DNA from: Thermoplasmata archaeon
Lineage (GTDB): Archaea; Thermoplasmatota; Thermoplasmata; GCA-020350865
Reading direction: 5' to 3'
Assembly (NCBI GenBank): GCA_020348445.1
Contig: CP070751.1
Span: 2,021,930-2,085,929 of the forward strand
DNA: 64,000 nt
Below the pieces are notes generated by a model, which saw only the letters and a program-made list of their open reading frames with translations, was not told where the DNA came from and made no database searches. Within the stretch, counting starts at the first letter, position 1, and every line of letters begins with the position of its first letter. This document shows, piece by piece, positions 1 to 64,000 of the stretch. The position numbers were made by a program, and so were the translations under genes.

Positions 1-1260
1 TGATTCACTCCAATTCACTTCTACCAAACCAATGTATCCGGCTGAGTGATTGTAACCAGAGGCGTAGGCTGTAACTGATCCATATACCTCTAGGATTACC
101 GTTGTAAGTGGAATGCCGTTGGGTGCATCAGTGATATTTATGAAATCCAATGTGGGGGGATTAATGCTCACATCGAAAGTATCACTAATTCCCAAGGAAT
201 AATTAATACCAGTAATTGTAGTAACACCAGATGAAGCACCAGCAGTGAATGTTGTTGAGGTGCCAAAGAGAATGTCAAGGGTCCCCAATCCTGCAGATTC
301 GCTCCAATTTACGTCTATCAACATAAAATAACCGCATGTCGCATTGTAACCTGAGGCATATGCAGTAACGTTTTCACCCGAATATAAGACAACAGTCGTT
401 AGTTCGGAACCATTAGGTATGTCTGTTAAAATTATAGAGTCAAGTGTTGGAGGCAGGATTTCCACAGTAAATATATCGCTCACTCCTAATTGGGTATTCT
501 GGCCTGTTATTGTTGTAGTGCCTCCATTAGAGCCTGCTGTATATGTGGCTGATGACCCAGTTGGATGATCAAAATAGCCAAGATCAGGAGAATCGCTCCA
601 ATTTACCTCTACCAGACCCACATAACCAAGTGTCATGTTATAGCCTGATGCATATGCCGTAATTTCTCCCCCCACAGGAATTGTTACGGTGTTTAGAGCC
701 GAACCATTTGGTGTGTCTGTTAGAATAATAAAATCTATATTTGCATGTGTGGAAAGGTTCAGAATAAAGAAATCGCCTAGACCAAGTGTTATATTATTAC
801 CTTCTATATATGTCACTCCCACTGATGATCCTGTAAATATTGTGGCTGTCCCAGTAAGATTATCAAAATCCCCAAGATCAGGGGTGTCTGTCCAATTTAC
901 TTCGACTGGTTCTACATATAAAGGGCCAATTTTACCAGAACTGTTGTATCCTGATGCATAAATAAAAAGTGGTTCACCCACTTCCCAAGACATATGGGGT
1001 ATTTCTGTTCCATTTTGATTAGGCATATCAGTTAATAGGATAAAATCAACGGTTGGTGGAATGACATTATACACCACGCTATCGGTATGACCGTCATAAC
1101 TTGCATTGAACCATACCTTGCCTGGTGTTATATCCACATCTATCCCACTATTATTTGCATGAGAGGAACCAATTAGATAGGATGTCCCGCCATCAGCACT
1201 CCAGTTAGCAATTCTCGTGCCAATATATCCCTTTGAATTGTTATATGCAGAGCAATTGCC
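1..1260. repeat. Recent duplication, copy 1 (copy 2 at about 6531..7790)
   Basis: Constant 6530-bp offset, checked at 1/6531 and 1081/7611; 5 mismatches in the first 60 bp. Similarity decays beyond about 1260. Confidence 0.9.
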
Positions 1261-3228
1261 CCATATCCTGAAACATATGGGGACTGTTTGATCTGGCAAT
1301 CGTACCCCATCGGGAATATCTGTGATTTGAATAAAATCCACTCCCATAGGTTCAAGCACAGTCACTTCTGTGGTGGTTGAAGGCCCCGCTACAACATCCA
1401 GGGTAATTGTAACTGTCCCCCAATTGGTATCATTACAGGTGATTGTGGATGATGAACCTGGGCTTGTGACATGAACAATTGATGAATTCGTGCTGGTCCA
1501 AGTGGTACTCGCATTAACATCATGTATATAGCCAACAGTGTAATTGTATGCCGCACCATAGAAAGTGTCAACACTGCCCAGGGGATAACTTGGGTAGTTT
1601 GCAGGATCACTTAGATTAATGCCTCCTCCACCAGATGCATCTCTGATATAGACATAGTCAATAGTTGGAGGAATTACCCCGTATAGGACACTATCTGAAA
1701 GTACAGAATAAGAAGCGTCAAAATACACCCAAGCCCCACCTACTGTCCCTACATCTATACCGTTTGTGGAATTTGGCGTTGAACCTAAAAGAATCGCATT
1801 TCCACCTGTTACGGTCCAATCTGCGTCAACCACATCTATGTAACCTGAAGAATAATTATATGCCGAGCAGTAGCCCCATTCCTGATAGCCTACTTCCACA
1901 TCACCCCCTGCAAGGGGAGTTCCATCTGGAGTATCGGTAATATCAATATAATCAATTGTCGGCGATAAAACCAAATATTCGACACTATCTGAGGAACCGC
2001 CATAAGAAGCATTAAACCAAACTGGGACCCCTTGAATTGTTCCGACATCGATTCCGTTTGTGGAATTTGGTGATGAGCCTAAAAGAAACGCATTCCCACC
2101 TGCTGCAGTCCAATCCGCATCAACAACATCTATGTAACCAGAAGTATCATTATATGCAGAGCAGTTGCCCCACTCCCGGTGTCCCGGAGGAACTATTTTA
2201 TCGGTTAGGGGATTTCCATCAGGAGTATCGGTAATGTCTATATAATCAACTGTCGGCGATATAATCGTATATTCGACACTATATGAGAAACCACTATAAG
2301 AAGCATTAAACCAAACTGAGACTCCACCAATTGTTCCCACATCGATTCCGTTTGTGGTATCTGGTGATGAATTTAAAAGAACAGCATTGCCGCCTCCTGC
2401 AGTCCAATCTGCATCAGCCACATCTATATAACCATAAGTGTAATTATATGCAGAGCAGTGGCCCCATTCCTGATGGCCTACAGGCACTGGGCCTCCTGCA
2501 AGGGTTGTTCCATTTGGTATATCCGTTATATTTAAATAATCAATTGCCGGCAACGAAACCATATATTCGACACTATCCGAGAAAATACCATAAGTAGCAT
2601 TGAACCAAACCGAGACTCCACCAATTGTTCCGACATCGATTCCGTTTGTGACATTTGGTGATGAACCTAAAAGAACAGCATTGCCGCCTGCTGCAGTCCA
2701 ATCTGCATCAACCACATCTATGTAACCAGAAGTATCATTATATGCAGAACAGTTGCCCCATTCCTGATGGCCCATAAAAACTGGGCCGCCCGCAAGGGGT
2801 GTACCACCTGGAGTATCGGTAATGTCTATATAGTCGATAGTAGGGTCTAGAATACTAACATTGAAGGTGTCGTTAATATAGGATGTATAACTGCCCATAA
2901 TCGAGGTATTACCTCCTGAGTTGCCTGCAGTGAAGGTGGAGGATGTACCTGTAGAATTGTCCAAAGAACCCAACCTTGGCCATGCTTCTTCCCGCCAATC
3001 CACCACCACCAAGTCCACATAACCACTTGTGGAATTATAGCCAGAAGCATAGGCCGTGACCTTACCGCCCACAGAGAGGTTAACTGTCGTAAGTACTGTT
3101 CCATTGGGTGCGTCTGTTAGAAGGATAAAATCAATTTCTTCAGCCTCAGCCTCCTCCTGAAAAAATAGGAAGGTGCTCAACATCAATAACACAAATAGAA
3201 TTATGCCCACAATTTTTTTCCCAGTCAT
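1..3228 (-). CDS. Large surface protein with Ig-like repeats, truncated at the window edge (over 1,076 aa); paralog of 3348..8255 and probably a fifth member of the TM/tandem-wHTH family
   Basis: Missing from the ORF track because there is no stop codon inside the window. ATG at 3228 follows AGGGATAAAC and reads MTGKKIVGIILFVLLMLSTFLFFQEEAEAEEIDFILLTDAPNG. The frame is open to base 1. Bases 1..~1260 are about 90% identical to 6531..~7790. Confidence 0.92.
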   Translation of the reverse strand, partial: MTGKKIVGIILFVLLMLSTFLFFQEEAEAEEIDFILLTDAPNGTVLTTVNLSVGGKVTAYASGYNSTSGYVDLVVVDWREEAWPRLGSLDNSTGTSSTFTAGNSGGNTSIMGSYTSYINDTFNVSILDPTIDYIDITDTPGGTPLAGGPVFMGHQEWGNCSAYNDTSGYIDVVDADWTAAGGNAVLLGSSPNVTNGIDVGTIGGVSVWFNATYGIFSDSVEYMVSLPAIDYLNITDIPNGTTLAGGPVPVGHQEWGHCSAYNYTYGYIDVADADWTAGGGNAVLLNSSPDTTNGIDVGTIGGVSVWFNASYSGFSYSVEYTIISPTVDYIDITDTPDGNPLTDKIVPPGHREWGNCSAYNDTSGYIDVVDADWTAAGGNAFLLGSSPNSTNGIDVGTIQGVPVWFNASYGGSSDSVEYLVLSPTIDYIDITDTPDGTPLAGGDVEVGYQEWGYCSAYNYSSGYIDVVDADWTVTGGNAILLGSTPNSTNGIDVGTVGGAWVYFDASYSVLSDSVLYGVIPPTIDYVYIRDASGGGGINLSDPANYPSYPLGSVDTFYGAAYNYTVGYIHDVNASTTWTSTNSSIVHVTSPGSSSTITCNDTNWGTVTITLDVVAGPSTTTEVTVLEPMGVDFIQITDIPDGVRLPDQTVPICFRIWGNCSAYNNSKGYIGTRIANWSADGGTSYLIGSSHANNSGIDVDITPGKVWFNASYDGHTDSVVYNVIPPTVDFILLTDMPNQNGTEIPHMSWEVGEPLFIYASGYNSSGKIGPLYVEPVEVNWTDTPDLGDFDNLTGTATIFTGSSVGVTYIEGNNITLGLGDFFILNLSTHANIDFIILTDTPNGSALNTVTIPVGGEITAYASGYNMTLGYVGLVEVNWSDSPDLGYFDHPTGSSATYTAGSNGGTTTITGQNTQLGVSDIFTVEILPPTLDSIILTDIPNGSELTTVVLYSGENVTAYASGYNATCGYFMLIDVNWSESAGLGTLDILFGTSTTFTAGASSGVTTITGINYSLGISDTFDVSINPPTLDFINITDAPNGIPLTTVILEVYGSVTAYASGYNHSAGYIGLVEVNWSES

Positions 3229-3260
3229 GTTTATCCCTTATTACTTATATATTTAAAAGG

Positions 3261-3320
3261 ATATAAATGTAGTTTGGAAACTTTTTTGCATATTATAGAT
3301 TATTTTTGGTCTTTTTTGGT
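3261..3320 (-). promoter_or_regulatory. TATA box plus family promoter motif, two copies 32 bp apart
   Basis: The + strand reads ATATAAATGTAGTTTGGAAACTTTTTTGCA...TTTGGTCTTTTTTGG. The TATA box ends 33 nt before the ATG at 3228. Confidence 0.7.
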
Positions 3321-3347
3321 AGCTTGGACTGTAGGTTGGGCATATAC

Positions 3348-6300
3348 TTACACACTATATCTTCCCAGAGCATAGTACCTTGTTTCCCTGCCCACGACCT
3401 CCTTCTTTACAAAACCAACCTCCTCCAACTTCGATAGATGATAACCTGCAACCTGGCGGCTGACACCTGTGGAGGAGGCTATTTTTTTCTGACCTATACC
3501 CGAGTTGTTCCTTATAATTCCAAATATTTTCTGTTCTATGGCACTTAAATGGTGCAGGCCGCCCTTTAACTTTGGAACGTGTGCAGGATAAAAGCGTTTT
3601 TTTGCCCCGTCAACTCTTGAGTAAATAAACTGTGCTTCCTCCAATTGCTTAAGGTGATAAACAAGCTGGCCACTACCCAGTTCCAGCACTTCTTTCATAA
3701 GAAAGAAATAAGCACCGGGATTTCCAAGTACGTAACCGTATATTTTATACCTTGTAGGTTGATCAAGCAGTTCCTCTTTCTTAAGTCTCGTATACAGGGG
3801 TAAAAACAACGTGAGCAATGCCACCTTTCCCACCTCTGTGAGAAGGCCCCCCACTCCAAGGGCAAGAACAGAACAAGCAATTATAAACAACAGAATTGGG
3901 AAAGGCTCAGAAACTGGCTCCTTTAAAATTAATGTATCGACCTCATCACCGGAAAGCCCTGAGTTTAGATCGATTCTCTTGTCTATTTTACCATCGTTGT
4001 CCTCATCGATATACAAAGTAACAGGTTTACCTGAACTTAGAACTTCCCAGTTTTTTATTCTATAGATGTGAGTTGCATCCTCTTTTAATTTCATATCTGT
4101 CAAAATAAAATTATCCTGTTGATCATCTATGGACGTTGAAATCTCCAGAGAATAGAGTTTATCGTTCTCATTGGTGGATATTGATATTTCCTCTTCATTA
4201 AAATCGAAGACATATATATCTACAGTATTTTCAGAACATGTCACATCCAGTACACCATATTTTCTAACAATATCATCACTTACTCGAATCACGCTTAAAT
4301 CATAAAAACCGCTTCCAGTTCCTCTCACTTCAAATGTATAGCGCTCATCCAATGGAATAAAGTACACCTCGATATCGCTGTACATCATTGAAATAAATGC
4401 CCCTTCGATATCTTGTATTGGGTGGCCTTCGAAAAATCCAATTTGCCTGCCTACAGGGTTCGTTATCAACAGATCGGCAGGGCACTGTAAAATAACAACG
4501 CATTCACCACTTTCATTCAAAAATCCCTTGGCACCTTTCTGACTGGGTATCGCGTTAGACTGGTCATTATTATCCATGTTTTCAACTAAAACCGCTATTG
4601 TACTAGGATCACTCCCCCCTTCATCATCTGTTACAGTCAAGGTTACAGTGTATTCTCCATTTTCATCATAGCTATGCGCCAGTGTTTCTCCTGATCCTGT
4701 GGTCCCGTCACCAAAATTCCATTGATAGGAAACCAAGTATCCCTCAAAATCTGAGGAGAAGGATGCATCAAAAAAGACAACTCCCACCAATGGGATGATA
4801 TCGTTGAATTGGATAATAGCTTCCTGATTTTCTCCATCCTGCGAGTTGAAGAGCAAATGCACAGAATATATTTTCCCTAAGAATTCAAATGTTACGATTA
4901 TTGGATTTGATCCGCCATTATGTCCATTATACGTTAGAACGACCCTGTAAATCTTCTGAACATTCATTTCATAGGAAATCTCTCCAATATCTGGTTGACT
5001 TGAATGCCTTGTTACTTCAACGTCTTCTACGATAACTCCATCTTCCTCCAATCCCATTGTAATTATGTTTTTCTTTCTCCCTGTGACCCTTAAAGTGATA
5101 TCAATTGAGAATGTGAAGTTACCTCCAGAAAAGCCTGTTCCATTATGGTATTTAGCCTCTGATGTGGGAAGCGTATTGACGTTTATCACAAACAGATTAC
5201 CAGTCTGGTTAGTTAAGGTACCAAAAGTTGCCGTTACCCTGCAGTAACCTCCTTTCCATCCTGCTGTGAAATTTGTGTACTCATTGGGTCCAGAAGTAAC
5301 TTTTCCAACTATTGTATTGTTGCTTTCCCATGTAGCCTTTACATCTTTTACGTAATCTGCAGTATTGTTGTGCCCTGCCGCCCAAAAGACATCTTTATTT
5401 CCCTCATTGTATGTGATATCTCCCACCCACGCTCTGCCTCCACTTGGTGAATCCACGACTGTTATGTAGTCTATTCTCGGAGCTAAGACCGTAAGATCAC
5501 CTGTAATATCACCTATCCCAAAGTAATCGGCAGAAACTCTACATGTACTATCTGAAACAACTTTTTGGGCCGTGAAATTGGTCCAAAGTCCAGGTGATGT
5601 GACTTTCCCGACATTTTGGTCATCACTCTCCCATACAACCTCCACCTCCCCAAGATAATCTGCAGTATCGTTGTATGCAGCTGCATAAAAATGATCCACT
5701 TCCCAGACAACATAGGTTTTTGTAGTTACGATATTGCCAAGTCCACCTGTCCCATCTCTAATAAGGATATAATCCACTGTGGGTTCTATTACCGTAACTT
5801 TGGTTGTACCCTGTTTTCCTGAGGCTGTTAGTGTTATTGTTACAGTTCCCCAATTTTGATCATCGCAATCTATGTCGGTTGATGAACCAGGTGATGTAAC
5901 CTTTACAATTAATTCATTTGAGCTTGCCCAAGTTGCATTGTCTGGAACATCATCAAAATAATCGGTAGTATAGTTGTACATTGCGCCATAGTATTTATCT
6001 GTTCCTCCCACTGGGTAGCTTTTGTAATTGGCAGGATCACATAGATTGAATCCTCCTCCCCCAGGTTGGGTCCTAATGAGTATGTAATCTGCCCTTGGAG
6101 GATTGATATAAATATCAAATGAATCACTCACCCCTTCACTTGAATTTATGCCTGTTATTGTGGTTGAGCCTCCTTCGTGACCTGCTGTGAAAGTTGTAGA
6201 AATCCCTGATGAATTGTCCAAATTACCCAATCCCGCAGGCTCGTCCCAATTCACCGGAATTAGCCCAATGTAGCCGCACGTGTTGTTGTAAGCAGAAGCA

Positions 6301-8255
6301 TAGACAGTGATACTTTCACCAACATCTAATGTAACCAGAGATAGTGTTGTGCCATTTGGAGCATCTGTAAGAATTATGTAATCCACCTCCGGTGGTAATA
6401 TGTTCACATCAAAAGAATCGCTGACTCCAAGGGGATTATTTTCACCGGTGATGGTTGTTAAACCGTCTGTCTTGCCTGCTGTAAAGGTCGTGGATGTTCC
6501 ATAGACATTGTCCAATGAACCCAATCCTTGTGATTCACTCCAATTCACCTCTATCAAACCAATGTATCCAGCTGAGTAATTATAACCAGAAGCATAGGCT
6601 GTAACTGATCCATATACCTCTAGGGTTACCATTGTAAGTGAAAAACCATCAGGCGCATCAGTAATATTTATGAAATCCAATGCGGGGGGATTGATGCTCA
6701 CTTCGAACGTGTCACTCATTCCCAAGGTATAATTAATACCAGTAATTGTAGTCACACCAGATGAAGCACCGGCAGTGAATGTTGTTGAGGTGCCAAAGAG
6801 ATTGTCCAAGGTACCCAATCCTTCAGATTCACTCCAATTTACGTCTATCAACCTTAAATAACCGCTTGTCGCATTGTAACCTGATGCATATGCAGTAACG
6901 TTTTCGCCTGAATACAAAACAACAGTGGTTAGTTCGGTACCATTAGGCATGTCTGTTAAAGTTATAGAATCAAGTGTTGGAGGTAGGATCTCAACAGTGA
7001 ATATATCGCTCACTCCTAATTTGCTATTCTGACCTGTTATGGTTGTAGAACCTCCATTAGAGCCTGCTGTATATGTGGCTGATTTCCCTGTTGGATTATC
7101 AAAATAGCCCAAATCAGGAGAATCGCTCCAATTGACTTCCACTAAACCTACATAACCAAGTGTTGTGTTATAGCCCGAAGCATAAGCTTTTATTTTTCCC
7201 CCTACAGGAATTGTTACAGTGTTGAGAGCAGAACCATTTGGTTTGTCTGTTAAACGTATAAAATCCACATTCCCATGTGTGGAAAGGTTCAGCATAAAGA
7301 AATCGCCTAGACCAAGTGTTATATTATTACCTTCTATATATGTCACTCCCACTGATGTTCCAGTAAATATCGTGGCTGTCCCCGTAAGATTATCAAAATC
7401 CCCAAGATCGGGGGTGTCTGTCCAATTTACTACGACCGGCCCTACATATATTGGGCCAATTTTACCAGAACTGTTGTATCCTGATGCATAAATAAAAAGT
7501 GGTTCACCCACTTCCCAAGACATATGAGGTATTTCTGTTCCATTTTGATTAGGCATATTAGTTAGTAGGATGAAATCGACAGTCGGTGGGATGACATTAT
7601 ACACCACGCTATCGGTATGACCGTCATAACTTGCATTGAACCATACCTTACCTGGTGTTATGTCCACATCTATTCCATTCATTGTTGCGTGAGAACCGCC
7701 AAGAAGATATGATGTCCCACCCTCAGCACTCCAGGTGGCATTTCTCATGCCGATATATCGTGCTGTATTATTGTATGCTGAGCAGTAACCCCATTCTTGG
7801 AAGCTTATAGGCACTGAGCGATCGGGCAAAGGTGTACCATCCGGAGTATCGGTAATCTCTATGTAATCCACAGTAGGTGAAAGAATCTCTACGTCAAATG
7901 TGTCGTTCATTCCTTTAAAGTCCTCGCCTAAAATCGTTGTATTACCCCCTGACATACCTGCTGTGAAAGTGGAGGATGTACCTGTAGAATTATCCAAAGT
8001 GCCCAATCCTGCGAATTCGTACCAATTCACCAGCACTAAATCCACATAACCGCTTGAGAAATTATAGCCAGATGCATAGGCCGTAACTTTACCTTTTACA
8101 GGGAGAGTGATATTATCAAGCTCTATCCCATCAGGTGCGTCTGTAAGAACAATGAAATCAATGCTTGCAGCCTCAGCCTCCTCCTGAAAAAATAGGAAGA
8201 TGTTCAGCATCAATAACACAAATAAAATTATGCCCACAATTTTTTTTCCAGCCAT
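3348..8255 (-). CDS. Membrane-anchored surface protein (1,635 aa): signal peptide, 10 Ig-like repeats, PKD domain with an insertion, beta-rich juxtamembrane domain, TM helix, cytoplasmic tandem winged-HTH (COG3398-like two-HTH regulator module)
   Basis: N-terminus MAGKKIVGIILFVLL; about 95-105 aa repeats starting xDYIxxTDxPxG; PKD motif YQWNFGDGTTGSG...YTVTLTVTD; hydrophobic FPILLFIIACSVLALGVGGLL; two HTH units (ELGSGQLVYHLKQL and GVSRQVAGYHLSKL). Confidence 0.9.
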   Translation of the reverse strand: MAGKKIVGIILFVLLMLNIFLFFQEEAEAASIDFIVLTDAPDGIELDNITLPVKGKVTAYASGYNFSSGYVDLVLVNWYEFAGLGTLDNSTGTSSTFTAGMSGGNTTILGEDFKGMNDTFDVEILSPTVDYIEITDTPDGTPLPDRSVPISFQEWGYCSAYNNTARYIGMRNATWSAEGGTSYLLGGSHATMNGIDVDITPGKVWFNASYDGHTDSVVYNVIPPTVDFILLTNMPNQNGTEIPHMSWEVGEPLFIYASGYNSSGKIGPIYVGPVVVNWTDTPDLGDFDNLTGTATIFTGTSVGVTYIEGNNITLGLGDFFMLNLSTHGNVDFIRLTDKPNGSALNTVTIPVGGKIKAYASGYNTTLGYVGLVEVNWSDSPDLGYFDNPTGKSATYTAGSNGGSTTITGQNSKLGVSDIFTVEILPPTLDSITLTDMPNGTELTTVVLYSGENVTAYASGYNATSGYLRLIDVNWSESEGLGTLDNLFGTSTTFTAGASSGVTTITGINYTLGMSDTFEVSINPPALDFINITDAPDGFSLTMVTLEVYGSVTAYASGYNYSAGYIGLIEVNWSESQGLGSLDNVYGTSTTFTAGKTDGLTTITGENNPLGVSDSFDVNILPPEVDYIILTDAPNGTTLSLVTLDVGESITVYASAYNNTCGYIGLIPVNWDEPAGLGNLDNSSGISTTFTAGHEGGSTTITGINSSEGVSDSFDIYINPPRADYILIRTQPGGGGFNLCDPANYKSYPVGGTDKYYGAMYNYTTDYFDDVPDNATWASSNELIVKVTSPGSSTDIDCDDQNWGTVTITLTASGKQGTTKVTVIEPTVDYILIRDGTGGLGNIVTTKTYVVWEVDHFYAAAYNDTADYLGEVEVVWESDDQNVGKVTSPGLWTNFTAQKVVSDSTCRVSADYFGIGDITGDLTVLAPRIDYITVVDSPSGGRAWVGDITYNEGNKDVFWAAGHNNTADYVKDVKATWESNNTIVGKVTSGPNEYTNFTAGWKGGYCRVTATFGTLTNQTGNLFVINVNTLPTSEAKYHNGTGFSGGNFTFSIDITLRVTGRKKNIITMGLEEDGVIVEDVEVTRHSSQPDIGEISYEMNVQKIYRVVLTYNGHNGGSNPIIVTFEFLGKIYSVHLLFNSQDGENQEAIIQFNDIIPLVGVVFFDASFSSDFEGYLVSYQWNFGDGTTGSGETLAHSYDENGEYTVTLTVTDDEGGSDPSTIAVLVENMDNNDQSNAIPSQKGAKGFLNESGECVVILQCPADLLITNPVGRQIGFFEGHPIQDIEGAFISMMYSDIEVYFIPLDERYTFEVRGTGSGFYDLSVIRVSDDIVRKYGVLDVTCSENTVDIYVFDFNEEEISISTNENDKLYSLEISTSIDDQQDNFILTDMKLKEDATHIYRIKNWEVLSSGKPVTLYIDEDNDGKIDKRIDLNSGLSGDEVDTLILKEPVSEPFPILLFIIACSVLALGVGGLLTEVGKVALLTLFLPLYTRLKKEELLDQPTRYKIYGYVLGNPGAYFFLMKEVLELGSGQLVYHLKQLEEAQFIYSRVDGAKKRFYPAHVPKLKGGLHHLSAIEQKIFGIIRNNSGIGQKKIASSTGVSRQVAGYHLSKLEEVGFVKKEVVGRETRYYALGRYSV
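3383..3491. repeat. 109-bp near-identical segment encoding the second HTH (other copy at 23844..23952)
   Basis: 104 of 109 bases identical by manual alignment. All 5 differences are synonymous, so the 36-aa peptide QKKIASSTGVSRQVAGYHLSKLEEVGFVKKEVVGRE is identical. Confidence 0.9.
6531..7790. repeat. Recent duplication, copy 2 (copy 1 at 1..~1260)
   Basis: About 90% identical to the window start at a 6530-bp offset. Confidence 0.9.
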
Positions 8256-8287
8256 GTTTATCCCTAGTTCCTCCTATGCCAAAAAGG

Positions 8288-8348
8288 ATATAAATGTAGT
8301 TTGGTAACTTTTTTGCATAAAATAAAATATTTTTGGTCTTTTTTTGGT
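8288..8348 (-). promoter_or_regulatory. TATA box plus family promoter motif, two copies 32 bp apart
   Basis: The + strand reads ATATAAATGTAGTTTGGTAACTTTTTTGCA...TTTGGTCTTTTTTTGG. The TATA box ends 33 nt before the ATG at 8255. Confidence 0.7.
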
Positions 8349-8375
8349 AGGAAGGGCCGTAGGCTGGGCATATGT

Positions 8376-11300
8376 TTACACACTGTATCTTGCAAGGGCA
8401 TAGTACCTTGTTTCCCTGCCCACAACTTCCCTGCTTATCAAACCCTTCTTCTCAATCTTTGTTAGATGATAACCAGCAACTTGGCGACTGATGCCCATCA
8501 TAGATGCTATCCTCTTCTGTACTATACCTGAGTTTTCCTCTATTATCCTGAGTATCTTCTCCTGAATATCGCTTAGCGTGGGAATTCCACCCTTTGGTTT
8601 TGGAATATCAGCTGGGTAAAAGCGTTTTTTAATACCGTCCTCTCTTGAATATATCATATGGGCCTCCTCTAAGTGTTTGATGTGATATACGAGTTGACCG
8701 CTGCCTAAACCCAGATCATCTCTTATCAATCCAAAATGAGCTCCCGGGTTTCCTATGATATATCCATAGATCCTTTCTCTCGTGGGTTGATCGAGGAGGT
8801 TCTCCTTCTTTATCCTGGAATAGAGTGGAATGAACAAGGATATCAATCCATATTTCATAACTTCAAGGGAGATTGCGGCCAAGCCGAAGGCACCAATGAA
8901 TCCTATCAGAAAGATAAGTGCCCATGGGAACTCAGGACCTGTAGGTTTTACCACAGGCTCTTTCGCTAGTAAGGCTACTACTAGGTCTGTATCCGACTCA
9001 ATTGTTATTTCCTGTGTACTGGAGAGAGTATCTTTTACAATCAAAACACGATATGGATTATGATCAAAAACTGATGTGCCGGTCTGCGAGGTCTGAATTA
9101 CAGGTATCCCTTCAGTCCATCCATCTTTCCCTGTGATATCTGTATGAATAAGATCATCATTTACATCGTATACGAAAATTGCTGCACCTGCAACTGGGTT
9201 TCCTTCTTCATCCACAACCCTGACCCGCAACAACCACTGAACCTCCAGACTGGATGTCGAATCCAAATGTGAATCCTCAACTGTGGTGTTTACCTTGGTT
9301 ATACTAGAATCCTTAAGCCAGAGTTCCTTAATCGTGGAATCGATGAAGATCATCTCAGAATCCACCATGGTGTTGTTGATGATTCTCAGTGAATCCCCTG
9401 ATTTGGCATAGATACCATATTGCAATGAATTGCTTATGACATTGTTTGAAATAGTGGGAGAGGAATATTCACCATATATTCCATATTCTGAATCAGAAAT
9501 CGTGTTATCTGCGATATTGGGAGAGGCATTTTTCAGATATATACCATAATCGTTTTTAGATGCGGTGTTGTTTGTGATAGATATCGAGGATGAGTTTTCC
9601 ACCATTATAGCTATTTGATTTTCCTCTAGGATATTACCATCAAATTCCAAGATTGGAAATCCTGGAACTGGATCGTACCAATACGCTATCTTGTTCTTGT
9701 AGAAATAGTTCCAGTTAAAGCAATTGCTCAGCGTGGAATTGTAATCCTTTGCACCAAATTCGGTGTTGTATGAAATCGTGTTGTATCTGATGGCATCGTT
9801 ATGGGCATGGAAAGTAACGATACCGTACTTTCCGTCAGTTATTATGTTATTTGCGATATAAGCGTTGGTTGTTCTATAGCAGTATATCCCATAATCGTAG
9901 TCTTGGATTATATTGTGGGTACTATTATCGTGGGTAATCTGTGTTGAATCCGTTTCTTGCAGATAAATCCCATATTCTCCATCCTGAATTGTGAATCCCG
10001 ATATACTGACATTATCACCAGTTACAAAAATTACCTTTCCATAACCATCTCCATCGATTATGGTTTCATCAGGGTCCTCACCCAAGAGGGTTATTGACTT
10101 GGTTATGGTGAGATGTTCATGATAAATTCCCTTATAAACGTATATAGTATCTCCGTCTTCAGCGTTCATAATGGCCTCCTGTATGGAGGTGAAAAGGGCA
10201 CCCCCGCTGTCATCCACAGTTATGTTGTTGGGCAAGGTGACTGTTAAGATACCTGTGGTGTCCGAAATCACTCCTCCACCATATTTTGCTGTTACGACAC
10301 AGGTTCCCAATCCTACGGCCGTGAAAGTCGTTTGCGAACCTGGTGTTGTCACTGTACCAACATCTGTATCGTCACTTTCCCATGCAACTGAGACATCGCG
10401 AAGATACTGTGCGGTGGTATTGTAGGCCGCCGCATAAAATTTGTCTGTATCACCTATGTCATATTCCACATTTTCCACAGCATTTCCCAAACCATTGGCA
10501 GCATCTCTGATAACTATATAATCGATGGTTGGTGGAAGTACAATAATCTGGGTCGAGGCGATGTTGGACATCGTATCCTCTAAAGTTATCTTTACAATTC
10601 CATATTCTGTATTGCTGCATGTTACTGTTGAATAATAACCAGGACTGGTTACCACAACGACATCTGTATTGTTACTAACCCAAGTGGATATGCTTGCAAC
10701 ATCTCCGATGTAATCTGCAGTGTAATTGTAAATTGCCCCGTAAAATGTTGTCTGATGACCCACGGGGTACCTTGGGTAATTTACAGGTTTTGTGAGGTCC
10801 TTTCCCCCACCATCTGGTGCATCCCTGATCAATATGTAATCCACTGTCCAGTTAAGCACCGTAACTGTGGTAATATATGAATGGATTCCATCAGTCAAAG
10901 TTACTGTTACAGTCCCTCCATTGGTTTCATTGCATACAATTATCGAGTAATTACCGGGACTTGTAACGTCCACTATCGAATAATTTGAACTAATCCAAAT
11001 CGAGGTCAGTGAAACACTGCCCTTGTAATCCACAGTGCTGTTGTAACTTGCCCCATAGAAGATGTCGTTGTCCCCTTTATGGTAGCTGATTGTGGAAATC
11101 TCGCCTCCTGCTCCGCCATCGGCTGAACGGATCTGGATATAGTCTGTCCTTGGTGCAAGAACTGTAAGAAAACCTGTTGTGTTGATGTAAATGTCATACG
11201 TGGCCCTCACAAAGCACATCCCATCAGAGCTCACCCATTTTGCAGTAAATACTGTAGATGAACCTGGTGAAGTTACAGTTCCCAATGTAATATTGCTGCA

Positions 11301-14300
11301 TTCCCAAACAGCAATTACATCCTTTACATAGCCAGTTGTATAGTTGAAGGCAACTACATAATAAACGTCTGTTTCCCATACGCAGTAAGTCTTATCTCCA
11401 ATTACATTACCTGAATCGCCTGGGGCGTCTCGAATCGAGATATAATCTATTGTCCAGTTCAATACAGTAACTAATGTTGTATTTGAGCATCCCATTGCCC
11501 ATAAGGTGATAGTAGAGGTTCCAGAGTTCGTGTCGTTACAGGTAACAGTAGTAGAATCGCCAGGACTTGTCACTGTTACTACATATGGATTGGAGGAGCT
11601 CCAATTCGTTCTTGTGGGTACATCCCCTAAATATCCTACAATATTACTGTAAAGGGCACCATAATAGATATCTACACTTCCTTTCTTATATTCGGGATCT
11701 ATTACCACATTACCCAATCCACCTGGGGCATCACGGATCTGGATGTAATCCACTGTATAGCTTGAAACAGTTAGTATGCCAGTATTATCTGATATTGTGG
11801 CATTATAAATGGCAGTGACAATGCAAGTTCCATCGCCTACTGGGTCAAAATAGGTGGAAGAACCTGGGGTTGTTACTGTTCCTACATTTGTGTCGTTGCT
11901 TGCCCATGTTACGTTGGTATCACCAAGACATCCATGTGTATAGTTGTACGCTGCCGCATAGAAACTGACATTGCCATACCATGTATAGAAGAACATGTTC
12001 TCTACCTCCTCGCCACCTCCATTGCGTGCGTCACGGATGATTATGTAATCAACTGGTGCCACTCTTAGTGTACCTGTGGTGTTGATGATACCACCTCCGT
12101 AATCTGCTTCCACTATGCAGGTTCCTATTCCAACTGCATAAAATGTTGTAGAGAGACCTGGTGTTGTCACTGTTCCTACACTTTCATCATCACTGGACCA
12201 ATTTACCATGACATCTCCAATATATCCATGGGTATTGTTGTAACCAGCGGCATAAAAGACATCGCTGTCTCCCATCTTATAGACAATATCTTCCACAAGC
12301 GAGCCTGATCCATTGGGAGCGTCCATAATCCAGATGTGGTCCACATCATATGTCATTACTGTTATCGTTCCTGTTGTATTAGATATCCCTCCACCGTAAT
12401 TGGCTCCAATAACACAGGTACCAACTCCTACTGCCTGGAAGGATGTGGATGATCCATAGGATGTTACTGTGCCCACACTCCAATTTGTGCTATTCCATGA
12501 CACAGCGTAGTCCCCCAGATAGCCAAAGGAGTTGTTATAACAAGCTGCCCAGAAGGTATCGCCTTGACCTATGTAGTACGTTTTATTACCGACAATTAAC
12601 CCGCCATCATTTGGCCCGTCTCTTATTCGGATGAAATCCACGGTATAATTCATAATCACAACGTATTGTACAGAGTATGTGAGACCCAAATAACTTGCAT
12701 TGAACCAAACAGTGTATGGAGAGCCGCCCACATCGATCCCATTCGTTGTTGCAGGCGTTGGTCCAAGAAGAGTGGCCGAACTCCCCCCAGCAGTCCAATC
12801 CGCACTCACTGTCCCGAGATAGCCAACAGTGGAATTGTAGGCCGAGCAGTAACCCCATTCCTGGTATCCCGTGGGTACAGTACCACCTGAAAGTGGTGTC
12901 CCATCGGGAGTGTCAGTGATTATTATGTAATCAACTGTCCCATTACCTTCTACTTGGTATTGTACGCTGTCGAAATGGCCATAATAACTGGCATTGAACC
13001 AAACAAAACAACTAGTTGTGGTTCCAACATCGATTCCGCTTCCATAACCCTCAGAAGGACCAATTAGGGTGGAAGTCCCGCCCTCAGCACTCCAGTTCGC
13101 TTTCACTGTAAAGATGAAACCTGCTGAATTGTTGTACGCCGAGCAGTATCCCCATTCCTGATATCCTGGTTGCACGGTCCTGTCAATAAGTGGTATTCCA
13201 CCGGGGATATCAGTGATATTTATGGAATCGATTGTATAGATGCTGACATTGTACTGAACACTGTCAAAATATCCAAGATAACTTGCATTAAACCAAACTA
13301 AACCTGGGGTGTTGTTCACATTTATAATGTTCATTACCCCGGGCGTGGGGCTCATAAGATATGCGGATCCACCCTCAGCAGTCCAATTCGCACTTACTGT
13401 TTCGATGTAACCAAAAGTATCATTGTATGCCGAGCTATAGCCCCATTCAATGTGACCTTGGGGTACTAATCTGTCGACAAGGGGTGTTCCATCTGGATCA
13501 TCTGTAATATCTATATAGTCAATTGTTGGTGAAACCACGGTGTACATAACACCGGCTATGTGCCCCATATAGCTTGCATTGAACCAAACATAACATGCTA
13601 TGGTGCCCACATCGATACCATTTGTGATGGCTGGGGTGGGACCAAGAAGTGATGAGTCTCCGCCAATCGCGAGCCAATCCGCGTTTACAGTACCAATATA
13701 ACCCAAGGTGTCATTATATGCCGAGCAATAACCCCACTCCTGGTATCCTACAGGCACGGTACCACCTGCAAGTGGTGTGCCATCAGGAACATCCGTGATA
13801 TTTATGTAATTTACTGTATAATTGATAACATTATATTCAACACTGTAGAATCTGCCGCCAAAACTTGCGTTGAGCCAGACTGTAACTAGGAAGTTGCCAA
13901 CATCGATTCCATTTGTTGTTTCAGGTGTGGGTCCAAGAAGTGTGGCTGAACCCCCTTCTGCTGTCCAACCTGCACTCACGGTTCCTAGATAGCCAATCGT
14001 AGTATTGTATGCCGAGCAGTGACCCCATTCCTGGTATCCTGTGGGTACATTCCCACCAGTAAGTGGAACACCATCAGGAATATCAGTGATCATAATATAA
14101 TCAATTGTATAATTCCCACTTATAAAGTACTCAACACTGGCGTTATGGCCAAAATAGCTTGCATTGAACCAAACAAAAAGACCCAACATGTTTCCAACAT
14201 CGATTCCGCTTCCATGACCCTCCGAAGGCCCAATGAGAGTGGATGATCCGCCATGCGCACTCCAGTTCCCGTTCACTGTATAGAGGAAGCCTGCCGTATT

Positions 14301-15680
14301 GTTGTACGCAGAGCAGTTACCCCATTCCTGATAATCTGAGGGCACGGTCTTATCTATAAGGGGATTGCCGCCAGGTATATCTGTGATATCAATGAAATCT
14401 ATTGTGGGTGGGATCACATTGTATGTGACACTATCTGAATTTCCATCATAACTTGCATTGAACCAAACGATCCCTAAAATTGTACCAACATTGATTCCAT
14501 TTGTGTGTTCGGGAGTAGGACCGAGCAGCGCCGAATTTCCACCCAATGCTATCCAATTTGCAGAAACTGTTCGCAGGTAGCCCACTGAATCATTATAAGA
14601 GGAGCAATAACCCCATTCAAAAAAACCTACAGGCACAGTTCCTCCTGCAAGGGGTGTACCATTAGGAGTATCTGTGATATTTATGTAATCCACTGTCCAA
14701 TTGTCAACCATGTACTTGACGCTGTCTGTATGTCCACTGTAACTTGCGTTGAGCCACACTGATGCAACTGTACTTCCGACATCTATTCCATTTGAATCTG
14801 CAGGTGTGATTCCTAAAAGTGTGGCAGAACCGCCTCCTGCTGTCCAATCTGCACTCACCAAACCGATGTAGCCATAAGTGCTGTTGTACGCCGAGCAGTT
14901 GCCCCACTCCTTATGGCCCATGAACACTGCACCTCCTGCCAGAGATGTACCATTTGGAGTATCTGTGATATCAATGTAATCAATTGTTGGTGATATCACT
15001 GTATATGCTACACTATCTGTAAAGCTGCTATTAGTGGCATTAAGCCAAACTGTAACTGGAGTCGTCCCAACATCGATTCCGTTGCTCGTGGCTGGTGTTC
15101 CTCCTAGAAGCGTTGACGTCCCGCCCTCTGCAGTCCAGTCAGCTTTTACAATGCCAAGATAACCTGCAGAGATATTATAAGCTGAACAGTAACCCCATTC
15201 TATAAAGCCTGTAAGTACCACACCTCCTGAGAGGGGTGTACCATCTGGTGTGTCTGTGATTTCTATATAATCGATTCCAAAGGACGTTATATTCAAATCA
15301 AAATCGTCGCTTACCATCATTGATGAATTCTCCCCTGTTATCGTGGTCAAACCAGTGGATTCGGCTGTGAATGTAGAGGATGTTCCTGTGGCATTGTCAA
15401 ATGATCCCAATCCAGCAGATTCGTTCCATTCCACCTCCACCAGATCAATGTAACCGGCTGTAATGTTGTAGCCTGAGGCATAAGCCTTGACTTCTCCCCC
15501 GACTATCAGGTTGTGTCCGGTGATCTTTGTTCCGTCTGGGGCATCTGTTAAAAGTATGTAATCCACGGTCCCGGCCTCAGCCTCTTCCTGAAAAAAAAGC
15601 AGGAGGCTCAACATCATCATCACGAACAAAAATATGCCTAGGATCTTGCTTCCCTTCATTACTATCCCTCTTGTACTCAT
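8376..15680 (-). CDS. Giant membrane-anchored surface protein (2,434 aa; likely start ATG 15659): 18 Ig-like repeats, right-handed beta-helix (NosD/PbH1-like), prealbumin-like beta-sandwich, TM helix, tandem winged-HTH
   Basis: Signal peptide MKGSKILGIFLFVMMMLSLLLFF follows GAGGGATAGTA; 1+9+8 repeats counted; beta-helix cap ITVDDSGGALFTSIQEAI; TM FPWALIFLIGFIGAFGLAAISL; HTH helices GSGQLVYHI and ISRQVAGYHL. Confidence 0.9.
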   Translation of the reverse strand: MSTRGIVMKGSKILGIFLFVMMMLSLLLFFQEEAEAGTVDYILLTDAPDGTKITGHNLIVGGEVKAYASGYNITAGYIDLVEVEWNESAGLGSFDNATGTSSTFTAESTGLTTITGENSSMMVSDDFDLNITSFGIDYIEITDTPDGTPLSGGVVLTGFIEWGYCSAYNISAGYLGIVKADWTAEGGTSTLLGGTPATSNGIDVGTTPVTVWLNATNSSFTDSVAYTVISPTIDYIDITDTPNGTSLAGGAVFMGHKEWGNCSAYNSTYGYIGLVSADWTAGGGSATLLGITPADSNGIDVGSTVASVWLNASYSGHTDSVKYMVDNWTVDYINITDTPNGTPLAGGTVPVGFFEWGYCSSYNDSVGYLRTVSANWIALGGNSALLGPTPEHTNGINVGTILGIVWFNASYDGNSDSVTYNVIPPTIDFIDITDIPGGNPLIDKTVPSDYQEWGNCSAYNNTAGFLYTVNGNWSAHGGSSTLIGPSEGHGSGIDVGNMLGLFVWFNASYFGHNASVEYFISGNYTIDYIMITDIPDGVPLTGGNVPTGYQEWGHCSAYNTTIGYLGTVSAGWTAEGGSATLLGPTPETTNGIDVGNFLVTVWLNASFGGRFYSVEYNVINYTVNYINITDVPDGTPLAGGTVPVGYQEWGYCSAYNDTLGYIGTVNADWLAIGGDSSLLGPTPAITNGIDVGTIACYVWFNASYMGHIAGVMYTVVSPTIDYIDITDDPDGTPLVDRLVPQGHIEWGYSSAYNDTFGYIETVSANWTAEGGSAYLMSPTPGVMNIINVNNTPGLVWFNASYLGYFDSVQYNVSIYTIDSINITDIPGGIPLIDRTVQPGYQEWGYCSAYNNSAGFIFTVKANWSAEGGTSTLIGPSEGYGSGIDVGTTTSCFVWFNASYYGHFDSVQYQVEGNGTVDYIIITDTPDGTPLSGGTVPTGYQEWGYCSAYNSTVGYLGTVSADWTAGGSSATLLGPTPATTNGIDVGGSPYTVWFNASYLGLTYSVQYVVIMNYTVDFIRIRDGPNDGGLIVGNKTYYIGQGDTFWAACYNNSFGYLGDYAVSWNSTNWSVGTVTSYGSSTSFQAVGVGTCVIGANYGGGISNTTGTITVMTYDVDHIWIMDAPNGSGSLVEDIVYKMGDSDVFYAAGYNNTHGYIGDVMVNWSSDDESVGTVTTPGLSTTFYAVGIGTCIVEADYGGGIINTTGTLRVAPVDYIIIRDARNGGGEEVENMFFYTWYGNVSFYAAAYNYTHGCLGDTNVTWASNDTNVGTVTTPGSSTYFDPVGDGTCIVTAIYNATISDNTGILTVSSYTVDYIQIRDAPGGLGNVVIDPEYKKGSVDIYYGALYSNIVGYLGDVPTRTNWSSSNPYVVTVTSPGDSTTVTCNDTNSGTSTITLWAMGCSNTTLVTVLNWTIDYISIRDAPGDSGNVIGDKTYCVWETDVYYVVAFNYTTGYVKDVIAVWECSNITLGTVTSPGSSTVFTAKWVSSDGMCFVRATYDIYINTTGFLTVLAPRTDYIQIRSADGGAGGEISTISYHKGDNDIFYGASYNSTVDYKGSVSLTSIWISSNYSIVDVTSPGNYSIIVCNETNGGTVTVTLTDGIHSYITTVTVLNWTVDYILIRDAPDGGGKDLTKPVNYPRYPVGHQTTFYGAIYNYTADYIGDVASISTWVSNNTDVVVVTSPGYYSTVTCSNTEYGIVKITLEDTMSNIASTQIIVLPPTIDYIVIRDAANGLGNAVENVEYDIGDTDKFYAAAYNTTAQYLRDVSVAWESDDTDVGTVTTPGSQTTFTAVGLGTCVVTAKYGGGVISDTTGILTVTLPNNITVDDSGGALFTSIQEAIMNAEDGDTIYVYKGIYHEHLTITKSITLLGEDPDETIIDGDGYGKVIFVTGDNVSISGFTIQDGEYGIYLQETDSTQITHDNSTHNIIQDYDYGIYCYRTTNAYIANNIITDGKYGIVTFHAHNDAIRYNTISYNTEFGAKDYNSTLSNCFNWNYFYKNKIAYWYDPVPGFPILEFDGNILEENQIAIMVENSSSISITNNTASKNDYGIYLKNASPNIADNTISDSEYGIYGEYSSPTISNNVISNSLQYGIYAKSGDSLRIINNTMVDSEMIFIDSTIKELWLKDSSITKVNTTVEDSHLDSTSSLEVQWLLRVRVVDEEGNPVAGAAIFVYDVNDDLIHTDITGKDGWTEGIPVIQTSQTGTSVFDHNPYRVLIVKDTLSSTQEITIESDTDLVVALLAKEPVVKPTGPEFPWALIFLIGFIGAFGLAAISLEVMKYGLISLFIPLYSRIKKENLLDQPTRERIYGYIIGNPGAHFGLIRDDLGLGSGQLVYHIKHLEEAHMIYSREDGIKKRFYPADIPKPKGGIPTLSDIQEKILRIIEENSGIVQKRIASMMGISRQVAGYHLTKIEKKGLISREVVGRETRYYALARYSV

Positions 15681-15692
15681 AATGAAAAACGA

Positions 15693-15754
15693 GTATAAAT
15701 GAAGTTTGGAATGATTTTTGCCAAATATATATGATTTGTGGAATGATTTTTGCC
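15693..15754 (-). promoter_or_regulatory. TATA box plus a perfect 16-bp direct repeat TGGAATGATTTTTGCC (15707-15722 and 15739-15754)
   Basis: Exact repeat at 32-bp spacing directly upstream of the TATA box, which ends 34 nt before ATG 15659. Confidence 0.78.
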
Positions 15755-15862
15755 TATTATTTATTGTTTATGGAAATTTGTTTCTAAACATAACCTCCTA
15801 TCTAAAAAAATTATGGCATCCAAGATATATAAATCCTTCTTGAATTTCCATGAAAATAGTCT

Positions 15863-18631
15863 TTAAAGCGGTACCTGCCAAACATCATCTACCCGGGAAT
15901 GAACATAGTAACCCCTACCAACTTCGAAATAGTCAGACGACCCCATCTTCTCCCATCTCTGCACCCGAGAATTATAGGTCCAGATCGCATCCACATCAGA
16001 TGGGAAGTCGATGTTGTTCAACGCTGAGGTCCTGTCCCTATTGTTCTGTGAGGGGTAGCCTACCATGTTCCATCCTGGGTGTAAAGCAATGTTCTGGTTC
16101 TCGGTTGGCCGAGTGCCGTTATAGAAGAAAACCGTGTCTCCAGGTTGAGTGATATGAATCCAAATGCCCATTTTTTCGTTTAGTTCACTTAAATCATTTC
16201 CATAGGGCTTGCCTACTTTGTAATGCTTCCATTGGTCTTTTTTGTCTGTGATATTATACCATTGGACAGCATCATACAAGCCATTAATTGACCCAAGCAC
16301 TTTTGTAAGGTTTTGCTCTTCCTGGATTAGAGGGAGAGAAATGAGGTTCCAGCCCTGCTTTAAAATCATATAATTTTTATTAGGCTCGATAAGGGGGTAG
16401 TTGTCCTGGGAGTCCGAATCAATAATATAGGGATTCTTACCACCCCCTCCAATTGTCCCGTTATCAACTATGCCATCGCTCCCCAAAATGTTTTGACCTT
16501 CTCCATTGTACTCGTCATACGCCCCTTCACTTGATTCATCGAAATCTGACCAGTAATTCCCTCCTGACGGATAGCCTTCGTCCCATCGGTTTGCATTATT
16601 GGTGCCATCGTAAGCTTGAATTGCATTGTTTATGATGTTGTTGTGGTAAATACTATTATTTGACGAGTCGTTTAAATATATGCCGTAGTTGCCGTTCGAG
16701 AAGACGGTATTCCCTAAGATACCATTCCAGTTGGAAGAAGAGAGAAGGTGGATGCCATCCAAACTGTTCAAAGTAATATTGTTACCTATTATAGCATTGT
16801 TCAATGCTGAAGAAAGCCAGATGCCGTGAGTGTTGTTCGAAATATTGTTGCCTGATATAACATTTTTGCTTGAGGAAAAGGAAAAAGCGGAAAGATTTAT
16901 GCCTCTTAAATTGCCGGAAATATCATTGCCTGTTATTTTGTTGTTGGATGACAAATCGAGAAGGATACCATCATAATTGTTCGATGATATTATGTTGTCT
17001 GTTATTATGTTGTTGTCTGAAAATCTGAAAAGATACAATCCATGCTTATTATTCGTAATGTTGTTGTTATGTATGGCATTCCTTTTGCATATACCTTCGA
17101 AAAAGATTCCGCTTTCCTCGTTCGAGGTGATTTTGTTACCAAAAAAGTAGCTCTCGTGGACATCAGCCAATTCAATGCCATTATCGGCGATCGAGAATAT
17201 GATATTACCTATGATGTTGTTTCTGTAGGATGATCCGACATAAATACCCTCGGCTCCACTATGCGAAATGTTGTTGCCTACGATATTGGTCTCATTGGAT
17301 ACAATGATACTGATGCCTTTTATACCATCCCCGTAAAGGTGGTTATTTTTAACGGTGTTCCCATGGGAATCCGTAAGTTCAATACCCCAAGTGCACCCGT
17401 CACAGGTGTTGTTTTCGATGGTGTTGTTCGAGGAATATATCAACCGAATGCCTATGGGATTGGAAGAAGCATTGTTGCTTCCTATGTAGTTCCCATCGGA
17501 ATATTCAAGATGGATGCCATCACCCCAGAAGAGTGAAGTCATGATATTACCTGCGATGTAATTTCCATGGGAATTAATAAGACGGACGCCATCACCGTAC
17601 TGGTTGTTCGATATGGTGTTGCCAGATATATTGTTACTGCTGGAATAGGAGAGATAAATAAAATGATATTCGTTGTTATCCAAAATATTGCCCATGATAT
17701 AATTTCCGTCGGAATTAATAAGATGGATGCCATAAACGCTGTTATTTATAAATGTATTGCCTGATATGTTGTTTCCGTTAGAATGATGGAGGTAAAGACC
17801 TATACCGGCATTGTTTTGGACAAAATTGCCTACGATGTTATTCCCACTGGAATGATAAAGGTAGATACTGTATGCATTCCTGCATAACGAAACACCATTA
17901 TTTATGATATTATTATTAAAAGAAAAACCAAGAGAAATACCAACATAAACATTGGTAATTGCCTGAGCCTCCACATTGACGTTCGTGCAATTGGCAAGGA
18001 TAACCTGTCCTGCATCAAATGGAACCATGCCCTCTGTTCGGTCCTTCCAATAATGAATCGGTCTGTCGTTGACTGTATTTGAAATGTCGATATTGTGCGT
18101 GTTCCAGTGCTCAAGGGAATCACCCTCAATATAAATTCCATTATCAAACATATTATTGTCCATGACATTAATCCCATTAGATCTCGAAATATATATTCCT
18201 ATCTCGGTGGTTGAAAATTTATTGCCTGCAATGGTATCATAATCGGATTCTATTATAATCCCTGTAGTAGTAGTCGCACCAGTGATTGTGAACCCAGAGA
18301 CATTTACATAATCAGAAGTAATTCGTACCACGCCATCACTCACATCAATTATCGTATTATCTCTATTTTCCCCAGTCAAATTTATTGTTTTATTTACTAA
18401 AACATTTTCATAATACGTCCCGCTAAAGACATAGACTGTATCCCCATCTTTTGCCGCGTTTATAGCATCCTGTATCGTGGGATAATTAGTGGGGACATAG
18501 ATTGTTATGCTTCCAGAAGTAGATGCAAATTCAAAAACCAAATCAATTGTAGTAAAGATTGTAAAAATAAGAATTAAACAGAGTATGATTGATTGAATTT
18601 TCTTCCTCAAAGGGGGACCTCCCAATCGCAC
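15863..18631 (-). CDS. Secreted right-handed beta-helix (NosD-like) protein with a C-terminal GWNL double module; likely start TTG 18610
   Basis: YPTIQDAINAAKDGDTVYVFSGTYYENV cap; many 22-24 aa NxIxxNxxGI coils; C-terminal LKQGWNLISLP and LHPGWNMVGYP. GGAGGT precedes TTG 18610, which overlaps the upstream TGA. Confidence 0.88.
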   Translation of the reverse strand: MRLGGPPLRKKIQSIILCLILIFTIFTTIDLVFEFASTSGSITIYVPTNYPTIQDAINAAKDGDTVYVFSGTYYENVLVNKTINLTGENRDNTIIDVSDGVVRITSDYVNVSGFTITGATTTTGIIIESDYDTIAGNKFSTTEIGIYISRSNGINVMDNNMFDNGIYIEGDSLEHWNTHNIDISNTVNDRPIHYWKDRTEGMVPFDAGQVILANCTNVNVEAQAITNVYVGISLGFSFNNNIINNGVSLCRNAYSIYLYHSSGNNIVGNFVQNNAGIGLYLHHSNGNNISGNTFINNSVYGIHLINSDGNYIMGNILDNNEYHFIYLSYSSSNNISGNTISNNQYGDGVRLINSHGNYIAGNIMTSLFWGDGIHLEYSDGNYIGSNNASSNPIGIRLIYSSNNTIENNTCDGCTWGIELTDSHGNTVKNNHLYGDGIKGISIIVSNETNIVGNNISHSGAEGIYVGSSYRNNIIGNIIFSIADNGIELADVHESYFFGNKITSNEESGIFFEGICKRNAIHNNNITNNKHGLYLFRFSDNNIITDNIISSNNYDGILLDLSSNNKITGNDISGNLRGINLSAFSFSSSKNVISGNNISNNTHGIWLSSALNNAIIGNNITLNSLDGIHLLSSSNWNGILGNTVFSNGNYGIYLNDSSNNSIYHNNIINNAIQAYDGTNNANRWDEGYPSGGNYWSDFDESSEGAYDEYNGEGQNILGSDGIVDNGTIGGGGKNPYIIDSDSQDNYPLIEPNKNYMILKQGWNLISLPLIQEEQNLTKVLGSINGLYDAVQWYNITDKKDQWKHYKVGKPYGNDLSELNEKMGIWIHITQPGDTVFFYNGTRPTENQNIALHPGWNMVGYPSQNNRDRTSALNNIDFPSDVDAIWTYNSRVQRWEKMGSSDYFEVGRGYYVHSRVDDVWQVPL

Positions 18632-20556
18632 TTACTTTTAGCATGGATATAGTACCCTCTTCCAACCTCGAAATAATCAGACGGGCCCATCTTCTCCCAT
18701 CTCTGCACCCGAGAATTATAGGTCCAGATCGCATCCACATCTTCCGTGAAATTGAGGTTGTTTAGGGCTGTAGTCCTGTTCTTAATAGAGAGGGAGGGAT
18801 AGCCAACCATGTTCCAGCCTTGATAAAGGGTGATACTCTGGTTTTCCGTTGGTTGTGTTCCGAGGTATCTGAACAACACACCCCCGGGCTCGGTAATATA
18901 AATCCAGAATCCCATGGTGTGATTAAGGTTATCTAAATCGTTCAAATGAGGAGATTTTGAGGTGCAGTTGTGCTTCCATTGGTCTTTTTTGTCTGATGAA
19001 TTATACCATTGGATAGCAGAGTATGATCCTGATATGGTTGATAGAACGCTGCTGAGGTCTGTGTTCTGCTGAATCAAAGGTAAGGAAATCAAGTTCCAAC
19101 CCTCGTACATTAAGGAACAATTGCCATAAGGATACATCAACGGATACCTATCCTCGACTTCTGTTTCACCCCAGAAGTATATATATGAACTATCACCGAT
19201 ACCGTCGCTACCCGAGATGTTTTGTCCGGGGCCGTGATTTTCATCGACACCGCTGTAATCTGACCAGTAGTTTCCCCCCGAGGGGTAACCGTTATCCCAT
19301 TGAACGCCATTATATGTATAGTCAAAGGCTGGATAATAATTGTTTATGATGTTGTTGTGGTAAATCTTGTTATCGGGGAAATCATAAATATAAAAACCCC
19401 AATAGTTTGATACAACTGTATTGAGAGTTATATTGTTTGATGAAAAATAAATGAGCATACCCCAGTGGTTATTTGATATTTTATTACTTGTGATGAAATT
19501 GTTATGAGAATATGCTACCAATATACCAACGCTTGTATTGTTTATCTGAAGGTTTTTTACATTAAAATCAGAGCAATTGACAAGAATGAGCTGTCCAACT
19601 TCTATTCCATCGATATTGATACCACTGACGTCTTTATAATAATACAACGGTTTACCATTCACTAAGTTGTTATCAGGAATCGTGTGAGTATTAAAATGAG
19701 ATAGTTGACCACCATTTATATGAATCCCACTGTTGATAAAATTGTTATTAGAGATATTATTGTTAGATGAGCTAGTAAGGGAGATGCCATATAAGTTGTT
19801 CGATATGTTATTGCCGATTATGTTGAAGTTCGATGACTTGTAAAGCTGAAAGTTGCATCCTTTGGGACATGAAACATTGTTATTTATAAAATTGTTGTAG
19901 TGAGTTTCCCGAAACCAGATTTGATTCACTTCATTGATATAGTTGCTTATGATAGTGTTTCCACTGCCACCTACAAAAAAAAATGCAAAATTACTATAAA
20001 AAAAATTGTTGTCACTTATGTTGTTGTTGGACGCCCCCTCAAAATAGATGTCATGTCCACCGTTCGAAGAAAATAGGTTGTTGGATATATTATTAAAGGT
20101 TGCTCCATTAAATCGGATACCATTATTGTTATTCCATATTACATTGTCACTTATGATGTTGTTTGAACCTGAAAGAAAGATACCGTTATAATTACCGATT
20201 ATCTCGTTGTTACTAATTGAACAGTTCTGGGTATTCCATACAGCTATACCTCCATCTATAAAATTACTTCCACTCTTAGAGATAGTGAATCCTGTGATAT
20301 TCACCCAATTAGCGGTTATACATACCGTATTATCATAATAATTACCATCGATTATAGTAATCTCCCTGTTTTCGCCCGTTAAATTTATTGTCTTATTAAC
20401 GACAACATTCTCATAATAAGTCCCGTTGAACACGAAAACTGTATCCCCATCCTTACTTGCATTTATCGCATCCTGTATTGTGGGATAATCAGTGGGAACA
20501 TAAATTGTTGTGCCACTGGAGGTCTGTATCAGATTTTGATCAGGAACAATCAACAT
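18607..20556 (-). CDS. Secreted beta-helix (NosD-like) protein with a C-terminal GWNL double module; true start probably ATA 20655
   Basis: Same cap and coils as its neighbour. The frame stays open upstream to a TAA at 20668-20670, and that extension encodes a signal peptide homologous to the 20739..23633 gene. Confidence 0.85.
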   Translation of the reverse strand: MLIVPDQNLIQTSSGTTIYVPTDYPTIQDAINASKDGDTVFVFNGTYYENVVVNKTINLTGENREITIIDGNYYDNTVCITANWVNITGFTISKSGSNFIDGGIAVWNTQNCSISNNEIIGNYNGIFLSGSNNIISDNVIWNNNNGIRFNGATFNNISNNLFSSNGGHDIYFEGASNNNISDNNFFYSNFAFFFVGGSGNTIISNYINEVNQIWFRETHYNNFINNNVSCPKGCNFQLYKSSNFNIIGNNISNNLYGISLTSSSNNNISNNNFINSGIHINGGQLSHFNTHTIPDNNLVNGKPLYYYKDVSGINIDGIEVGQLILVNCSDFNVKNLQINNTSVGILVAYSHNNFITSNKISNNHWGMLIYFSSNNITLNTVVSNYWGFYIYDFPDNKIYHNNIINNYYPAFDYTYNGVQWDNGYPSGGNYWSDYSGVDENHGPGQNISGSDGIGDSSYIYFWGETEVEDRYPLMYPYGNCSLMYEGWNLISLPLIQQNTDLSSVLSTISGSYSAIQWYNSSDKKDQWKHNCTSKSPHLNDLDNLNHTMGFWIYITEPGGVLFRYLGTQPTENQSITLYQGWNMVGYPSLSIKNRTTALNNLNFTEDVDAIWTYNSRVQRWEKMGPSDYFEVGRGYYIHAKSKCDWEVPL

Positions 20557-20738
20557 TGTAATCGATATGATAAAAAGCAGGATGACTATGACAGATGAGC
20601 GTTTTAGCGCTTTAACCCTTTTCTCTTTTCGCCAGGTATTATTATCCGTGTGTATACGCCCCCTCCATTATCCTGTCCAGTATAATTTCACATTGTTTTT
20701 ATGGATTATAAGATTTTCCGCTAGAAGAAACGTGGGTT

Positions 20739-23633
20739 TTACACCCCAATAAATGTGAATTTGGTGGTGCCTGAAGTTGAAATTTGATAACCTTCCGTCA
20801 TCTCCAAGAAAGTATCGAAAGCACCTTCGGGCATCACAGTTGAATGCCAGCGCCACCGCTGCTTGCTGTTATTAAAATAGTTGATTCCAACGCAATCTGG
20901 TATATTGTCGCAATACCAATCTGCCGTATGGTTCACATCCAATTTCAGGGGTATCCCCATTGTATCATATCCCTCAGAATATTCCTCAGTCCAGATTCCC
21001 ACGCTGTATGTGCTCGCTCCCTGGATACCAAAGATATTGAAAGGAACCACCATGTAATACAACCTCGATCCGGGATTGTTTGCCCCTGCACCGACATGGG
21101 TGGTGGTGTTGTTTCCAAAATCAACAGGAGGTTCAACCCGAGAATAATTGAAATTGATGTCTCCAAAAAAGCCATCCCTTGTATTAGAATAATAAATCTC
21201 GTAATAATCTCCGGAGGCCATAGTTGGAGGTTCCTGCCAGGTCAGGTTCACATCCCCATCAGGACTGATTGTAACTTCAAGGTTCTGAGCCTCGAACATC
21301 GGGTCAAATCCAAAAAAACTCTTGTCATCTTTGAAAATGATCATGGCAACAGGCAGCCCGCAAAAGGTGTAGTTTGCCATGTTGCTGAACTTGATTTCAT
21401 AACCTTCTCCCAATCTCATCTTTGTATTGTTATTATTGCCATCCCCAAGATCATGCTGCCGCCACATGTGGGTCACTGGATCCATGTATTTGATATAATC
21501 AGCCTTTATGTCCGTCGTGAAATTGTCGGTCCATATTGATTGTAGGGGCTCAAGTGGGAGGGCCAATGTCGAAACCCCGGGTAAAAAGGTCGCTGTCCAT
21601 TTTCCAACTGTCCTTGAAGTGGGTCCAATATCTCCGTTTTCATGAACAGGTCTTATTGTATAGTAGTATTCTTGTGATGTATTCCCCAATGCAGCATATG
21701 TATCGTTCCAGGTGGTTCTGAGAGGAATGGTACCTCTGTCATCATGAAGGAAGGTATTTACCCAGAAAGAAGAGAAATCAAATCCTGTTTGTGAAGTTGC
21801 GCGGTAAATTAGGTAGTATGCCAGTCCTTGTGTTCCAGATTGTGTCCAATTGAGAATGATGTCATCTCCCACTGCTTTGATGTAAAGTGTCAGGGGTATA
21901 TTATCGGGTTCTATCACTTCGAGAGCTTTAAAGGCGACATTATTACATTCTTTCATTTCTATGATCGTATTATCGGGATCGACAACGACATAGATATTAT
22001 GGATCCCATCGGGACTGGCAGTCCACTGAACATCAACATTCGCATTACTTCCGCCATCGATTGAAGGTATATATTTATCACTCCCTATCTGATAACTTCC
22101 GGGCATGTTTGGATCGCCATTATAGAACCTAACAATAATATCCTTGACTTCGTCAAGACCCATGTTGTGAATCGTCGCGCTGATTGTAACTATTGTACCA
22201 TTTCCCACTGGACTTGATGGATCAAAGACTATATCACTGTTTTTTACTTCCAGATCAGGTATTTCTACATCAGGTGGTGGGGTAGTCAGAGGATAGTAAT
22301 CCTTTGCACCTGAGCCTCCGTCAAGAAGATAAGGGAAATCAACTATACCATCAGGACCAGGCTGGTCTTGATTTGGACCGCTTGCCATATCCGGAGTTGT
22401 CCAATCGCTCCAGTAATTTCCTCCGCTGGGATAACTATCGTTCAAACTGTTGTTACCTACATCATCTACCCCTTGAACACCGCTGCCGTTGTTATCGGTG
22501 AAGACGTTATGATAAATTGTGTTGTAACCGTCGTGTTCGATATTAATGCCGTAATATATACTCGAGGAGATGGTGTTACCAATGAAGGTGTTGTTGCTGG
22601 ACCAACTGATGTTGATGCCGCAATTGTTCGAGGAGATGCTGTTACCGATGAAGGTGTTGTAGTTAGAATTATAACGAACGAAGATGCCGTAGAAGTTCGA
22701 GGAAATGGTGTTACCAATGATGGTGTCGTAGCTGGAATTAAAAAAGTAGATGCCCTGCCTGTTCGAGGAGATGGTGTTACCGATGATGGTGTTGTTGCCA
22801 TAGCCGCACCAATTCATTAAGATGCCAACCCCCACGTTCATGAAGATGGCGTTATTGACGATAATGTTGTTGTTGTTGTAGTTGTTGTTGGAGGCGGAGC
22901 CGCCGATCACGATACCGATCCGATTATAAGAACAATTGTTGCATTTTATGTTATTTTCGTGGGACAATCCAAGACCGATGCCTACATCCCAGTAAGAGAA
23001 AGTGTTGTTGATAACGATATTGTTGCTGGAAAATAAGATAAGTAAGCCATTTCCATTTAAAGGCACTCTATTCTGGGTGCCGATGTTATCGGTGAGGATA
23101 TTATAGTCAGAGTAAAGGAGGATGATACCATTGCTACTGTCCGATGCGTTGTTCTCAAAGACCCTGCAGTTCCGGACCATATCAAGCTTTATTCCTCCAT
23201 CATCCCACTCATCATCGCTTCCAATGGCAGTAAAACCTGTAATGTTCACCCAATCTGCAGTTACGTAAACAGCATCTCCAATTCCCGAGGCATTGATAAT
23301 GGTAGTATCCCTATCTTCCCCGATCAAGTTTATTATTTTATCAACAATCACATTCTCATAATATGTTCCGCTATATACGAAAACCGTATCCCCATCCTTT
23401 GCCGCGTTTATCGCATCTTGAATGACAGAAAAATTCCCAAATCCTCCGCCTCCAACATAGAGGGTATCACCACTGGAGGTTAGTATCAGATTTTCATCAG
23501 GGACAATCAACATTGTAATTGATATGATAAAAAGCACGCTAACTATTGTAGATGAGCGTTTTAGCGATTTAACCCTCTTCTCTCTTCGCCAGATATTATC
23601 CGTATATATACGCCCCCTCCATATTCTGTACAC
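20739..23633 (-). CDS. Secreted beta-helix protein with a CARDB-like domain and a C-terminal module of about 390 aa ending FTFIGV
   Basis: NosD-like coils; PDLEVKNSDIVFDP...TISATIHNMG (CARDB-like); C-terminus homologous to 41717..47560 and 63637..64000. Confidence 0.87.
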   Translation of the reverse strand: MYRIWRGRIYTDNIWRREKRVKSLKRSSTIVSVLFIISITMLIVPDENLILTSSGDTLYVGGGGFGNFSVIQDAINAAKDGDTVFVYSGTYYENVIVDKIINLIGEDRDTTIINASGIGDAVYVTADWVNITGFTAIGSDDEWDDGGIKLDMVRNCRVFENNASDSSNGIILLYSDYNILTDNIGTQNRVPLNGNGLLILFSSNNIVINNTFSYWDVGIGLGLSHENNIKCNNCSYNRIGIVIGGSASNNNYNNNNIIVNNAIFMNVGVGILMNWCGYGNNTIIGNTISSNRQGIYFFNSSYDTIIGNTISSNFYGIFVRYNSNYNTFIGNSISSNNCGINISWSSNNTFIGNTISSSIYYGINIEHDGYNTIYHNVFTDNNGSGVQGVDDVGNNSLNDSYPSGGNYWSDWTTPDMASGPNQDQPGPDGIVDFPYLLDGGSGAKDYYPLTTPPPDVEIPDLEVKNSDIVFDPSSPVGNGTIVTISATIHNMGLDEVKDIIVRFYNGDPNMPGSYQIGSDKYIPSIDGGSNANVDVQWTASPDGIHNIYVVVDPDNTIIEMKECNNVAFKALEVIEPDNIPLTLYIKAVGDDIILNWTQSGTQGLAYYLIYRATSQTGFDFSSFWVNTFLHDDRGTIPLRTTWNDTYAALGNTSQEYYYTIRPVHENGDIGPTSRTVGKWTATFLPGVSTLALPLEPLQSIWTDNFTTDIKADYIKYMDPVTHMWRQHDLGDGNNNNTKMRLGEGYEIKFSNMANYTFCGLPVAMIIFKDDKSFFGFDPMFEAQNLEVTISPDGDVNLTWQEPPTMASGDYYEIYYSNTRDGFFGDINFNYSRVEPPVDFGNNTTTHVGAGANNPGSRLYYMVVPFNIFGIQGASTYSVGIWTEEYSEGYDTMGIPLKLDVNHTADWYCDNIPDCVGINYFNNSKQRWRWHSTVMPEGAFDTFLEMTEGYQISTSGTTKFTFIGV

Positions 23634-23808
23634 TATTATTTGTATACATATTTGACATGGTTTTTAAAGTTTATAAGGGTTGTGAACTTAAAAAAGGGGG
23701 ACGCTCAATAGCAAATCTTCTCTTAGTAATAACTAGTGAAATTCTTTAGAATATTTGGCCTGTCTCTATGGTATATCCCCACCGACTAAAACATAAAAAC
23801 TGTACATA

Positions 23809-26800
23809 CTATGCACCAGTATCCCTGGAAGCATAATATTTTCTTTCCCTGCCCACAACCTCCTTCTTTACAAAACCCACCTCCTCCAACTTCGATAGAT
23901 GATAGCCCGCAACCTGGCGGCTGACACCTGTTGAGGAGGCTATTTTTTTCTGGCTGATACCAGGCTTTTTCTGTATTACTCCAAATATCTTTTCCTGGAC
24001 AACACTCAGATAGTAATCCTTGGCCTTGGTTTTTGGAAAGTCAACTGGGTAAAAACGCTTCTTTATACCATCCTCTTTTGAGTATATTAACGTGGCCTCC
24101 ATCAATCTCTTCAGATGGTATATCAGCTGTCCGTTCCCAAGATCCAGATCCTGCTTTATCAACCCAAAGTGGGCACCGGGACTAGCGATTATGTAACCGT
24201 GAATCTTATGCCTTACGGGGTGGTTTAGCATCTCTTCCTTTTTGATCTTGGAATAAAGAGGGAGGAATAAGGCTAAAAGCACCCATTTGCCTATCTCTGT
24301 CAGTAAAGTTCCCGCCCCAATGGCAAAGATGAAGCCCACCATGATGACCAGCGCCCATGGAAAAACTGACTCCCCAACTGGACTTTTAACAATAAGGGCG
24401 TCGACTTCATCACCAGTAAGTCCAGATTGCAAATCCACGGTCTTATCTATGCTGCCATCGCCATCCTCGTCGATCATGAGTGTTACTGGCTTTCCTGAGC
24501 TGAGGTTCTCCCAGGTATTTATCCTGTAGATATGAGTTGCATTTTTATCCAGTCCCATATTGGTTAAGTAAAAACGATCTTCAATTTCATTAACATAGGT
24601 ACTAAATTCCAATGAATACAGCTTGCCATCCTCTTCAGTTGTCAATGATATCTCTTGTTCATTGGGATCCAATATGTATCTGTCCTGGGTATTTGTAGAG
24701 CAAGCAACCTCAAAGATCCCGTATTTTTTGGCAATATTATCATCCACACCAATTATGCTGAGATCGTATACACCAGATCCAAATCCTTGGACATCAAAAT
24801 AATAGAGCTCATCTGAGGGGATAAAATAAACCTCTACATCCGAAAACAGCATGGCGATAAATGCTCCTTCCATATTATTGATGGTGGATGCGTCGAGGAG
24901 GCCGATTTTATAATTTTCTTGATTTGTTATCAAAAGATCGGCTGGGCATTGCAAAATAACAGCAAATTGCCTGCCATCGTTTAGGAAACTTAATGCTGCA
25001 TTTTGACTTTGTATCGCCTTTGCCTGATCATTTTCGTCTATACTGTGGACATTGACTGTAAACGTTGTTTCATTTGTTCCTCCCTCATCATCAGTAACTC
25101 TCAGTGTTACAGTATAGATTCTATTTTCTTTATAATTATGAGCCAGTGTTCTGCCAAAACCCGTAGTTCCATCACCAAAGTCCCATTGATAGTCTACCAA
25201 ATATCCTTCAAAGTCGAATGAAGATGAGGCATCGAAAAATGCAATACCAACCTTCTGTAGGATGTCGTTTAAATTGATTGAGGTCTGTTGCACAGAGCCA
25301 TCTTGGGAATTGAATAATAAATATACTGAGTAAAATTTCCCAAGAAATTCAAATGTAACAACAAACGGATTTGAGCCCCCATTTGCTCCATCATAGTAAA
25401 AACTCAATTCATATACAGAATTCATATACAACTCGGAGGAGATCGTGCCCATATCCGGTTCATTAGAATCTCTTATAACCATGACACTGCCAACTGTATT
25501 TCCATCCTCATTTAATTCCATTGTTATTGTATTTCCCTTTGTACCTGCAACCCTTAAAGTTAGGTTCAAAGAAAACGATGATTCTCCTGGTAATAAACCT
25601 GTTCCATTGTGATATTGCGCCCGGGCCGTTGGAAGCTGATTGACGTTGATTACAGATAGATCACCTGTTTCATTGGTAAGGATTCCATATGTTGCAGTAA
25701 TACGGCAGCTGCCACCTACCCATCCTGCCGAAAAATCTGTATTTTCATTTGGACCCAAAGCCACTGTACCCACGGCTTCATTGTCGCTTTCCCACATTGC
25801 TTTTACATCCTTTATGTAGTCTGCTGTATAATTATAACCTGCTGCCCAAAATGTGTCAGTTTCACCCTCAGAATAGCTCTTTTCTGAAACCCACACACCT
25901 TCACCATATGATGTATCCAAAATCACTATATAATCTATCTTAGGGGCAAGAATTCTAAGATCTCCTGTGGTGTTGATTATTCCAAAATAATTGGCGGTTA
26001 CATGGCAGTAAGCATCACTTTTGATCTTCTGGGCAGTGAAGTTTGCCCAAGACACCAGTTCTTGGATTGCCCCAATGGTCGTGTCATTACTTGACCATTC
26101 TGCCTCAACATCCCCCAAGTAGCCTGCAGTGTCGTTGTAGGATGCTGCATAAAACTGATCCTTCTGCCATACAAAATAAAATTCATTTGAAACAATGTTG
26201 CCTAATCCATTTGATTGATCTCTAATTTGAATATAATCGACAGTTGGTGAGCTTACCAAGTATTTTATAGAATCAGTATTTCCCTGGTAGCTAATGTTGA
26301 ACCATACAAATCCAGATATTGTGCCAAAATAGATATCGTTTTTTACTGCTGGTGTGGGTCCAAGAAGAATCGAGTCTCCCCCTTCAGCTGTCCAGTCTGA
26401 ACTAACAGTGCCTATAAAACCCTCAGAAATATTATATGCTGAACAGTAACCTGACACCAAATCACCAACAGAAACGGTCTCGCCAACCAAGGGAGAACCG
26501 TCTGGAAAGTCAGTTATTTTTATGAAGTCCACAGTATGCGTAGTAATTAAAAAGTGGACACTATCTCTAAACGGACCATAACTCACATTTAAATAAATAT
26601 GACCCGGAACGTCTCCCACATCGATACCATTGGACTTCGAGGGTGAAGGAGCCAAAAGCGATGACGTTCCCCCTTCGGCAGTCCAGTTTACAACCTCAAC
26701 TCCAATAAAGCCGTGTGTAATATTGTAAACAGAGCAATTGTACCACTCAGAAAATCCCGCAGGTACAATTCCTCCGTCAACACGTATCCCGTCAGGAACA

Positions 26801-27645
26801 TCGGTAATTTCTATAAAGTCCACAGTGGGAGGTGACATAATGGTTATAAAAGGTCCTGCGCCTTCACCCAAATGCATGTTTTCATAATTATCGATAGCGC
26901 CTCCGTCATCGAAACGGTATCCCTTTAAACATATTTTGATGGAATAATAATATTCAACTCTACCCAGTACTTGCGTGTCATTGAAATAGGTATCTGTTAA
27001 TGGATTTGCCATATCCCCACCAACTAAAGACCAATCGGCATCTCCATTAGAGCTTCCGTTTGTGGTGCTCCTATATACAGTGTAGCCTGCAACAAGGCCA
27101 TTGGGATCGCTAATTGGGCTCCAGGTTATGTTTATGAAATTAAAACCAAAATCTGCAACTCTTGGAATGGGGATTCTCTGCAGCTCGATGGGGGGTGTGT
27201 TCTGAAGTCCGTCGGAATTCAATATTGTACTCGTGAAGGCAATATATCCTGTCCTATCGTCAGTTTCATAACTTCCGCTTTCTCTCTCAACAATAATTAT
27301 ACAAGGATCGCCAACCTTCCAATCATTTAGATCATTTTCCAAGAATGGGTCATAATAATCTATATCGCCTGTGGTTTTGATATCATCGACACCATTGCCT
27401 TCGTTCGTTCTGTTCTGAACATAATAAAAAACCAGCCCGTTCTTGGCCAAATTAAAATCAAAGGCTCTTACCCTGGTTATGGTGTTTGGAATTACTTCAC
27501 CCTTAACCTGCTTTGTACTGGTATCAGCCTTTACAGTTGCCATGGAGACAGTAAAACACATAATCAATATCATGCCAATGAGCATTTGTGCCAGTACTTT
27601 GTTTTTCTTAATGACTATCCCTCGGCTTTTCTTTGTCAAAACCAA
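23809..27645 (-). CDS. Membrane-anchored surface protein (about 1,270 aa): FN3-like domain, 4 Ig-like repeats, PKD with an insertion, juxtamembrane domain, TM helix, tandem winged-HTH; start possibly ATT 27612
   Basis: C-terminal half collinear with 3348..8255 (YQWDFGDGTTGFG, VILQCPADLLITN, IDEDGDGSID); TM FPWALVIMVGFIFAIGAGTLL; HTH helices GNGQLIYHL and VSRQVAGYHL. Confidence 0.9.
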   Translation of the reverse strand: MVLTKKSRGIVIKKNKVLAQMLIGMILIMCFTVSMATVKADTSTKQVKGEVIPNTITRVRAFDFNLAKNGLVFYYVQNRTNEGNGVDDIKTTGDIDYYDPFLENDLNDWKVGDPCIIIVERESGSYETDDRTGYIAFTSTILNSDGLQNTPPIELQRIPIPRVADFGFNFINITWSPISDPNGLVAGYTVYRSTTNGSSNGDADWSLVGGDMANPLTDTYFNDTQVLGRVEYYYSIKICLKGYRFDDGGAIDNYENMHLGEGAGPFITIMSPPTVDFIEITDVPDGIRVDGGIVPAGFSEWYNCSVYNITHGFIGVEVVNWTAEGGTSSLLAPSPSKSNGIDVGDVPGHIYLNVSYGPFRDSVHFLITTHTVDFIKITDFPDGSPLVGETVSVGDLVSGYCSAYNISEGFIGTVSSDWTAEGGDSILLGPTPAVKNDIYFGTISGFVWFNISYQGNTDSIKYLVSSPTVDYIQIRDQSNGLGNIVSNEFYFVWQKDQFYAASYNDTAGYLGDVEAEWSSNDTTIGAIQELVSWANFTAQKIKSDAYCHVTANYFGIINTTGDLRILAPKIDYIVILDTSYGEGVWVSEKSYSEGETDTFWAAGYNYTADYIKDVKAMWESDNEAVGTVALGPNENTDFSAGWVGGSCRITATYGILTNETGDLSVINVNQLPTARAQYHNGTGLLPGESSFSLNLTLRVAGTKGNTITMELNEDGNTVGSVMVIRDSNEPDMGTISSELYMNSVYELSFYYDGANGGSNPFVVTFEFLGKFYSVYLLFNSQDGSVQQTSINLNDILQKVGIAFFDASSSFDFEGYLVDYQWDFGDGTTGFGRTLAHNYKENRIYTVTLRVTDDEGGTNETTFTVNVHSIDENDQAKAIQSQNAALSFLNDGRQFAVILQCPADLLITNQENYKIGLLDASTINNMEGAFIAMLFSDVEVYFIPSDELYYFDVQGFGSGVYDLSIIGVDDNIAKKYGIFEVACSTNTQDRYILDPNEQEISLTTEEDGKLYSLEFSTYVNEIEDRFYLTNMGLDKNATHIYRINTWENLSSGKPVTLMIDEDGDGSIDKTVDLQSGLTGDEVDALIVKSPVGESVFPWALVIMVGFIFAIGAGTLLTEIGKWVLLALFLPLYSKIKKEEMLNHPVRHKIHGYIIASPGAHFGLIKQDLDLGNGQLIYHLKRLMEATLIYSKEDGIKKRFYPVDFPKTKAKDYYLSVVQEKIFGVIQKKPGISQKKIASSTGVSRQVAGYHLSKLEEVGFVKKEVVGRERKYYASRDTGA

Positions 27646-27892
27646 TTATAATGGGTGTCGAATATACTTTTTTCCCTATTTTTTTATATTTTTGACGTTA
27701 ACTGATTCCATTTATAATAACCCAGGTTTTTTGTTCATATTTGTTGTTCAATACCTCCTAGATTTGTTATTTGACATTGGATATGATCATTTTTTATGAA
27801 TTCCAAGGTCCTCAAATCACAGCGATTCCCAATCCCACCTCCCCTTCCAATACCATAATATGGCATTTACGGGTACTAATATGCTAGAGACA

Positions 27893-27923
27893 TTATAAAA
27901 GGAGTTTGGTACGATTTTTTGCC
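27893..27923 (-). promoter_or_regulatory. Single copy of the family TATA plus motif, about 250 bp upstream of the 23809..27645 gene
   Basis: The + strand reads TTATAAAAGGAGTTTGGTACGATTTTTTGCC, matching the other four sites. Confidence 0.55.
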
Positions 27924-27968
27924 TTTAATATTATGACTGGATGGTGGACCATGTGTAATATATAATAG

Positions 27969-28028
27969 AAAAAAGGTGGATGGAGGGGGTAATGGAGGCA
28001 TATTTTAATTGGCATCCTCCCCCCATCC
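27969..28028 (-). terminator. Hairpin plus T6 tract downstream of 28048..32988
   Basis: Arms 27978-27987 and 28019-28028 form 10 bp including one G-U pair; TTTTTT follows on the - strand. Confidence 0.5.
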
Positions 28029-28047
28029 CGATAAGCACAAACATATA

Positions 28048-31000
28048 TTAAACGCTCATAGCTTTAGAAGGGTAATACCTGCTTTCCCTCCCTACCATCT
28101 CTTTCTCGATCATACCTTCCCTTTCAAGTTTTGCCAGGTGATATCCTGCCACCTGACGGCTGATACCAATTTTTGAGGCCACCTTCTTTTGACTGATACC
28201 TGAATTCCTCTTTATGATCCCCACTATTTTCTCCTGAATATCACTAAGAGGAGTTTTACCAATTTCTGCCTTTGGGTACCCTGTTGGGTAAAAGCGTTTC
28301 TTTAAACCGTCCTGCTTGGAATAAATAAGGTGTGCTCTGGCTAGCTGTCTGATGTGATCTGCAAGTTGGCCATTACCAAGCTCTAGATCATGTTTTATCA
28401 ATCCGAAATGTGCACCTGGATTACCGATTATATATCCAAGGATCTTGTATCGTGTAGGCTGGTCCAGTACCTTATCTTTCTTAATCCTGGAATACAGCGG
28501 GAGGAACAACATCAATAATCCATATTTTACAACTTCAATGGATAATCCGGCCAAACTGAAGGCTCCTATAAATCCAACCAAAAGAACCAAAGCCCAAGGA
28601 AACGCCTGTTCTGAGGATTTGATAATCACCTCTTTACTCTCAAGAGATATCACCGTCTCGGTATTTTCTTCAATTGAAATCACAGATTCAGCAGAGAGTG
28701 AATCCTTTGTTACCAAAATACGATATGGATTATAGGATACTGTGGATGTTGAATCCTGAAATTGCACAGTTAATGGTGTCTGTTCTATCCATCCATCCGA
28801 GTCTGTTATGTGCGAGGACACAACTGTATTAAAGACATCATATATTAAAACTGCAGCATCTTTGACTGGATTTCCCTCTTCATCAACAACTCTTACTCTC
28901 AGGAACCACTGATCCTCCAATCCTGAGATGTCGTCCAATTGATAACTCTCGATTACAGAATTGACCTTTGTAGCAGTTGTATCCTTTAGCCACAATTCTT
29001 TGATAGTGGAATCAACAAATAACATCTTGGAGTCAGTCAATATGTTGTCTTTAACTACCAATGAATCTGCAAATTCAGCATATATTCCATAATTGGTAAT
29101 TTCGCTGATTTTGTTGTTTGAAAGTGTGGGTGAAGAATATTCACAGTAAATTCCATAGTCTGCATCAGATATCGTGTTATGTGCAATATAGGGAGAGGCT
29201 CTGATTAAATAGATACCATATTTGTTTCTGGATGCTATATTGTTGGTTATGGATATGGTTGAGGCATTTTCCACCATAATTGCTATGTAGTTGTCCTCCA
29301 AAGTGTTACCATCAAATTCCAATGTATCAAGAGGAATGTCCGGGTCGTAATAATACGCTATATGATTATGATGGAAACGGTTCCAATTGAAGCAGTTTCT
29401 CAGCTGGGAATCGTAATCCTTTGCCCCATACACGGTGTTATACGATATCTCGTTATATCTGATAGCGTCATTGTAGGCCTCAAATGTAACGATGCCATTT
29501 TGTCCGCCAGTGATCTTGTTATAGGTAATCCAACCGCCAGTTGTACGATAATTATAGAGGCCATAATCATAATCCCTGATTATATTATAAGTAATTTTTG
29601 TGGAATCTGATTCATCGCAATATATTCCATATTCGCCGTTCTGAATGGTGAAGCCACTTATTCTTACATTATCGCCAGTTAAATAAATCACCTTTCCGTA
29701 ACCTTGTCCATCAATTATGACTGTGTCCCTGTCCTCACCCATGAGGATAATTGATTTGCTTATGGTAAGATGCTCGAAATAAGTTCCGCTGTAGACATAC
29801 ACTGTATTACCATCTTTTGCATTATCAATTGCCTCTTGGATGGATGTGAAATGCGCTCCACCACTGTCGTCCACTGTGATATTGTCAGGTAAGGTCACTG
29901 TCAAGGTACCTGTCGTATCAGTTATTCCTCCACCATAATCTGCAGTCACAACGCAGGTTCCCATACCAACGGCAGTGAATTTCGTAGAAGAGCCCGAAGA
30001 AGGATCCACGGTCCCTACACTCTCGTCATCGCTTGACCAAGATACGCTAACATCTTCAAAATATCCTGCAGTATTGTTAAATGCTGCAGCATAGAACATG
30101 TCGGGATCTCCGATGATATAGAGCATTTCTCCAACCTCATCACCCAAACCATCAGGAGCATTCATGATCTTCATATAATCAATAGTTGGTTTTTGTACTG
30201 TTACCTGAGTTGTGGCACTATGGCCCATCCATTCATAGAGAGAGATCCTCACAGTACCATAATTGGTGTTGCTACATGTAATGGATGAGGATACACCGTA
30301 AGTTGTGACCTCTACGATGTCGGTATTGCTGCTGGTCCAAATCGATGTACTGGCTACATCGATGAGATAGCCTTCACTGTAGTTGTACATTGCTCCATAA
30401 AATGTGGTTGAATGTCCTACAGGGTAGCTGGGATAGTTAGCCGGATCGCTTAAGTCTATCCCTCCTCCATTGGGTGCATCCCTAATCAGTATATAATCCA
30501 CGTTCCAGAATAATACAGTTACTGCCGTGGAGTAAATGTGGCTTGCACCGTCATTCAACTTCACTGTTACGGTACCCCAATTTGTATCATTGCATGTGAC
30601 GGCAGAGAAATTCCCGGGGCTTGTAACCTCGACAATTGATGTGTCTGTGCTTGTCCAACTGGACGTTTGTGGAACAGTGCCGATGAAATTAACTGTGTTG
30701 TTGTATGAAGCCCCATAATATACATCTATAGCCCCTCTTTGATAGCTGATACTGCTAATCGGGGCTCCTCCCCCATTATCAGCAGAACGGATCTGAACAT
30801 AATCGACTCTCGGGGCAAGAACAGTAAGTGTGCCTGTTGTATTGCTGAAGCTTTTATAAGTCGCCATAACCTTGCATGTACTATCAGTTGTCACCCATTG
30901 TGCAGTGAAGGTAGTAAAAACACCTGGTGAAGTTACTTTGCCCACATCTGTATCATCGCTGTCCCACGACGCGATTACATCTGTTACATAACCGTATGTG

Positions 31001-32988
31001 TAGTTGAATGCAATTGCATAGAAAGTATCAGTGTCCCATACACTATAGGTTTTATCGCCTATATGATTACCGGAACCACCAGGAGCGTCCATAATAGATA
31101 TGTAATCAATTGTATAGCTGAAAACAGTTAAAGTTGTACTGTTCCAAACCCCGAAGGCCCATATTCCTATGACAGATGTACCTGTGTTAGTATCGCTGCA
31201 TGTGATGATAGCTTGGCTTCCTTGAACTGTAATGGTAGCTACACTCAAATTTGAACTGTTCCAAAATGCATCTTGGCCTGGGTACGCAGACAATATATCA
31301 CATAGATAACCGTTTGTTCTGTTATATAAAGCTCCATAATATATGTCCACACTTCCCAATACGTAATAAGGATCTGTAACGACATTTCCTCCTCCATTTG
31401 GAGCATCGCGAATTTGAACATAATCAACGGTGGCAGAAGAGACTGTAATTATACCTGTATCATCAGTTATCCCACCATAATTAGCAGTGACAATGCATGT
31501 TCCATCTGCTATAGGATCAAAATATGTTGAATAACCTGGTGATGATACGTTGCCAACACTGTCATTGCTGCTCATCCAAGTTACATACACACCTCCTAGA
31601 TAGCCATGCGTGTCGTTGTATGCCACTGCAAAAAAGACCTCTCCGTAATTCCAGGTGAAGTAGAACCTGTCTCCAACCTCGTTATCATAACTGTCTACAA
31701 TCGTGATAGAATCCACTTTAGCTACAGTGATGACGCCAGTGTCATCTGTTATGCTTCCTCCATAATCTGCGGAAACGATACAAGTGCCCGGTCCTCGTGC
31801 TCTAAATGTGGTAGAAGAATCATTGCCATTCACTTCTCCAACACTGGGATTACTGCTAGTCCAGTTCACTGAGACATCGCCTACATATCCCACCGTATTA
31901 TTATAGCCTGCGGCAAAGTATTCATCTGTATCTCCAATCTTATACAACATATCCTCGACAGGGGAGCCCATGTTTCCATAAGAGTCGCGGATGATAATAT
32001 AGTCTACATCATATGTTTTTACAGTGATAATGCCTGTGTTATTAAATAATCCGCCATTTATATATACATTCACAATACAAGTTCCTGGCCCTATTGCCCT
32101 GAAAAATGCAGATTCGTTTTCTTGGCTATCTACAAATGCGACCATTGTATTGTTGCTCCACCATTCCCCTATCATATCCCGTAGGAAACCAAATGTATCA
32201 TTATAGGCTGCTGCCCAAAACAAATCTGTCTGTCCAACATAATATGTTCTATCAAAAACAACCTCCCCACCACCATCAGGACCATCACGGATAATTAGTT
32301 CATCTATTGTATATACCGTAAGTATACCTGTATCGTTGGTAATCCCTCCGCCATAATTTGCCGTGACAACACAAGTTCCCCCTCCTAAAGCATAAAATGA
32401 TGTCTGAGAGTGATTTGTGGTCACTGTTCCAACATTCTCATCGCTGCTTGTCCAATTCACTTTTACATCACCGACGTAGCCGAATGATATATTATATCCT
32501 GCAGCGTAGAATGTGTCGACATCCCATTGAACATAAGTGCGTGGTCCTACCCAATTACCACCGTTTCTTGGCTGGTCTCTGATAATTATGTAATCAACTG
32601 ATGGGGGAGAGATTTCTATATCAAATGAATCTGACAGTCCCAAAGAACTGTTATAAACAGTCTGCTTAAACAAACCAGGAGTTCCACCAGCTGTGAATGT
32701 GGAATTTGTACCCAAATTTGGAGACCAAATACCTCCTCCCCCGGTCCAATTCACCTCTACCAAGTCCACATAACCGGTTGTGGTATTATAACCAGAAGCA
32801 TAGGCTGTAACCTGTCCCCCTATATCTACGACAACTGTTGTTAGTTCTGTCCCATCAGGTGCATCAGTAAGAACAATGTAATCTATCCCTTGAGCCCTTG
32901 AATCTTCCTGATAAAAAAGAAAGATGCTCAACATGATCAAACCGAACAACACTAGACTTAATAGCTTTCCTTTCCTCATATTCATCAC
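28048..32988 (-). CDS. Membrane-anchored surface protein (1,646 aa; likely start ATG 32979): 10 Ig-like repeats, beta-helix, beta-sandwich, TM helix, tandem winged-HTH; closest paralog is 8376..15680
   Basis: Signal peptide MRKGKLLSLVLFGLIML; ITVDDSGGAHFTSIQEAI; TM FPWALVLLVGFIGAFSLAGLSI; HTH helices GNGQLADHI and ISRQVAGYHL. Confidence 0.9.
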   Translation of the reverse strand: MMNMRKGKLLSLVLFGLIMLSIFLFYQEDSRAQGIDYIVLTDAPDGTELTTVVVDIGGQVTAYASGYNTTTGYVDLVEVNWTGGGGIWSPNLGTNSTFTAGGTPGLFKQTVYNSSLGLSDSFDIEISPPSVDYIIIRDQPRNGGNWVGPRTYVQWDVDTFYAAGYNISFGYVGDVKVNWTSSDENVGTVTTNHSQTSFYALGGGTCVVTANYGGGITNDTGILTVYTIDELIIRDGPDGGGEVVFDRTYYVGQTDLFWAAAYNDTFGFLRDMIGEWWSNNTMVAFVDSQENESAFFRAIGPGTCIVNVYINGGLFNNTGIITVKTYDVDYIIIRDSYGNMGSPVEDMLYKIGDTDEYFAAGYNNTVGYVGDVSVNWTSSNPSVGEVNGNDSSTTFRARGPGTCIVSADYGGSITDDTGVITVAKVDSITIVDSYDNEVGDRFYFTWNYGEVFFAVAYNDTHGYLGGVYVTWMSSNDSVGNVSSPGYSTYFDPIADGTCIVTANYGGITDDTGIITVSSATVDYVQIRDAPNGGGNVVTDPYYVLGSVDIYYGALYNRTNGYLCDILSAYPGQDAFWNSSNLSVATITVQGSQAIITCSDTNTGTSVIGIWAFGVWNSTTLTVFSYTIDYISIMDAPGGSGNHIGDKTYSVWDTDTFYAIAFNYTYGYVTDVIASWDSDDTDVGKVTSPGVFTTFTAQWVTTDSTCKVMATYKSFSNTTGTLTVLAPRVDYVQIRSADNGGGAPISSISYQRGAIDVYYGASYNNTVNFIGTVPQTSSWTSTDTSIVEVTSPGNFSAVTCNDTNWGTVTVKLNDGASHIYSTAVTVLFWNVDYILIRDAPNGGGIDLSDPANYPSYPVGHSTTFYGAMYNYSEGYLIDVASTSIWTSSNTDIVEVTTYGVSSSITCSNTNYGTVRISLYEWMGHSATTQVTVQKPTIDYMKIMNAPDGLGDEVGEMLYIIGDPDMFYAAAFNNTAGYFEDVSVSWSSDDESVGTVDPSSGSSTKFTAVGMGTCVVTADYGGGITDTTGTLTVTLPDNITVDDSGGAHFTSIQEAIDNAKDGNTVYVYSGTYFEHLTISKSIILMGEDRDTVIIDGQGYGKVIYLTGDNVRISGFTIQNGEYGIYCDESDSTKITYNIIRDYDYGLYNYRTTGGWITYNKITGGQNGIVTFEAYNDAIRYNEISYNTVYGAKDYDSQLRNCFNWNRFHHNHIAYYYDPDIPLDTLEFDGNTLEDNYIAIMVENASTISITNNIASRNKYGIYLIRASPYIAHNTISDADYGIYCEYSSPTLSNNKISEITNYGIYAEFADSLVVKDNILTDSKMLFVDSTIKELWLKDTTATKVNSVIESYQLDDISGLEDQWFLRVRVVDEEGNPVKDAAVLIYDVFNTVVSSHITDSDGWIEQTPLTVQFQDSTSTVSYNPYRILVTKDSLSAESVISIEENTETVISLESKEVIIKSSEQAFPWALVLLVGFIGAFSLAGLSIEVVKYGLLMLFLPLYSRIKKDKVLDQPTRYKILGYIIGNPGAHFGLIKHDLELGNGQLADHIRQLARAHLIYSKQDGLKKRFYPTGYPKAEIGKTPLSDIQEKIVGIIKRNSGISQKKVASKIGISRQVAGYHLAKLEREGMIEKEMVGRESRYYPSKAMSV

Positions 32989-33012
32989 TTGCCGGTATAT
33001 ATGAAAGTGCCA

Positions 33013-33075
33013 ATATAAATGAAGTTCGGGATGCTTTTTTGCGTATTATATATGATTTTTGGAGCGCTTTTTTGC
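33013..33075 (-). promoter_or_regulatory. TATA box plus family promoter motif, two copies 33 bp apart
   Basis: The + strand reads ATATAAATGAAGTTCGGGATGCTTTTTTGC...TTTGGAGCGCTTTTTTGC. The TATA box ends 34 nt before ATG 32979. Confidence 0.72.
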
Positions 33076-33136
33076 ATTTTCTTAGCTTGGAAGGAAAATA
33101 AGTTAAAAAACAGGATAATACACAGGAATTGGGGAT

Positions 33137-33997
33137 TTATTTGTTCAAACTACCCATCCTGTATCCCTCCAAATCGAGGGTTACAAATTTGAAGCCAAGA
33201 TCTTTAATTTTGGGCACCAATTTCCTAATTTCACTTAAATCGAGTTCTTCATCCTTCCCTATTTCGATTCTGGCTAAATCACCGTGGTATCTCACGCGGA
33301 CATCATGAAAACCCAGCATTTTAAGCTCATTCTCAGCTATCTCTATCTTTTTTAGACCTTCCTCATCAATTGGCATATCTTTTGGAAATCTGGAGGAAAG
33401 ACAGGCCATTTGAGGTTTGTCCCATGTTGGCAGGGCCAAGGCTTTTGAAATTGCCCTTATGTCCTTCTTTCTCAGCTCAGCCTCCAAAAGTGGGCTCTTC
33501 ACATGGTTCTTTGCGGCAGCATCCCTTCCAGGCCTAATGTCATCCAAGTCATCGAAGTTGGAGCCGTCAAATACATGGATATAACCTTCATTTGCCTTTA
33601 TCTCATTTAAAATGCAGAACAAACCATCTTTGCAGTAAAAGCACCGCATCTCATCGTTTCTTTTGAAGTTCTCGTCTTCCAGCTCGTTATGTGGTAGAAT
33701 GCGGTGATTTAGGTTATATTTTCTAGCAAACTCCTTTGCTTCGGACAGTTCATTTCTTGGAAGTGTGGGCGAGTCGGCTGTGACACAAAGAGATTTACCC
33801 AGCAATTGACTGCAGAGATATGCCAAAAGAGAACTGTCAACCCCTCCTGAGAATGCCACCACACCGCTTTCACATTTTTTAATAATATCGCATAATTTGA
33901 GGAATTTCATTGCAAGCTTGGGATCTTCTTTCATTAGAAGCTCCAATGTTTTCTTGATATCAACTGCAAAGGTACTTCTGCTTTCCATCATATCCAA
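33137..33997 (-). CDS. larE: ATP-dependent sulfur transferase LarE (PP-loop, TIGR00268-type)
   Basis: AFSGGVDSSL PP-loop, RCFYCK, DGSNFDD...RPG, WDKPQMACLSSRF, FKFVTLDLEGYRMGS. Confidence 0.88.
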   Translation of the reverse strand: MDMMESRSTFAVDIKKTLELLMKEDPKLAMKFLKLCDIIKKCESGVVAFSGGVDSSLLAYLCSQLLGKSLCVTADSPTLPRNELSEAKEFARKYNLNHRILPHNELEDENFKRNDEMRCFYCKDGLFCILNEIKANEGYIHVFDGSNFDDLDDIRPGRDAAAKNHVKSPLLEAELRKKDIRAISKALALPTWDKPQMACLSSRFPKDMPIDEEGLKKIEIAENELKMLGFHDVRVRYHGDLARIEIGKDEELDLSEIRKLVPKIKDLGFKFVTLDLEGYRMGSLNK

Positions 33998-34095
33998 ACC
34001 ATAAGAGTAATAGGTTTATTGGAATTTCCTATACCCAAATATGCAACAATAGATTATAAATGCTTGGATTTGTATTACCCTTTTAATGTGATAAC

Positions 34096-34698
34096 ATGTA
34101 TTCAATAGAGGATGGTAAGTTCGCAGTAAAAACGGCCAGGAATTTTGTTAGTGCCGCTGTTTCGGGTAAAACGGCTGAAATGGCCGATATTCCCCAGAAA
34201 TTCCAAGAAAAATCCGGTGTATTTGTTACTTTAAATACTTTTCCAAAGCATAATCTCAGAGGTTGCATAGGGTACATTGAGCCCATTTTCCCTTTAATAG
34301 AGGCCCTAAAGAAAGCAAGCGAAAGCGCCGCTCTCCACGATCCCAGGTTTCCACCAGTTCGAGAGGAGGAGCTCGAATCCCTTGTAATTGAGGTAAGCCT
34401 TCTTACTCCGCCAGAGCTGATTAAGGTCAAGAAACCCAAACATTATGCAAAAGAGGTAAAAATTGGGAAGGATGGCTTGATAGTTGAAAAAGGAATCAGA
34501 AAAGGATTACTTCTACCACAGGTTCCTATTGAATGGAATTGGAGTGTGGATGAGTTTTTATCCCATACTTGTATGAAGGCTGGGCTACTTCCCGATAGCT
34601 GGCTTGAGGAAGGTATCAAAATATATAAGTTCACGGCCGAGATATTTAGTGAACGTGAACCTCATGGCGAGATAGTTGAAAAACAACTTAAGGAATAG
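34096..34698 (+). CDS. AMMECR1-domain protein (TIGR00296 / AmmeMemoRadiSam protein A type)
   Basis: GVFVTL, LRGCIGY, AALHDPRF, IEVSLLT, GLLLPQVPIEWNW, CMKAGL. Confidence 0.9.
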   Translation: MYSIEDGKFAVKTARNFVSAAVSGKTAEMADIPQKFQEKSGVFVTLNTFPKHNLRGCIGYIEPIFPLIEALKKASESAALHDPRFPPVREEELESLVIEVSLLTPPELIKVKKPKHYAKEVKIGKDGLIVEKGIRKGLLLPQVPIEWNWSVDEFLSHTCMKAGLLPDSWLEEGIKIYKFTAEIFSEREPHGEIVEKQLKE

Positions 34699-34700
34699 AT

Positions 34701-35984
34701 ATGGAATTGGTTATAGAAGGCAATGCCTTAATCGATAAAGAGATTGTTAAGTGCTGTATTGGGGTTGAGGAGGGCAAGATAAAAGCCATAAAGAAGATTT
34801 TAAAAGGGGAAAAACACCACGATTTTGGAGATAAACTTATTCTGCCAGGGGCAATTGATGCACATGTGCATTTTCGCGATCCTGGACTCACACATAAGGA
34901 GGATTTTGGAACTGGTACAACTTCTTGTGCATTCGGAGGAGTGACCTGCGCCCTGGATATGCCCAATACCCTTCCCCCTGTAACAAATATTTTGGCCCTT
35001 GAAGAAAAAGCCAGAAATGCAGATATGAAGGCTTTTGTGGATTTTGGATTGTTCGCGGGAGTCAGCCTGAATTGTGATATCGAAGCCCTTGCGAAATCTG
35101 CAGTTGGCTATAAAATATATTTAGCCACTACTACAGGTGATATGCTTATTGATGATTATAAGGCATTAGAGGGGATTTTCAAAGATATAAATGAAACAGA
35201 AAAACCAGTTTCTGTGCACTGCGAGGATGAGGCCCTGATGGACAGGACATTAAATCCTGACTCATTGAGAAAGTATCTGAAATCAAGGCCTAATATATGT
35301 GAAGAATCAGGAATCAAGAAAGTGCTAAATAACCGTGGTAATGCAAAGGCACATATCTGTCATGTTTCCACTTCTGAGGGGGCGAGGCTAATCGAAAATG
35401 AAAGCATAACCTCGGAAGTCACACCACATCATCTTTTTTTGAATTCCAACTCAGATATCGGAGCCCTTGGCAAGGTCAATCCACCTCTTCGAGAATCAAA
35501 GGATCAAGAGGCACTGTGGAATGCACTAAGTCAAGGTACTATTGACATCATGGCATCTGATCATGCCCCCCATACCCTTGATGAAAAGGAGCAATTTGAG
35601 ACTGCAGCCCCTGGTATCCCTGGTGTTGAGACCATGGTACCTCTGATGCTCTATATGGTAAAGCAGAATAAATTCCAGTTGGAAAGGCTGGTTGATGCAG
35701 CATGCAAAAGACCTGGGGAGATTTTTCACCTGAAAAAAGGAAGGCTTGCCCCTGGTTACGATGCTGATATTATAATGGTGGACATGAGATCTGAGGCAGA
35801 AATTAAAGGCAAGAACCTCCATTCAAAGTGCGGGTGGACACCATTTGAGGGCTTTTCAGCCATATTTCCAAGATTTACCTTTGTAAGAGGAGAAGTGGTA
35901 ATTGAGGATTGGGAGCTAACTGGCGAGAGAGGATATGGTAAAATGGTTATAGGAAATCATATGGGGATGGAAAACAAGGAATGA
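34701..35984 (+). CDS. pyrC: Dihydroorotase (archaeal multifunctional-complex type, amidohydrolase fold)
   Basis: LPGAIDAHVHFRDPG, DMPNT, VHCED, HICHVST, EVTPHHL, KVNPPLR, SDHAPH. Starts 2 nt after the preceding stop. Confidence 0.85.
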   Translation: MELVIEGNALIDKEIVKCCIGVEEGKIKAIKKILKGEKHHDFGDKLILPGAIDAHVHFRDPGLTHKEDFGTGTTSCAFGGVTCALDMPNTLPPVTNILALEEKARNADMKAFVDFGLFAGVSLNCDIEALAKSAVGYKIYLATTTGDMLIDDYKALEGIFKDINETEKPVSVHCEDEALMDRTLNPDSLRKYLKSRPNICEESGIKKVLNNRGNAKAHICHVSTSEGARLIENESITSEVTPHHLFLNSNSDIGALGKVNPPLRESKDQEALWNALSQGTIDIMASDHAPHTLDEKEQFETAAPGIPGVETMVPLMLYMVKQNKFQLERLVDAACKRPGEIFHLKKGRLAPGYDADIIMVDMRSEAEIKGKNLHSKCGWTPFEGFSAIFPRFTFVRGEVVIEDWELTGERGYGKMVIGNHMGMENKE

Positions 35985-35985
35985 A

Positions 35986-38900
35986 TTATGGCTCTTTATC
36001 CTCTTTCTCATCTTCAATATCTTCAGGGCTTTTTTCTTCTTCTGTGTTTTTATTTTCGGTTTGTCTTTTCTTCCTCATGAATAAAAAGATAATTACTAGA
36101 AATAAAAGAATAATTCCCAAAATCACAATCCAAATCCATATGGGAATAGGAGGTTGAGACTCATCCTTCTTCCAGACCTTTGGATCCAAAGGATCAATAT
36201 CCTCATCATCATTGTGACCGTCATTATCATCATCGGGATCTGCATTGTTGCCTATCCCGTCACCGTCTGTATCTACCCATTCAGATGAATTCAATGGAAA
36301 ATCGTCATCTTCATCCAAATAACCATCATTGTCATCGTCCCAATCCTTATAATCAGGAATTGTATCATTGTCAGTATCCAACCTTGGAGTTTCATTTATT
36401 TCATTTGAACCAGGACCCTCGCCAACTGCATTTACAGCCCTTACTTTATAGTAATATGTAACATCATTTGTAACGTTTGAATCCCTGTAAAATAGAGAAT
36501 CGTCTATCTCAACCAGTAAACCCTCCTCGCCTTTTTCTGTGCTGCGATAAATTCTGTAATTTGAAATCGAAGAACCACCATATGAATCGGGGATGTTCCA
36601 ATATATTGTCACCAAAGAATCCCCTGATCTTGAAGTTAGTTCTATGGGCGCAGTGGGTACTTTTGGTGTCGTGGCACTTGCCTTATTTGATTTTTGTCCT
36701 TCCCCAAGAGCATTTACCGCGCTTACTTCATAATAATATGAAACTCCATCACTCACATTCAAATCATTGTAGTACAATAGCTTGCTTCCTACCTCTGCAA
36801 TCAAGGACTTTGCACTCGGGGTACTCCCTCTATAGATTCGATAATTTGTAATTGGAGATCCGCCATCCGAAAATGGAGCTTCCCATGTTATGTTGATACG
36901 TGATACATGGGAAAAGGCGGGCCATAAAAGAGGTGCACCAGGAACTGATAATGGGGTGGCCCTTGCCCCCTCTGAAAGGGGACCTTCTCCTACTTCATTT
37001 ACAGCAGAAACTTTGTAATAATAAGTGACACCATTGGATACATCTGTATCGTTGAAAAGCAAGAAATTATCGATTTCCTGATAAAAGGTCTCATCACCAG
37101 AAGTGGTTCCTTTGTAAATTCTGTAGTTTATTATTGATGAGCCACCATCTGATTCAGGGACTTCCCAGGTAAGGTTTACATAAGAATCACCTGATGATGC
37201 CTGAAGATTCTGTGGTACCGTGGGTATTGTAATAGCATCGACTACGAAGCTCCAAGACACAGTTGCCTCATTACCCCAAATATCCTCAACTGAAAGAAAA
37301 ACAGTGTGTGATTCATCATCCAAAGGAGAATCAGGGATATATGAAATATTATAGGCTGTAATATCAGCAAAAGAGGTTACATTTATCCCATCAACCTCTA
37401 GTAGAACAGTGGATGTGTTGATCCCTGAGATATCGGTATAATTTGCTCTAATTTCAGGTACACTTAAGTTAATAATGGAAGCATCAGAAGGTTGGAGATT
37501 CGTAATCAAAGGAGGGATTTCTTCCCTATATTTAGTAAGTGGATAATTGTCCTGGCTGTCAGAATCGATAATATATGGGTTCCTTCCACCACCTAAGCCA
37601 GATCCGTTGTCCACTATATCGTCACTTCCTAAAATGTCCTGATTTGGTCCTTGATAATCGTCATATGCCCCTTCATCTGGTTTGTTAAAATCTGACCAGA
37701 AGTTGCCGCCTGAAGGATAGGTATCATTCCAGTAATTGAAATTCGTGTCATCCCGTGCTTGATTTGTATTATCTATTATATGGTTGTGATAAATCCAATT
37801 ACCTGACGATGAGGCCAGATTTATGCCACAATCACTGTTGGATTGAATATAGTTACCTGTTACGTTGTTATCCATGGAAGAAATAAGAAAGATACCATTT
37901 TGACCGTTTGAGAAAACGGTGTTATTTATTATATTATTTACATTTGTATTGATAGAGAGACTGATACCATTATCGGCGTTTGAGAATACCGTATTGTTTG
38001 AAATGTCATTACCATCGGTGTACTTTAAAAGGATACCGTTTTGGTTGTTTGAGACAATGTTGTCTGTTACATTGTTTTCGTCTTCCCCCCACACACGAAT
38101 ACCAATTTCAATGTTTGAGGATGCATTATTGTCCGTTACAATGTTCTTGCTTGAATACCAAATAGTGATTCCATCCTGATCATTGAAGGTTGCTATGTTT
38201 TCTGTTACAATATTAAAGGTTGAACTATAGAGATATATTCCATATTCGCCATTATAGGATACATTATTGCCTTTGATTGCATTTTCATTAGAATAATAGA
38301 GAGATATGCCAAACAAGTTATTTGTGACATTGTTAATCTCAATGGTAGTATTGGATGATGAAAGAAGGTAGACGCCACAGCCTAAATTATTAAATATTGT
38401 ATTATCGGTTATTGAGTTGTTAGATGAAGATGAGACGTTGACTCCATCAAAATTATTGGATATTATGTTCTTGTCAATTGTGTTATTAGTTGATGTCAGT
38501 GTGAGATAGATACCATGTCTTCCATTAGAGGATATATTGTTGTCCATTATTGTATTGTTCTTGGATGATGAGTGGAGTCTGATGCCCTCCCAGTCATTCA
38601 ATTGGATCGTATTATCTGTTATTGTATTGTTGAAGGCCAAACCCAGGTGAATCCCGTATTCATTGTTTATGACAATGTTGCGTTCTATTGTGTTATTTTT
38701 TGATGATGCAGTAAGATAGATGCCATGATTATTATTAGATATGCTATTGTCTCTTAGAGTAACATTTATTCCTGTGTAAAGATAGACACCATTTCCTCCG
38801 TTATCTGATATATAATTGTGAGTTACATTGTTAAAAGACAACTTAGAAAGATATATTCCATTAACCGAATTATTCCATATTATATTATCTATTATTGTAT

Positions 38901-39435
38901 TATTATCTGATGATTCCCTGATATGGATACCATATTCGTTTTGAGAGAAATTATTGTTTGATATGAAATTGTTGTAAGATGATTTAATATATAATCCTTC
39001 ATCGATGTTGGAGTGTACAATATTACTCATTATCGTATTATTCGATACCGAGTCTATATAGATGCCATAATCTCCGTTTGTGATGGTAAAACCAGTAATA
39101 TTTACCCAATCAGATGTCACGGTGATTACATCACCACTTGCTCCTCCATCTATTATAGTGGTCTTGTTATCCTGACCTGTAAGATTAATGGTAATGTCCA
39201 CAACCACATTCTCGATGTAGATACCAGAATGTACAAAAACAGTATAACCGACACCGGCCATACCTATACCGCCGTTTATGGTGGTTGAATCATTTCCAAC
39301 ACCGGAACCAACATAAATGATATTCTCCCCCCTCACAACATGTGATTTGAGTATGAAGAACCCAAACAATGTTCCTGCAACTAATAAAAACGGGATTAGA
39401 AATGACATCAGCTTTTTTTTCATGCTAACACTCAT
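35986..39435 (-). CDS. Membrane-anchored surface protein: beta-helix, Ig-like domain, 3 FN3 domains, TSP3-like Ca-binding repeats, C-terminal TM helix and charged tail
   Basis: NosD-like coils; three PxxL...W..P.SDGGS.I.NYRIY repeats; DTDNDTIPDYKDWDDDNDG...DTDGDGIGNNADPDDDNDG; IWIWIVILGIILLFLVIIFLFMRKKR. Confidence 0.88.
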   Translation of the reverse strand: MSVSMKKKLMSFLIPFLLVAGTLFGFFILKSHVVRGENIIYVGSGVGNDSTTINGGIGMAGVGYTVFVHSGIYIENVVVDITINLTGQDNKTTIIDGGASGDVITVTSDWVNITGFTITNGDYGIYIDSVSNNTIMSNIVHSNIDEGLYIKSSYNNFISNNNFSQNEYGIHIRESSDNNTIIDNIIWNNSVNGIYLSKLSFNNVTHNYISDNGGNGVYLYTGINVTLRDNSISNNNHGIYLTASSKNNTIERNIVINNEYGIHLGLAFNNTITDNTIQLNDWEGIRLHSSSKNNTIMDNNISSNGRHGIYLTLTSTNNTIDKNIISNNFDGVNVSSSSNNSITDNTIFNNLGCGVYLLSSSNTTIEINNVTNNLFGISLYYSNENAIKGNNVSYNGEYGIYLYSSTFNIVTENIATFNDQDGITIWYSSKNIVTDNNASSNIEIGIRVWGEDENNVTDNIVSNNQNGILLKYTDGNDISNNTVFSNADNGISLSINTNVNNIINNTVFSNGQNGIFLISSMDNNVTGNYIQSNSDCGINLASSSGNWIYHNHIIDNTNQARDDTNFNYWNDTYPSGGNFWSDFNKPDEGAYDDYQGPNQDILGSDDIVDNGSGLGGGRNPYIIDSDSQDNYPLTKYREEIPPLITNLQPSDASIINLSVPEIRANYTDISGINTSTVLLEVDGINVTSFADITAYNISYIPDSPLDDESHTVFLSVEDIWGNEATVSWSFVVDAITIPTVPQNLQASSGDSYVNLTWEVPESDGGSSIINYRIYKGTTSGDETFYQEIDNFLLFNDTDVSNGVTYYYKVSAVNEVGEGPLSEGARATPLSVPGAPLLWPAFSHVSRINITWEAPFSDGGSPITNYRIYRGSTPSAKSLIAEVGSKLLYYNDLNVSDGVSYYYEVSAVNALGEGQKSNKASATTPKVPTAPIELTSRSGDSLVTIYWNIPDSYGGSSISNYRIYRSTEKGEEGLLVEIDDSLFYRDSNVTNDVTYYYKVRAVNAVGEGPGSNEINETPRLDTDNDTIPDYKDWDDDNDGYLDEDDDFPLNSSEWVDTDGDGIGNNADPDDDNDGHNDDEDIDPLDPKVWKKDESQPPIPIWIWIVILGIILLFLVIIFLFMRKKRQTENKNTEEEKSPEDIEDEKEDKEP

Positions 39436-39618
39436 TTTATATTAAACTGCACAATCATTTTCCTCTGTTCATATATTCTTCCGTATTTTTACTTTGTGTT
39501 TTAAATATCAAAGGTCCCAAGAGATATTAGAATTCTATCGTGGGATATAAATCCCCAAGGCAAAATCACCACAATCTTAATATAACATAGACTTTATTTT
39601 AGAGCATTTAAAATAACA

Positions 39619-39990
39619 TTGGAGTGGGAAAAAATGCAAGAAAAGGAGGACCTATTGTTCTATGCAGGTTACGGACTTTCCATAGTAATGCTCGGCCTAA
39701 TGAGCCTCCTCTATTCGATAGGATTCATTGATGGGTGGGCCGCATTTGGTATGTGGCTTTTGGCCACGAGCTTAATTTTAGTGGGATTGGGAATGGTTAG
39801 AACAGAATCTGCCCCCCATGGCTCAAGAGCCCTCATGGGCTTTGGATTCCTGCTTACCATAATCTCTATTGCGATTTTGGGTATTATCTTGAAGATGGTG
39901 ACCCCGACAACAGCCTTTGCCTTGCTGATATTACTGGCAGGCTTGGGCATTCTGGCTTTGGGTTTAAGCAGAGCAAGGAGTGCATCATGA
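39619..39990 (+). CDS. Small integral membrane protein, about 4 TM helices (start may be ATG 39634)
   Basis: Four hydrophobic segments in 123 aa; first gene of a closely spaced three-gene run on the + strand. Confidence 0.72.
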   Translation: MEWEKMQEKEDLLFYAGYGLSIVMLGLMSLLYSIGFIDGWAAFGMWLLATSLILVGLGMVRTESAPHGSRALMGFGFLLTIISIAILGIILKMVTPTTAFALLILLAGLGILALGLSRARSAS

Positions 39991-40017
39991 GCAAATAAAT
40001 TAAAAGAAGGGTTTGAT

Positions 40018-40548
40018 ATGGTTGATTTAAGGGAGAGGGTAAAAGAGGACAGAGGTCTTTTGAAGAAGCTGGAGCTGGCTATCCCGGGTTTTAGAGGCTA
40101 CAGAAAAAGAGAGGATCTGAGAATAGCAGACAGCCTTCTTAGAACGCAGCTGGCAAACAACCTGGGTAAAGTCAGGGAGAAAATAGAGCTCGCAAGACAA
40201 GATTTAACAAAAAAAATGGAGATGGACCTTATTGACAACATGGCGCAATTAATGAACAACATCACATCCACGGAAAACAGGGTAAGACATGCAGAGCAGG
40301 GATACTCTGGAGTTTCCGCAGATTTCAATGTAAGAGAGGATGAACTCGATAAGATATATGAATGGGATTTGAATCTTCTATCTGATATTGAGAATTTATC
40401 AAATAGTGCAAGCTCGTTACAGGCTACAATTAGCACAGGCAGCACATCTGAGATAGACCAAAAAATAATCGAAGTTGAAAACGAGATACGAGAATTCAAT
40501 TCTCTTTTTGACAAACGAATTCAGACCATAGCAAACTTAGGAGTCTGA
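40018..40548 (+). CDS. Conserved-looking all-alpha/coiled-coil protein of unknown function
   Basis: 176 aa, charged and helical (LKKLELAIPGFRGYRKREDLRIADSLLR); lies between the membrane-protein gene and the SPFH gene. Confidence 0.78.
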   Translation: MVDLRERVKEDRGLLKKLELAIPGFRGYRKREDLRIADSLLRTQLANNLGKVREKIELARQDLTKKMEMDLIDNMAQLMNNITSTENRVRHAEQGYSGVSADFNVREDELDKIYEWDLNLLSDIENLSNSASSLQATISTGSTSEIDQKIIEVENEIREFNSLFDKRIQTIANLGV

Positions 40549-40588
40549 GGTTAAAAAACCTTGAATATTTAAAAACGGAGGAATATGT

Positions 40589-41701
40589 ATGTCATTGGTT
40601 GGTGCTGATACATTCAATTGGGAGGACAGATACAAGGGCGAGAACGTGATGTATCGTGTCCCAAAGAACATAAGATGGAACGATAATGTCGTGGTTAGGG
40701 AGGACGAGTACGGAGTCTTCTTTCGAGATGGGAAGGTCATGCACGTCTTCGACAGACCCGGTAGATTCGCAATGACCACGTTGAATGTCCCAGTTTTGGC
40801 GCGGCTTGCCAAGGCTGTAACAGGAATTGAACAGCTGGGTGAGATCTACTACCTTCAAAGAAGGGAGTTGAGAGGCAAGTTCGGAACTGCAGAACCCCTG
40901 GTATTCAGGGATAAGGATTTTGGAATGGTGAGGTTGAGAATGTTCGGCCAGTTCTCCTATAAAATTGTCGAACCCACGCTTTTTATGACACAGTTTGTTG
41001 GAACAAAGGGATGGTCCCGCAGTGAGGAGGTTATAAACTGGATGCGGGATCAGATCGTGATGTCTTTAAATGACGCTCTTGGAGAGCTGAAACGTGATAA
41101 AGGTATGGGAGCAGCCGACATGCCTGCATATCTTGAGGAAATCGAGCAGGTGCTCCTTGTCAAGGTTGATGACGATGTCTCAAGATACGGGGTTAAGATC
41201 ATGAAGCTCACAGGCCTGAATATCAATCTGCCCGAAGAGGTTCAAAAGGCCGTTGATATGAGAGGTGCAATGGGTGTTTTAGGCACCGATTACATGAGAT
41301 ACCAGGCTGGTAAGGCAATGGTTGAAGCCGCAGAAGGTGGCGGTGGTGGGGGTGGAGCAGGTGACACAGCTGCAGCCGGAATGGGTCTTGGGGTGGGTGC
41401 AGGTTTAGGGATGATGATGCCACAGATGATGCAGCAGGGAGACCAGGGTGCACCTGCAACCACAATCCCATGTCCCAAGTGCAACACCGCAATTCCTCCA
41501 AATACAAAATTCTGCCCCAACTGCGGTGAAAAAATAGGTGGCGGGGTTTCCTGCCCCAAGTGCAAGGCTGTAATACCACCAAATACAAAATTCTGCCCCG
41601 AATGTGGTACCAGCATGCAGGCTTCATGCCCGAAATGCAACGCTGATATTCCCCCGAATACAAAGTTCTGTCCTGAATGCGGGGAGAAGATCGGGGAATA
41701 A
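40589..41701 (+). CDS. SPFH (band 7/YdjI-like) protein with three C-terminal double-zinc-ribbon units
   Basis: VVVREDEYGVFFRDGK...FDRPGRF, GKFGTAEP...RDKDFGMVRLRMFGQFSY; Gly-rich linker; three CPKCxxxIPPNTKFCPxCG units. RBS GGAGG upstream. Confidence 0.88.
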   Translation: MSLVGADTFNWEDRYKGENVMYRVPKNIRWNDNVVVREDEYGVFFRDGKVMHVFDRPGRFAMTTLNVPVLARLAKAVTGIEQLGEIYYLQRRELRGKFGTAEPLVFRDKDFGMVRLRMFGQFSYKIVEPTLFMTQFVGTKGWSRSEEVINWMRDQIVMSLNDALGELKRDKGMGAADMPAYLEEIEQVLLVKVDDDVSRYGVKIMKLTGLNINLPEEVQKAVDMRGAMGVLGTDYMRYQAGKAMVEAAEGGGGGGGAGDTAAAGMGLGVGAGLGMMMPQMMQQGDQGAPATTIPCPKCNTAIPPNTKFCPNCGEKIGGGVSCPKCKAVIPPNTKFCPECGTSMQASCPKCNADIPPNTKFCPECGEKIGE

Positions 41702-41716
41702 AAACAATTTTTCTAA

Positions 41717-44700
41717 TTAACTTCCAATGAAGATGAATTTGGTTGCTTGCGTAGTGGAGACCTGAAATCCAAATCCCATCTCGATTACTGGATCATAGGC
41801 ACCCCGGGGCATTCTTGTGGAATGCCATAACCAATCTCCAAGTGTAGGATCTAAATAGTTGATGCCAACCACATTTTCTATATTATCACAGAACCAGTCA
41901 GCAGTCTCATAGGCATCGGGTTTTAGAGGCAATGCCATTGTATCGTACTGAGACAGATATTGGGCATACCATATTCCTATGCTGTATGTACCTATACCTC
42001 GTTCACCAGTAGTCTGATTATATGGGATGATCATGTAGTAAATCTCTGCTCCGGGTATAGCAATACCACTATCTACCTGAGTTATCCATTCACCTGGGCC
42101 ATAGTTGTTTATTATTATTTTAAGGTCGATATAATCATCATCCTCATCTCCCCAGAATCCATCTCTTTTATGTGAACGATAAACCCGAAATTCAAATTCT
42201 AATCTCGTATTTTTCGGTGTCATCCATGTAAGATATACATCACCATTATCATCTATAAAAATTGTCAGGTTCTGGGCATCACCGATTCTGGGTGTGGTGT
42301 CAAATCCAAAGGATACGTTGTCGTACATTATCATGGAACCCGGCATTCCACAGAACGTGTATTTTGTCTGAGAGGCAAAACCAACCTCAAATCCCCTTCC
42401 AACAGAAAGAATTGTATCGTTTATCTCACCTTCCCCGTGTTTCATCCAGGTACGGGTTGACGGGTCAATCCATTTGATGTACCTGGCGTTCATGTCATTC
42501 AAGTAGAAGTCCGCAGTTGGTATTTGGTTCTCCAAAGGTTCCAAAGGCAATGAAAATGATGAGATTCCAGCAGGAAAAGTCCTTGTGTATTTACCCACGG
42601 TTCTTGAGGTATAGCTTGTCTCACCGTTTTTAAACACTCCCCGAATCACATAATAATATTCTTTGGAGGCTAGAGTTGATGCAGCATTAGTGTCATTCCA
42701 TGTGGTTCTCAATAAAATGACCTGGCCATCCACAGGATCTGTTCCGTTGGCAAGGTTTCCAGATGTATCGACCCAGGGAGTTGTGAAATCGAACTCTGTT
42801 TGCGAAGTGGCGCAATAAATAAGAAAATGAGAAAGATAAGAGAGCTTTGGATGTGTCCAGCTGAGAAGAATATCATCCCCAGTGCATTCTATGAATAGCT
42901 TGGGAGGATCATAACCCAGAACTTCCAGCACTTTAGATGCAATGTTATTTGTTTCATCAATTTCGATAAAGAAACCTGGGGAAGGATAATCCACTGCAAC
43001 AAATATCCTAAACACTCCAATCTTTTGCGGAATCCAGGTTATGGAAACTGTATAATTATCCCCAATTAAAAGCAATGGAATTGTCAAATTTGGACAGATC
43101 AATCTCCCTCCAAGAAGAGGATCATCGTCATAAAATGATACCTTGACATTGGTTACATCCAAATCTCCTACATTGTGGATGGTGGCATTTATTTTGACAA
43201 TGGAATCCCTAAAAACCTCGGAACCAGGATTAAAAGAGATATCATCTGTTGAAATTGCTAAATCCGGGTAACGCAGATTTTCTGGGGGATTGATCACCGA
43301 TAAAAAGGAGCCGAAGGATGGTCCATCGAAATCACCATTGAAGACTGTAACTGGTAAATTGGATTGCAGATGCAGTATATTTCCCCCCCAACCTCCCCAT
43401 TCCCACCACCATGGACCGTTGCCCAAAAGGTCGTCGGCGTCTAGCGTGAAATCATAGAAATTATTACGGCCTGTACCAGGCCCCCAACTGTAGGTAAGGG
43501 AGGTGATCTTGACAACAGTGTGATTCTTATCATAAACAAATATCTGGAAGTCATTTGCCCCGCCATTCTGGGCATATGTGAAGACCTCCTGGCTGAATAT
43601 ACCCGTGGATACGGAGGGTGAAAGATCCGCAAACTCTTGCCTGTGGTCCGAGACAGGTCCTATATAGATTAAAACATCCTTGTCAGCCCTTATTTCCATA
43701 TAGTCATCGTCGATTAAATTGTTGGAATTATGAAATAATGTGACTCCAGGCCTTGCTATTATGGGATTCCCGTACTCGGAGTTGCTTCTTTGAGTGTATA
43801 TGTCGAATCGATTCATGAGAAGAGTCATGGTGTCATCCCCATCACTGAGGTCGATTACATCCACAGTGGTGTTATCCTCCAGGGGAAGCACAGTCAAAGA
43901 ATCAGAGGCAAAGACAAAGAATCGATTTCCCTTCTCAGTCCCGTTGACCGAGGGCGGAGTTGCCGTCCAGTCTAAACCACCAGATACCTTCCCAGCCAAT
44001 ACCGAGATTAGAATGTTGCTTTCTATTTTAACAATATCATCATCAAAACCTGTAAGTTTGTATATTTCAACATCCGCATTTAAGAAATCGGTATTCACAT
44101 CTGTGAGGATCTGTGTGTCATCTCCATCTGACATATCTGTAATGGATATTGAAGTGGGGGGCTGAGATATAAGTGAAGGAACAAAGATGTACATTTCCTG
44201 TGCCACAAAACCATAGAAGATATTCCCGTACTTATTGCCCCCTGAAGTGGGGATATAGGACATCCAGGAATTTCCTCCCGAGGCATATAAGGAATCCCCT
44301 GAAAGAACGGTAACGTTGTGGGTGGCGTTGATATCCACATGGGCATTTGTAAGACTGGTTGTCCAGCTTCCCCCTTCATTTATACTGAACTGGGCGATCT
44401 GAATGCCATTGGAAAGGTCAGTAACCTTAATTTGTGTGTTATCCACATGACCTATCACCATGAGTGTGCCACGGACAAATGTGACATACCTGTTGGGACT
44501 CCTGTATTCCAATCCCATGAGGGTGGTTGAGTTAAGCTGTGCGCAATCAGAAGCCATTGGATTGATATTTGATCTGGCAAATATTGTGGTGAACTCGGTG
44601 ACACCCCCCGGCACCCCGAATGGGATCGTCACATTCACCGCAATTTGTGCAGTTGAATTTGGATTAATGATTCCTGTGTCGGGAATTCCATCGGAAGCTG

Positions 44701-47560
44701 GGCCGGATTCAGTGTCCGCAAGTGGTGTCACACCATCGGCCTGAAGTAATTCCACGTTCCAACCGAGGATAGAAGAATAGGTGATGTCCATGACATCATC
44801 GAAATTGTTAAGGTTTGTAATGTTTAGAAAAAATGTGAGTGTCATGCCTGAAACACCTATCTCGAATTGATCCTGTTCTACTTTAACCAAGGGCAATGTA
44901 GGAATCGCGTCGAACACCCACCCTTCTTGTTGTGAGCTGATATCGTCAAAGCCAAGATTACCACCTGCTCCCTCGGGAATACGTGCCGCACTGCAATTTA
45001 CATTATGTGGGGAGCTCCAACCCACCATATCCAATAGGCTCCCGCTTCCATCATAAAGATAGATATTGTCACCTGATATGTCCATCTGACTGAAGAGTCC
45101 AGGGGCATCAAGCGGGGTCAGTATGAAGTATTTATTAGATGGTGTGAGGACAGTGCCTGATGGAACCTCAAATTCATTGTCGCATATTATCTTGTATCCC
45201 TGTATATCAATGGAACCTGAACCAGTATACATCAATTCAATGAATCGGAGATTGAGATCTTGGGAATTGAACACAACCTCATTTAATACAACCTCTGAGC
45301 TGAAATTGGCCTGGGGATTGTCGTTTACGAAACCGAAAGTTTGACCTGAAGTTGCGTTCCTACTCCATATGTTTGAGTAATTTCCTGATTCAAATATACG
45401 CTCCACACTCTCACTTGGGAGGGGATCAGGGATAGCTCCCTTTTGACCATAGTATACTTCCTCAATCAGGACACCATTTTGGTATAGACCTATGGTATCA
45501 CCTTCTGGATTGAAGCCATTTGGGGTGGTCACATTAAAAAGGGCATATCCATCCGCGCTGGCAATTGGGTTAACCCATACTCCACTAATGGGCCCGGATT
45601 CAGATTCGAGTGTAAAGCTAGACCTGAAGTCGATTGCAGGATACCTCGGGTTGTATACTTCGACTTGGGCTGCTTCAGATTCATTGTCAGATAACTCTGT
45701 AATGATTACTTCCAAAGGGCAGTTGAAAACCCAACCTGCCGCCTCTGATGTTATGTCATTGTAGCCTTGATAAGTGCCGGTTCCATCTGGTACCCTGCGC
45801 ACGCTCATGTCCTGAAGATGAGGAGAGTCCCAACCCACCATATCAAGCAGTTGCCCACTGTTATCATATAAATAAACATTGTCACCTGAGGCATCCATTT
45901 GGCTGAAAAAAATGGGATCATCTAATTGAACCATGGTAAAATATTGATTTGAAGGGCTTAATACATGTCCTTGCGGAATACGGTACTCGGTATCGCAAAT
46001 GATGCTGTATCCTTGGATATCAAGGGTTCCGCTACCCTGGTACATCAATTTTACAAAACCCAATTCCGGCGTTCCAAAATTGAACATGACCTCGTTTATT
46101 ATCACTGGTGGGGAAGATTCAACAGAAGGAACGTCATTTTGTGCACCCCATGTCGGACCAGAAGAATCGTTACGAAGCCAATAGTTTGTATAAAGTGATG
46201 TTGTAGCATCATATCGCCTTGCAACAGACTCACCGTTTAAAGGATCAGGTGCTGCGCCCTTCATCCCAAATCCAACCTGATCTATAGTTACGATATTTCC
46301 TCCTCCCAAATCCTGATACAAGCCAATTGTATCACCTTCAGGATCAATAACTCCAGAAGTCAGAGTAAAGACACTGTATTCATAGCTTGGAAGGGGATCT
46401 TTATCCCAATTACCGGACAATGGATTTATCCCATCTTTAGAAAGGAAATATCCCTCAGCCACTAAATCTGTGGTCCCTGATCCAAAATTGTATATCTCTA
46501 TTTGCGTAGAAGAAGAGCTTGAGTCTGATAACTCAGTGATACGAAAACCACTTATTTGCGTATCATAGTAATCTCTTGAATCATTTAATGCAGACATCAT
46601 ATTGGCATGATCACTGCCCATTGCGATGATTAGGGTGAAGGTTCTTGAGGATCCTGCTGGTATCGTTATTCCATTCCATCCTACAGTGGATGTTCGATTT
46701 CCTAAAATTGTGTTTCCAACAACACTGTTTGGTGCATGTAAGCGCTCGTACAACCATGTCTCGTTTTGCCAGAATACCTTATAATCATCATGTGTGGCGG
46801 GGTGAGAATCCTCTGAAAAATAATGCGTGATAGGATCAGAAATAGAAGCAGAACCGATTCCGATGGTTGTGCCACCATTATCAGAAGCCCAGTAGACATC
46901 TTCTGTTGAGTCAAAACCGTCGATGTCGTCCCCACTATCCCCACCTAAACCATATCCTGCACCCTCCTGGGAGATATCGACCTCCAGGCCCAGACAAAAA
47001 TTCAAAATATCATCCAAAGGACTTTTTATGTTAATCACTCTCCATTGTAGTATCGCCCAATCCTTGTCCTTTACAGTCCAACATGTTTGATTGATGAGAA
47101 TATCGTTAGCATCCTGCGTGGTTCCTATGTTCTGGAAAGAGGCGATGCTTTTCTGAATGGAGCCATCATCGATTATCATGGTAATGGGAGAAATCACCCC
47201 AAAATCATCTTGGGTTCTGTAATCACTGGATGCCAAGGTGTAACAATCTGCGATATCCACCATGCCAGGATTGTGATTGTAATTTGCCTGATCCACAACC
47301 AATCCTATGTAACCCCAACCGCTGTTACTTACGGTTTGAAGTGTACCACCTTTAGGCCATTGTAGAGGCATCCAAATCCTGCCAAAATCTGTGAGCATTT
47401 TTACCTGAAGTTCTCCAACATCATGATTTTCAGTGCCGGCACGGGCATTAGGTATCGAAAAAGATATTCCAATCAATAGAATGCTCGAAAGTAAAAGCAC
47501 ACTTATAGTCAATGAAAAGAATTTCCTTTTCTTTAAGTTCCCTCTTCTCCCTATCATCAA
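41717..47560 (-). CDS. Large secreted protein (1,947 aa): N-terminal beta domain, two pairs of lamin-tail-like (LTD) domains, Ig-like and IgGFc-binding-like region, CARDB-like domain, C-terminal module of about 390 aa
   Basis: Signal peptide RKFFSLTISVLLLSSILLIG; repeated ITELSD..QIE.YN and I.NEV.FN...LMY.GSG..DIQGY units; PDLAISTDDISFNP...INATIHNVG; ends FIFIGS. The domain names are motif resemblances only. Confidence 0.82.
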   Translation of the reverse strand: MMIGRRGNLKKRKFFSLTISVLLLSSILLIGISFSIPNARAGTENHDVGELQVKMLTDFGRIWMPLQWPKGGTLQTVSNSGWGYIGLVVDQANYNHNPGMVDIADCYTLASSDYRTQDDFGVISPITMIIDDGSIQKSIASFQNIGTTQDANDILINQTCWTVKDKDWAILQWRVINIKSPLDDILNFCLGLEVDISQEGAGYGLGGDSGDDIDGFDSTEDVYWASDNGGTTIGIGSASISDPITHYFSEDSHPATHDDYKVFWQNETWLYERLHAPNSVVGNTILGNRTSTVGWNGITIPAGSSRTFTLIIAMGSDHANMMSALNDSRDYYDTQISGFRITELSDSSSSSTQIEIYNFGSGTTDLVAEGYFLSKDGINPLSGNWDKDPLPSYEYSVFTLTSGVIDPEGDTIGLYQDLGGGNIVTIDQVGFGMKGAAPDPLNGESVARRYDATTSLYTNYWLRNDSSGPTWGAQNDVPSVESSPPVIINEVMFNFGTPELGFVKLMYQGSGTLDIQGYSIICDTEYRIPQGHVLSPSNQYFTMVQLDDPIFFSQMDASGDNVYLYDNSGQLLDMVGWDSPHLQDMSVRRVPDGTGTYQGYNDITSEAAGWVFNCPLEVIITELSDNESEAAQVEVYNPRYPAIDFRSSFTLESESGPISGVWVNPIASADGYALFNVTTPNGFNPEGDTIGLYQNGVLIEEVYYGQKGAIPDPLPSESVERIFESGNYSNIWSRNATSGQTFGFVNDNPQANFSSEVVLNEVVFNSQDLNLRFIELMYTGSGSIDIQGYKIICDNEFEVPSGTVLTPSNKYFILTPLDAPGLFSQMDISGDNIYLYDGSGSLLDMVGWSSPHNVNCSAARIPEGAGGNLGFDDISSQQEGWVFDAIPTLPLVKVEQDQFEIGVSGMTLTFFLNITNLNNFDDVMDITYSSILGWNVELLQADGVTPLADTESGPASDGIPDTGIINPNSTAQIAVNVTIPFGVPGGVTEFTTIFARSNINPMASDCAQLNSTTLMGLEYRSPNRYVTFVRGTLMVIGHVDNTQIKVTDLSNGIQIAQFSINEGGSWTTSLTNAHVDINATHNVTVLSGDSLYASGGNSWMSYIPTSGGNKYGNIFYGFVAQEMYIFVPSLISQPPTSISITDMSDGDDTQILTDVNTDFLNADVEIYKLTGFDDDIVKIESNILISVLAGKVSGGLDWTATPPSVNGTEKGNRFFVFASDSLTVLPLEDNTTVDVIDLSDGDDTMTLLMNRFDIYTQRSNSEYGNPIIARPGVTLFHNSNNLIDDDYMEIRADKDVLIYIGPVSDHRQEFADLSPSVSTGIFSQEVFTYAQNGGANDFQIFVYDKNHTVVKITSLTYSWGPGTGRNNFYDFTLDADDLLGNGPWWWEWGGWGGNILHLQSNLPVTVFNGDFDGPSFGSFLSVINPPENLRYPDLAISTDDISFNPGSEVFRDSIVKINATIHNVGDLDVTNVKVSFYDDDPLLGGRLICPNLTIPLLLIGDNYTVSITWIPQKIGVFRIFVAVDYPSPGFFIEIDETNNIASKVLEVLGYDPPKLFIECTGDDILLSWTHPKLSYLSHFLIYCATSQTEFDFTTPWVDTSGNLANGTDPVDGQVILLRTTWNDTNAASTLASKEYYYVIRGVFKNGETSYTSRTVGKYTRTFPAGISSFSLPLEPLENQIPTADFYLNDMNARYIKWIDPSTRTWMKHGEGEINDTILSVGRGFEVGFASQTKYTFCGMPGSMIMYDNVSFGFDTTPRIGDAQNLTIFIDDNGDVYLTWMTPKNTRLEFEFRVYRSHKRDGFWGDEDDDYIDLKIIINNYGPGEWITQVDSGIAIPGAEIYYMIIPYNQTTGERGIGTYSIGIWYAQYLSQYDTMALPLKPDAYETADWFCDNIENVVGINYLDPTLGDWLWHSTRMPRGAYDPVIEMGFGFQVSTTQATKFIFIGS

Positions 47561-47631
47561 GTTACCTCTTCTGCCTCCTAGCTCTAAGAGGTTAATGGTA
47601 TAGCTTGTTCCACCTTTTCTCTATATTCATG

Positions 47632-47663
47632 CCAGACCTCTTATAATTTTCCGTATGGTCTGG
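47632..47663 (-). promoter_or_regulatory. BRE-TATA (GGAAAA-TTATAAGA) bracketed by the 7-bp inverted repeat CCAGACC/GGTCTGG
   Basis: Arms at 47632-47638 and 47657-47663, 18 nt apart, upstream of the 41717..47560 gene. Confidence 0.5.
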
Positions 47664-47817
47664 AAGGGAAATTTACAAAAATTCTGGATTTACATTGGCA
47701 ATTCTTAAGATTATTTATCAGAAAGAGATGCCCCGGTGAGCCCAGTTGGAATTAATGTGAATATCTAATTTAAAATCAATTATCATTGAAGTAGTCTTAT
47801 AGCAACTTCTATTTTTT

Positions 47818-50800
47818 CTACCAGTTAATAGTCCAGGTGCAGTCTGCTGTTACGTGAATGTATAGCCCAAACCCAGCTTCAATTTGAACGAGGTCATCAG
47901 GAGAATACGAACCTGGATCATATGCCTTCCATGGATCCGATGTATCACTTGCATTATAGTACATAACCATATCCACCTCAGAGGCAATGGTAAAGAATGC
48001 ATCAGACGGACTGATTCCCGCATTTCGGGTAGTCAAGGTTGGATATCCCACCATATTCCAGCCCGGTTTTAATTCTATATTGGTCACTGGGTCTGGATCA
48101 AAACCTGCCACAGTTAAAGTGTCGTCTGTTTTCATATAAATCCAAACGCCCATTATCCTTTCGATGTTTAGGAGGTCGTTTAATCCTGCTTTTTTAACAT
48201 GATAATGTTTCCAATGATCTTTTATATCGCTGATATTGAACCATTGCACTGCCAAATAGTTACCTTCGATATTTGAAAGTACATTCTCCAATCCTGTATC
48301 AGTCATATTGATGGGGATGGAAATCAAGTTCCAACCTTTTTTGAGGGGTGTGTTGAACTTGGTTCCTCCCAAGACTATTACTACATTCTTGCTTGAATCC
48401 ATATCTGTGATCTCCAATCCAGACCTGGCTCCCTCAGCGGCAGAGATATTATGCGGTGTGTAGTAGTACTTACCACCTGTCTGCGTCTCCACATATTCGG
48501 TTACCACCAACCATCTGATCCAACCATCAGCAGGTGTTTGGCCAGTGAACAGGTTGGTGCCGTATGTGTCATTTACCCATACATCTGCAAACTCCACAGG
48601 GACATTGGGAGGCTCCACAACCCTGACATTTAGATACCAGTTGACTGTAAGGTTGGAAGCAGCGTCTGTTATGACTGTTTTAGTCTTATCCAAGGTCGTG
48701 TTCAATAGCCAGGGATGAGAATCACCAGTTATGAAGAATTCACTCCCCGCCACGGATGCAACCATTGTGCTATTGTAAATCTTTGGTGAAGAAAGCCCCT
48801 CACAATAGATATTACGCTCACCCGAATTTTCTATTGTGCACCTTTCAACAATGCCGTTGGAGCCTAAGGTATATCGTAATCCTATTGTGTTCGAGTTAAT
48901 TATTTGATTGCCTGTGATGGTTGGATTCGAGTTTCTTAAGTATATTCCATGATCGTTGCTGCTTATGATATTTCCAGATCCAATGGATGCATCTGAGTTA
49001 TCAAGATATATACCAACGGAATTGTTGTAAATATCGTTATTATCACCAATAGTGACGGCATTTGAATTTAAAATGTAAACACCGATATTATTTTCATAGA
49101 TATCATTTCCTGATATCTGCGCAACCGAGGGATCAAGCCAAATTCCATAAGTATTTCCGCTTGTATCATAGGTTGTTATGTCATTTCCTATAATTGCATT
49201 CATAATCCCCAAATTTGTGCCGTAAATTCCATATGTACCGTTCTTTCCATATGTGTCTGATGTAGCATTGTACCCGGCTATTCCTGGTCGAATATTGTTT
49301 CCAAATATTATCACCTGGCTCGAACTCGTGGCATAGATGGAGAATCTTGATGCGTTGCCGGGTCCGTAATATCCAGTATCTGCATTTCCTCCATCACCAC
49401 CAATTATACTCAAAACGCTGTCAACAGTTATGAAATCGGAATTACCACCGATGTATATTGCTGAACTTCCATTACCTCCACCTCCAGAGGGGTTGAAATT
49501 ATCACCTCCTCTTCCACCTATTATACTCCCTCCATTAATAATCCAGCCAGTGGATCCGGATAAACCTACCCCCGTTCCACCTTCTCCCGCAAATGGATTT
49601 ACCCCATAATTGTGTCCCCCCATACCGCCATATAGGTAGGAGGATGTGCATGCACCCGAGCCATATTGAGAGAATAATGCATTGCCTCCTTCTCCACATC
49701 CATCCAAAAATGTTCCACCGGCCCAATCATCCCCGCCATTTCCACCAGTAGAATTTGAATTGTTAATATCGGCCTGTGTGATAAAGGTAGGTGTATCAGA
49801 GTAAAGAAGGATACCATTTCCAGCATCTCCTGCGATGACCATAATTCCTGTAAGGGCATTATTTCCACCATCTCCCCCAAACATCGAGGATTTTGATATT
49901 AACACATTTGTGGATTTCCAGAGCAATATCCCGTTACCGCCTTCACCAGCGCTTGGAATGGATCCTGGACCTCCACTTCCAGTGTTGTCACCACCATTAC
50001 CTCCTGCAATTACAGGATTCTCCTCTATAGTCAATGAACATGGTGTCCTTATGTCCTGGGTTAAGATTCCATGACCCCCATTTCCGGCTGTCCAGCCCAT
50101 GATATTCCAATCGGCATTATTTTGTCCTCCATTCCCCCCCATAATCAAGTCATTGTAACTTATTATGGCAGTGCCATCGCTTCCGGCGGGATTGTCTATG
50201 ATCATTATCGAATGGTTACCTTCTCCTGCATTGCCGTCACTTAATGCAAGGTTGTCTCCTCCATTTCCTCCGAGAATAGCGTTATTGCCACTGATATCCA
50301 CAGTAGCGATATCAGGTACAGGGATGACTTGGATTCCCATGCCCCCGTCTCCTGCAGACATCATCGGCGTGGTGTTGTTACCACCTCTGCCACCCATTAT
50401 AATTTCGTTACCTATAATCGATAGGTCACCATTGTAGGAATTATCATAGATCCCGTGACCACCAAAGCCGCCTCCACTACCCAGCATATCATCTCCACCA
50501 TTGCCACCGTATATACGGTTGTTGGAAATAGTAATCGAGAGGGAACTTCCCGCCAGGTATATCCCACCGCCACCATCAATTCCACCCAGGCTCCCTGCAC
50601 TCCCATTGTATCCCCAAATATCGTTGTTGTCGACAACTGCATTGGAGGAATCGAATCCTATTGCATAGGAAGTCGCGTTTATTATGGTACTGTCCATTAC
50701 ATTTGCAGAAGAAGAAGCTGCATAGATACCTACTTGACCCACATTCATGATCGTACTGTTGAAAACAGATATGGATGAAGAAGACATAGCATAGATACCC

Positions 50801-51438
50801 ACTTGATCTACATCCATGATCGTACTGTTAGCAACAAAAATGGATGATGAGAGGGCATAAATACCAAATTGACCCATATTAATAATGGAACTGTTGGTCA
50901 TGTTCATTGTGGCAGCACCCACATAAATCACATTTGCTCCAGATACATCAGTATAATTGAAAGAAACGTAGCTTCTTGTAAGAATATAGATTCCCTCCCA
51001 CGCAGAGCCTGTAACATTTTGGGTAAGAAGCACAGGTGAAACAGGGGTTCCATTTACGAACATAGTTGCCCCTGTAGTATCTTGTCCAACCTGAATTACA
51101 AATCCTGGATCGATTCGAACTTCTGCACCTGCTTCTATTTCAAGAATGTAACCATCTTGTACAATAAAATTGTTGCTTACAGTATGGTTATTATCCTTAT
51201 TATGCCAAGTTACCTTCATATCACCTGCAGGATCCCCATTGTAATCCAGACCTCCTCCAAAATTCTGATCCTCCCATTGTGCAGAGTTCGTGTGGTCTTT
51301 ATCAGCAAAAGCCGTGGGTTGACTTATCGGGAACACCAAAAGGAATCCGCTTGCAACCAAAAGCCATACAATTAAAAAGGATGTGGCTCTTTTTGCTTTT
51401 AAATATTCATATTCTCCACCTTTTTTCTTCATGCTCAT
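47818..51438 (-). CDS. Secreted beta-helix protein with about 11 Gly-rich GGxGG...GxGG insertions and a C-terminal GWNL double module
   Basis: RBS GTGAGG before ATG 51438; repeats such as IMGGRGGNN...AGDGGMGI; C-terminal LKKGWNLISIP and LKPGWNMVGYP. Confidence 0.87.
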   Translation of the reverse strand: MSMKKKGGEYEYLKAKRATSFLIVWLLVASGFLLVFPISQPTAFADKDHTNSAQWEDQNFGGGLDYNGDPAGDMKVTWHNKDNNHTVSNNFIVQDGYILEIEAGAEVRIDPGFVIQVGQDTTGATMFVNGTPVSPVLLTQNVTGSAWEGIYILTRSYVSFNYTDVSGANVIYVGAATMNMTNSSIINMGQFGIYALSSSIFVANSTIMDVDQVGIYAMSSSSISVFNSTIMNVGQVGIYAASSSANVMDSTIINATSYAIGFDSSNAVVDNNDIWGYNGSAGSLGGIDGGGGIYLAGSSLSITISNNRIYGGNGGDDMLGSGGGFGGHGIYDNSYNGDLSIIGNEIIMGGRGGNNTTPMMSAGDGGMGIQVIPVPDIATVDISGNNAILGGNGGDNLALSDGNAGEGNHSIMIIDNPAGSDGTAIISYNDLIMGGNGGQNNADWNIMGWTAGNGGHGILTQDIRTPCSLTIEENPVIAGGNGGDNTGSGGPGSIPSAGEGGNGILLWKSTNVLISKSSMFGGDGGNNALTGIMVIAGDAGNGILLYSDTPTFITQADINNSNSTGGNGGDDWAGGTFLDGCGEGGNALFSQYGSGACTSSYLYGGMGGHNYGVNPFAGEGGTGVGLSGSTGWIINGGSIIGGRGGDNFNPSGGGGNGSSAIYIGGNSDFITVDSVLSIIGGDGGNADTGYYGPGNASRFSIYATSSSQVIIFGNNIRPGIAGYNATSDTYGKNGTYGIYGTNLGIMNAIIGNDITTYDTSGNTYGIWLDPSVAQISGNDIYENNIGVYILNSNAVTIGDNNDIYNNSVGIYLDNSDASIGSGNIISSNDHGIYLRNSNPTITGNQIINSNTIGLRYTLGSNGIVERCTIENSGERNIYCEGLSSPKIYNSTMVASVAGSEFFITGDSHPWLLNTTLDKTKTVITDAASNLTVNWYLNVRVVEPPNVPVEFADVWVNDTYGTNLFTGQTPADGWIRWLVVTEYVETQTGGKYYYTPHNISAAEGARSGLEITDMDSSKNVVIVLGGTKFNTPLKKGWNLISIPINMTDTGLENVLSNIEGNYLAVQWFNISDIKDHWKHYHVKKAGLNDLLNIERIMGVWIYMKTDDTLTVAGFDPDPVTNIELKPGWNMVGYPTLTTRNAGISPSDAFFTIASEVDMVMYYNASDTSDPWKAYDPGSYSPDDLVQIEAGFGLYIHVTADCTWTINW

Positions 51439-51920
51439 CAGTCCTCACATTTCTCTATCCCATCAAAATCGAATTATAGAAGATTATAAAATATAATCGG
51501 GCTTCTACTACTTAAGTATTTTAGAACGTTTTTTGAAGTGTATTTGTAAATATTTAAACCACTACTTTTAAGGAGGTATGTCTGAAGATCATGTTTTCAA
51601 GAGAGAATTAAATTGTTGATCTCTAAAGCAATCAAATTTATAAAACAATATATGTGGACCAGATTCAAGTTGATTCAACATTTTAATCTCAGCCCATAAA
51701 ACATAGGCCCAATCCAAATAAAAAGGTTTACATGCTATTAAAATTAACCATAGTATATAAATAAATCCATAATAATTCGCATATAATTTAAATACTTTTT
51801 AACTACTGTTCCATAAAATATTTAAGGATAAAGAATTATATATATAAATATATACAAATCGACTGTATATAATATTTCAAAAGGATATATGTACATTTAT
51901 AATAATCGATATAATCAGCA

Positions 51921-52098
51921 CCTTGGGGGATGACCTTACCATCCGATAAAAAACCTAGGGGGGATGTCCAGGGTAAGAGAACCATTAATAAGGCCTCATA
52001 TTATCTACTTCGTGTTCTGCTCAATTACACTCTTTGTATTGAGTTCACAGAACAAAGCGCCGAGGAGGGGCGCTATGACATAAATACCCAAGGCCTTA
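51921..52098 (+). ncRNA. Candidate structured 5' leader (multi-stem, two mutually exclusive closing helices) upstream of 52114..55695
   Basis: Pairings found by eye: 51921-27/52087-93, 51935-40/51972-77, 52013-29/52035-54, 52056-61/52069-74, and the alternative 51989-96/52091-98. No known RNA family recognised. Confidence 0.4.
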
Positions 52099-52113
52099 GG
52101 AGGGAGGCAAAAA

Positions 52114-55100
52114 ATGGCAAAATTTAGAAAATTAACGACATCTCTTACGGCATTAATGATGACAATAAGTACTATGGTAATGATGTTTTCACCTGTAGCA
52201 GCGATACCAATTGTCTCAATTTCAGGCCCTATCGATGTAGATGAGGGTGTATCAGACGTCTTTACGGGAACAATCTCAGGTTACGGTACAGGTACACCCG
52301 CAGGTTATGACATCGACGATACACTTATCGAGCCATTTATCGACGCAACAGGGGGCACGACATTAATAACCTCGGCTGGTTCTAGCGGAGCAGTGGCAAC
52401 CCTTGCCCTACCATTCGACTTCAATTTCTGGGGAGTATATTACCCTGCTGGAAGCACGATCTGGGTAACTTCAAATGCTGTGATGGACTTTGGGTGTGGA
52501 GACCATTTTAATTACTACAACTATAACATTCCAAGCACATCAAGTTCCAGTCCTAACAATGCTGCGTATGTGTACCAGGATAGCATGCGGATAAGGAGTA
52601 GTTCTTCAAGCTTCGTATGCTATGAGGTAGGTATAGCCACCGGGGGAGAAACAAATGATCCAAACAAGATAGGCCATACATACCTTGCTATCGAGTGGCA
52701 CAATATGTATTATAGCTCGACCTCTTCCAACCCAGGCACGTTGGAGATCGTTCTATGGGACGACGACGACATAGACATGCGCTATTACGACGTTCGCTTC
52801 TACTATACGTCCCACAGCTATGGCAGAAGTACAACAGTTGGCTTAGAAAATGCGGACGGCACAGAGGCTGCAAAATACTGCTATAATCCCTCTAGTCCAG
52901 GTCCGATAAGTAATGGTATGAACATAAGATACACATGGCATGAGGCTGGAGGTACAGGCTACGAGTGGAAAGTCGATGGTACGTTGGTAGACGCAGGTTT
53001 TGTCGGTTCTGACCCATTCTCTGCAACGCTCAGCTATGCATTTCCAGACGGTCCTGCGACAGGAACCATCGAGTTGATTGTGACCTACGATGGTGCACCC
53101 ATAGACTTCACCACCCATACCGTGACAGTTCACAACGTGGCACCACTTGTTTACGGCGATAACACCTACGCTGACAACTATGCAGGCGCTGATAACGCGG
53201 TCTATCTTGGCGATTGGATTTATTTCCACGGCCATATATCGGATGTAGCTGCCGATACTCCACCCGACTGGGAACCACACCAGTGGGTCGAAGTCACTCC
53301 TGGCTCTGAAGGAGTTGAATGGGAAATCACTCCCTACACTGGACCTTATGAGCCATACTGGGAATACAACTGGGAGATCAAGTTCCTGAGACCAGGTACA
53401 TATACGGTAACTGTGTATGTCCAAGACAAGGATGGCGGCATAGGATGGGGCTCTGACGAGGATGCACCTAGAACTGTAGTTGTAATTGAACACATCCGTT
53501 ATCAATGGACAGGAGCAGGTCATGGCCTCAAAGTGCTCGATGCAGCTGTCAAACCGGCCGATGTTCAGGCAGGCGGAATGACTTTAGCGTACCTAAAGGT
53601 AATGCATGATCATCCGGATCCAGATGTCCAAGTACCTCTAATCAAGGAGGACCTCCAAACGCTTATCCCAGAAGATTGGGAGCTGCTTAGGGTATACGGC
53701 CCAGAATGGATCAACGGCGGTTCTACTGAAATCTTAACTGCAGCAATATCCATACCACCTGGAACACCTGTGGGAGACTACAGTTTCTTTGTTGAACCCA
53801 TCCCCTATTCCATACCCAATCACTGGCACGAAATCGGAGGCGGTGTATGGTGGTGCGGAGACGACATTACAGACGAATACGGTCAATATTATGCAGATCC
53901 GCTGACGTACAAGGACGTTTATGTCGATGCCCAGTATCTAAGGTTGACCCATTCCATAGTGTCAGATTCCGCTTCCGGCGGTTGTGTCCTCATAGACGAT
54001 GGATCAGGATGGGCACTGCTCACGCCATTGGACGGATATATCGACACTGTATTTGCCTTGGGTCGAGCTCTTGATCTACCGTACACGGTGGACGGCCCGG
54101 GTTTCACCTACACATACAGTGGTGTTGACTACTTCGATATATCAGACTATGCAGGACAGCAGGTCGACATAATACTGATGTTCGCAAGCTGGAGTTCATC
54201 TGGCTACCGCGGCTGGGACATATTTGATATCAGTCTTGTTGATCATGACGGCACAAACGTGTTCTTCGACGATTTTACTAACGCGGATAACTGGGATACA
54301 GATGACAGGTACGGGGTTCTGGACTACGATATGGACGATAGTGGTGATTGCGTCGATTACTGGATCGATATCGTTGACCCAGCAAACGATTTGGGTATGG
54401 ATGAAGACTATCCATATTACAGATACGTACTACCGTATGACTTCACATTCTACGGCCAGACGTTTAGCCAGTTGACCATAGCCGCATTCGGGTACCTGGT
54501 AATGGACTACCCACCCTATGGCACTGTTACCAAAAGTCCCCAAGAGTTTCCAACTTCCACATCGTACCTCAAATACGTGATAGCACCGCTTCATGCAGAT
54601 CTGAGCCCTGGAACTGGTTCTTACGAGCGTGGTTTGATTTATGGTAAGCAGATAGGCAGTCAATTGGTGGTGACTTGGGATGATGTGATGATAGGTTATT
54701 CATCGTCCACAAGTGTGACGTTCCAGGTGATACTGGATAACAGCGATAACTCAATACGATTCAACTACCTCGATATGAATGTGGGTACCAGCTTATCCAG
54801 ATGTATGGTTGGACTCAATGCAGATGACGGTGTGAGACATGAAAGCTACTATTACAGGTACTATTCCACTGAGACAGGAACCCTCCCTGATACCTGCACA
54901 ACGATTCTATACACACCAGGCCCAATGGAAAAGGTCGGAGGCTGGGAGATAACAACTGAAGGCCTGATAACAGACAGCCCTGGTGAGGACTATGCAGATT
55001 CTTTTGATACATACCTCACACTCCTTGACGGTGTGTATCTTCCTGACGACTACGCAGCCTTGGAGTTCGACCACATGTACTATGTTTATGGTGGAGATAT

Positions 55101-55695
55101 ACTCTGGGTGGAAGTCAGTGCAGACAACGGTGGCACTTGGGACCAAGTGGAGTACTACGGATACTACGATGTAACTGAGACTCCAGGATATCCAGACTCA
55201 ACAGTGCATGCATACGTTGATCTAGCCAATTATGTAGGTGAGACCGTCCTTATCAGATTCCATCTCGATGCTGACAGCTACGGACACCGTGATGGTTGGT
55301 ACATCGACAACGTCGAGATAAATACATATACAGAAGACCTCATAGGGACCGAAAGCGCAACCGATCCAAGACCACTAATGACAATCTCAGTGGTGGGAAA
55401 GATGAAGGGAAACGAGCTTGCATACTACCGCCATACGCAGAACGCCATAAGAGAGATCATGGTACTGTATCTAAATCTCGAAGCCGGCATGGCAGATGAC
55501 GGTTCCCTTGATGCAGCCCTTGATGCATACACAAGCTGTGACACAGAGACCGCACAAAACATTGCTTCAGCTGCCAACGAAAATGGAAATAGCTATGGCT
55601 ACTGGGTTCACGAAGGAGGCTATGCCTACTTCTTCAACCCAGGTAAAAACGGCAATGGTATGGCTGGTCTGACAGGTAAGGAAGCCGTGGACTGA
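52114..55695 (+). CDS. Secreted acidic Tyr/Asp-rich protein (1,193 aa) with two nidogen(NIDO)-like domains, Ig-like segments and immune-inhibitor-A/MAM-like jelly-roll domains; no catalytic HExxH
   Basis: Strong RBS GGAGGGAGG; signal peptide MAKFRKLTTSLTALMMTISTMVMMFSPVAA; LPFDFNFWG..Y and LPYDFTFYGQ..; WVEVSADNGGTW...DLANYVGETVLIRFHLDAD...GWYIDNVEI. Confidence 0.85.
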   Translation: MAKFRKLTTSLTALMMTISTMVMMFSPVAAIPIVSISGPIDVDEGVSDVFTGTISGYGTGTPAGYDIDDTLIEPFIDATGGTTLITSAGSSGAVATLALPFDFNFWGVYYPAGSTIWVTSNAVMDFGCGDHFNYYNYNIPSTSSSSPNNAAYVYQDSMRIRSSSSSFVCYEVGIATGGETNDPNKIGHTYLAIEWHNMYYSSTSSNPGTLEIVLWDDDDIDMRYYDVRFYYTSHSYGRSTTVGLENADGTEAAKYCYNPSSPGPISNGMNIRYTWHEAGGTGYEWKVDGTLVDAGFVGSDPFSATLSYAFPDGPATGTIELIVTYDGAPIDFTTHTVTVHNVAPLVYGDNTYADNYAGADNAVYLGDWIYFHGHISDVAADTPPDWEPHQWVEVTPGSEGVEWEITPYTGPYEPYWEYNWEIKFLRPGTYTVTVYVQDKDGGIGWGSDEDAPRTVVVIEHIRYQWTGAGHGLKVLDAAVKPADVQAGGMTLAYLKVMHDHPDPDVQVPLIKEDLQTLIPEDWELLRVYGPEWINGGSTEILTAAISIPPGTPVGDYSFFVEPIPYSIPNHWHEIGGGVWWCGDDITDEYGQYYADPLTYKDVYVDAQYLRLTHSIVSDSASGGCVLIDDGSGWALLTPLDGYIDTVFALGRALDLPYTVDGPGFTYTYSGVDYFDISDYAGQQVDIILMFASWSSSGYRGWDIFDISLVDHDGTNVFFDDFTNADNWDTDDRYGVLDYDMDDSGDCVDYWIDIVDPANDLGMDEDYPYYRYVLPYDFTFYGQTFSQLTIAAFGYLVMDYPPYGTVTKSPQEFPTSTSYLKYVIAPLHADLSPGTGSYERGLIYGKQIGSQLVVTWDDVMIGYSSSTSVTFQVILDNSDNSIRFNYLDMNVGTSLSRCMVGLNADDGVRHESYYYRYYSTETGTLPDTCTTILYTPGPMEKVGGWEITTEGLITDSPGEDYADSFDTYLTLLDGVYLPDDYAALEFDHMYYVYGGDILWVEVSADNGGTWDQVEYYGYYDVTETPGYPDSTVHAYVDLANYVGETVLIRFHLDADSYGHRDGWYIDNVEINTYTEDLIGTESATDPRPLMTISVVGKMKGNELAYYRHTQNAIREIMVLYLNLEAGMADDGSLDAALDAYTSCDTETAQNIASAANENGNSYGYWVHEGGYAYFFNPGKNGNGMAGLTGKEAVD

Positions 55696-55727
55696 TGCTC
55701 TCTTTTAAAGACAAGACCCAAAAACAA

Positions 55728-55756
55728 ACCCTCTTCCTTTTTTTTTATTTCTTTTA
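55728..55756 (+). terminator. Pyrimidine-rich/oligo-T archaeal terminator
   Basis: CCCTCTTCC followed by T9 (55738-55746) and ATTTCTTTT, about 40 nt after the stop at 55695. Confidence 0.6.
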
Positions 55757-55832
55757 ATTCCTTTAAAAAGATTTATGTAGGCCTATTTTTATATTTAGCT
55801 TTACCAAACCAGTTGATGAAAATGGGAGGAGC

Positions 55833-58800
55833 ATGACGCAAGAAAAGTATATCAATAGAAGAAGGATTTACAGTACGGCAATATCCTTTACTTTGTTTGC
55901 TTCGGTAATAACCACCCTTTTTGTAGGTGCAACCATTTTTCTTGGCAAAGAAGCAACTGCTACACCTCACAGTGGCTCCACAACTGGCGACGAAGAATGG
56001 CTTGCTGTGGATAATCCTCATGTCGTAACAGCCAATTTCACCGTCGAAATTAACCATAATCTAACCCTTGAGCCTGGGGTAAGGGTCGAATTCGTGGAAA
56101 ATACCCATCTTCGGATAAAGGGCAGGTTGATTGCAAGTGGTGACCAAAACATCATAACCTTTACATCCATTTACGGAGCACCCAAGCCTGAGCAGTACTG
56201 GGAGGCTATCTTAATAGATCACACCAGTCGTCAAAACATTATTGATCACACAGAGATAGAATATGCGAATTATGGCGTATATTCAAGCTGTACTAGTCTA
56301 AAAGTATCCAACAACACGATTTCATCAACATGGTATGCAGGCATATACACATATAACTCGAATCCCGTGATATACAACAACACAGTAACTTTGAATGACG
56401 GTTGGGGAATTAAAATCGAAGAAAGTTCAATGCCTGTGATAAGCTATAATGAGGTCACTTTCAACGATTACGACGGAATTTATTCAGGTAGAAACTCAAG
56501 ACCTACAATAACCAACAATGCGGTAAACTCAAATTATAACAACGGAATCAAATGTATGGAGGGCTCAACTCCGATAATAAAAAACAACGAAATCTCATCG
56601 AACATGCACGATGGAATTTATGTTTACTCAGCATCACCACAAATTTTATATAACATCGTAACAGCAAACAATCACACCGGCATCAGAGTTTCCTCATCCT
56701 CTTCAGCCCCCCTCATTGAGAATAATACAATATCAAGCAACTTAAAAAATGGTATTGTTTGTTTGTATGGTGCAAATCCAAATATTAAAAGTAACATAAT
56801 AAGTAACAACGACCAAGATACCAAAGATCTGTACCCGGCCATCTATATCGATGACTCAAATCCAGTCATATCCCAAAATAATATTTCTTCCAACAATGCC
56901 CACGGCATATACATTACAAACGCTGCCTCTCCTAATATAGAAAAAAACACCATTAAAAACAACTATTTAGGGATATACATAGAGGGCTCAGCGCCGCAGA
57001 TTGTGGGGGATACAATATCCCTCAACACACATGATGGAATATTTATGGATTCATCGAGCCCCACCTTAACTGGTGTGGCAATATCCTCCAATGGGGACGA
57101 CGGTGTCCAAGTCGTTTCCTCGTCTCCTGTGATTGAGGATTGCCTTGTATCCTCAAACACCGACAATAATGTTCAGTCCTCGTCCTCGATTTTCACAATA
57201 GCAAACTCAAGTATCTCTCTTTCAAATGGGAATGATTTTGATTTGAGCGAAAACAGCCATATGCATGTTCTCAACACAACATTCGACAACACCAGTGTTT
57301 CCTTTAGTGATGCTGCATCCATTCTTGAGGTACAGTGGTATCTTTCTGTTTTTGTGCTGGATTCAAAAGGCGATAAAATTTCAGGTGCGAACGTTGTTGT
57401 AAAAGATGCGTCAAGAACAGAAATTTATAATGGAACCTGCATAGGGGGCAAGGTAAAATGGATCCAAACCACCCAGTACACACAGGATCAGGTGAGCAAA
57501 ATAATACACACCCCCCACAACATCAGTGCATCAAGAGATGCAAGCACCGCCTATAGTGACCAAGACCCAACAATGGATGCGAATAAAGAGGTTACGATAT
57601 TCTTCCCGTTCGATCTAGGGATTTCCGTGCCCACAGGTCTGAACGTTAATTCCCTTGCTGAGGGCGGTGGGCTCAATATAACGTGGGATCCAAATCCTGA
57701 AGAGGATTTGACTGGATATATATTGTATATCAGTTTGGATAAAGTCAGCTACGATGTTGAAGCGGTTTTAACAGCCAAAAATAACTATTACATCGATTTC
57801 GATCTCATTGATGGGCAGGAATATTACTACAGGATTTCCGCTGCAAACAGCACTAATGAAAGCGGTCTTTCTGAACCTGTAAAAGGTATACCAGGTGATA
57901 TATTACCTCCGATGCCACCCACTAATCTAACAGCAGTCAGAGGGTACAGCGAGGACTCACTGGTTCTCATATGGCATGCTGTTGGAGATGAGGATGTGAT
58001 GGGATACAATGTATACAGGGCAGAAACACCTGATGGCGAATTTGAACTAATTGCAAAATTAGGCCTCCAAAACGAATACACTGATTATGGCCTTGAGACC
58101 TACACCACATATTACTACAAGGTCACAGCATTTGACGAGGTACCTAATGAATCTGAATACTCAAAAATGGCAAGCAACACGACCTGGGATACAGAGCCTC
58201 CAATCACGCCTGAGGATTTGAAAATCGAGGTCATACCCACGGGAAACACTCTGAACCTGTCATGGATTTCAAATGCCGAAGATGACTTCAATCATTATAC
58301 AGTATATATCGGTACAAACAATTTAACCTTCAATGTAGAGGCAACAGTGCCGCCTTCACCTCATCCATATTATCTTGACACCAACCTTACCAATGGAAAA
58401 ATGTACTATTATAAACTATCAGCATCAGATTATAGACCAAACGAGTCTCCGCTCTCTGAATCTATTGCTGGGATGCCAATGGATACAATAATACCAAGTC
58501 CGCCAACAGGTTTGATCGTGTCGTATAATCCAAATCCAGATGCCCTGAATCTAAGCTGGAATCCAAATAGCGAGGAGGATGTTGTGGGGTATAATATTTA
58601 TCGCTCCGAATCAAGTGGTGGACCCTATACCCTTGTAACGACAGTGGGTTTGGTTGCCAAGTTTCAGGATATAGGTTTGGCAAGCGATATTGTCTATTAC
58701 TATGTTATTACGGCTTTTGATGAGGTTCCTAATTACTCAACATTCAGCAACGAGGCAAATGGAACAACCACAGATACGGTACCTCCGGCTGCACCTAAAA

Positions 58801-61800
58801 ACGTGATTGTTACACCAATGCCTGAAGGCAATGCCCTGAACATTTCTTGGGATCAAAACACGGAATTGGATTTGGATCATTATAATTTATTCAGGAGCAC
58901 GAACAACGTTTCATTCCAATTAAGAGCCATGATACCAGCAGGAAAAGATTACTTCCTCGACACAGAACTTGCAGATGGTGTTACCTATTACTATGCTCTT
59001 TCTGCCTTTGACGAAGTACCAAATGAATCGCTATTATCGAAGATCGCAAATGGTACGCCAGCAGACATTATGGCACCAGCAGAGCCAACAGGGCTTGTCG
59101 TCACTTTGGGACCAACACAAGATTCATTGAACTTGACCTGGGATCTGAACAGCGAGTCCGATATGGCGGGTTACTTTATTTATCGAAGTGAGATGCCAGG
59201 TGGACCATACTCATATATAGATTCCGTAGGATTGATTACACACTATCAAGATACTGGGTTGAGTAGTGAGACTACATTTTACTATGTTATTCAAGCGTTC
59301 GATGAGGTGCCGAACTTCTCCTCTTTTAGCCCAGAGGCCTTTAGAACCACGGCAGATTATACGGCGCCTTCAACCCCAGCGAACTTAACAGTTACTCCTG
59401 TTCTCGCAGGCAATGCTTTGAATATATCATGGGATGCGAGTCCAGAGCCTGACGTGATGAACTACGTTCTTTACTCTAGCACTGACAATTTGACGTTCTT
59501 CGTGGAATCCACGGTCCTTGCGGGAACAGAATATTACATTGATTCCAACCTCATAGATGGAAAAACCTATTACTACATGATATATGCGAAAGACGAGGTA
59601 CCCAATTACTCTAATTTATCTGATGTGGCAAGCGGTATACCACAAGACACTTTGTCACCTGCAACGCCAACGGGTTTGAAGGTTGTTGATATTCAAAATG
59701 CCGAGGGGGCATTGAACATAAGCTGGGATCCTGTGACAACAAACCTTGACGGCTCTGCATGCAGCGATCTTGTGAGTTATTCGCTTTATAGAAATGAGAC
59801 AGGTACCTGGGTGTTCCTTTATAGTATCCCAGCAGGAAATGAATATTTCATAGACACCAACCTTGTTGATGGTATGCTTTATAACTATTCTATAAAGGCA
59901 CTGGACGAGATGCCAAACGAATCTCCTTTGTCTTCAGCTGGCAGTAACTTCTCTATAGATGACCTTTCTCCGGCCACACCAACGAAATTGGATGCCAGGG
60001 CCACATCAAATTCGGGAGAGTTGAATATCACATGGAACCCCGTTACAACAAATTTAGATGGTTCGTCATGCATCGATTTGGTCAATTATACTCTTTATAG
60101 GAACGGCACCACACCTGGGATTTGGATTTTCGTTGCCAACATCTCTGCGGGAACAGAATTTTATGTGGATACTGGGCTTATTGATTATGTCCAATACAAC
60201 TACACGATTTGGGCTTCTGATGAAATACCAAATTATTCTCCGCTGTCTCTTTCCGATTCGGGTATACCATTTGATAATGTATCACCTGCACAACCAAAAA
60301 ATCTAACTGCAAAGGATGAGATCAATTCCGAGGGGGCATTGAACCTTTCATGGGATGAAAACAGCGATATGGACCTGAGCCATTATTTAATCTATAGTAA
60401 CAGGTCCGGTAATTGGGAGATTTTGGCATTGGTACCAAAGGGTACACAATATTACATTGATCGTGGTCTTATTGATGGTGTCATCTATTACTATAATATC
60501 TCAGCTGTGGATTACTCAGGAAATGAGGGGAATCAATCTTTTTCCGCAAGCAACTATTCTGTAGATGATTTATCACCATCTACGCCTGCTGGCTTGGTTG
60601 TGGAAGATTTTATCAATTCAGAACGTATGTTGAATATATCATGGAACGCTGTTAATACAAATGCCGATGGCTCGCCTTGTATTGATCTTGTAAATTACAC
60701 TTTGTATACAAACAAATCGGGTGTTTGGCAACTTTTGGCTATAATTCCTGTCGGCAAAGAATATTATATAGACAGTTTAGGCCTGTTCGATGGCCCTACC
60801 TACTATTATAGAATCTCAGCATCCGACGAAGTGCCCAATACATCCCCAAATTCCACAGATGCATACGGCCAATCCATTGATGACTTACCTCCCTCAGCGC
60901 CCACAGGTTTGACGGTCATTACATCTCCACAAGGCAATACGTTGAATATAAACTGGACTCCGAATCCAGAGTTTGACGTCATATCTTATACCCTATTGGT
61001 CAGCACAAATAACGTAACCTTCGATGTCGAGGCTGTAATTCCTGCGGGGGCAAATAACTACACAGATACCTCCCTTATCGACGGTAAAGTTTACTATTAT
61101 ATGATCAAGGCGACAGACGAGGTCCCTAATTATTCGTTGCCCTCAGGTGTAGTAAGTGGTGTACCATCAGATTCCACAGCACCATCGGCACCCACAGGGT
61201 TGACAGCAACTTACGGACCGACGTCTGATTCATTGAGTTTAATGTGGAATCAAAACAGTGAAACTGATCTGGCAGGTTATATCATTTATCGTTCTGCAAC
61301 AGAAGGTGGACCATACACTTTGTTGTATATCCTTGGCCAGGTTATGGAATATGTGGATATGGGGTTGGACAGCGGAGTTACTTATTACTACGTGATAACC
61401 GCTTTTGATGAAGTGCCTAACAATTCCCCATACTCAAGTGAGGCAAATTTCACAACTAAATACACCATCCCACCCTCCGCTCCAACTGGATTGACAGTAT
61501 CAGTTATTCAATCTGGGAACGCCCTTAATATCTCATGGCAGGCCAATTTAGAACCTAATCTAGCCTTCTACTCTATCTATCACAGTCTTGACAATTTGAG
61601 CTTCACTTGGCTCGCTGATATTGCCGCTGGAACTGAATATTTTGTCGACACTGGTTTAAAAAACAATGTGACCTACTTTTATTTGCTAACCGCGACAGAT
61701 GCGGTGCCCAACGAATCGCCTGTATCAATTGTTGTGAACGGTACACCCGCCGACCTTGAAGTTCCATTTCCACCGACATATCTTATTGTTAGTCCTGGTT

Positions 61801-63602
61801 CTACTCCTTATGAATTGGTACTATACTGGAACGCCTCTATGAGTTTGGATGTTAGGGGATATAATGTTTACAGATCCACGACAGAAGGAGGGCCATATGA
61901 ATTTATCAACAGTACATTTTTGGTAACCTATTATGTTGATAGGGGCTTGCTAGATAAAACAACCTACTATTATGTTATCACGGCCTTTGACGAGACCCCC
62001 AATGAATCATCATTTTCAATCGAGGCAAGTGGCTTTACACCAGATACAACTGCCCCATCCATACCCATGGGATTGAATGTCTTTATCGTGCCCAAGGGTA
62101 ATGCACTGAACATCTCCTGGGATGCGGTCTCAGATGATGATGTTTTATCTTACAACGTGTACAGAAGTGTGGATAACATCACGTTTGTTTTTTTCGCATC
62201 CACCCCAGAAGGCATTGAATATTATTTGGATACGAATTTAAGCGATGGCAAGACGTATTACTACATAGTGAAGGCTATAGATGAAGTACCCAATGAATCA
62301 GGAGTATCAGAAGTGGTCTTGGGTACACCCAAGGATACAGTTCCTCCATCGGCACCCTTAAATTTAACAGCCACAACAGGCCTAGTTTATGACTCAGTGA
62401 AACTGAGTTGGGATGCGAACATAGAGAATGATCTGATGGGTTACACAGTGTACCATTCAACTGCACCCCAAGGTCCATACTTTTGGTTTGCCACACTCGG
62501 TCTTGAGACCGTATATTATATTCATGACTTAGAAGATGTCATTACCTATTATTATGTGATCGATGCCTTTGATGAAGTGCCTAACAATTCCACAAAGTCG
62601 AATGAATGCTACTGGATAGCCCCTGATAGAACCCCACCCCTTGCTCCCACGGGGTTAACAGCTTTTGCGCAAGATGTTGGAAGTAACGTGTTACTTTCGT
62701 GGAATCCAAATACCGAGGATGATTTGGATCACTACTCGGTATATAGGGGCCTGGACAACTTGACTTTTGTTTGGATAGCAAACGTGCCGGCTGGCAATAT
62801 GACTTATACAGATGAGCAACTTGTCAATGGCATAAAATATTTTTATACAATTGCCGCAGTTGATGAGGTTCCCAACCGATCGCCACTATCCAACATCGTG
62901 AGCGTTATCCCAAAAGAGACCCTACCACCCTCGATACCTATGGGCCTAAAGGTGACTGCATTGGAGAGTAAAAACGCTCTGCTCATCAGTTGGAACCCAA
63001 ATATCGAGCCTGATTTACTCTATTATGTCCTTTACAGAAGCGAAGACAATGTGACATTCATATGGATAGCGAACATATCTGCGGGCACGATTAATTATAC
63101 TGATACTGATATACAACCAGGGAAAATATATTACTATAAAATCAAAGCCGTGGATACGAGCTTTCAGGAATCAGGACTATCAGAGGCTGTGGAGGGAATA
63201 GTGAGCAAAGACGTGGTAGAAGATAAGGGCGAGAAGGATAAGACCTTATTACTGACTTTACTGGCTTTGATTGTAATCATTATAGTATTGATTCTTTTGT
63301 TACTTCTTTGGCTAAAAAGGAGTTGGGAAAAGGAATTTGGTGAAGATATGGAAGAAGAAAAGGAGCAAGAAGAACCAGAAAAGGGAGAAGAAAAGGCTGA
63401 AGAAGAACACAGAAAGGAAGATGAAGTGGACAAAGAGTCTAAAATGGAAGAACCCGTAGAAGAGGGAAAACGACCCAAAGAAAAAGAGGAAATCTCGGGG
63501 GAAGAATCAACCAAGACATCAAATGATATAGAAAAAGAACCATCAGAGTTGGGTTTAGAAGAAACCGATGAGGATTTACTACCTCCACCTGAGGATTTGT
63601 AG
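55833..63602 (+). CDS. Giant membrane-anchored protein (2,589 aa): N-terminal beta-helix, 19 FN3 repeats, TM helix, acidic cytoplasmic tail
   Basis: RBS GGAGGA; NosD-like coils; 19 PxxPxGL...LNISW...YYY.I.A.DE.PN.S units counted; LLLTLLALIVIIIVLILLLLLWLKR followed by an E/K-rich tail. Confidence 0.92.
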   Translation: MTQEKYINRRRIYSTAISFTLFASVITTLFVGATIFLGKEATATPHSGSTTGDEEWLAVDNPHVVTANFTVEINHNLTLEPGVRVEFVENTHLRIKGRLIASGDQNIITFTSIYGAPKPEQYWEAILIDHTSRQNIIDHTEIEYANYGVYSSCTSLKVSNNTISSTWYAGIYTYNSNPVIYNNTVTLNDGWGIKIEESSMPVISYNEVTFNDYDGIYSGRNSRPTITNNAVNSNYNNGIKCMEGSTPIIKNNEISSNMHDGIYVYSASPQILYNIVTANNHTGIRVSSSSSAPLIENNTISSNLKNGIVCLYGANPNIKSNIISNNDQDTKDLYPAIYIDDSNPVISQNNISSNNAHGIYITNAASPNIEKNTIKNNYLGIYIEGSAPQIVGDTISLNTHDGIFMDSSSPTLTGVAISSNGDDGVQVVSSSPVIEDCLVSSNTDNNVQSSSSIFTIANSSISLSNGNDFDLSENSHMHVLNTTFDNTSVSFSDAASILEVQWYLSVFVLDSKGDKISGANVVVKDASRTEIYNGTCIGGKVKWIQTTQYTQDQVSKIIHTPHNISASRDASTAYSDQDPTMDANKEVTIFFPFDLGISVPTGLNVNSLAEGGGLNITWDPNPEEDLTGYILYISLDKVSYDVEAVLTAKNNYYIDFDLIDGQEYYYRISAANSTNESGLSEPVKGIPGDILPPMPPTNLTAVRGYSEDSLVLIWHAVGDEDVMGYNVYRAETPDGEFELIAKLGLQNEYTDYGLETYTTYYYKVTAFDEVPNESEYSKMASNTTWDTEPPITPEDLKIEVIPTGNTLNLSWISNAEDDFNHYTVYIGTNNLTFNVEATVPPSPHPYYLDTNLTNGKMYYYKLSASDYRPNESPLSESIAGMPMDTIIPSPPTGLIVSYNPNPDALNLSWNPNSEEDVVGYNIYRSESSGGPYTLVTTVGLVAKFQDIGLASDIVYYYVITAFDEVPNYSTFSNEANGTTTDTVPPAAPKNVIVTPMPEGNALNISWDQNTELDLDHYNLFRSTNNVSFQLRAMIPAGKDYFLDTELADGVTYYYALSAFDEVPNESLLSKIANGTPADIMAPAEPTGLVVTLGPTQDSLNLTWDLNSESDMAGYFIYRSEMPGGPYSYIDSVGLITHYQDTGLSSETTFYYVIQAFDEVPNFSSFSPEAFRTTADYTAPSTPANLTVTPVLAGNALNISWDASPEPDVMNYVLYSSTDNLTFFVESTVLAGTEYYIDSNLIDGKTYYYMIYAKDEVPNYSNLSDVASGIPQDTLSPATPTGLKVVDIQNAEGALNISWDPVTTNLDGSACSDLVSYSLYRNETGTWVFLYSIPAGNEYFIDTNLVDGMLYNYSIKALDEMPNESPLSSAGSNFSIDDLSPATPTKLDARATSNSGELNITWNPVTTNLDGSSCIDLVNYTLYRNGTTPGIWIFVANISAGTEFYVDTGLIDYVQYNYTIWASDEIPNYSPLSLSDSGIPFDNVSPAQPKNLTAKDEINSEGALNLSWDENSDMDLSHYLIYSNRSGNWEILALVPKGTQYYIDRGLIDGVIYYYNISAVDYSGNEGNQSFSASNYSVDDLSPSTPAGLVVEDFINSERMLNISWNAVNTNADGSPCIDLVNYTLYTNKSGVWQLLAIIPVGKEYYIDSLGLFDGPTYYYRISASDEVPNTSPNSTDAYGQSIDDLPPSAPTGLTVITSPQGNTLNINWTPNPEFDVISYTLLVSTNNVTFDVEAVIPAGANNYTDTSLIDGKVYYYMIKATDEVPNYSLPSGVVSGVPSDSTAPSAPTGLTATYGPTSDSLSLMWNQNSETDLAGYIIYRSATEGGPYTLLYILGQVMEYVDMGLDSGVTYYYVITAFDEVPNNSPYSSEANFTTKYTIPPSAPTGLTVSVIQSGNALNISWQANLEPNLAFYSIYHSLDNLSFTWLADIAAGTEYFVDTGLKNNVTYFYLLTATDAVPNESPVSIVVNGTPADLEVPFPPTYLIVSPGSTPYELVLYWNASMSLDVRGYNVYRSTTEGGPYEFINSTFLVTYYVDRGLLDKTTYYYVITAFDETPNESSFSIEASGFTPDTTAPSIPMGLNVFIVPKGNALNISWDAVSDDDVLSYNVYRSVDNITFVFFASTPEGIEYYLDTNLSDGKTYYYIVKAIDEVPNESGVSEVVLGTPKDTVPPSAPLNLTATTGLVYDSVKLSWDANIENDLMGYTVYHSTAPQGPYFWFATLGLETVYYIHDLEDVITYYYVIDAFDEVPNNSTKSNECYWIAPDRTPPLAPTGLTAFAQDVGSNVLLSWNPNTEDDLDHYSVYRGLDNLTFVWIANVPAGNMTYTDEQLVNGIKYFYTIAAVDEVPNRSPLSNIVSVIPKETLPPSIPMGLKVTALESKNALLISWNPNIEPDLLYYVLYRSEDNVTFIWIANISAGTINYTDTDIQPGKIYYYKIKAVDTSFQESGLSEAVEGIVSKDVVEDKGEKDKTLLLTLLALIVIIIVLILLLLLWLKRSWEKEFGEDMEEEKEQEEPEKGEEKAEEEHRKEDEVDKESKMEEPVEEGKRPKEKEEISGEESTKTSNDIEKEPSELGLEETDEDLLPPPEDL

Positions 63603-63636
63603 ACATAGATATTTAATAAAATAAATATCAACAATT

Positions 63637-64000
63637 CTAGTGCCCTATAAATGTATATCTGGTGAGGGCAGAAGTGGAGATCTGATACCCCTTGATCATT
63701 TCTATCAATGTATCATAGGCACCTGAGGGCATATCTGTTCTGTGCCAGTTCCATCTCTGTTCCGAGTAAATGAAGTAATTTATGCCAACTGTATCTGGGA
63801 TGCTGTCACAGAACCAGTCTGCGGTTTTATCTCCACCATACAGTTTCAATGGCAGACCTAAGGTATCGTAGCCTGCAAGAAAGTTCTCAGTCCACACCCC
63901 GATAGTATAGGAACTTCCTCCAAACTCAGTACCGTTGGAAGTGACAACCATATAATACAACATATCATAACCCAATAGGGCATTTGTATGAGTTAAGGTG
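63637..64000 (-). CDS. 3' end of a secreted protein truncated by the window edge; carries the same C-terminal module as 20739..23633 and 41717..47560
   Basis: The frame is open to the edge (TLTHTNALLGYDMLYYMVV...); SYTIGVWTENFLAGYDTLGLPL...TADWFCDSIP...GYQIST...YTFIGH. Confidence 0.88.
   Translation of the reverse strand, partial: TLTHTNALLGYDMLYYMVVTSNGTEFGGSSYTIGVWTENFLAGYDTLGLPLKLYGGDKTADWFCDSIPDTVGINYFIYSEQRWNWHRTDMPSGAYDTLIEMIKGYQISTSALTRYTFIGH

Follow-up and report, generated by a model that had tools for sequence, protein, structure and literature searches.

Candidate membrane-tethered transcription regulators among giant archaeal surface proteins with tandem winged-helix tails

Within the 64,000-nucleotide stretch of a Thermoplasmata archaeon genome analyzed here (the window), an array of genes encodes giant cell-surface proteins whose C-terminal tail is, judging from sequence and predicted structure, probably a sequence-specific, membrane-tethered transcription regulator that reads a direct-repeat promoter element and is modulated by the state of the ectodomain. 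The same promoter motif is common to the tail genes and to other secreted-protein genes, so that gene control in this organism appears to be linked directly to the cell surface. The four complete genes of the array are not a peculiarity: they form a single branch within a family that numbers thousands of members. This large family seems to be confined to archaea, with the tethered form expanded in Thermoplasmatota.

Archaeal gene regulation is known mostly from soluble regulators. Little is understood of how archaea pass events at the surface on to the chromosome, above all in phyla with few two-component systems. The candidate system described here combines a tail of ~150 aa with a 28-bp putative operator, which comes in two natural variants, each matched by its own recognition helix. 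Confirmed binding would delimit a regulon made up of giant surface proteins and extracellular proteases in protein-degrading archaea that abound in sediments, provide a sequence-based rule for predicting the targets of hundreds of related regulators, and establish adhesin-sized ectodomains as direct transcription inputs in prokaryotes.

Gene array and protein architecture

The four complete minus-strand open reading frames (ORFs) on which the original prediction was built all exist (Table 1), and their products are probably type-I single-pass membrane proteins. The same probably holds for a fifth gene, which shares 75% identity with gene 1 over 555 aa; the start of the window is a contig boundary of the MAG.

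Table 1. Features of the gene array and its promoters (positions in the window; TM, transmembrane; wHTH, winged helix-turn-helix)
Feature	Position	Strand	Description
Fifth gene, same kind	1-3228	-	N-terminal 1076 aa in window; cut by contig end, tail not assembled here
Motif, GCAAAAA-N5-CCAAAC-N4-TTTATA	3262-3289	-	Upstream of fifth gene
Gene 1	3348-8255	-	1635 aa: signal peptide, ~10 Ig-like repeats, PKD aa 1159-1220, TM, tandem wHTH tail
Gene 1 tail	3351-3896	-	TM helix, juxtamembrane TEVGK...PLYTRLKKEE segment, two wHTH units; cytoplasmic (predicted)
Motif	8289-8316	-	Upstream of gene 1
Gene 2	8376-15680	-	2434 aa: signal peptide, 18 Ig-like repeats, NosD/beta-helix aa ~2014-2128, TM, tandem wHTH tail
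Gene 2 tail	8379-8921	-	TM helix, juxtamembrane segment, two wHTH units; sequence used for modelling, pLDDT 89.6
Two tandem motif units, 32 bp apart	15694-15753	-	Upstream of gene 2
Three NosD/beta-helix/CARDB surface-protein genes	15863-23633	-	Between gene 2 and gene 3; without wHTH tail, without motif
Gene 3	23809-27645	-	1278 aa: different N-terminal module, 4 Ig-like repeats, PKD aa 802-866, TM, tandem wHTH tail
Gene 3 tail	23812-24354	-	TM helix, juxtamembrane segment, two wHTH units
Motif	27894-27922	-	Upstream of gene 3, ~250 nt ahead of called start
Gene 4	28048-32988	-	1646 aa: signal peptide, ~10-11 Ig-like repeats, NosD/beta-helix, TM, tandem wHTH tail
Gene 4 tail	28051-28593	-	TM helix, juxtamembrane segment, two wHTH units
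Two tandem motif units, 33 bp apart	33014-33075	-	Upstream of gene 4

The extracellular features proposed earlier were recovered throughout. The N-terminal signal peptide is of the Sec type, with a K-rich n-region, a hydrophobic core and an AxA-like end. The Ig-like repeats, for which 4-18 copies per protein had been claimed, recur with a period of 97-101 aa in the copy numbers given in Table 1, and the asserted richness in N-glycosylation sequons is reflected in an AYNxT sequon kept in nearly every repeat. One repeat was modelled as an Ig-like beta-sandwich (pLDDT 96.9), the fold of Big_2-type repeat adhesins and S-layer Ig domains; the model matches Ig domains of the S-layer proteins SbsC, SbsB and EA1 as well as the Big domains of LigA/B (TMq 0.58-0.70), and the sequence match of the repeats to Pfam Big_2 lies below threshold. 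The additional domain described as PKD or beta-helix was identified in Pfam searches as PKD (E 1e-17 to 1e-20) or NosD/beta-helix (E 1e-20 to 1e-23). The ectodomain is acidic (pI 4.05) and sequon-rich. Outside the cell, these proteins would thus present a long glycosylated, adhesin-like ectodomain composed of an Ig-like stalk and a PKD or beta-helix head.

The single TM helix corresponds to one strongly hydrophobic segment ~180 aa from the C-terminus. In combination with the signal peptide, this span predicts a tail inside the cell, as had been proposed, and the positive-inside rule agrees: across 129 family members, the 15 residues past the span contain a mean of 4.2 K+R, versus 1.1 in the 15 residues ahead of it. 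In the tail model (pLDDT 89.6), the TM and juxtamembrane segments form one continuous helix, followed by two H-H-H-wing units. A second span, which would place the tail outside, was considered and rejected given that the second hydrophobic stretch has 9-12 residues, the modelled helix is continuous, the TE.GK break is absent from some paralogues, and the distance from the TM start to PLY is constant (35.6 +/- 2.3 residues). The predicted homodimer of TM plus tail scored 0.43, and the control 0.40.

The tail itself is basic (pI 9.7-10). Its two wHTH units, both claimed from the sequence, are supported by Pfam matches to PF24266 HTH_HVO_0163_N (E 5e-13 to 7e-19), HTH_24, HTH_20 and MarR. In all four proteins, the first unit matches PF24266 at 49.5-68 bits (cut-off 31) and the second matches HTH_24 at 26.8-43.3 bits (cut-off 21.9); the MarR HTH profile exceeds its cut-off in gene 2 only (28.3 vs 24.6). 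Structural modelling likewise yielded two canonical wHTH units. The wHTH2 model matches MarR, MexR, MecI and FabT-DNA (Z 11-11.7, rmsd 1.2-1.7), and the wHTH1 model matches NolR-DNA and SmtB. A point against the regulator proposed here is that the "recognition helix" of wHTH1 varies unusually little and contains few polar residues. MarR-type flanking N- and C-terminal dimerisation helices are missing from the model. An NCBIfam search with the tail found no family above its cut-off, the ArsR/SmtB metalloregulator family NF033788 scoring 36.9 bits where 55 are required, and the tail contains no Cys. The best fold matches of the whole tail are the tandem WH of ScpB, ESCRT-II, RPC34/62 and SelB, which include protein- and RNA-binding modules.

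Comparison of the tails bore out both the invariance of SRQVAGYHL and the conservation of G(S/N)GQL. PF24266 has 35 matches across the genome, and SRQVAGYHL is restricted to five membrane-tethered ORFs. Synonymous sites are saturated between the tails (pS 0.72-0.92), pN is 0.21-0.26, and SRQVAGYHL is still invariant, a pattern indicating purifying selection. In a set of 150 family representatives, conservation covers wHTH1 and the juxtamembrane motif, and the recognition helix of wHTH2 is variable, which matches the expectation for diversifying DNA specificity. Soluble two-wHTH paralogues also exist.

A direct-repeat element in the promoters

Upstream of all five genes lies the motif GCAAAAA-N5-6-CCAAAC-N4-TTTATA, with seven sites in the window (0.00 expected). 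Genome-wide there are 13-15 sites, each intergenic one upstream of an ORF of at least 728 aa, and besides the five genes the motif precedes only ~8 unrelated giant secreted-protein genes, which include a C25 protease, an S8 subtilase, an FG-GAP protein, a PKD protein and NosD-type proteins. The tail is absent from 8 of the 13 motif-bearing genes. A loose form of the motif is found upstream of 7 of 19 tethered paralogues versus 35 of 2453 other ORFs (p = 1e-8). The possibility that the motif is the generic promoter of this organism was rejected, as 294 TTTATA promoters show just a weak A-rich BRE.

The core element is a direct repeat, (G/C)CAAA(A/C)-N6-7-(C/T)(C/A)CAAA, located directly upstream of the TATA box, and its proximal half-site coincides with the BRE position. 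The half-sites are ~12 bp apart and the element is often doubled at 32-33 bp, a spacing that suggests side-by-side binding of several tails.

Family distribution and transporter-linked members

A profile search with the tail retrieved 355 protein clusters at E < 1e-30 from many independent Thermoplasmatota assemblies, with the tail nearly always C-terminal. This genome has ~19 membrane-tethered copies, and ectodomain length in the family ranges from about 0 to about 2,100 aa. The survey of other genomes advised at the outset recovered the architecture from JGI, ENA, Logan and NCBI assemblies, where hundreds of clusters have it, and a closed 3.2-Mb MAG chromosome carries it as well.

Using the patterns PLYSRIKKE and NPGAHFGL, 64 related loci were gathered, a set biased towards Thermoplasmatota. 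In ~28 of them, from other, distantly related Thermoplasmatota, a family member of ~340 aa is located among SBP_bac_5 and Opp-type permease genes, that is, in a peptide-type ABC transporter cluster; the window's own genome showed no Opp-type transporter linkage. ABC-transporter genes are the only conserved neighbours in the 64 loci, where no protease or other partner gene recurs in this way. Antisense ORFs and a zinc-ribbon protein recur there less often.

A variant motif, ACAAAA-N5-TACAAAT, occurs at the promoter of the ~340-aa member itself and at the transporter promoters. The related loci contain 59 motif sites, all on the gene strand, and the reversed-sequence control contains 0. In scans of five whole genomes, the variant motif occurs one to four times per genome; its location is invariably the tail-gene/ABC cluster or an additional SBP gene, and all 15 sites lie ahead of an SBP, permease or tail gene. 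The class of recognition helix and the variant of the motif change together, a covariation that rests on essentially two classes because loci within a subfamily are related by descent.

The setting of these members resembles that of TrmB-type regulators (PF01978) in Thermococcales, wHTH proteins encoded beside the sugar ABC transporter operon that they control, with an operator overlapping BRE/TATA. TrmB is soluble and senses sugars in the cytoplasm via its C-terminal domain. The ~340-aa members are placed in exactly the same manner, beside a binding-protein-dependent ABC transporter operon, but the regulator here is membrane-tethered and its variable part lies outside the cell. The match of the TrmB HTH profile to one ~340-aa member is sub-threshold to weak.

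Proposed function and alternative explanations

In the mechanism that we favor, the cytoplasmic tail, with its two ArsR/MarR-type winged-helix units, would stay tethered at least until released. Its most likely target would be the direct-repeat element in the promoters of the tail genes and of the ~8 other giant secreted-protein genes. Presence of the element in the tail genes' own promoters implies autoregulation, and the sharing of one recognition helix by five differing ectodomains suggests that different surface states would feed one regulon. The ectodomain may act on the tail either by clustering or oligomerisation upon ligand or surface contact or by proteolytic release of a fragment of ~18 kDa. 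We infer all three components of this proposal: that the tail reads the motif, that it does so with a given sign (activation or repression), and that the ectodomain modulates it. The original prediction that many inputs converge on one regulon gains real support from the shared promoter motif and the family-wide linkage of motif and tail gene.

The tail might instead be a DNA-binding autoregulator without external sensing, the ectodomains being plain adhesins, enzymes or coat proteins, an explanation that we consider unlikely. A tethered tail would in this case only signal the amount of protein synthesized or inserted, and the surface-protein regulon would be under dosage or assembly feedback. 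Such feedback accords with the motif in the tail genes' own promoters, with ectodomain modules that look structural or adhesive (Ig-like stalk, PKD, beta-helix), unlike known ligand sensors, and with a single rigid TM helix that offers no obvious path for a conformational signal. However, the ABC-linked members hold the position of a substrate-responsive regulator, and the retention of one recognition helix under strong selection across five ectodomains is easier to understand with different inputs.

A more specific form of the sensing mechanism is a contact switch, to which the giant repeat-built ectodomain lends a Notch-like layout. Binding of the stalk to a surface, polymer, partner cell or virus would exert a pull or cause clustering, upon which the protein would be cut close to the conserved TE.GK/PLY juxtamembrane segment, and the released ~18-kDa tandem winged-helix factor would turn a regulon of extracellular proteases and adhesins on or off. 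This version is rather improbable. The analysis turned up neither a cleavage site nor an autoproteolytic domain nor a dedicated protease, and no linked protease gene in the 64 loci. If true, it would represent the first archaeal receptor proteolysis delivering a transcription factor, and the ABC-linked members would be new extracellular substrate sensors working with giant binding proteins.

Slighter still is the chance that the tail serves as a protein- or RNA-binding adaptor anchoring the giant proteins to a cytoplasmic partner or, non-specifically, to the nucleoid, with the motif read by a specialised TFB or another regulator. The fold matches of the whole tail to ScpB, ESCRT-II, RPC34/62 and SelB point this way, and conservation is highest in wHTH1 and the juxtamembrane segment, which is what binding to a fixed partner would predict. 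The BRE position of the proximal half-site is one that basal TFB or another regulator could read, and with so many motif-bearing genes lacking the tail, the tail genes could be mere regulon members under other control. On the other hand, the rarity of the variant motif in each genome and its confinement to the tail-gene/ABC cluster and SBP genes are typical of a dedicated regulator encoded nearby, the motif variant tracks the recognition helix, each unit of the strongly basic tail matches DNA-bound MarR/ArsR regulators at Z ~11, and the paralogues of two wHTH units include soluble ones. That the fusions arose by misassembly or are pseudogenes in decay could be argued from the fragmented state of the MAG, whose contigs are linked by stretches of 100 N, and from a repeat-rich region with one gene cut at a contig end. 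The probability of this is negligible: it is refuted by recurrence of the same architecture in independent assemblies, including the closed MAG chromosome, and the frames are intact and under purifying selection.

Relation to known regulators

Transmembrane transcription regulators (TTRs), archaeal ones included, have already been censused computationally, with ~4 per archaeal genome (Demey et al. 2023, PMC10269533), compared with the ~19 tethered copies in this one. The definition used there asks that a single protein have a predicted DNA-binding domain together with one or more predicted TM regions, a combination present in genes 1-4; the terms "PKD" and "Thermoplasmat" do not occur in the main text of that census. 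Like TTRs such as ToxR, TcpP and CadC, the proteins join an extracytoplasmic part, a single span and a winged-helix domain on one chain, and action on promoters from the membrane, established or proposed for TTRs, is here proposed. In ToxR, CadC and TcpP, the OmpR-type wHTH is at the N-terminus, the topology is type II and the periplasmic sensor is small, whereas the present proteins are predicted to be type I, with an N-terminal signal peptide, C-terminal tandem ArsR/MarR-type units and ectodomains of up to ~2,250 aa, in line with the reversal of topology noted earlier. The matches listed at E <= 0.01 include no Pfam family of the Trans_reg_C/OmpR type, which sets the proteins apart from the ToxR/CadC/TcpP type.

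ArnR/ArnR1 of Sulfolobus acidocaldarius (PMC6396743) are likewise membrane-bound archaeal one-component regulators, which control archaellum and pili. ArnR has an N-terminal HTH, C-terminal membrane helices and no large ectodomain, and belongs to an unrelated family in a different phylum. Substrates of regulated intramembrane proteolysis such as Notch, SREBP and the bacterial anti-sigma factors RseA/RsiW, whose cytoplasmic domain is freed by site-1 and site-2 cleavage, share the combination of a large ectodomain, one span and a cytoplasmic part acting on transcription. In literature outside subscription journals on HVO_0163, COG3398, PF24266/DUF7343 and archaeal wHTH plus TM, the architecture is not described; as far as the main text of the TTR census goes, the general class is known and this particular variant with a candidate operator appears new. 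Fold matches also link the tail to the soluble Pyrococcus furiosus PF0095 (PDB 2QUF), the heat-shock regulator Phr (PDB 2P4W) and PDB 5DUK, which have tandem or extended winged helices but no membrane anchor. Among these, a sequence relation at E < 0.01 exists for 5DUK only, an uncharacterised single-domain protein that matches wHTH1 at E 2e-7.

Architecture and membrane topology

The four complete giant genes of the original prediction were recovered as four intact minus-strand ORFs matching its positions exactly, and a fifth, similar ORF is truncated by the contig end (coordinates are collected in the table). Its account of the protein architecture also holds: each N-terminus carries a Sec-type signal sequence, followed by repeats with a length of 97-101 aa (4 to 18 per protein), in which an AYNxT sequon is kept almost throughout. 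After these come a PKD domain in genes 1 and 3, or a beta-helix of NosD type in genes 2 and 4, and then one strongly hydrophobic segment. Modelling of one repeat, from an alignment of 38 of them, gave an Ig-like beta-sandwich (pLDDT 96.9) that most resembles LigA/B and the Ig domains found in S-layer proteins of bacteria. In P0224, a 662-aa protein of a Thermoplasmata MAG, the ectodomain ahead of the same tail resembles glycoside hydrolases, with Pfam matches to GH32 and GH130, so that the family's ectodomains include enzyme or carbohydrate-binding folds.

The signal peptide and single span place the C-terminal tail in the cytoplasm, as proposed, and charge, pI, sequon and Cys data all concur. 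Among 129 homologues, the 15 residues that follow the PLY motif contain on average 4.2 K+R, versus 1.1 for the 15 ahead of the TM helix; the ectodomain is acidic (pI 4.05), with sequons and 8-25 Cys, and the tail is basic (pI 9.7-10), with zero Cys. A second short hydrophobic stretch was rejected as a second span, being only 9-12 residues long and continuous in helix with the TM, with no break before it in some paralogues.

Coordinates of the features discussed (window positions unless a genome or locus handle is given)
Feature	Position	Remark
Gene 1	3348-8255	minus strand
Gene 2	8376-15680	minus strand
Gene 3	23809-27645	minus strand
Gene 4	28048-32988	minus strand
Fifth gene	1-3228	minus strand, N-terminal part
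Compared tails, genes 1 and 3	3351-3845; 23812-24306	
Contig-start fragment	G000 (genome handle) 2712632-2714902	
GWN.VGYPS domain	15863-18631; 18607-20556; 47818-51438; G000 loci L078, L079, L081, L082, L085	
YDTMG(I/L)PLK domain	20739-23633; 41717-47560; 63637-63999; locus L080	
LarE-type sulfur transferase, AMMECR1-family protein, dihydroorotase	33137-35984	housekeeping
LIMLP_15305-like protein and protein with multiple zinc ribbons	40018-41701	housekeeping
Upstream stretch of gene 3	27646-27893	
In-frame sequence 5' of ORF 18607-20556	20557-20736	
SBP/permease cluster, example	L034:2216-12474	one of loci L022-L054

Fold and evolution of the tail

Over their C-terminal 165 residues the four proteins share 58-66% identity, and the recognition helix SRQVAGYHL of the second winged-helix unit (wHTH2) is invariant, in agreement with the earlier reading. 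Two wHTH units were likewise borne out by Pfam above cut-offs (PF24266, HTH_HVO_0163_N, for unit 1; HTH_24, HTH_20 and MarR for unit 2), and no NCBIfam family exceeded its cut-off for the tail. A model of the TM and tail, built with 42 homologues (pLDDT 89.6), predicts a continuous 43-residue helix comprising the TM, the TE.GK motif, the short hydrophobic stretch and PLYSRIKKE, and then two canonical three-helix-plus-wing units. In structural comparison, modelled unit 2 resembles MarR, MexR, MecI, FabT-DNA and RosR (Z 10.7-11.7), and unit 1 resembles NolR-DNA and SmtB. At the tandem level the model resembles ScpB, ESCRT-II, RPC34/62 and SelB, as well as P. furiosus PF0095 (2QUF) and Phr, and the fold by itself is thus no proof of DNA binding.

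Pairwise comparison of the four tails gave saturated synonymous sites (pS 0.72-0.92) with pN of 0.21-0.26, which marks them as old paralogues that purifying selection has maintained. Genes 1 and 3 are 93-96% identical over a 90-nt patch that covers the wHTH2 recognition helix, versus about 50-70% for the remainder of these tails, suggesting local gene conversion. Family-wide, the conserved core is the juxtamembrane TE.GK...PLY segment plus wHTH1, and the wHTH2 recognition helix is variable.

Family size and distribution

A profile of the four tails, searched against 1.84 billion representative proteins, matched 355 clusters at E<1e-30, 3,254 at E<1e-10 and 7,654 at E<1e-3; what had been taken for an array of four genes is therefore one part of a wide family. 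Among the best 150 matches, the tail lies at the C-terminus or within ~100 residues of it, with few exceptions, and in most cases follows one TM and an N-terminal signal-like segment; the length of the N-terminal part varies between ~0 and ~2,100 aa and exceeds 800 aa in about one quarter. Assembly chimerism can be dismissed, since close homologues with PKD or beta-helix ectodomains occur in JGI, ENA, Logan and NCBI assemblies, including a closed 3.2-Mb MAG chromosome.

The window's genome encodes ~19 membrane-tethered copies and ~7-8 soluble two-wHTH paralogues. Genomes of the same genus contain 10-21 matches and most other families of the class 1-8; no match was found in the searched genomes of three families. 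SRQVAGYHL is encoded in only five ORFs of the window's genome, all five membrane-tethered.

A candidate operator and its putative regulon

The element GCAAAAA-N5-6-CC(A/G)AA(C/A)-N4-TTTATA lies upstream of all five giant genes and is doubled, with a 32-33-bp period, at two of them. The window contains seven sites, versus 0.00 in dinucleotide shuffles, and the whole genome 13-15, each intergenic one 40-280 nt upstream of an ORF of at least 728 aa; the reversed-pattern control yielded none in five genomes. Eight other element-bearing genes, not paralogous to each other, encode a C25 peptidase, an S8 subtilase, an FG-GAP protein, a PKD protein and several NosD/beta-helix/CARDB proteins. The element is not a generic promoter, as the TTTATA promoters of this genome have just a weak A-rich BRE. 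A looser form precedes 7 of 19 tethered and 0 of 7 soluble paralogues, versus 35 of 2453 other ORFs (Fisher p=1e-8), and giant proteins are enriched among those 35 (54% versus 18%). By eye, several more paralogues have related CAAAA...CCAAT/ACAAAT-TATA arrangements, and relatives of the same genus retain the element upstream of orthologous tail genes.

A distant branch provides a parallel case. In ~28 of 64 loci of other Thermoplasmatota, tails 35-45% identical to those of the window belong to a ~340-aa member (signal peptide, ~150-aa ectodomain, TM and tail) encoded between or just upstream of genes for giant family-5 solute-binding proteins (SBPs) and Opp-type permeases. Intergenic regions of these loci contain ACAAA(A/G)-N5-(G)TAC(A/C)A(A/T)-N4-5-T(T/A)(T/A)A(T/A)A, often doubled. 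A regular expression for both variants found 59 sites in 610 kb, all 59 on the tail-gene strand and preceding the tail gene itself, SBP genes or permease genes; reversed sequence gave none. Scans of five whole ~2-Mb genomes gave only 1-4 occurrences of the motif per genome, and 15 of 15 sites precede a tail, SBP_bac_5 or permease gene (control 0), which is the pattern expected of a dedicated, autoregulated regulator that is encoded locally. The motif variant changes along with the protein: ACAAAA...TACAAAT goes with S(Q/R)Qxx(S)YNL and TNGTLSHHL, and GCAAAAA...CCAAAC with SRQVA(G/S)YHL and G(S/N)GQLVYHL.

The conserved Thermoplasmatota cluster at loci L022-L054 comprises giant SBPs of 950-1,240 aa with Big_1/Big_7 Ig domains, Opp-type permeases, of which one has Kelch repeats in an extracellular loop region, and the ~340-aa tethered wHTH protein; ACAAAA-N5-TACAAAT-TATA stands ahead of each transcription unit.

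Proposed mechanism and relation to known regulators

The candidate half-sites are direct repeats at a distance of ~12 bp, or one helical turn; the proximal half-site abuts the TATA box at the BRE position, and doubled units are three turns apart. We infer that tails would bind side by side on one DNA face, at or next to the TFB/TBP entry site. The conserved wHTH1 might occupy the conserved proximal half-site and the variable wHTH2 the distal one; alternatively, wHTH2 units of neighbouring molecules might bind in tandem. Because the rigid helix fixes the tail to the membrane, outside input would most plausibly change clustering or trigger cleavage rather than act by conformational relay. It is also possible that the tail operates without external input, as a built-in dosage feedback.

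Transmembrane transcription regulators are known as a general class, with archaeal members including ArnR/ArnR1; a computational survey gives ~4 per archaeal genome (PMC10269533), compared with ~19 tethered copies here. The searched literature describes neither a C-terminal tandem ArsR/MarR-type module on proteins of type-I topology, nor the conserved juxtamembrane motif, ectodomains that vary from nil to adhesin size, an expansion to ~19 copies per genome, or a predicted operator and regulon for such proteins; Pfam has the family solely as a domain of uncharacterised archaeal proteins.

Neighbouring genes and gene models

Two recurrent C-terminal domains, both lacking a Pfam match, end giant secreted proteins. 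The first, of ~110 aa (...GWN.VGYPS...NRT..LNN...D.I.TY....Q.W...G..DYFE.GRGYYIH....W.VPL), is shared by many such proteins that have no TM, and the promoter motif is present at several of the genes; the domain may serve in docking or anchoring, perhaps to the tethered proteins. The second (...YDTMG(I/L)PLK...ADW.C..I....GINY......W.WH...MP.GA.D....M..G.QIST....KF.FIG) ends other giant secreted proteins. Housekeeping genes flank and interrupt the giant-gene island.

The MAG is fragmented (5.16 Mb, 81.7% complete), its contigs being linked by 100-N runs, and the window begins at the end of one contig of ~90 kb; close relatives are MAGs labelled Methanomassiliicoccales archaeon or Thermoplasmata archaeon. 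Over 555 aa the fifth gene has 75% identity to gene 1, and the contig-start fragment, 86% identical to the last 716 aa of gene 1, may be the missing end of the fifth gene.

ORF 18607-20556 was called without a signal peptide. The in-frame sequence 5' of it encodes one, KRVKALKRSSVIVILLFIISIT, like that of paralogue 20739-23633, and contains no ATG, GTG or TTG after the preceding stop; either a rare start codon is in use or the start has been lost. Upstream of gene 3, ~250 nt with a strong GGAGG site and then a short ORF (MNKKPGLL) separate the promoter motif from the called TTG start, and may represent a long leader, a leader peptide or a mis-called start.
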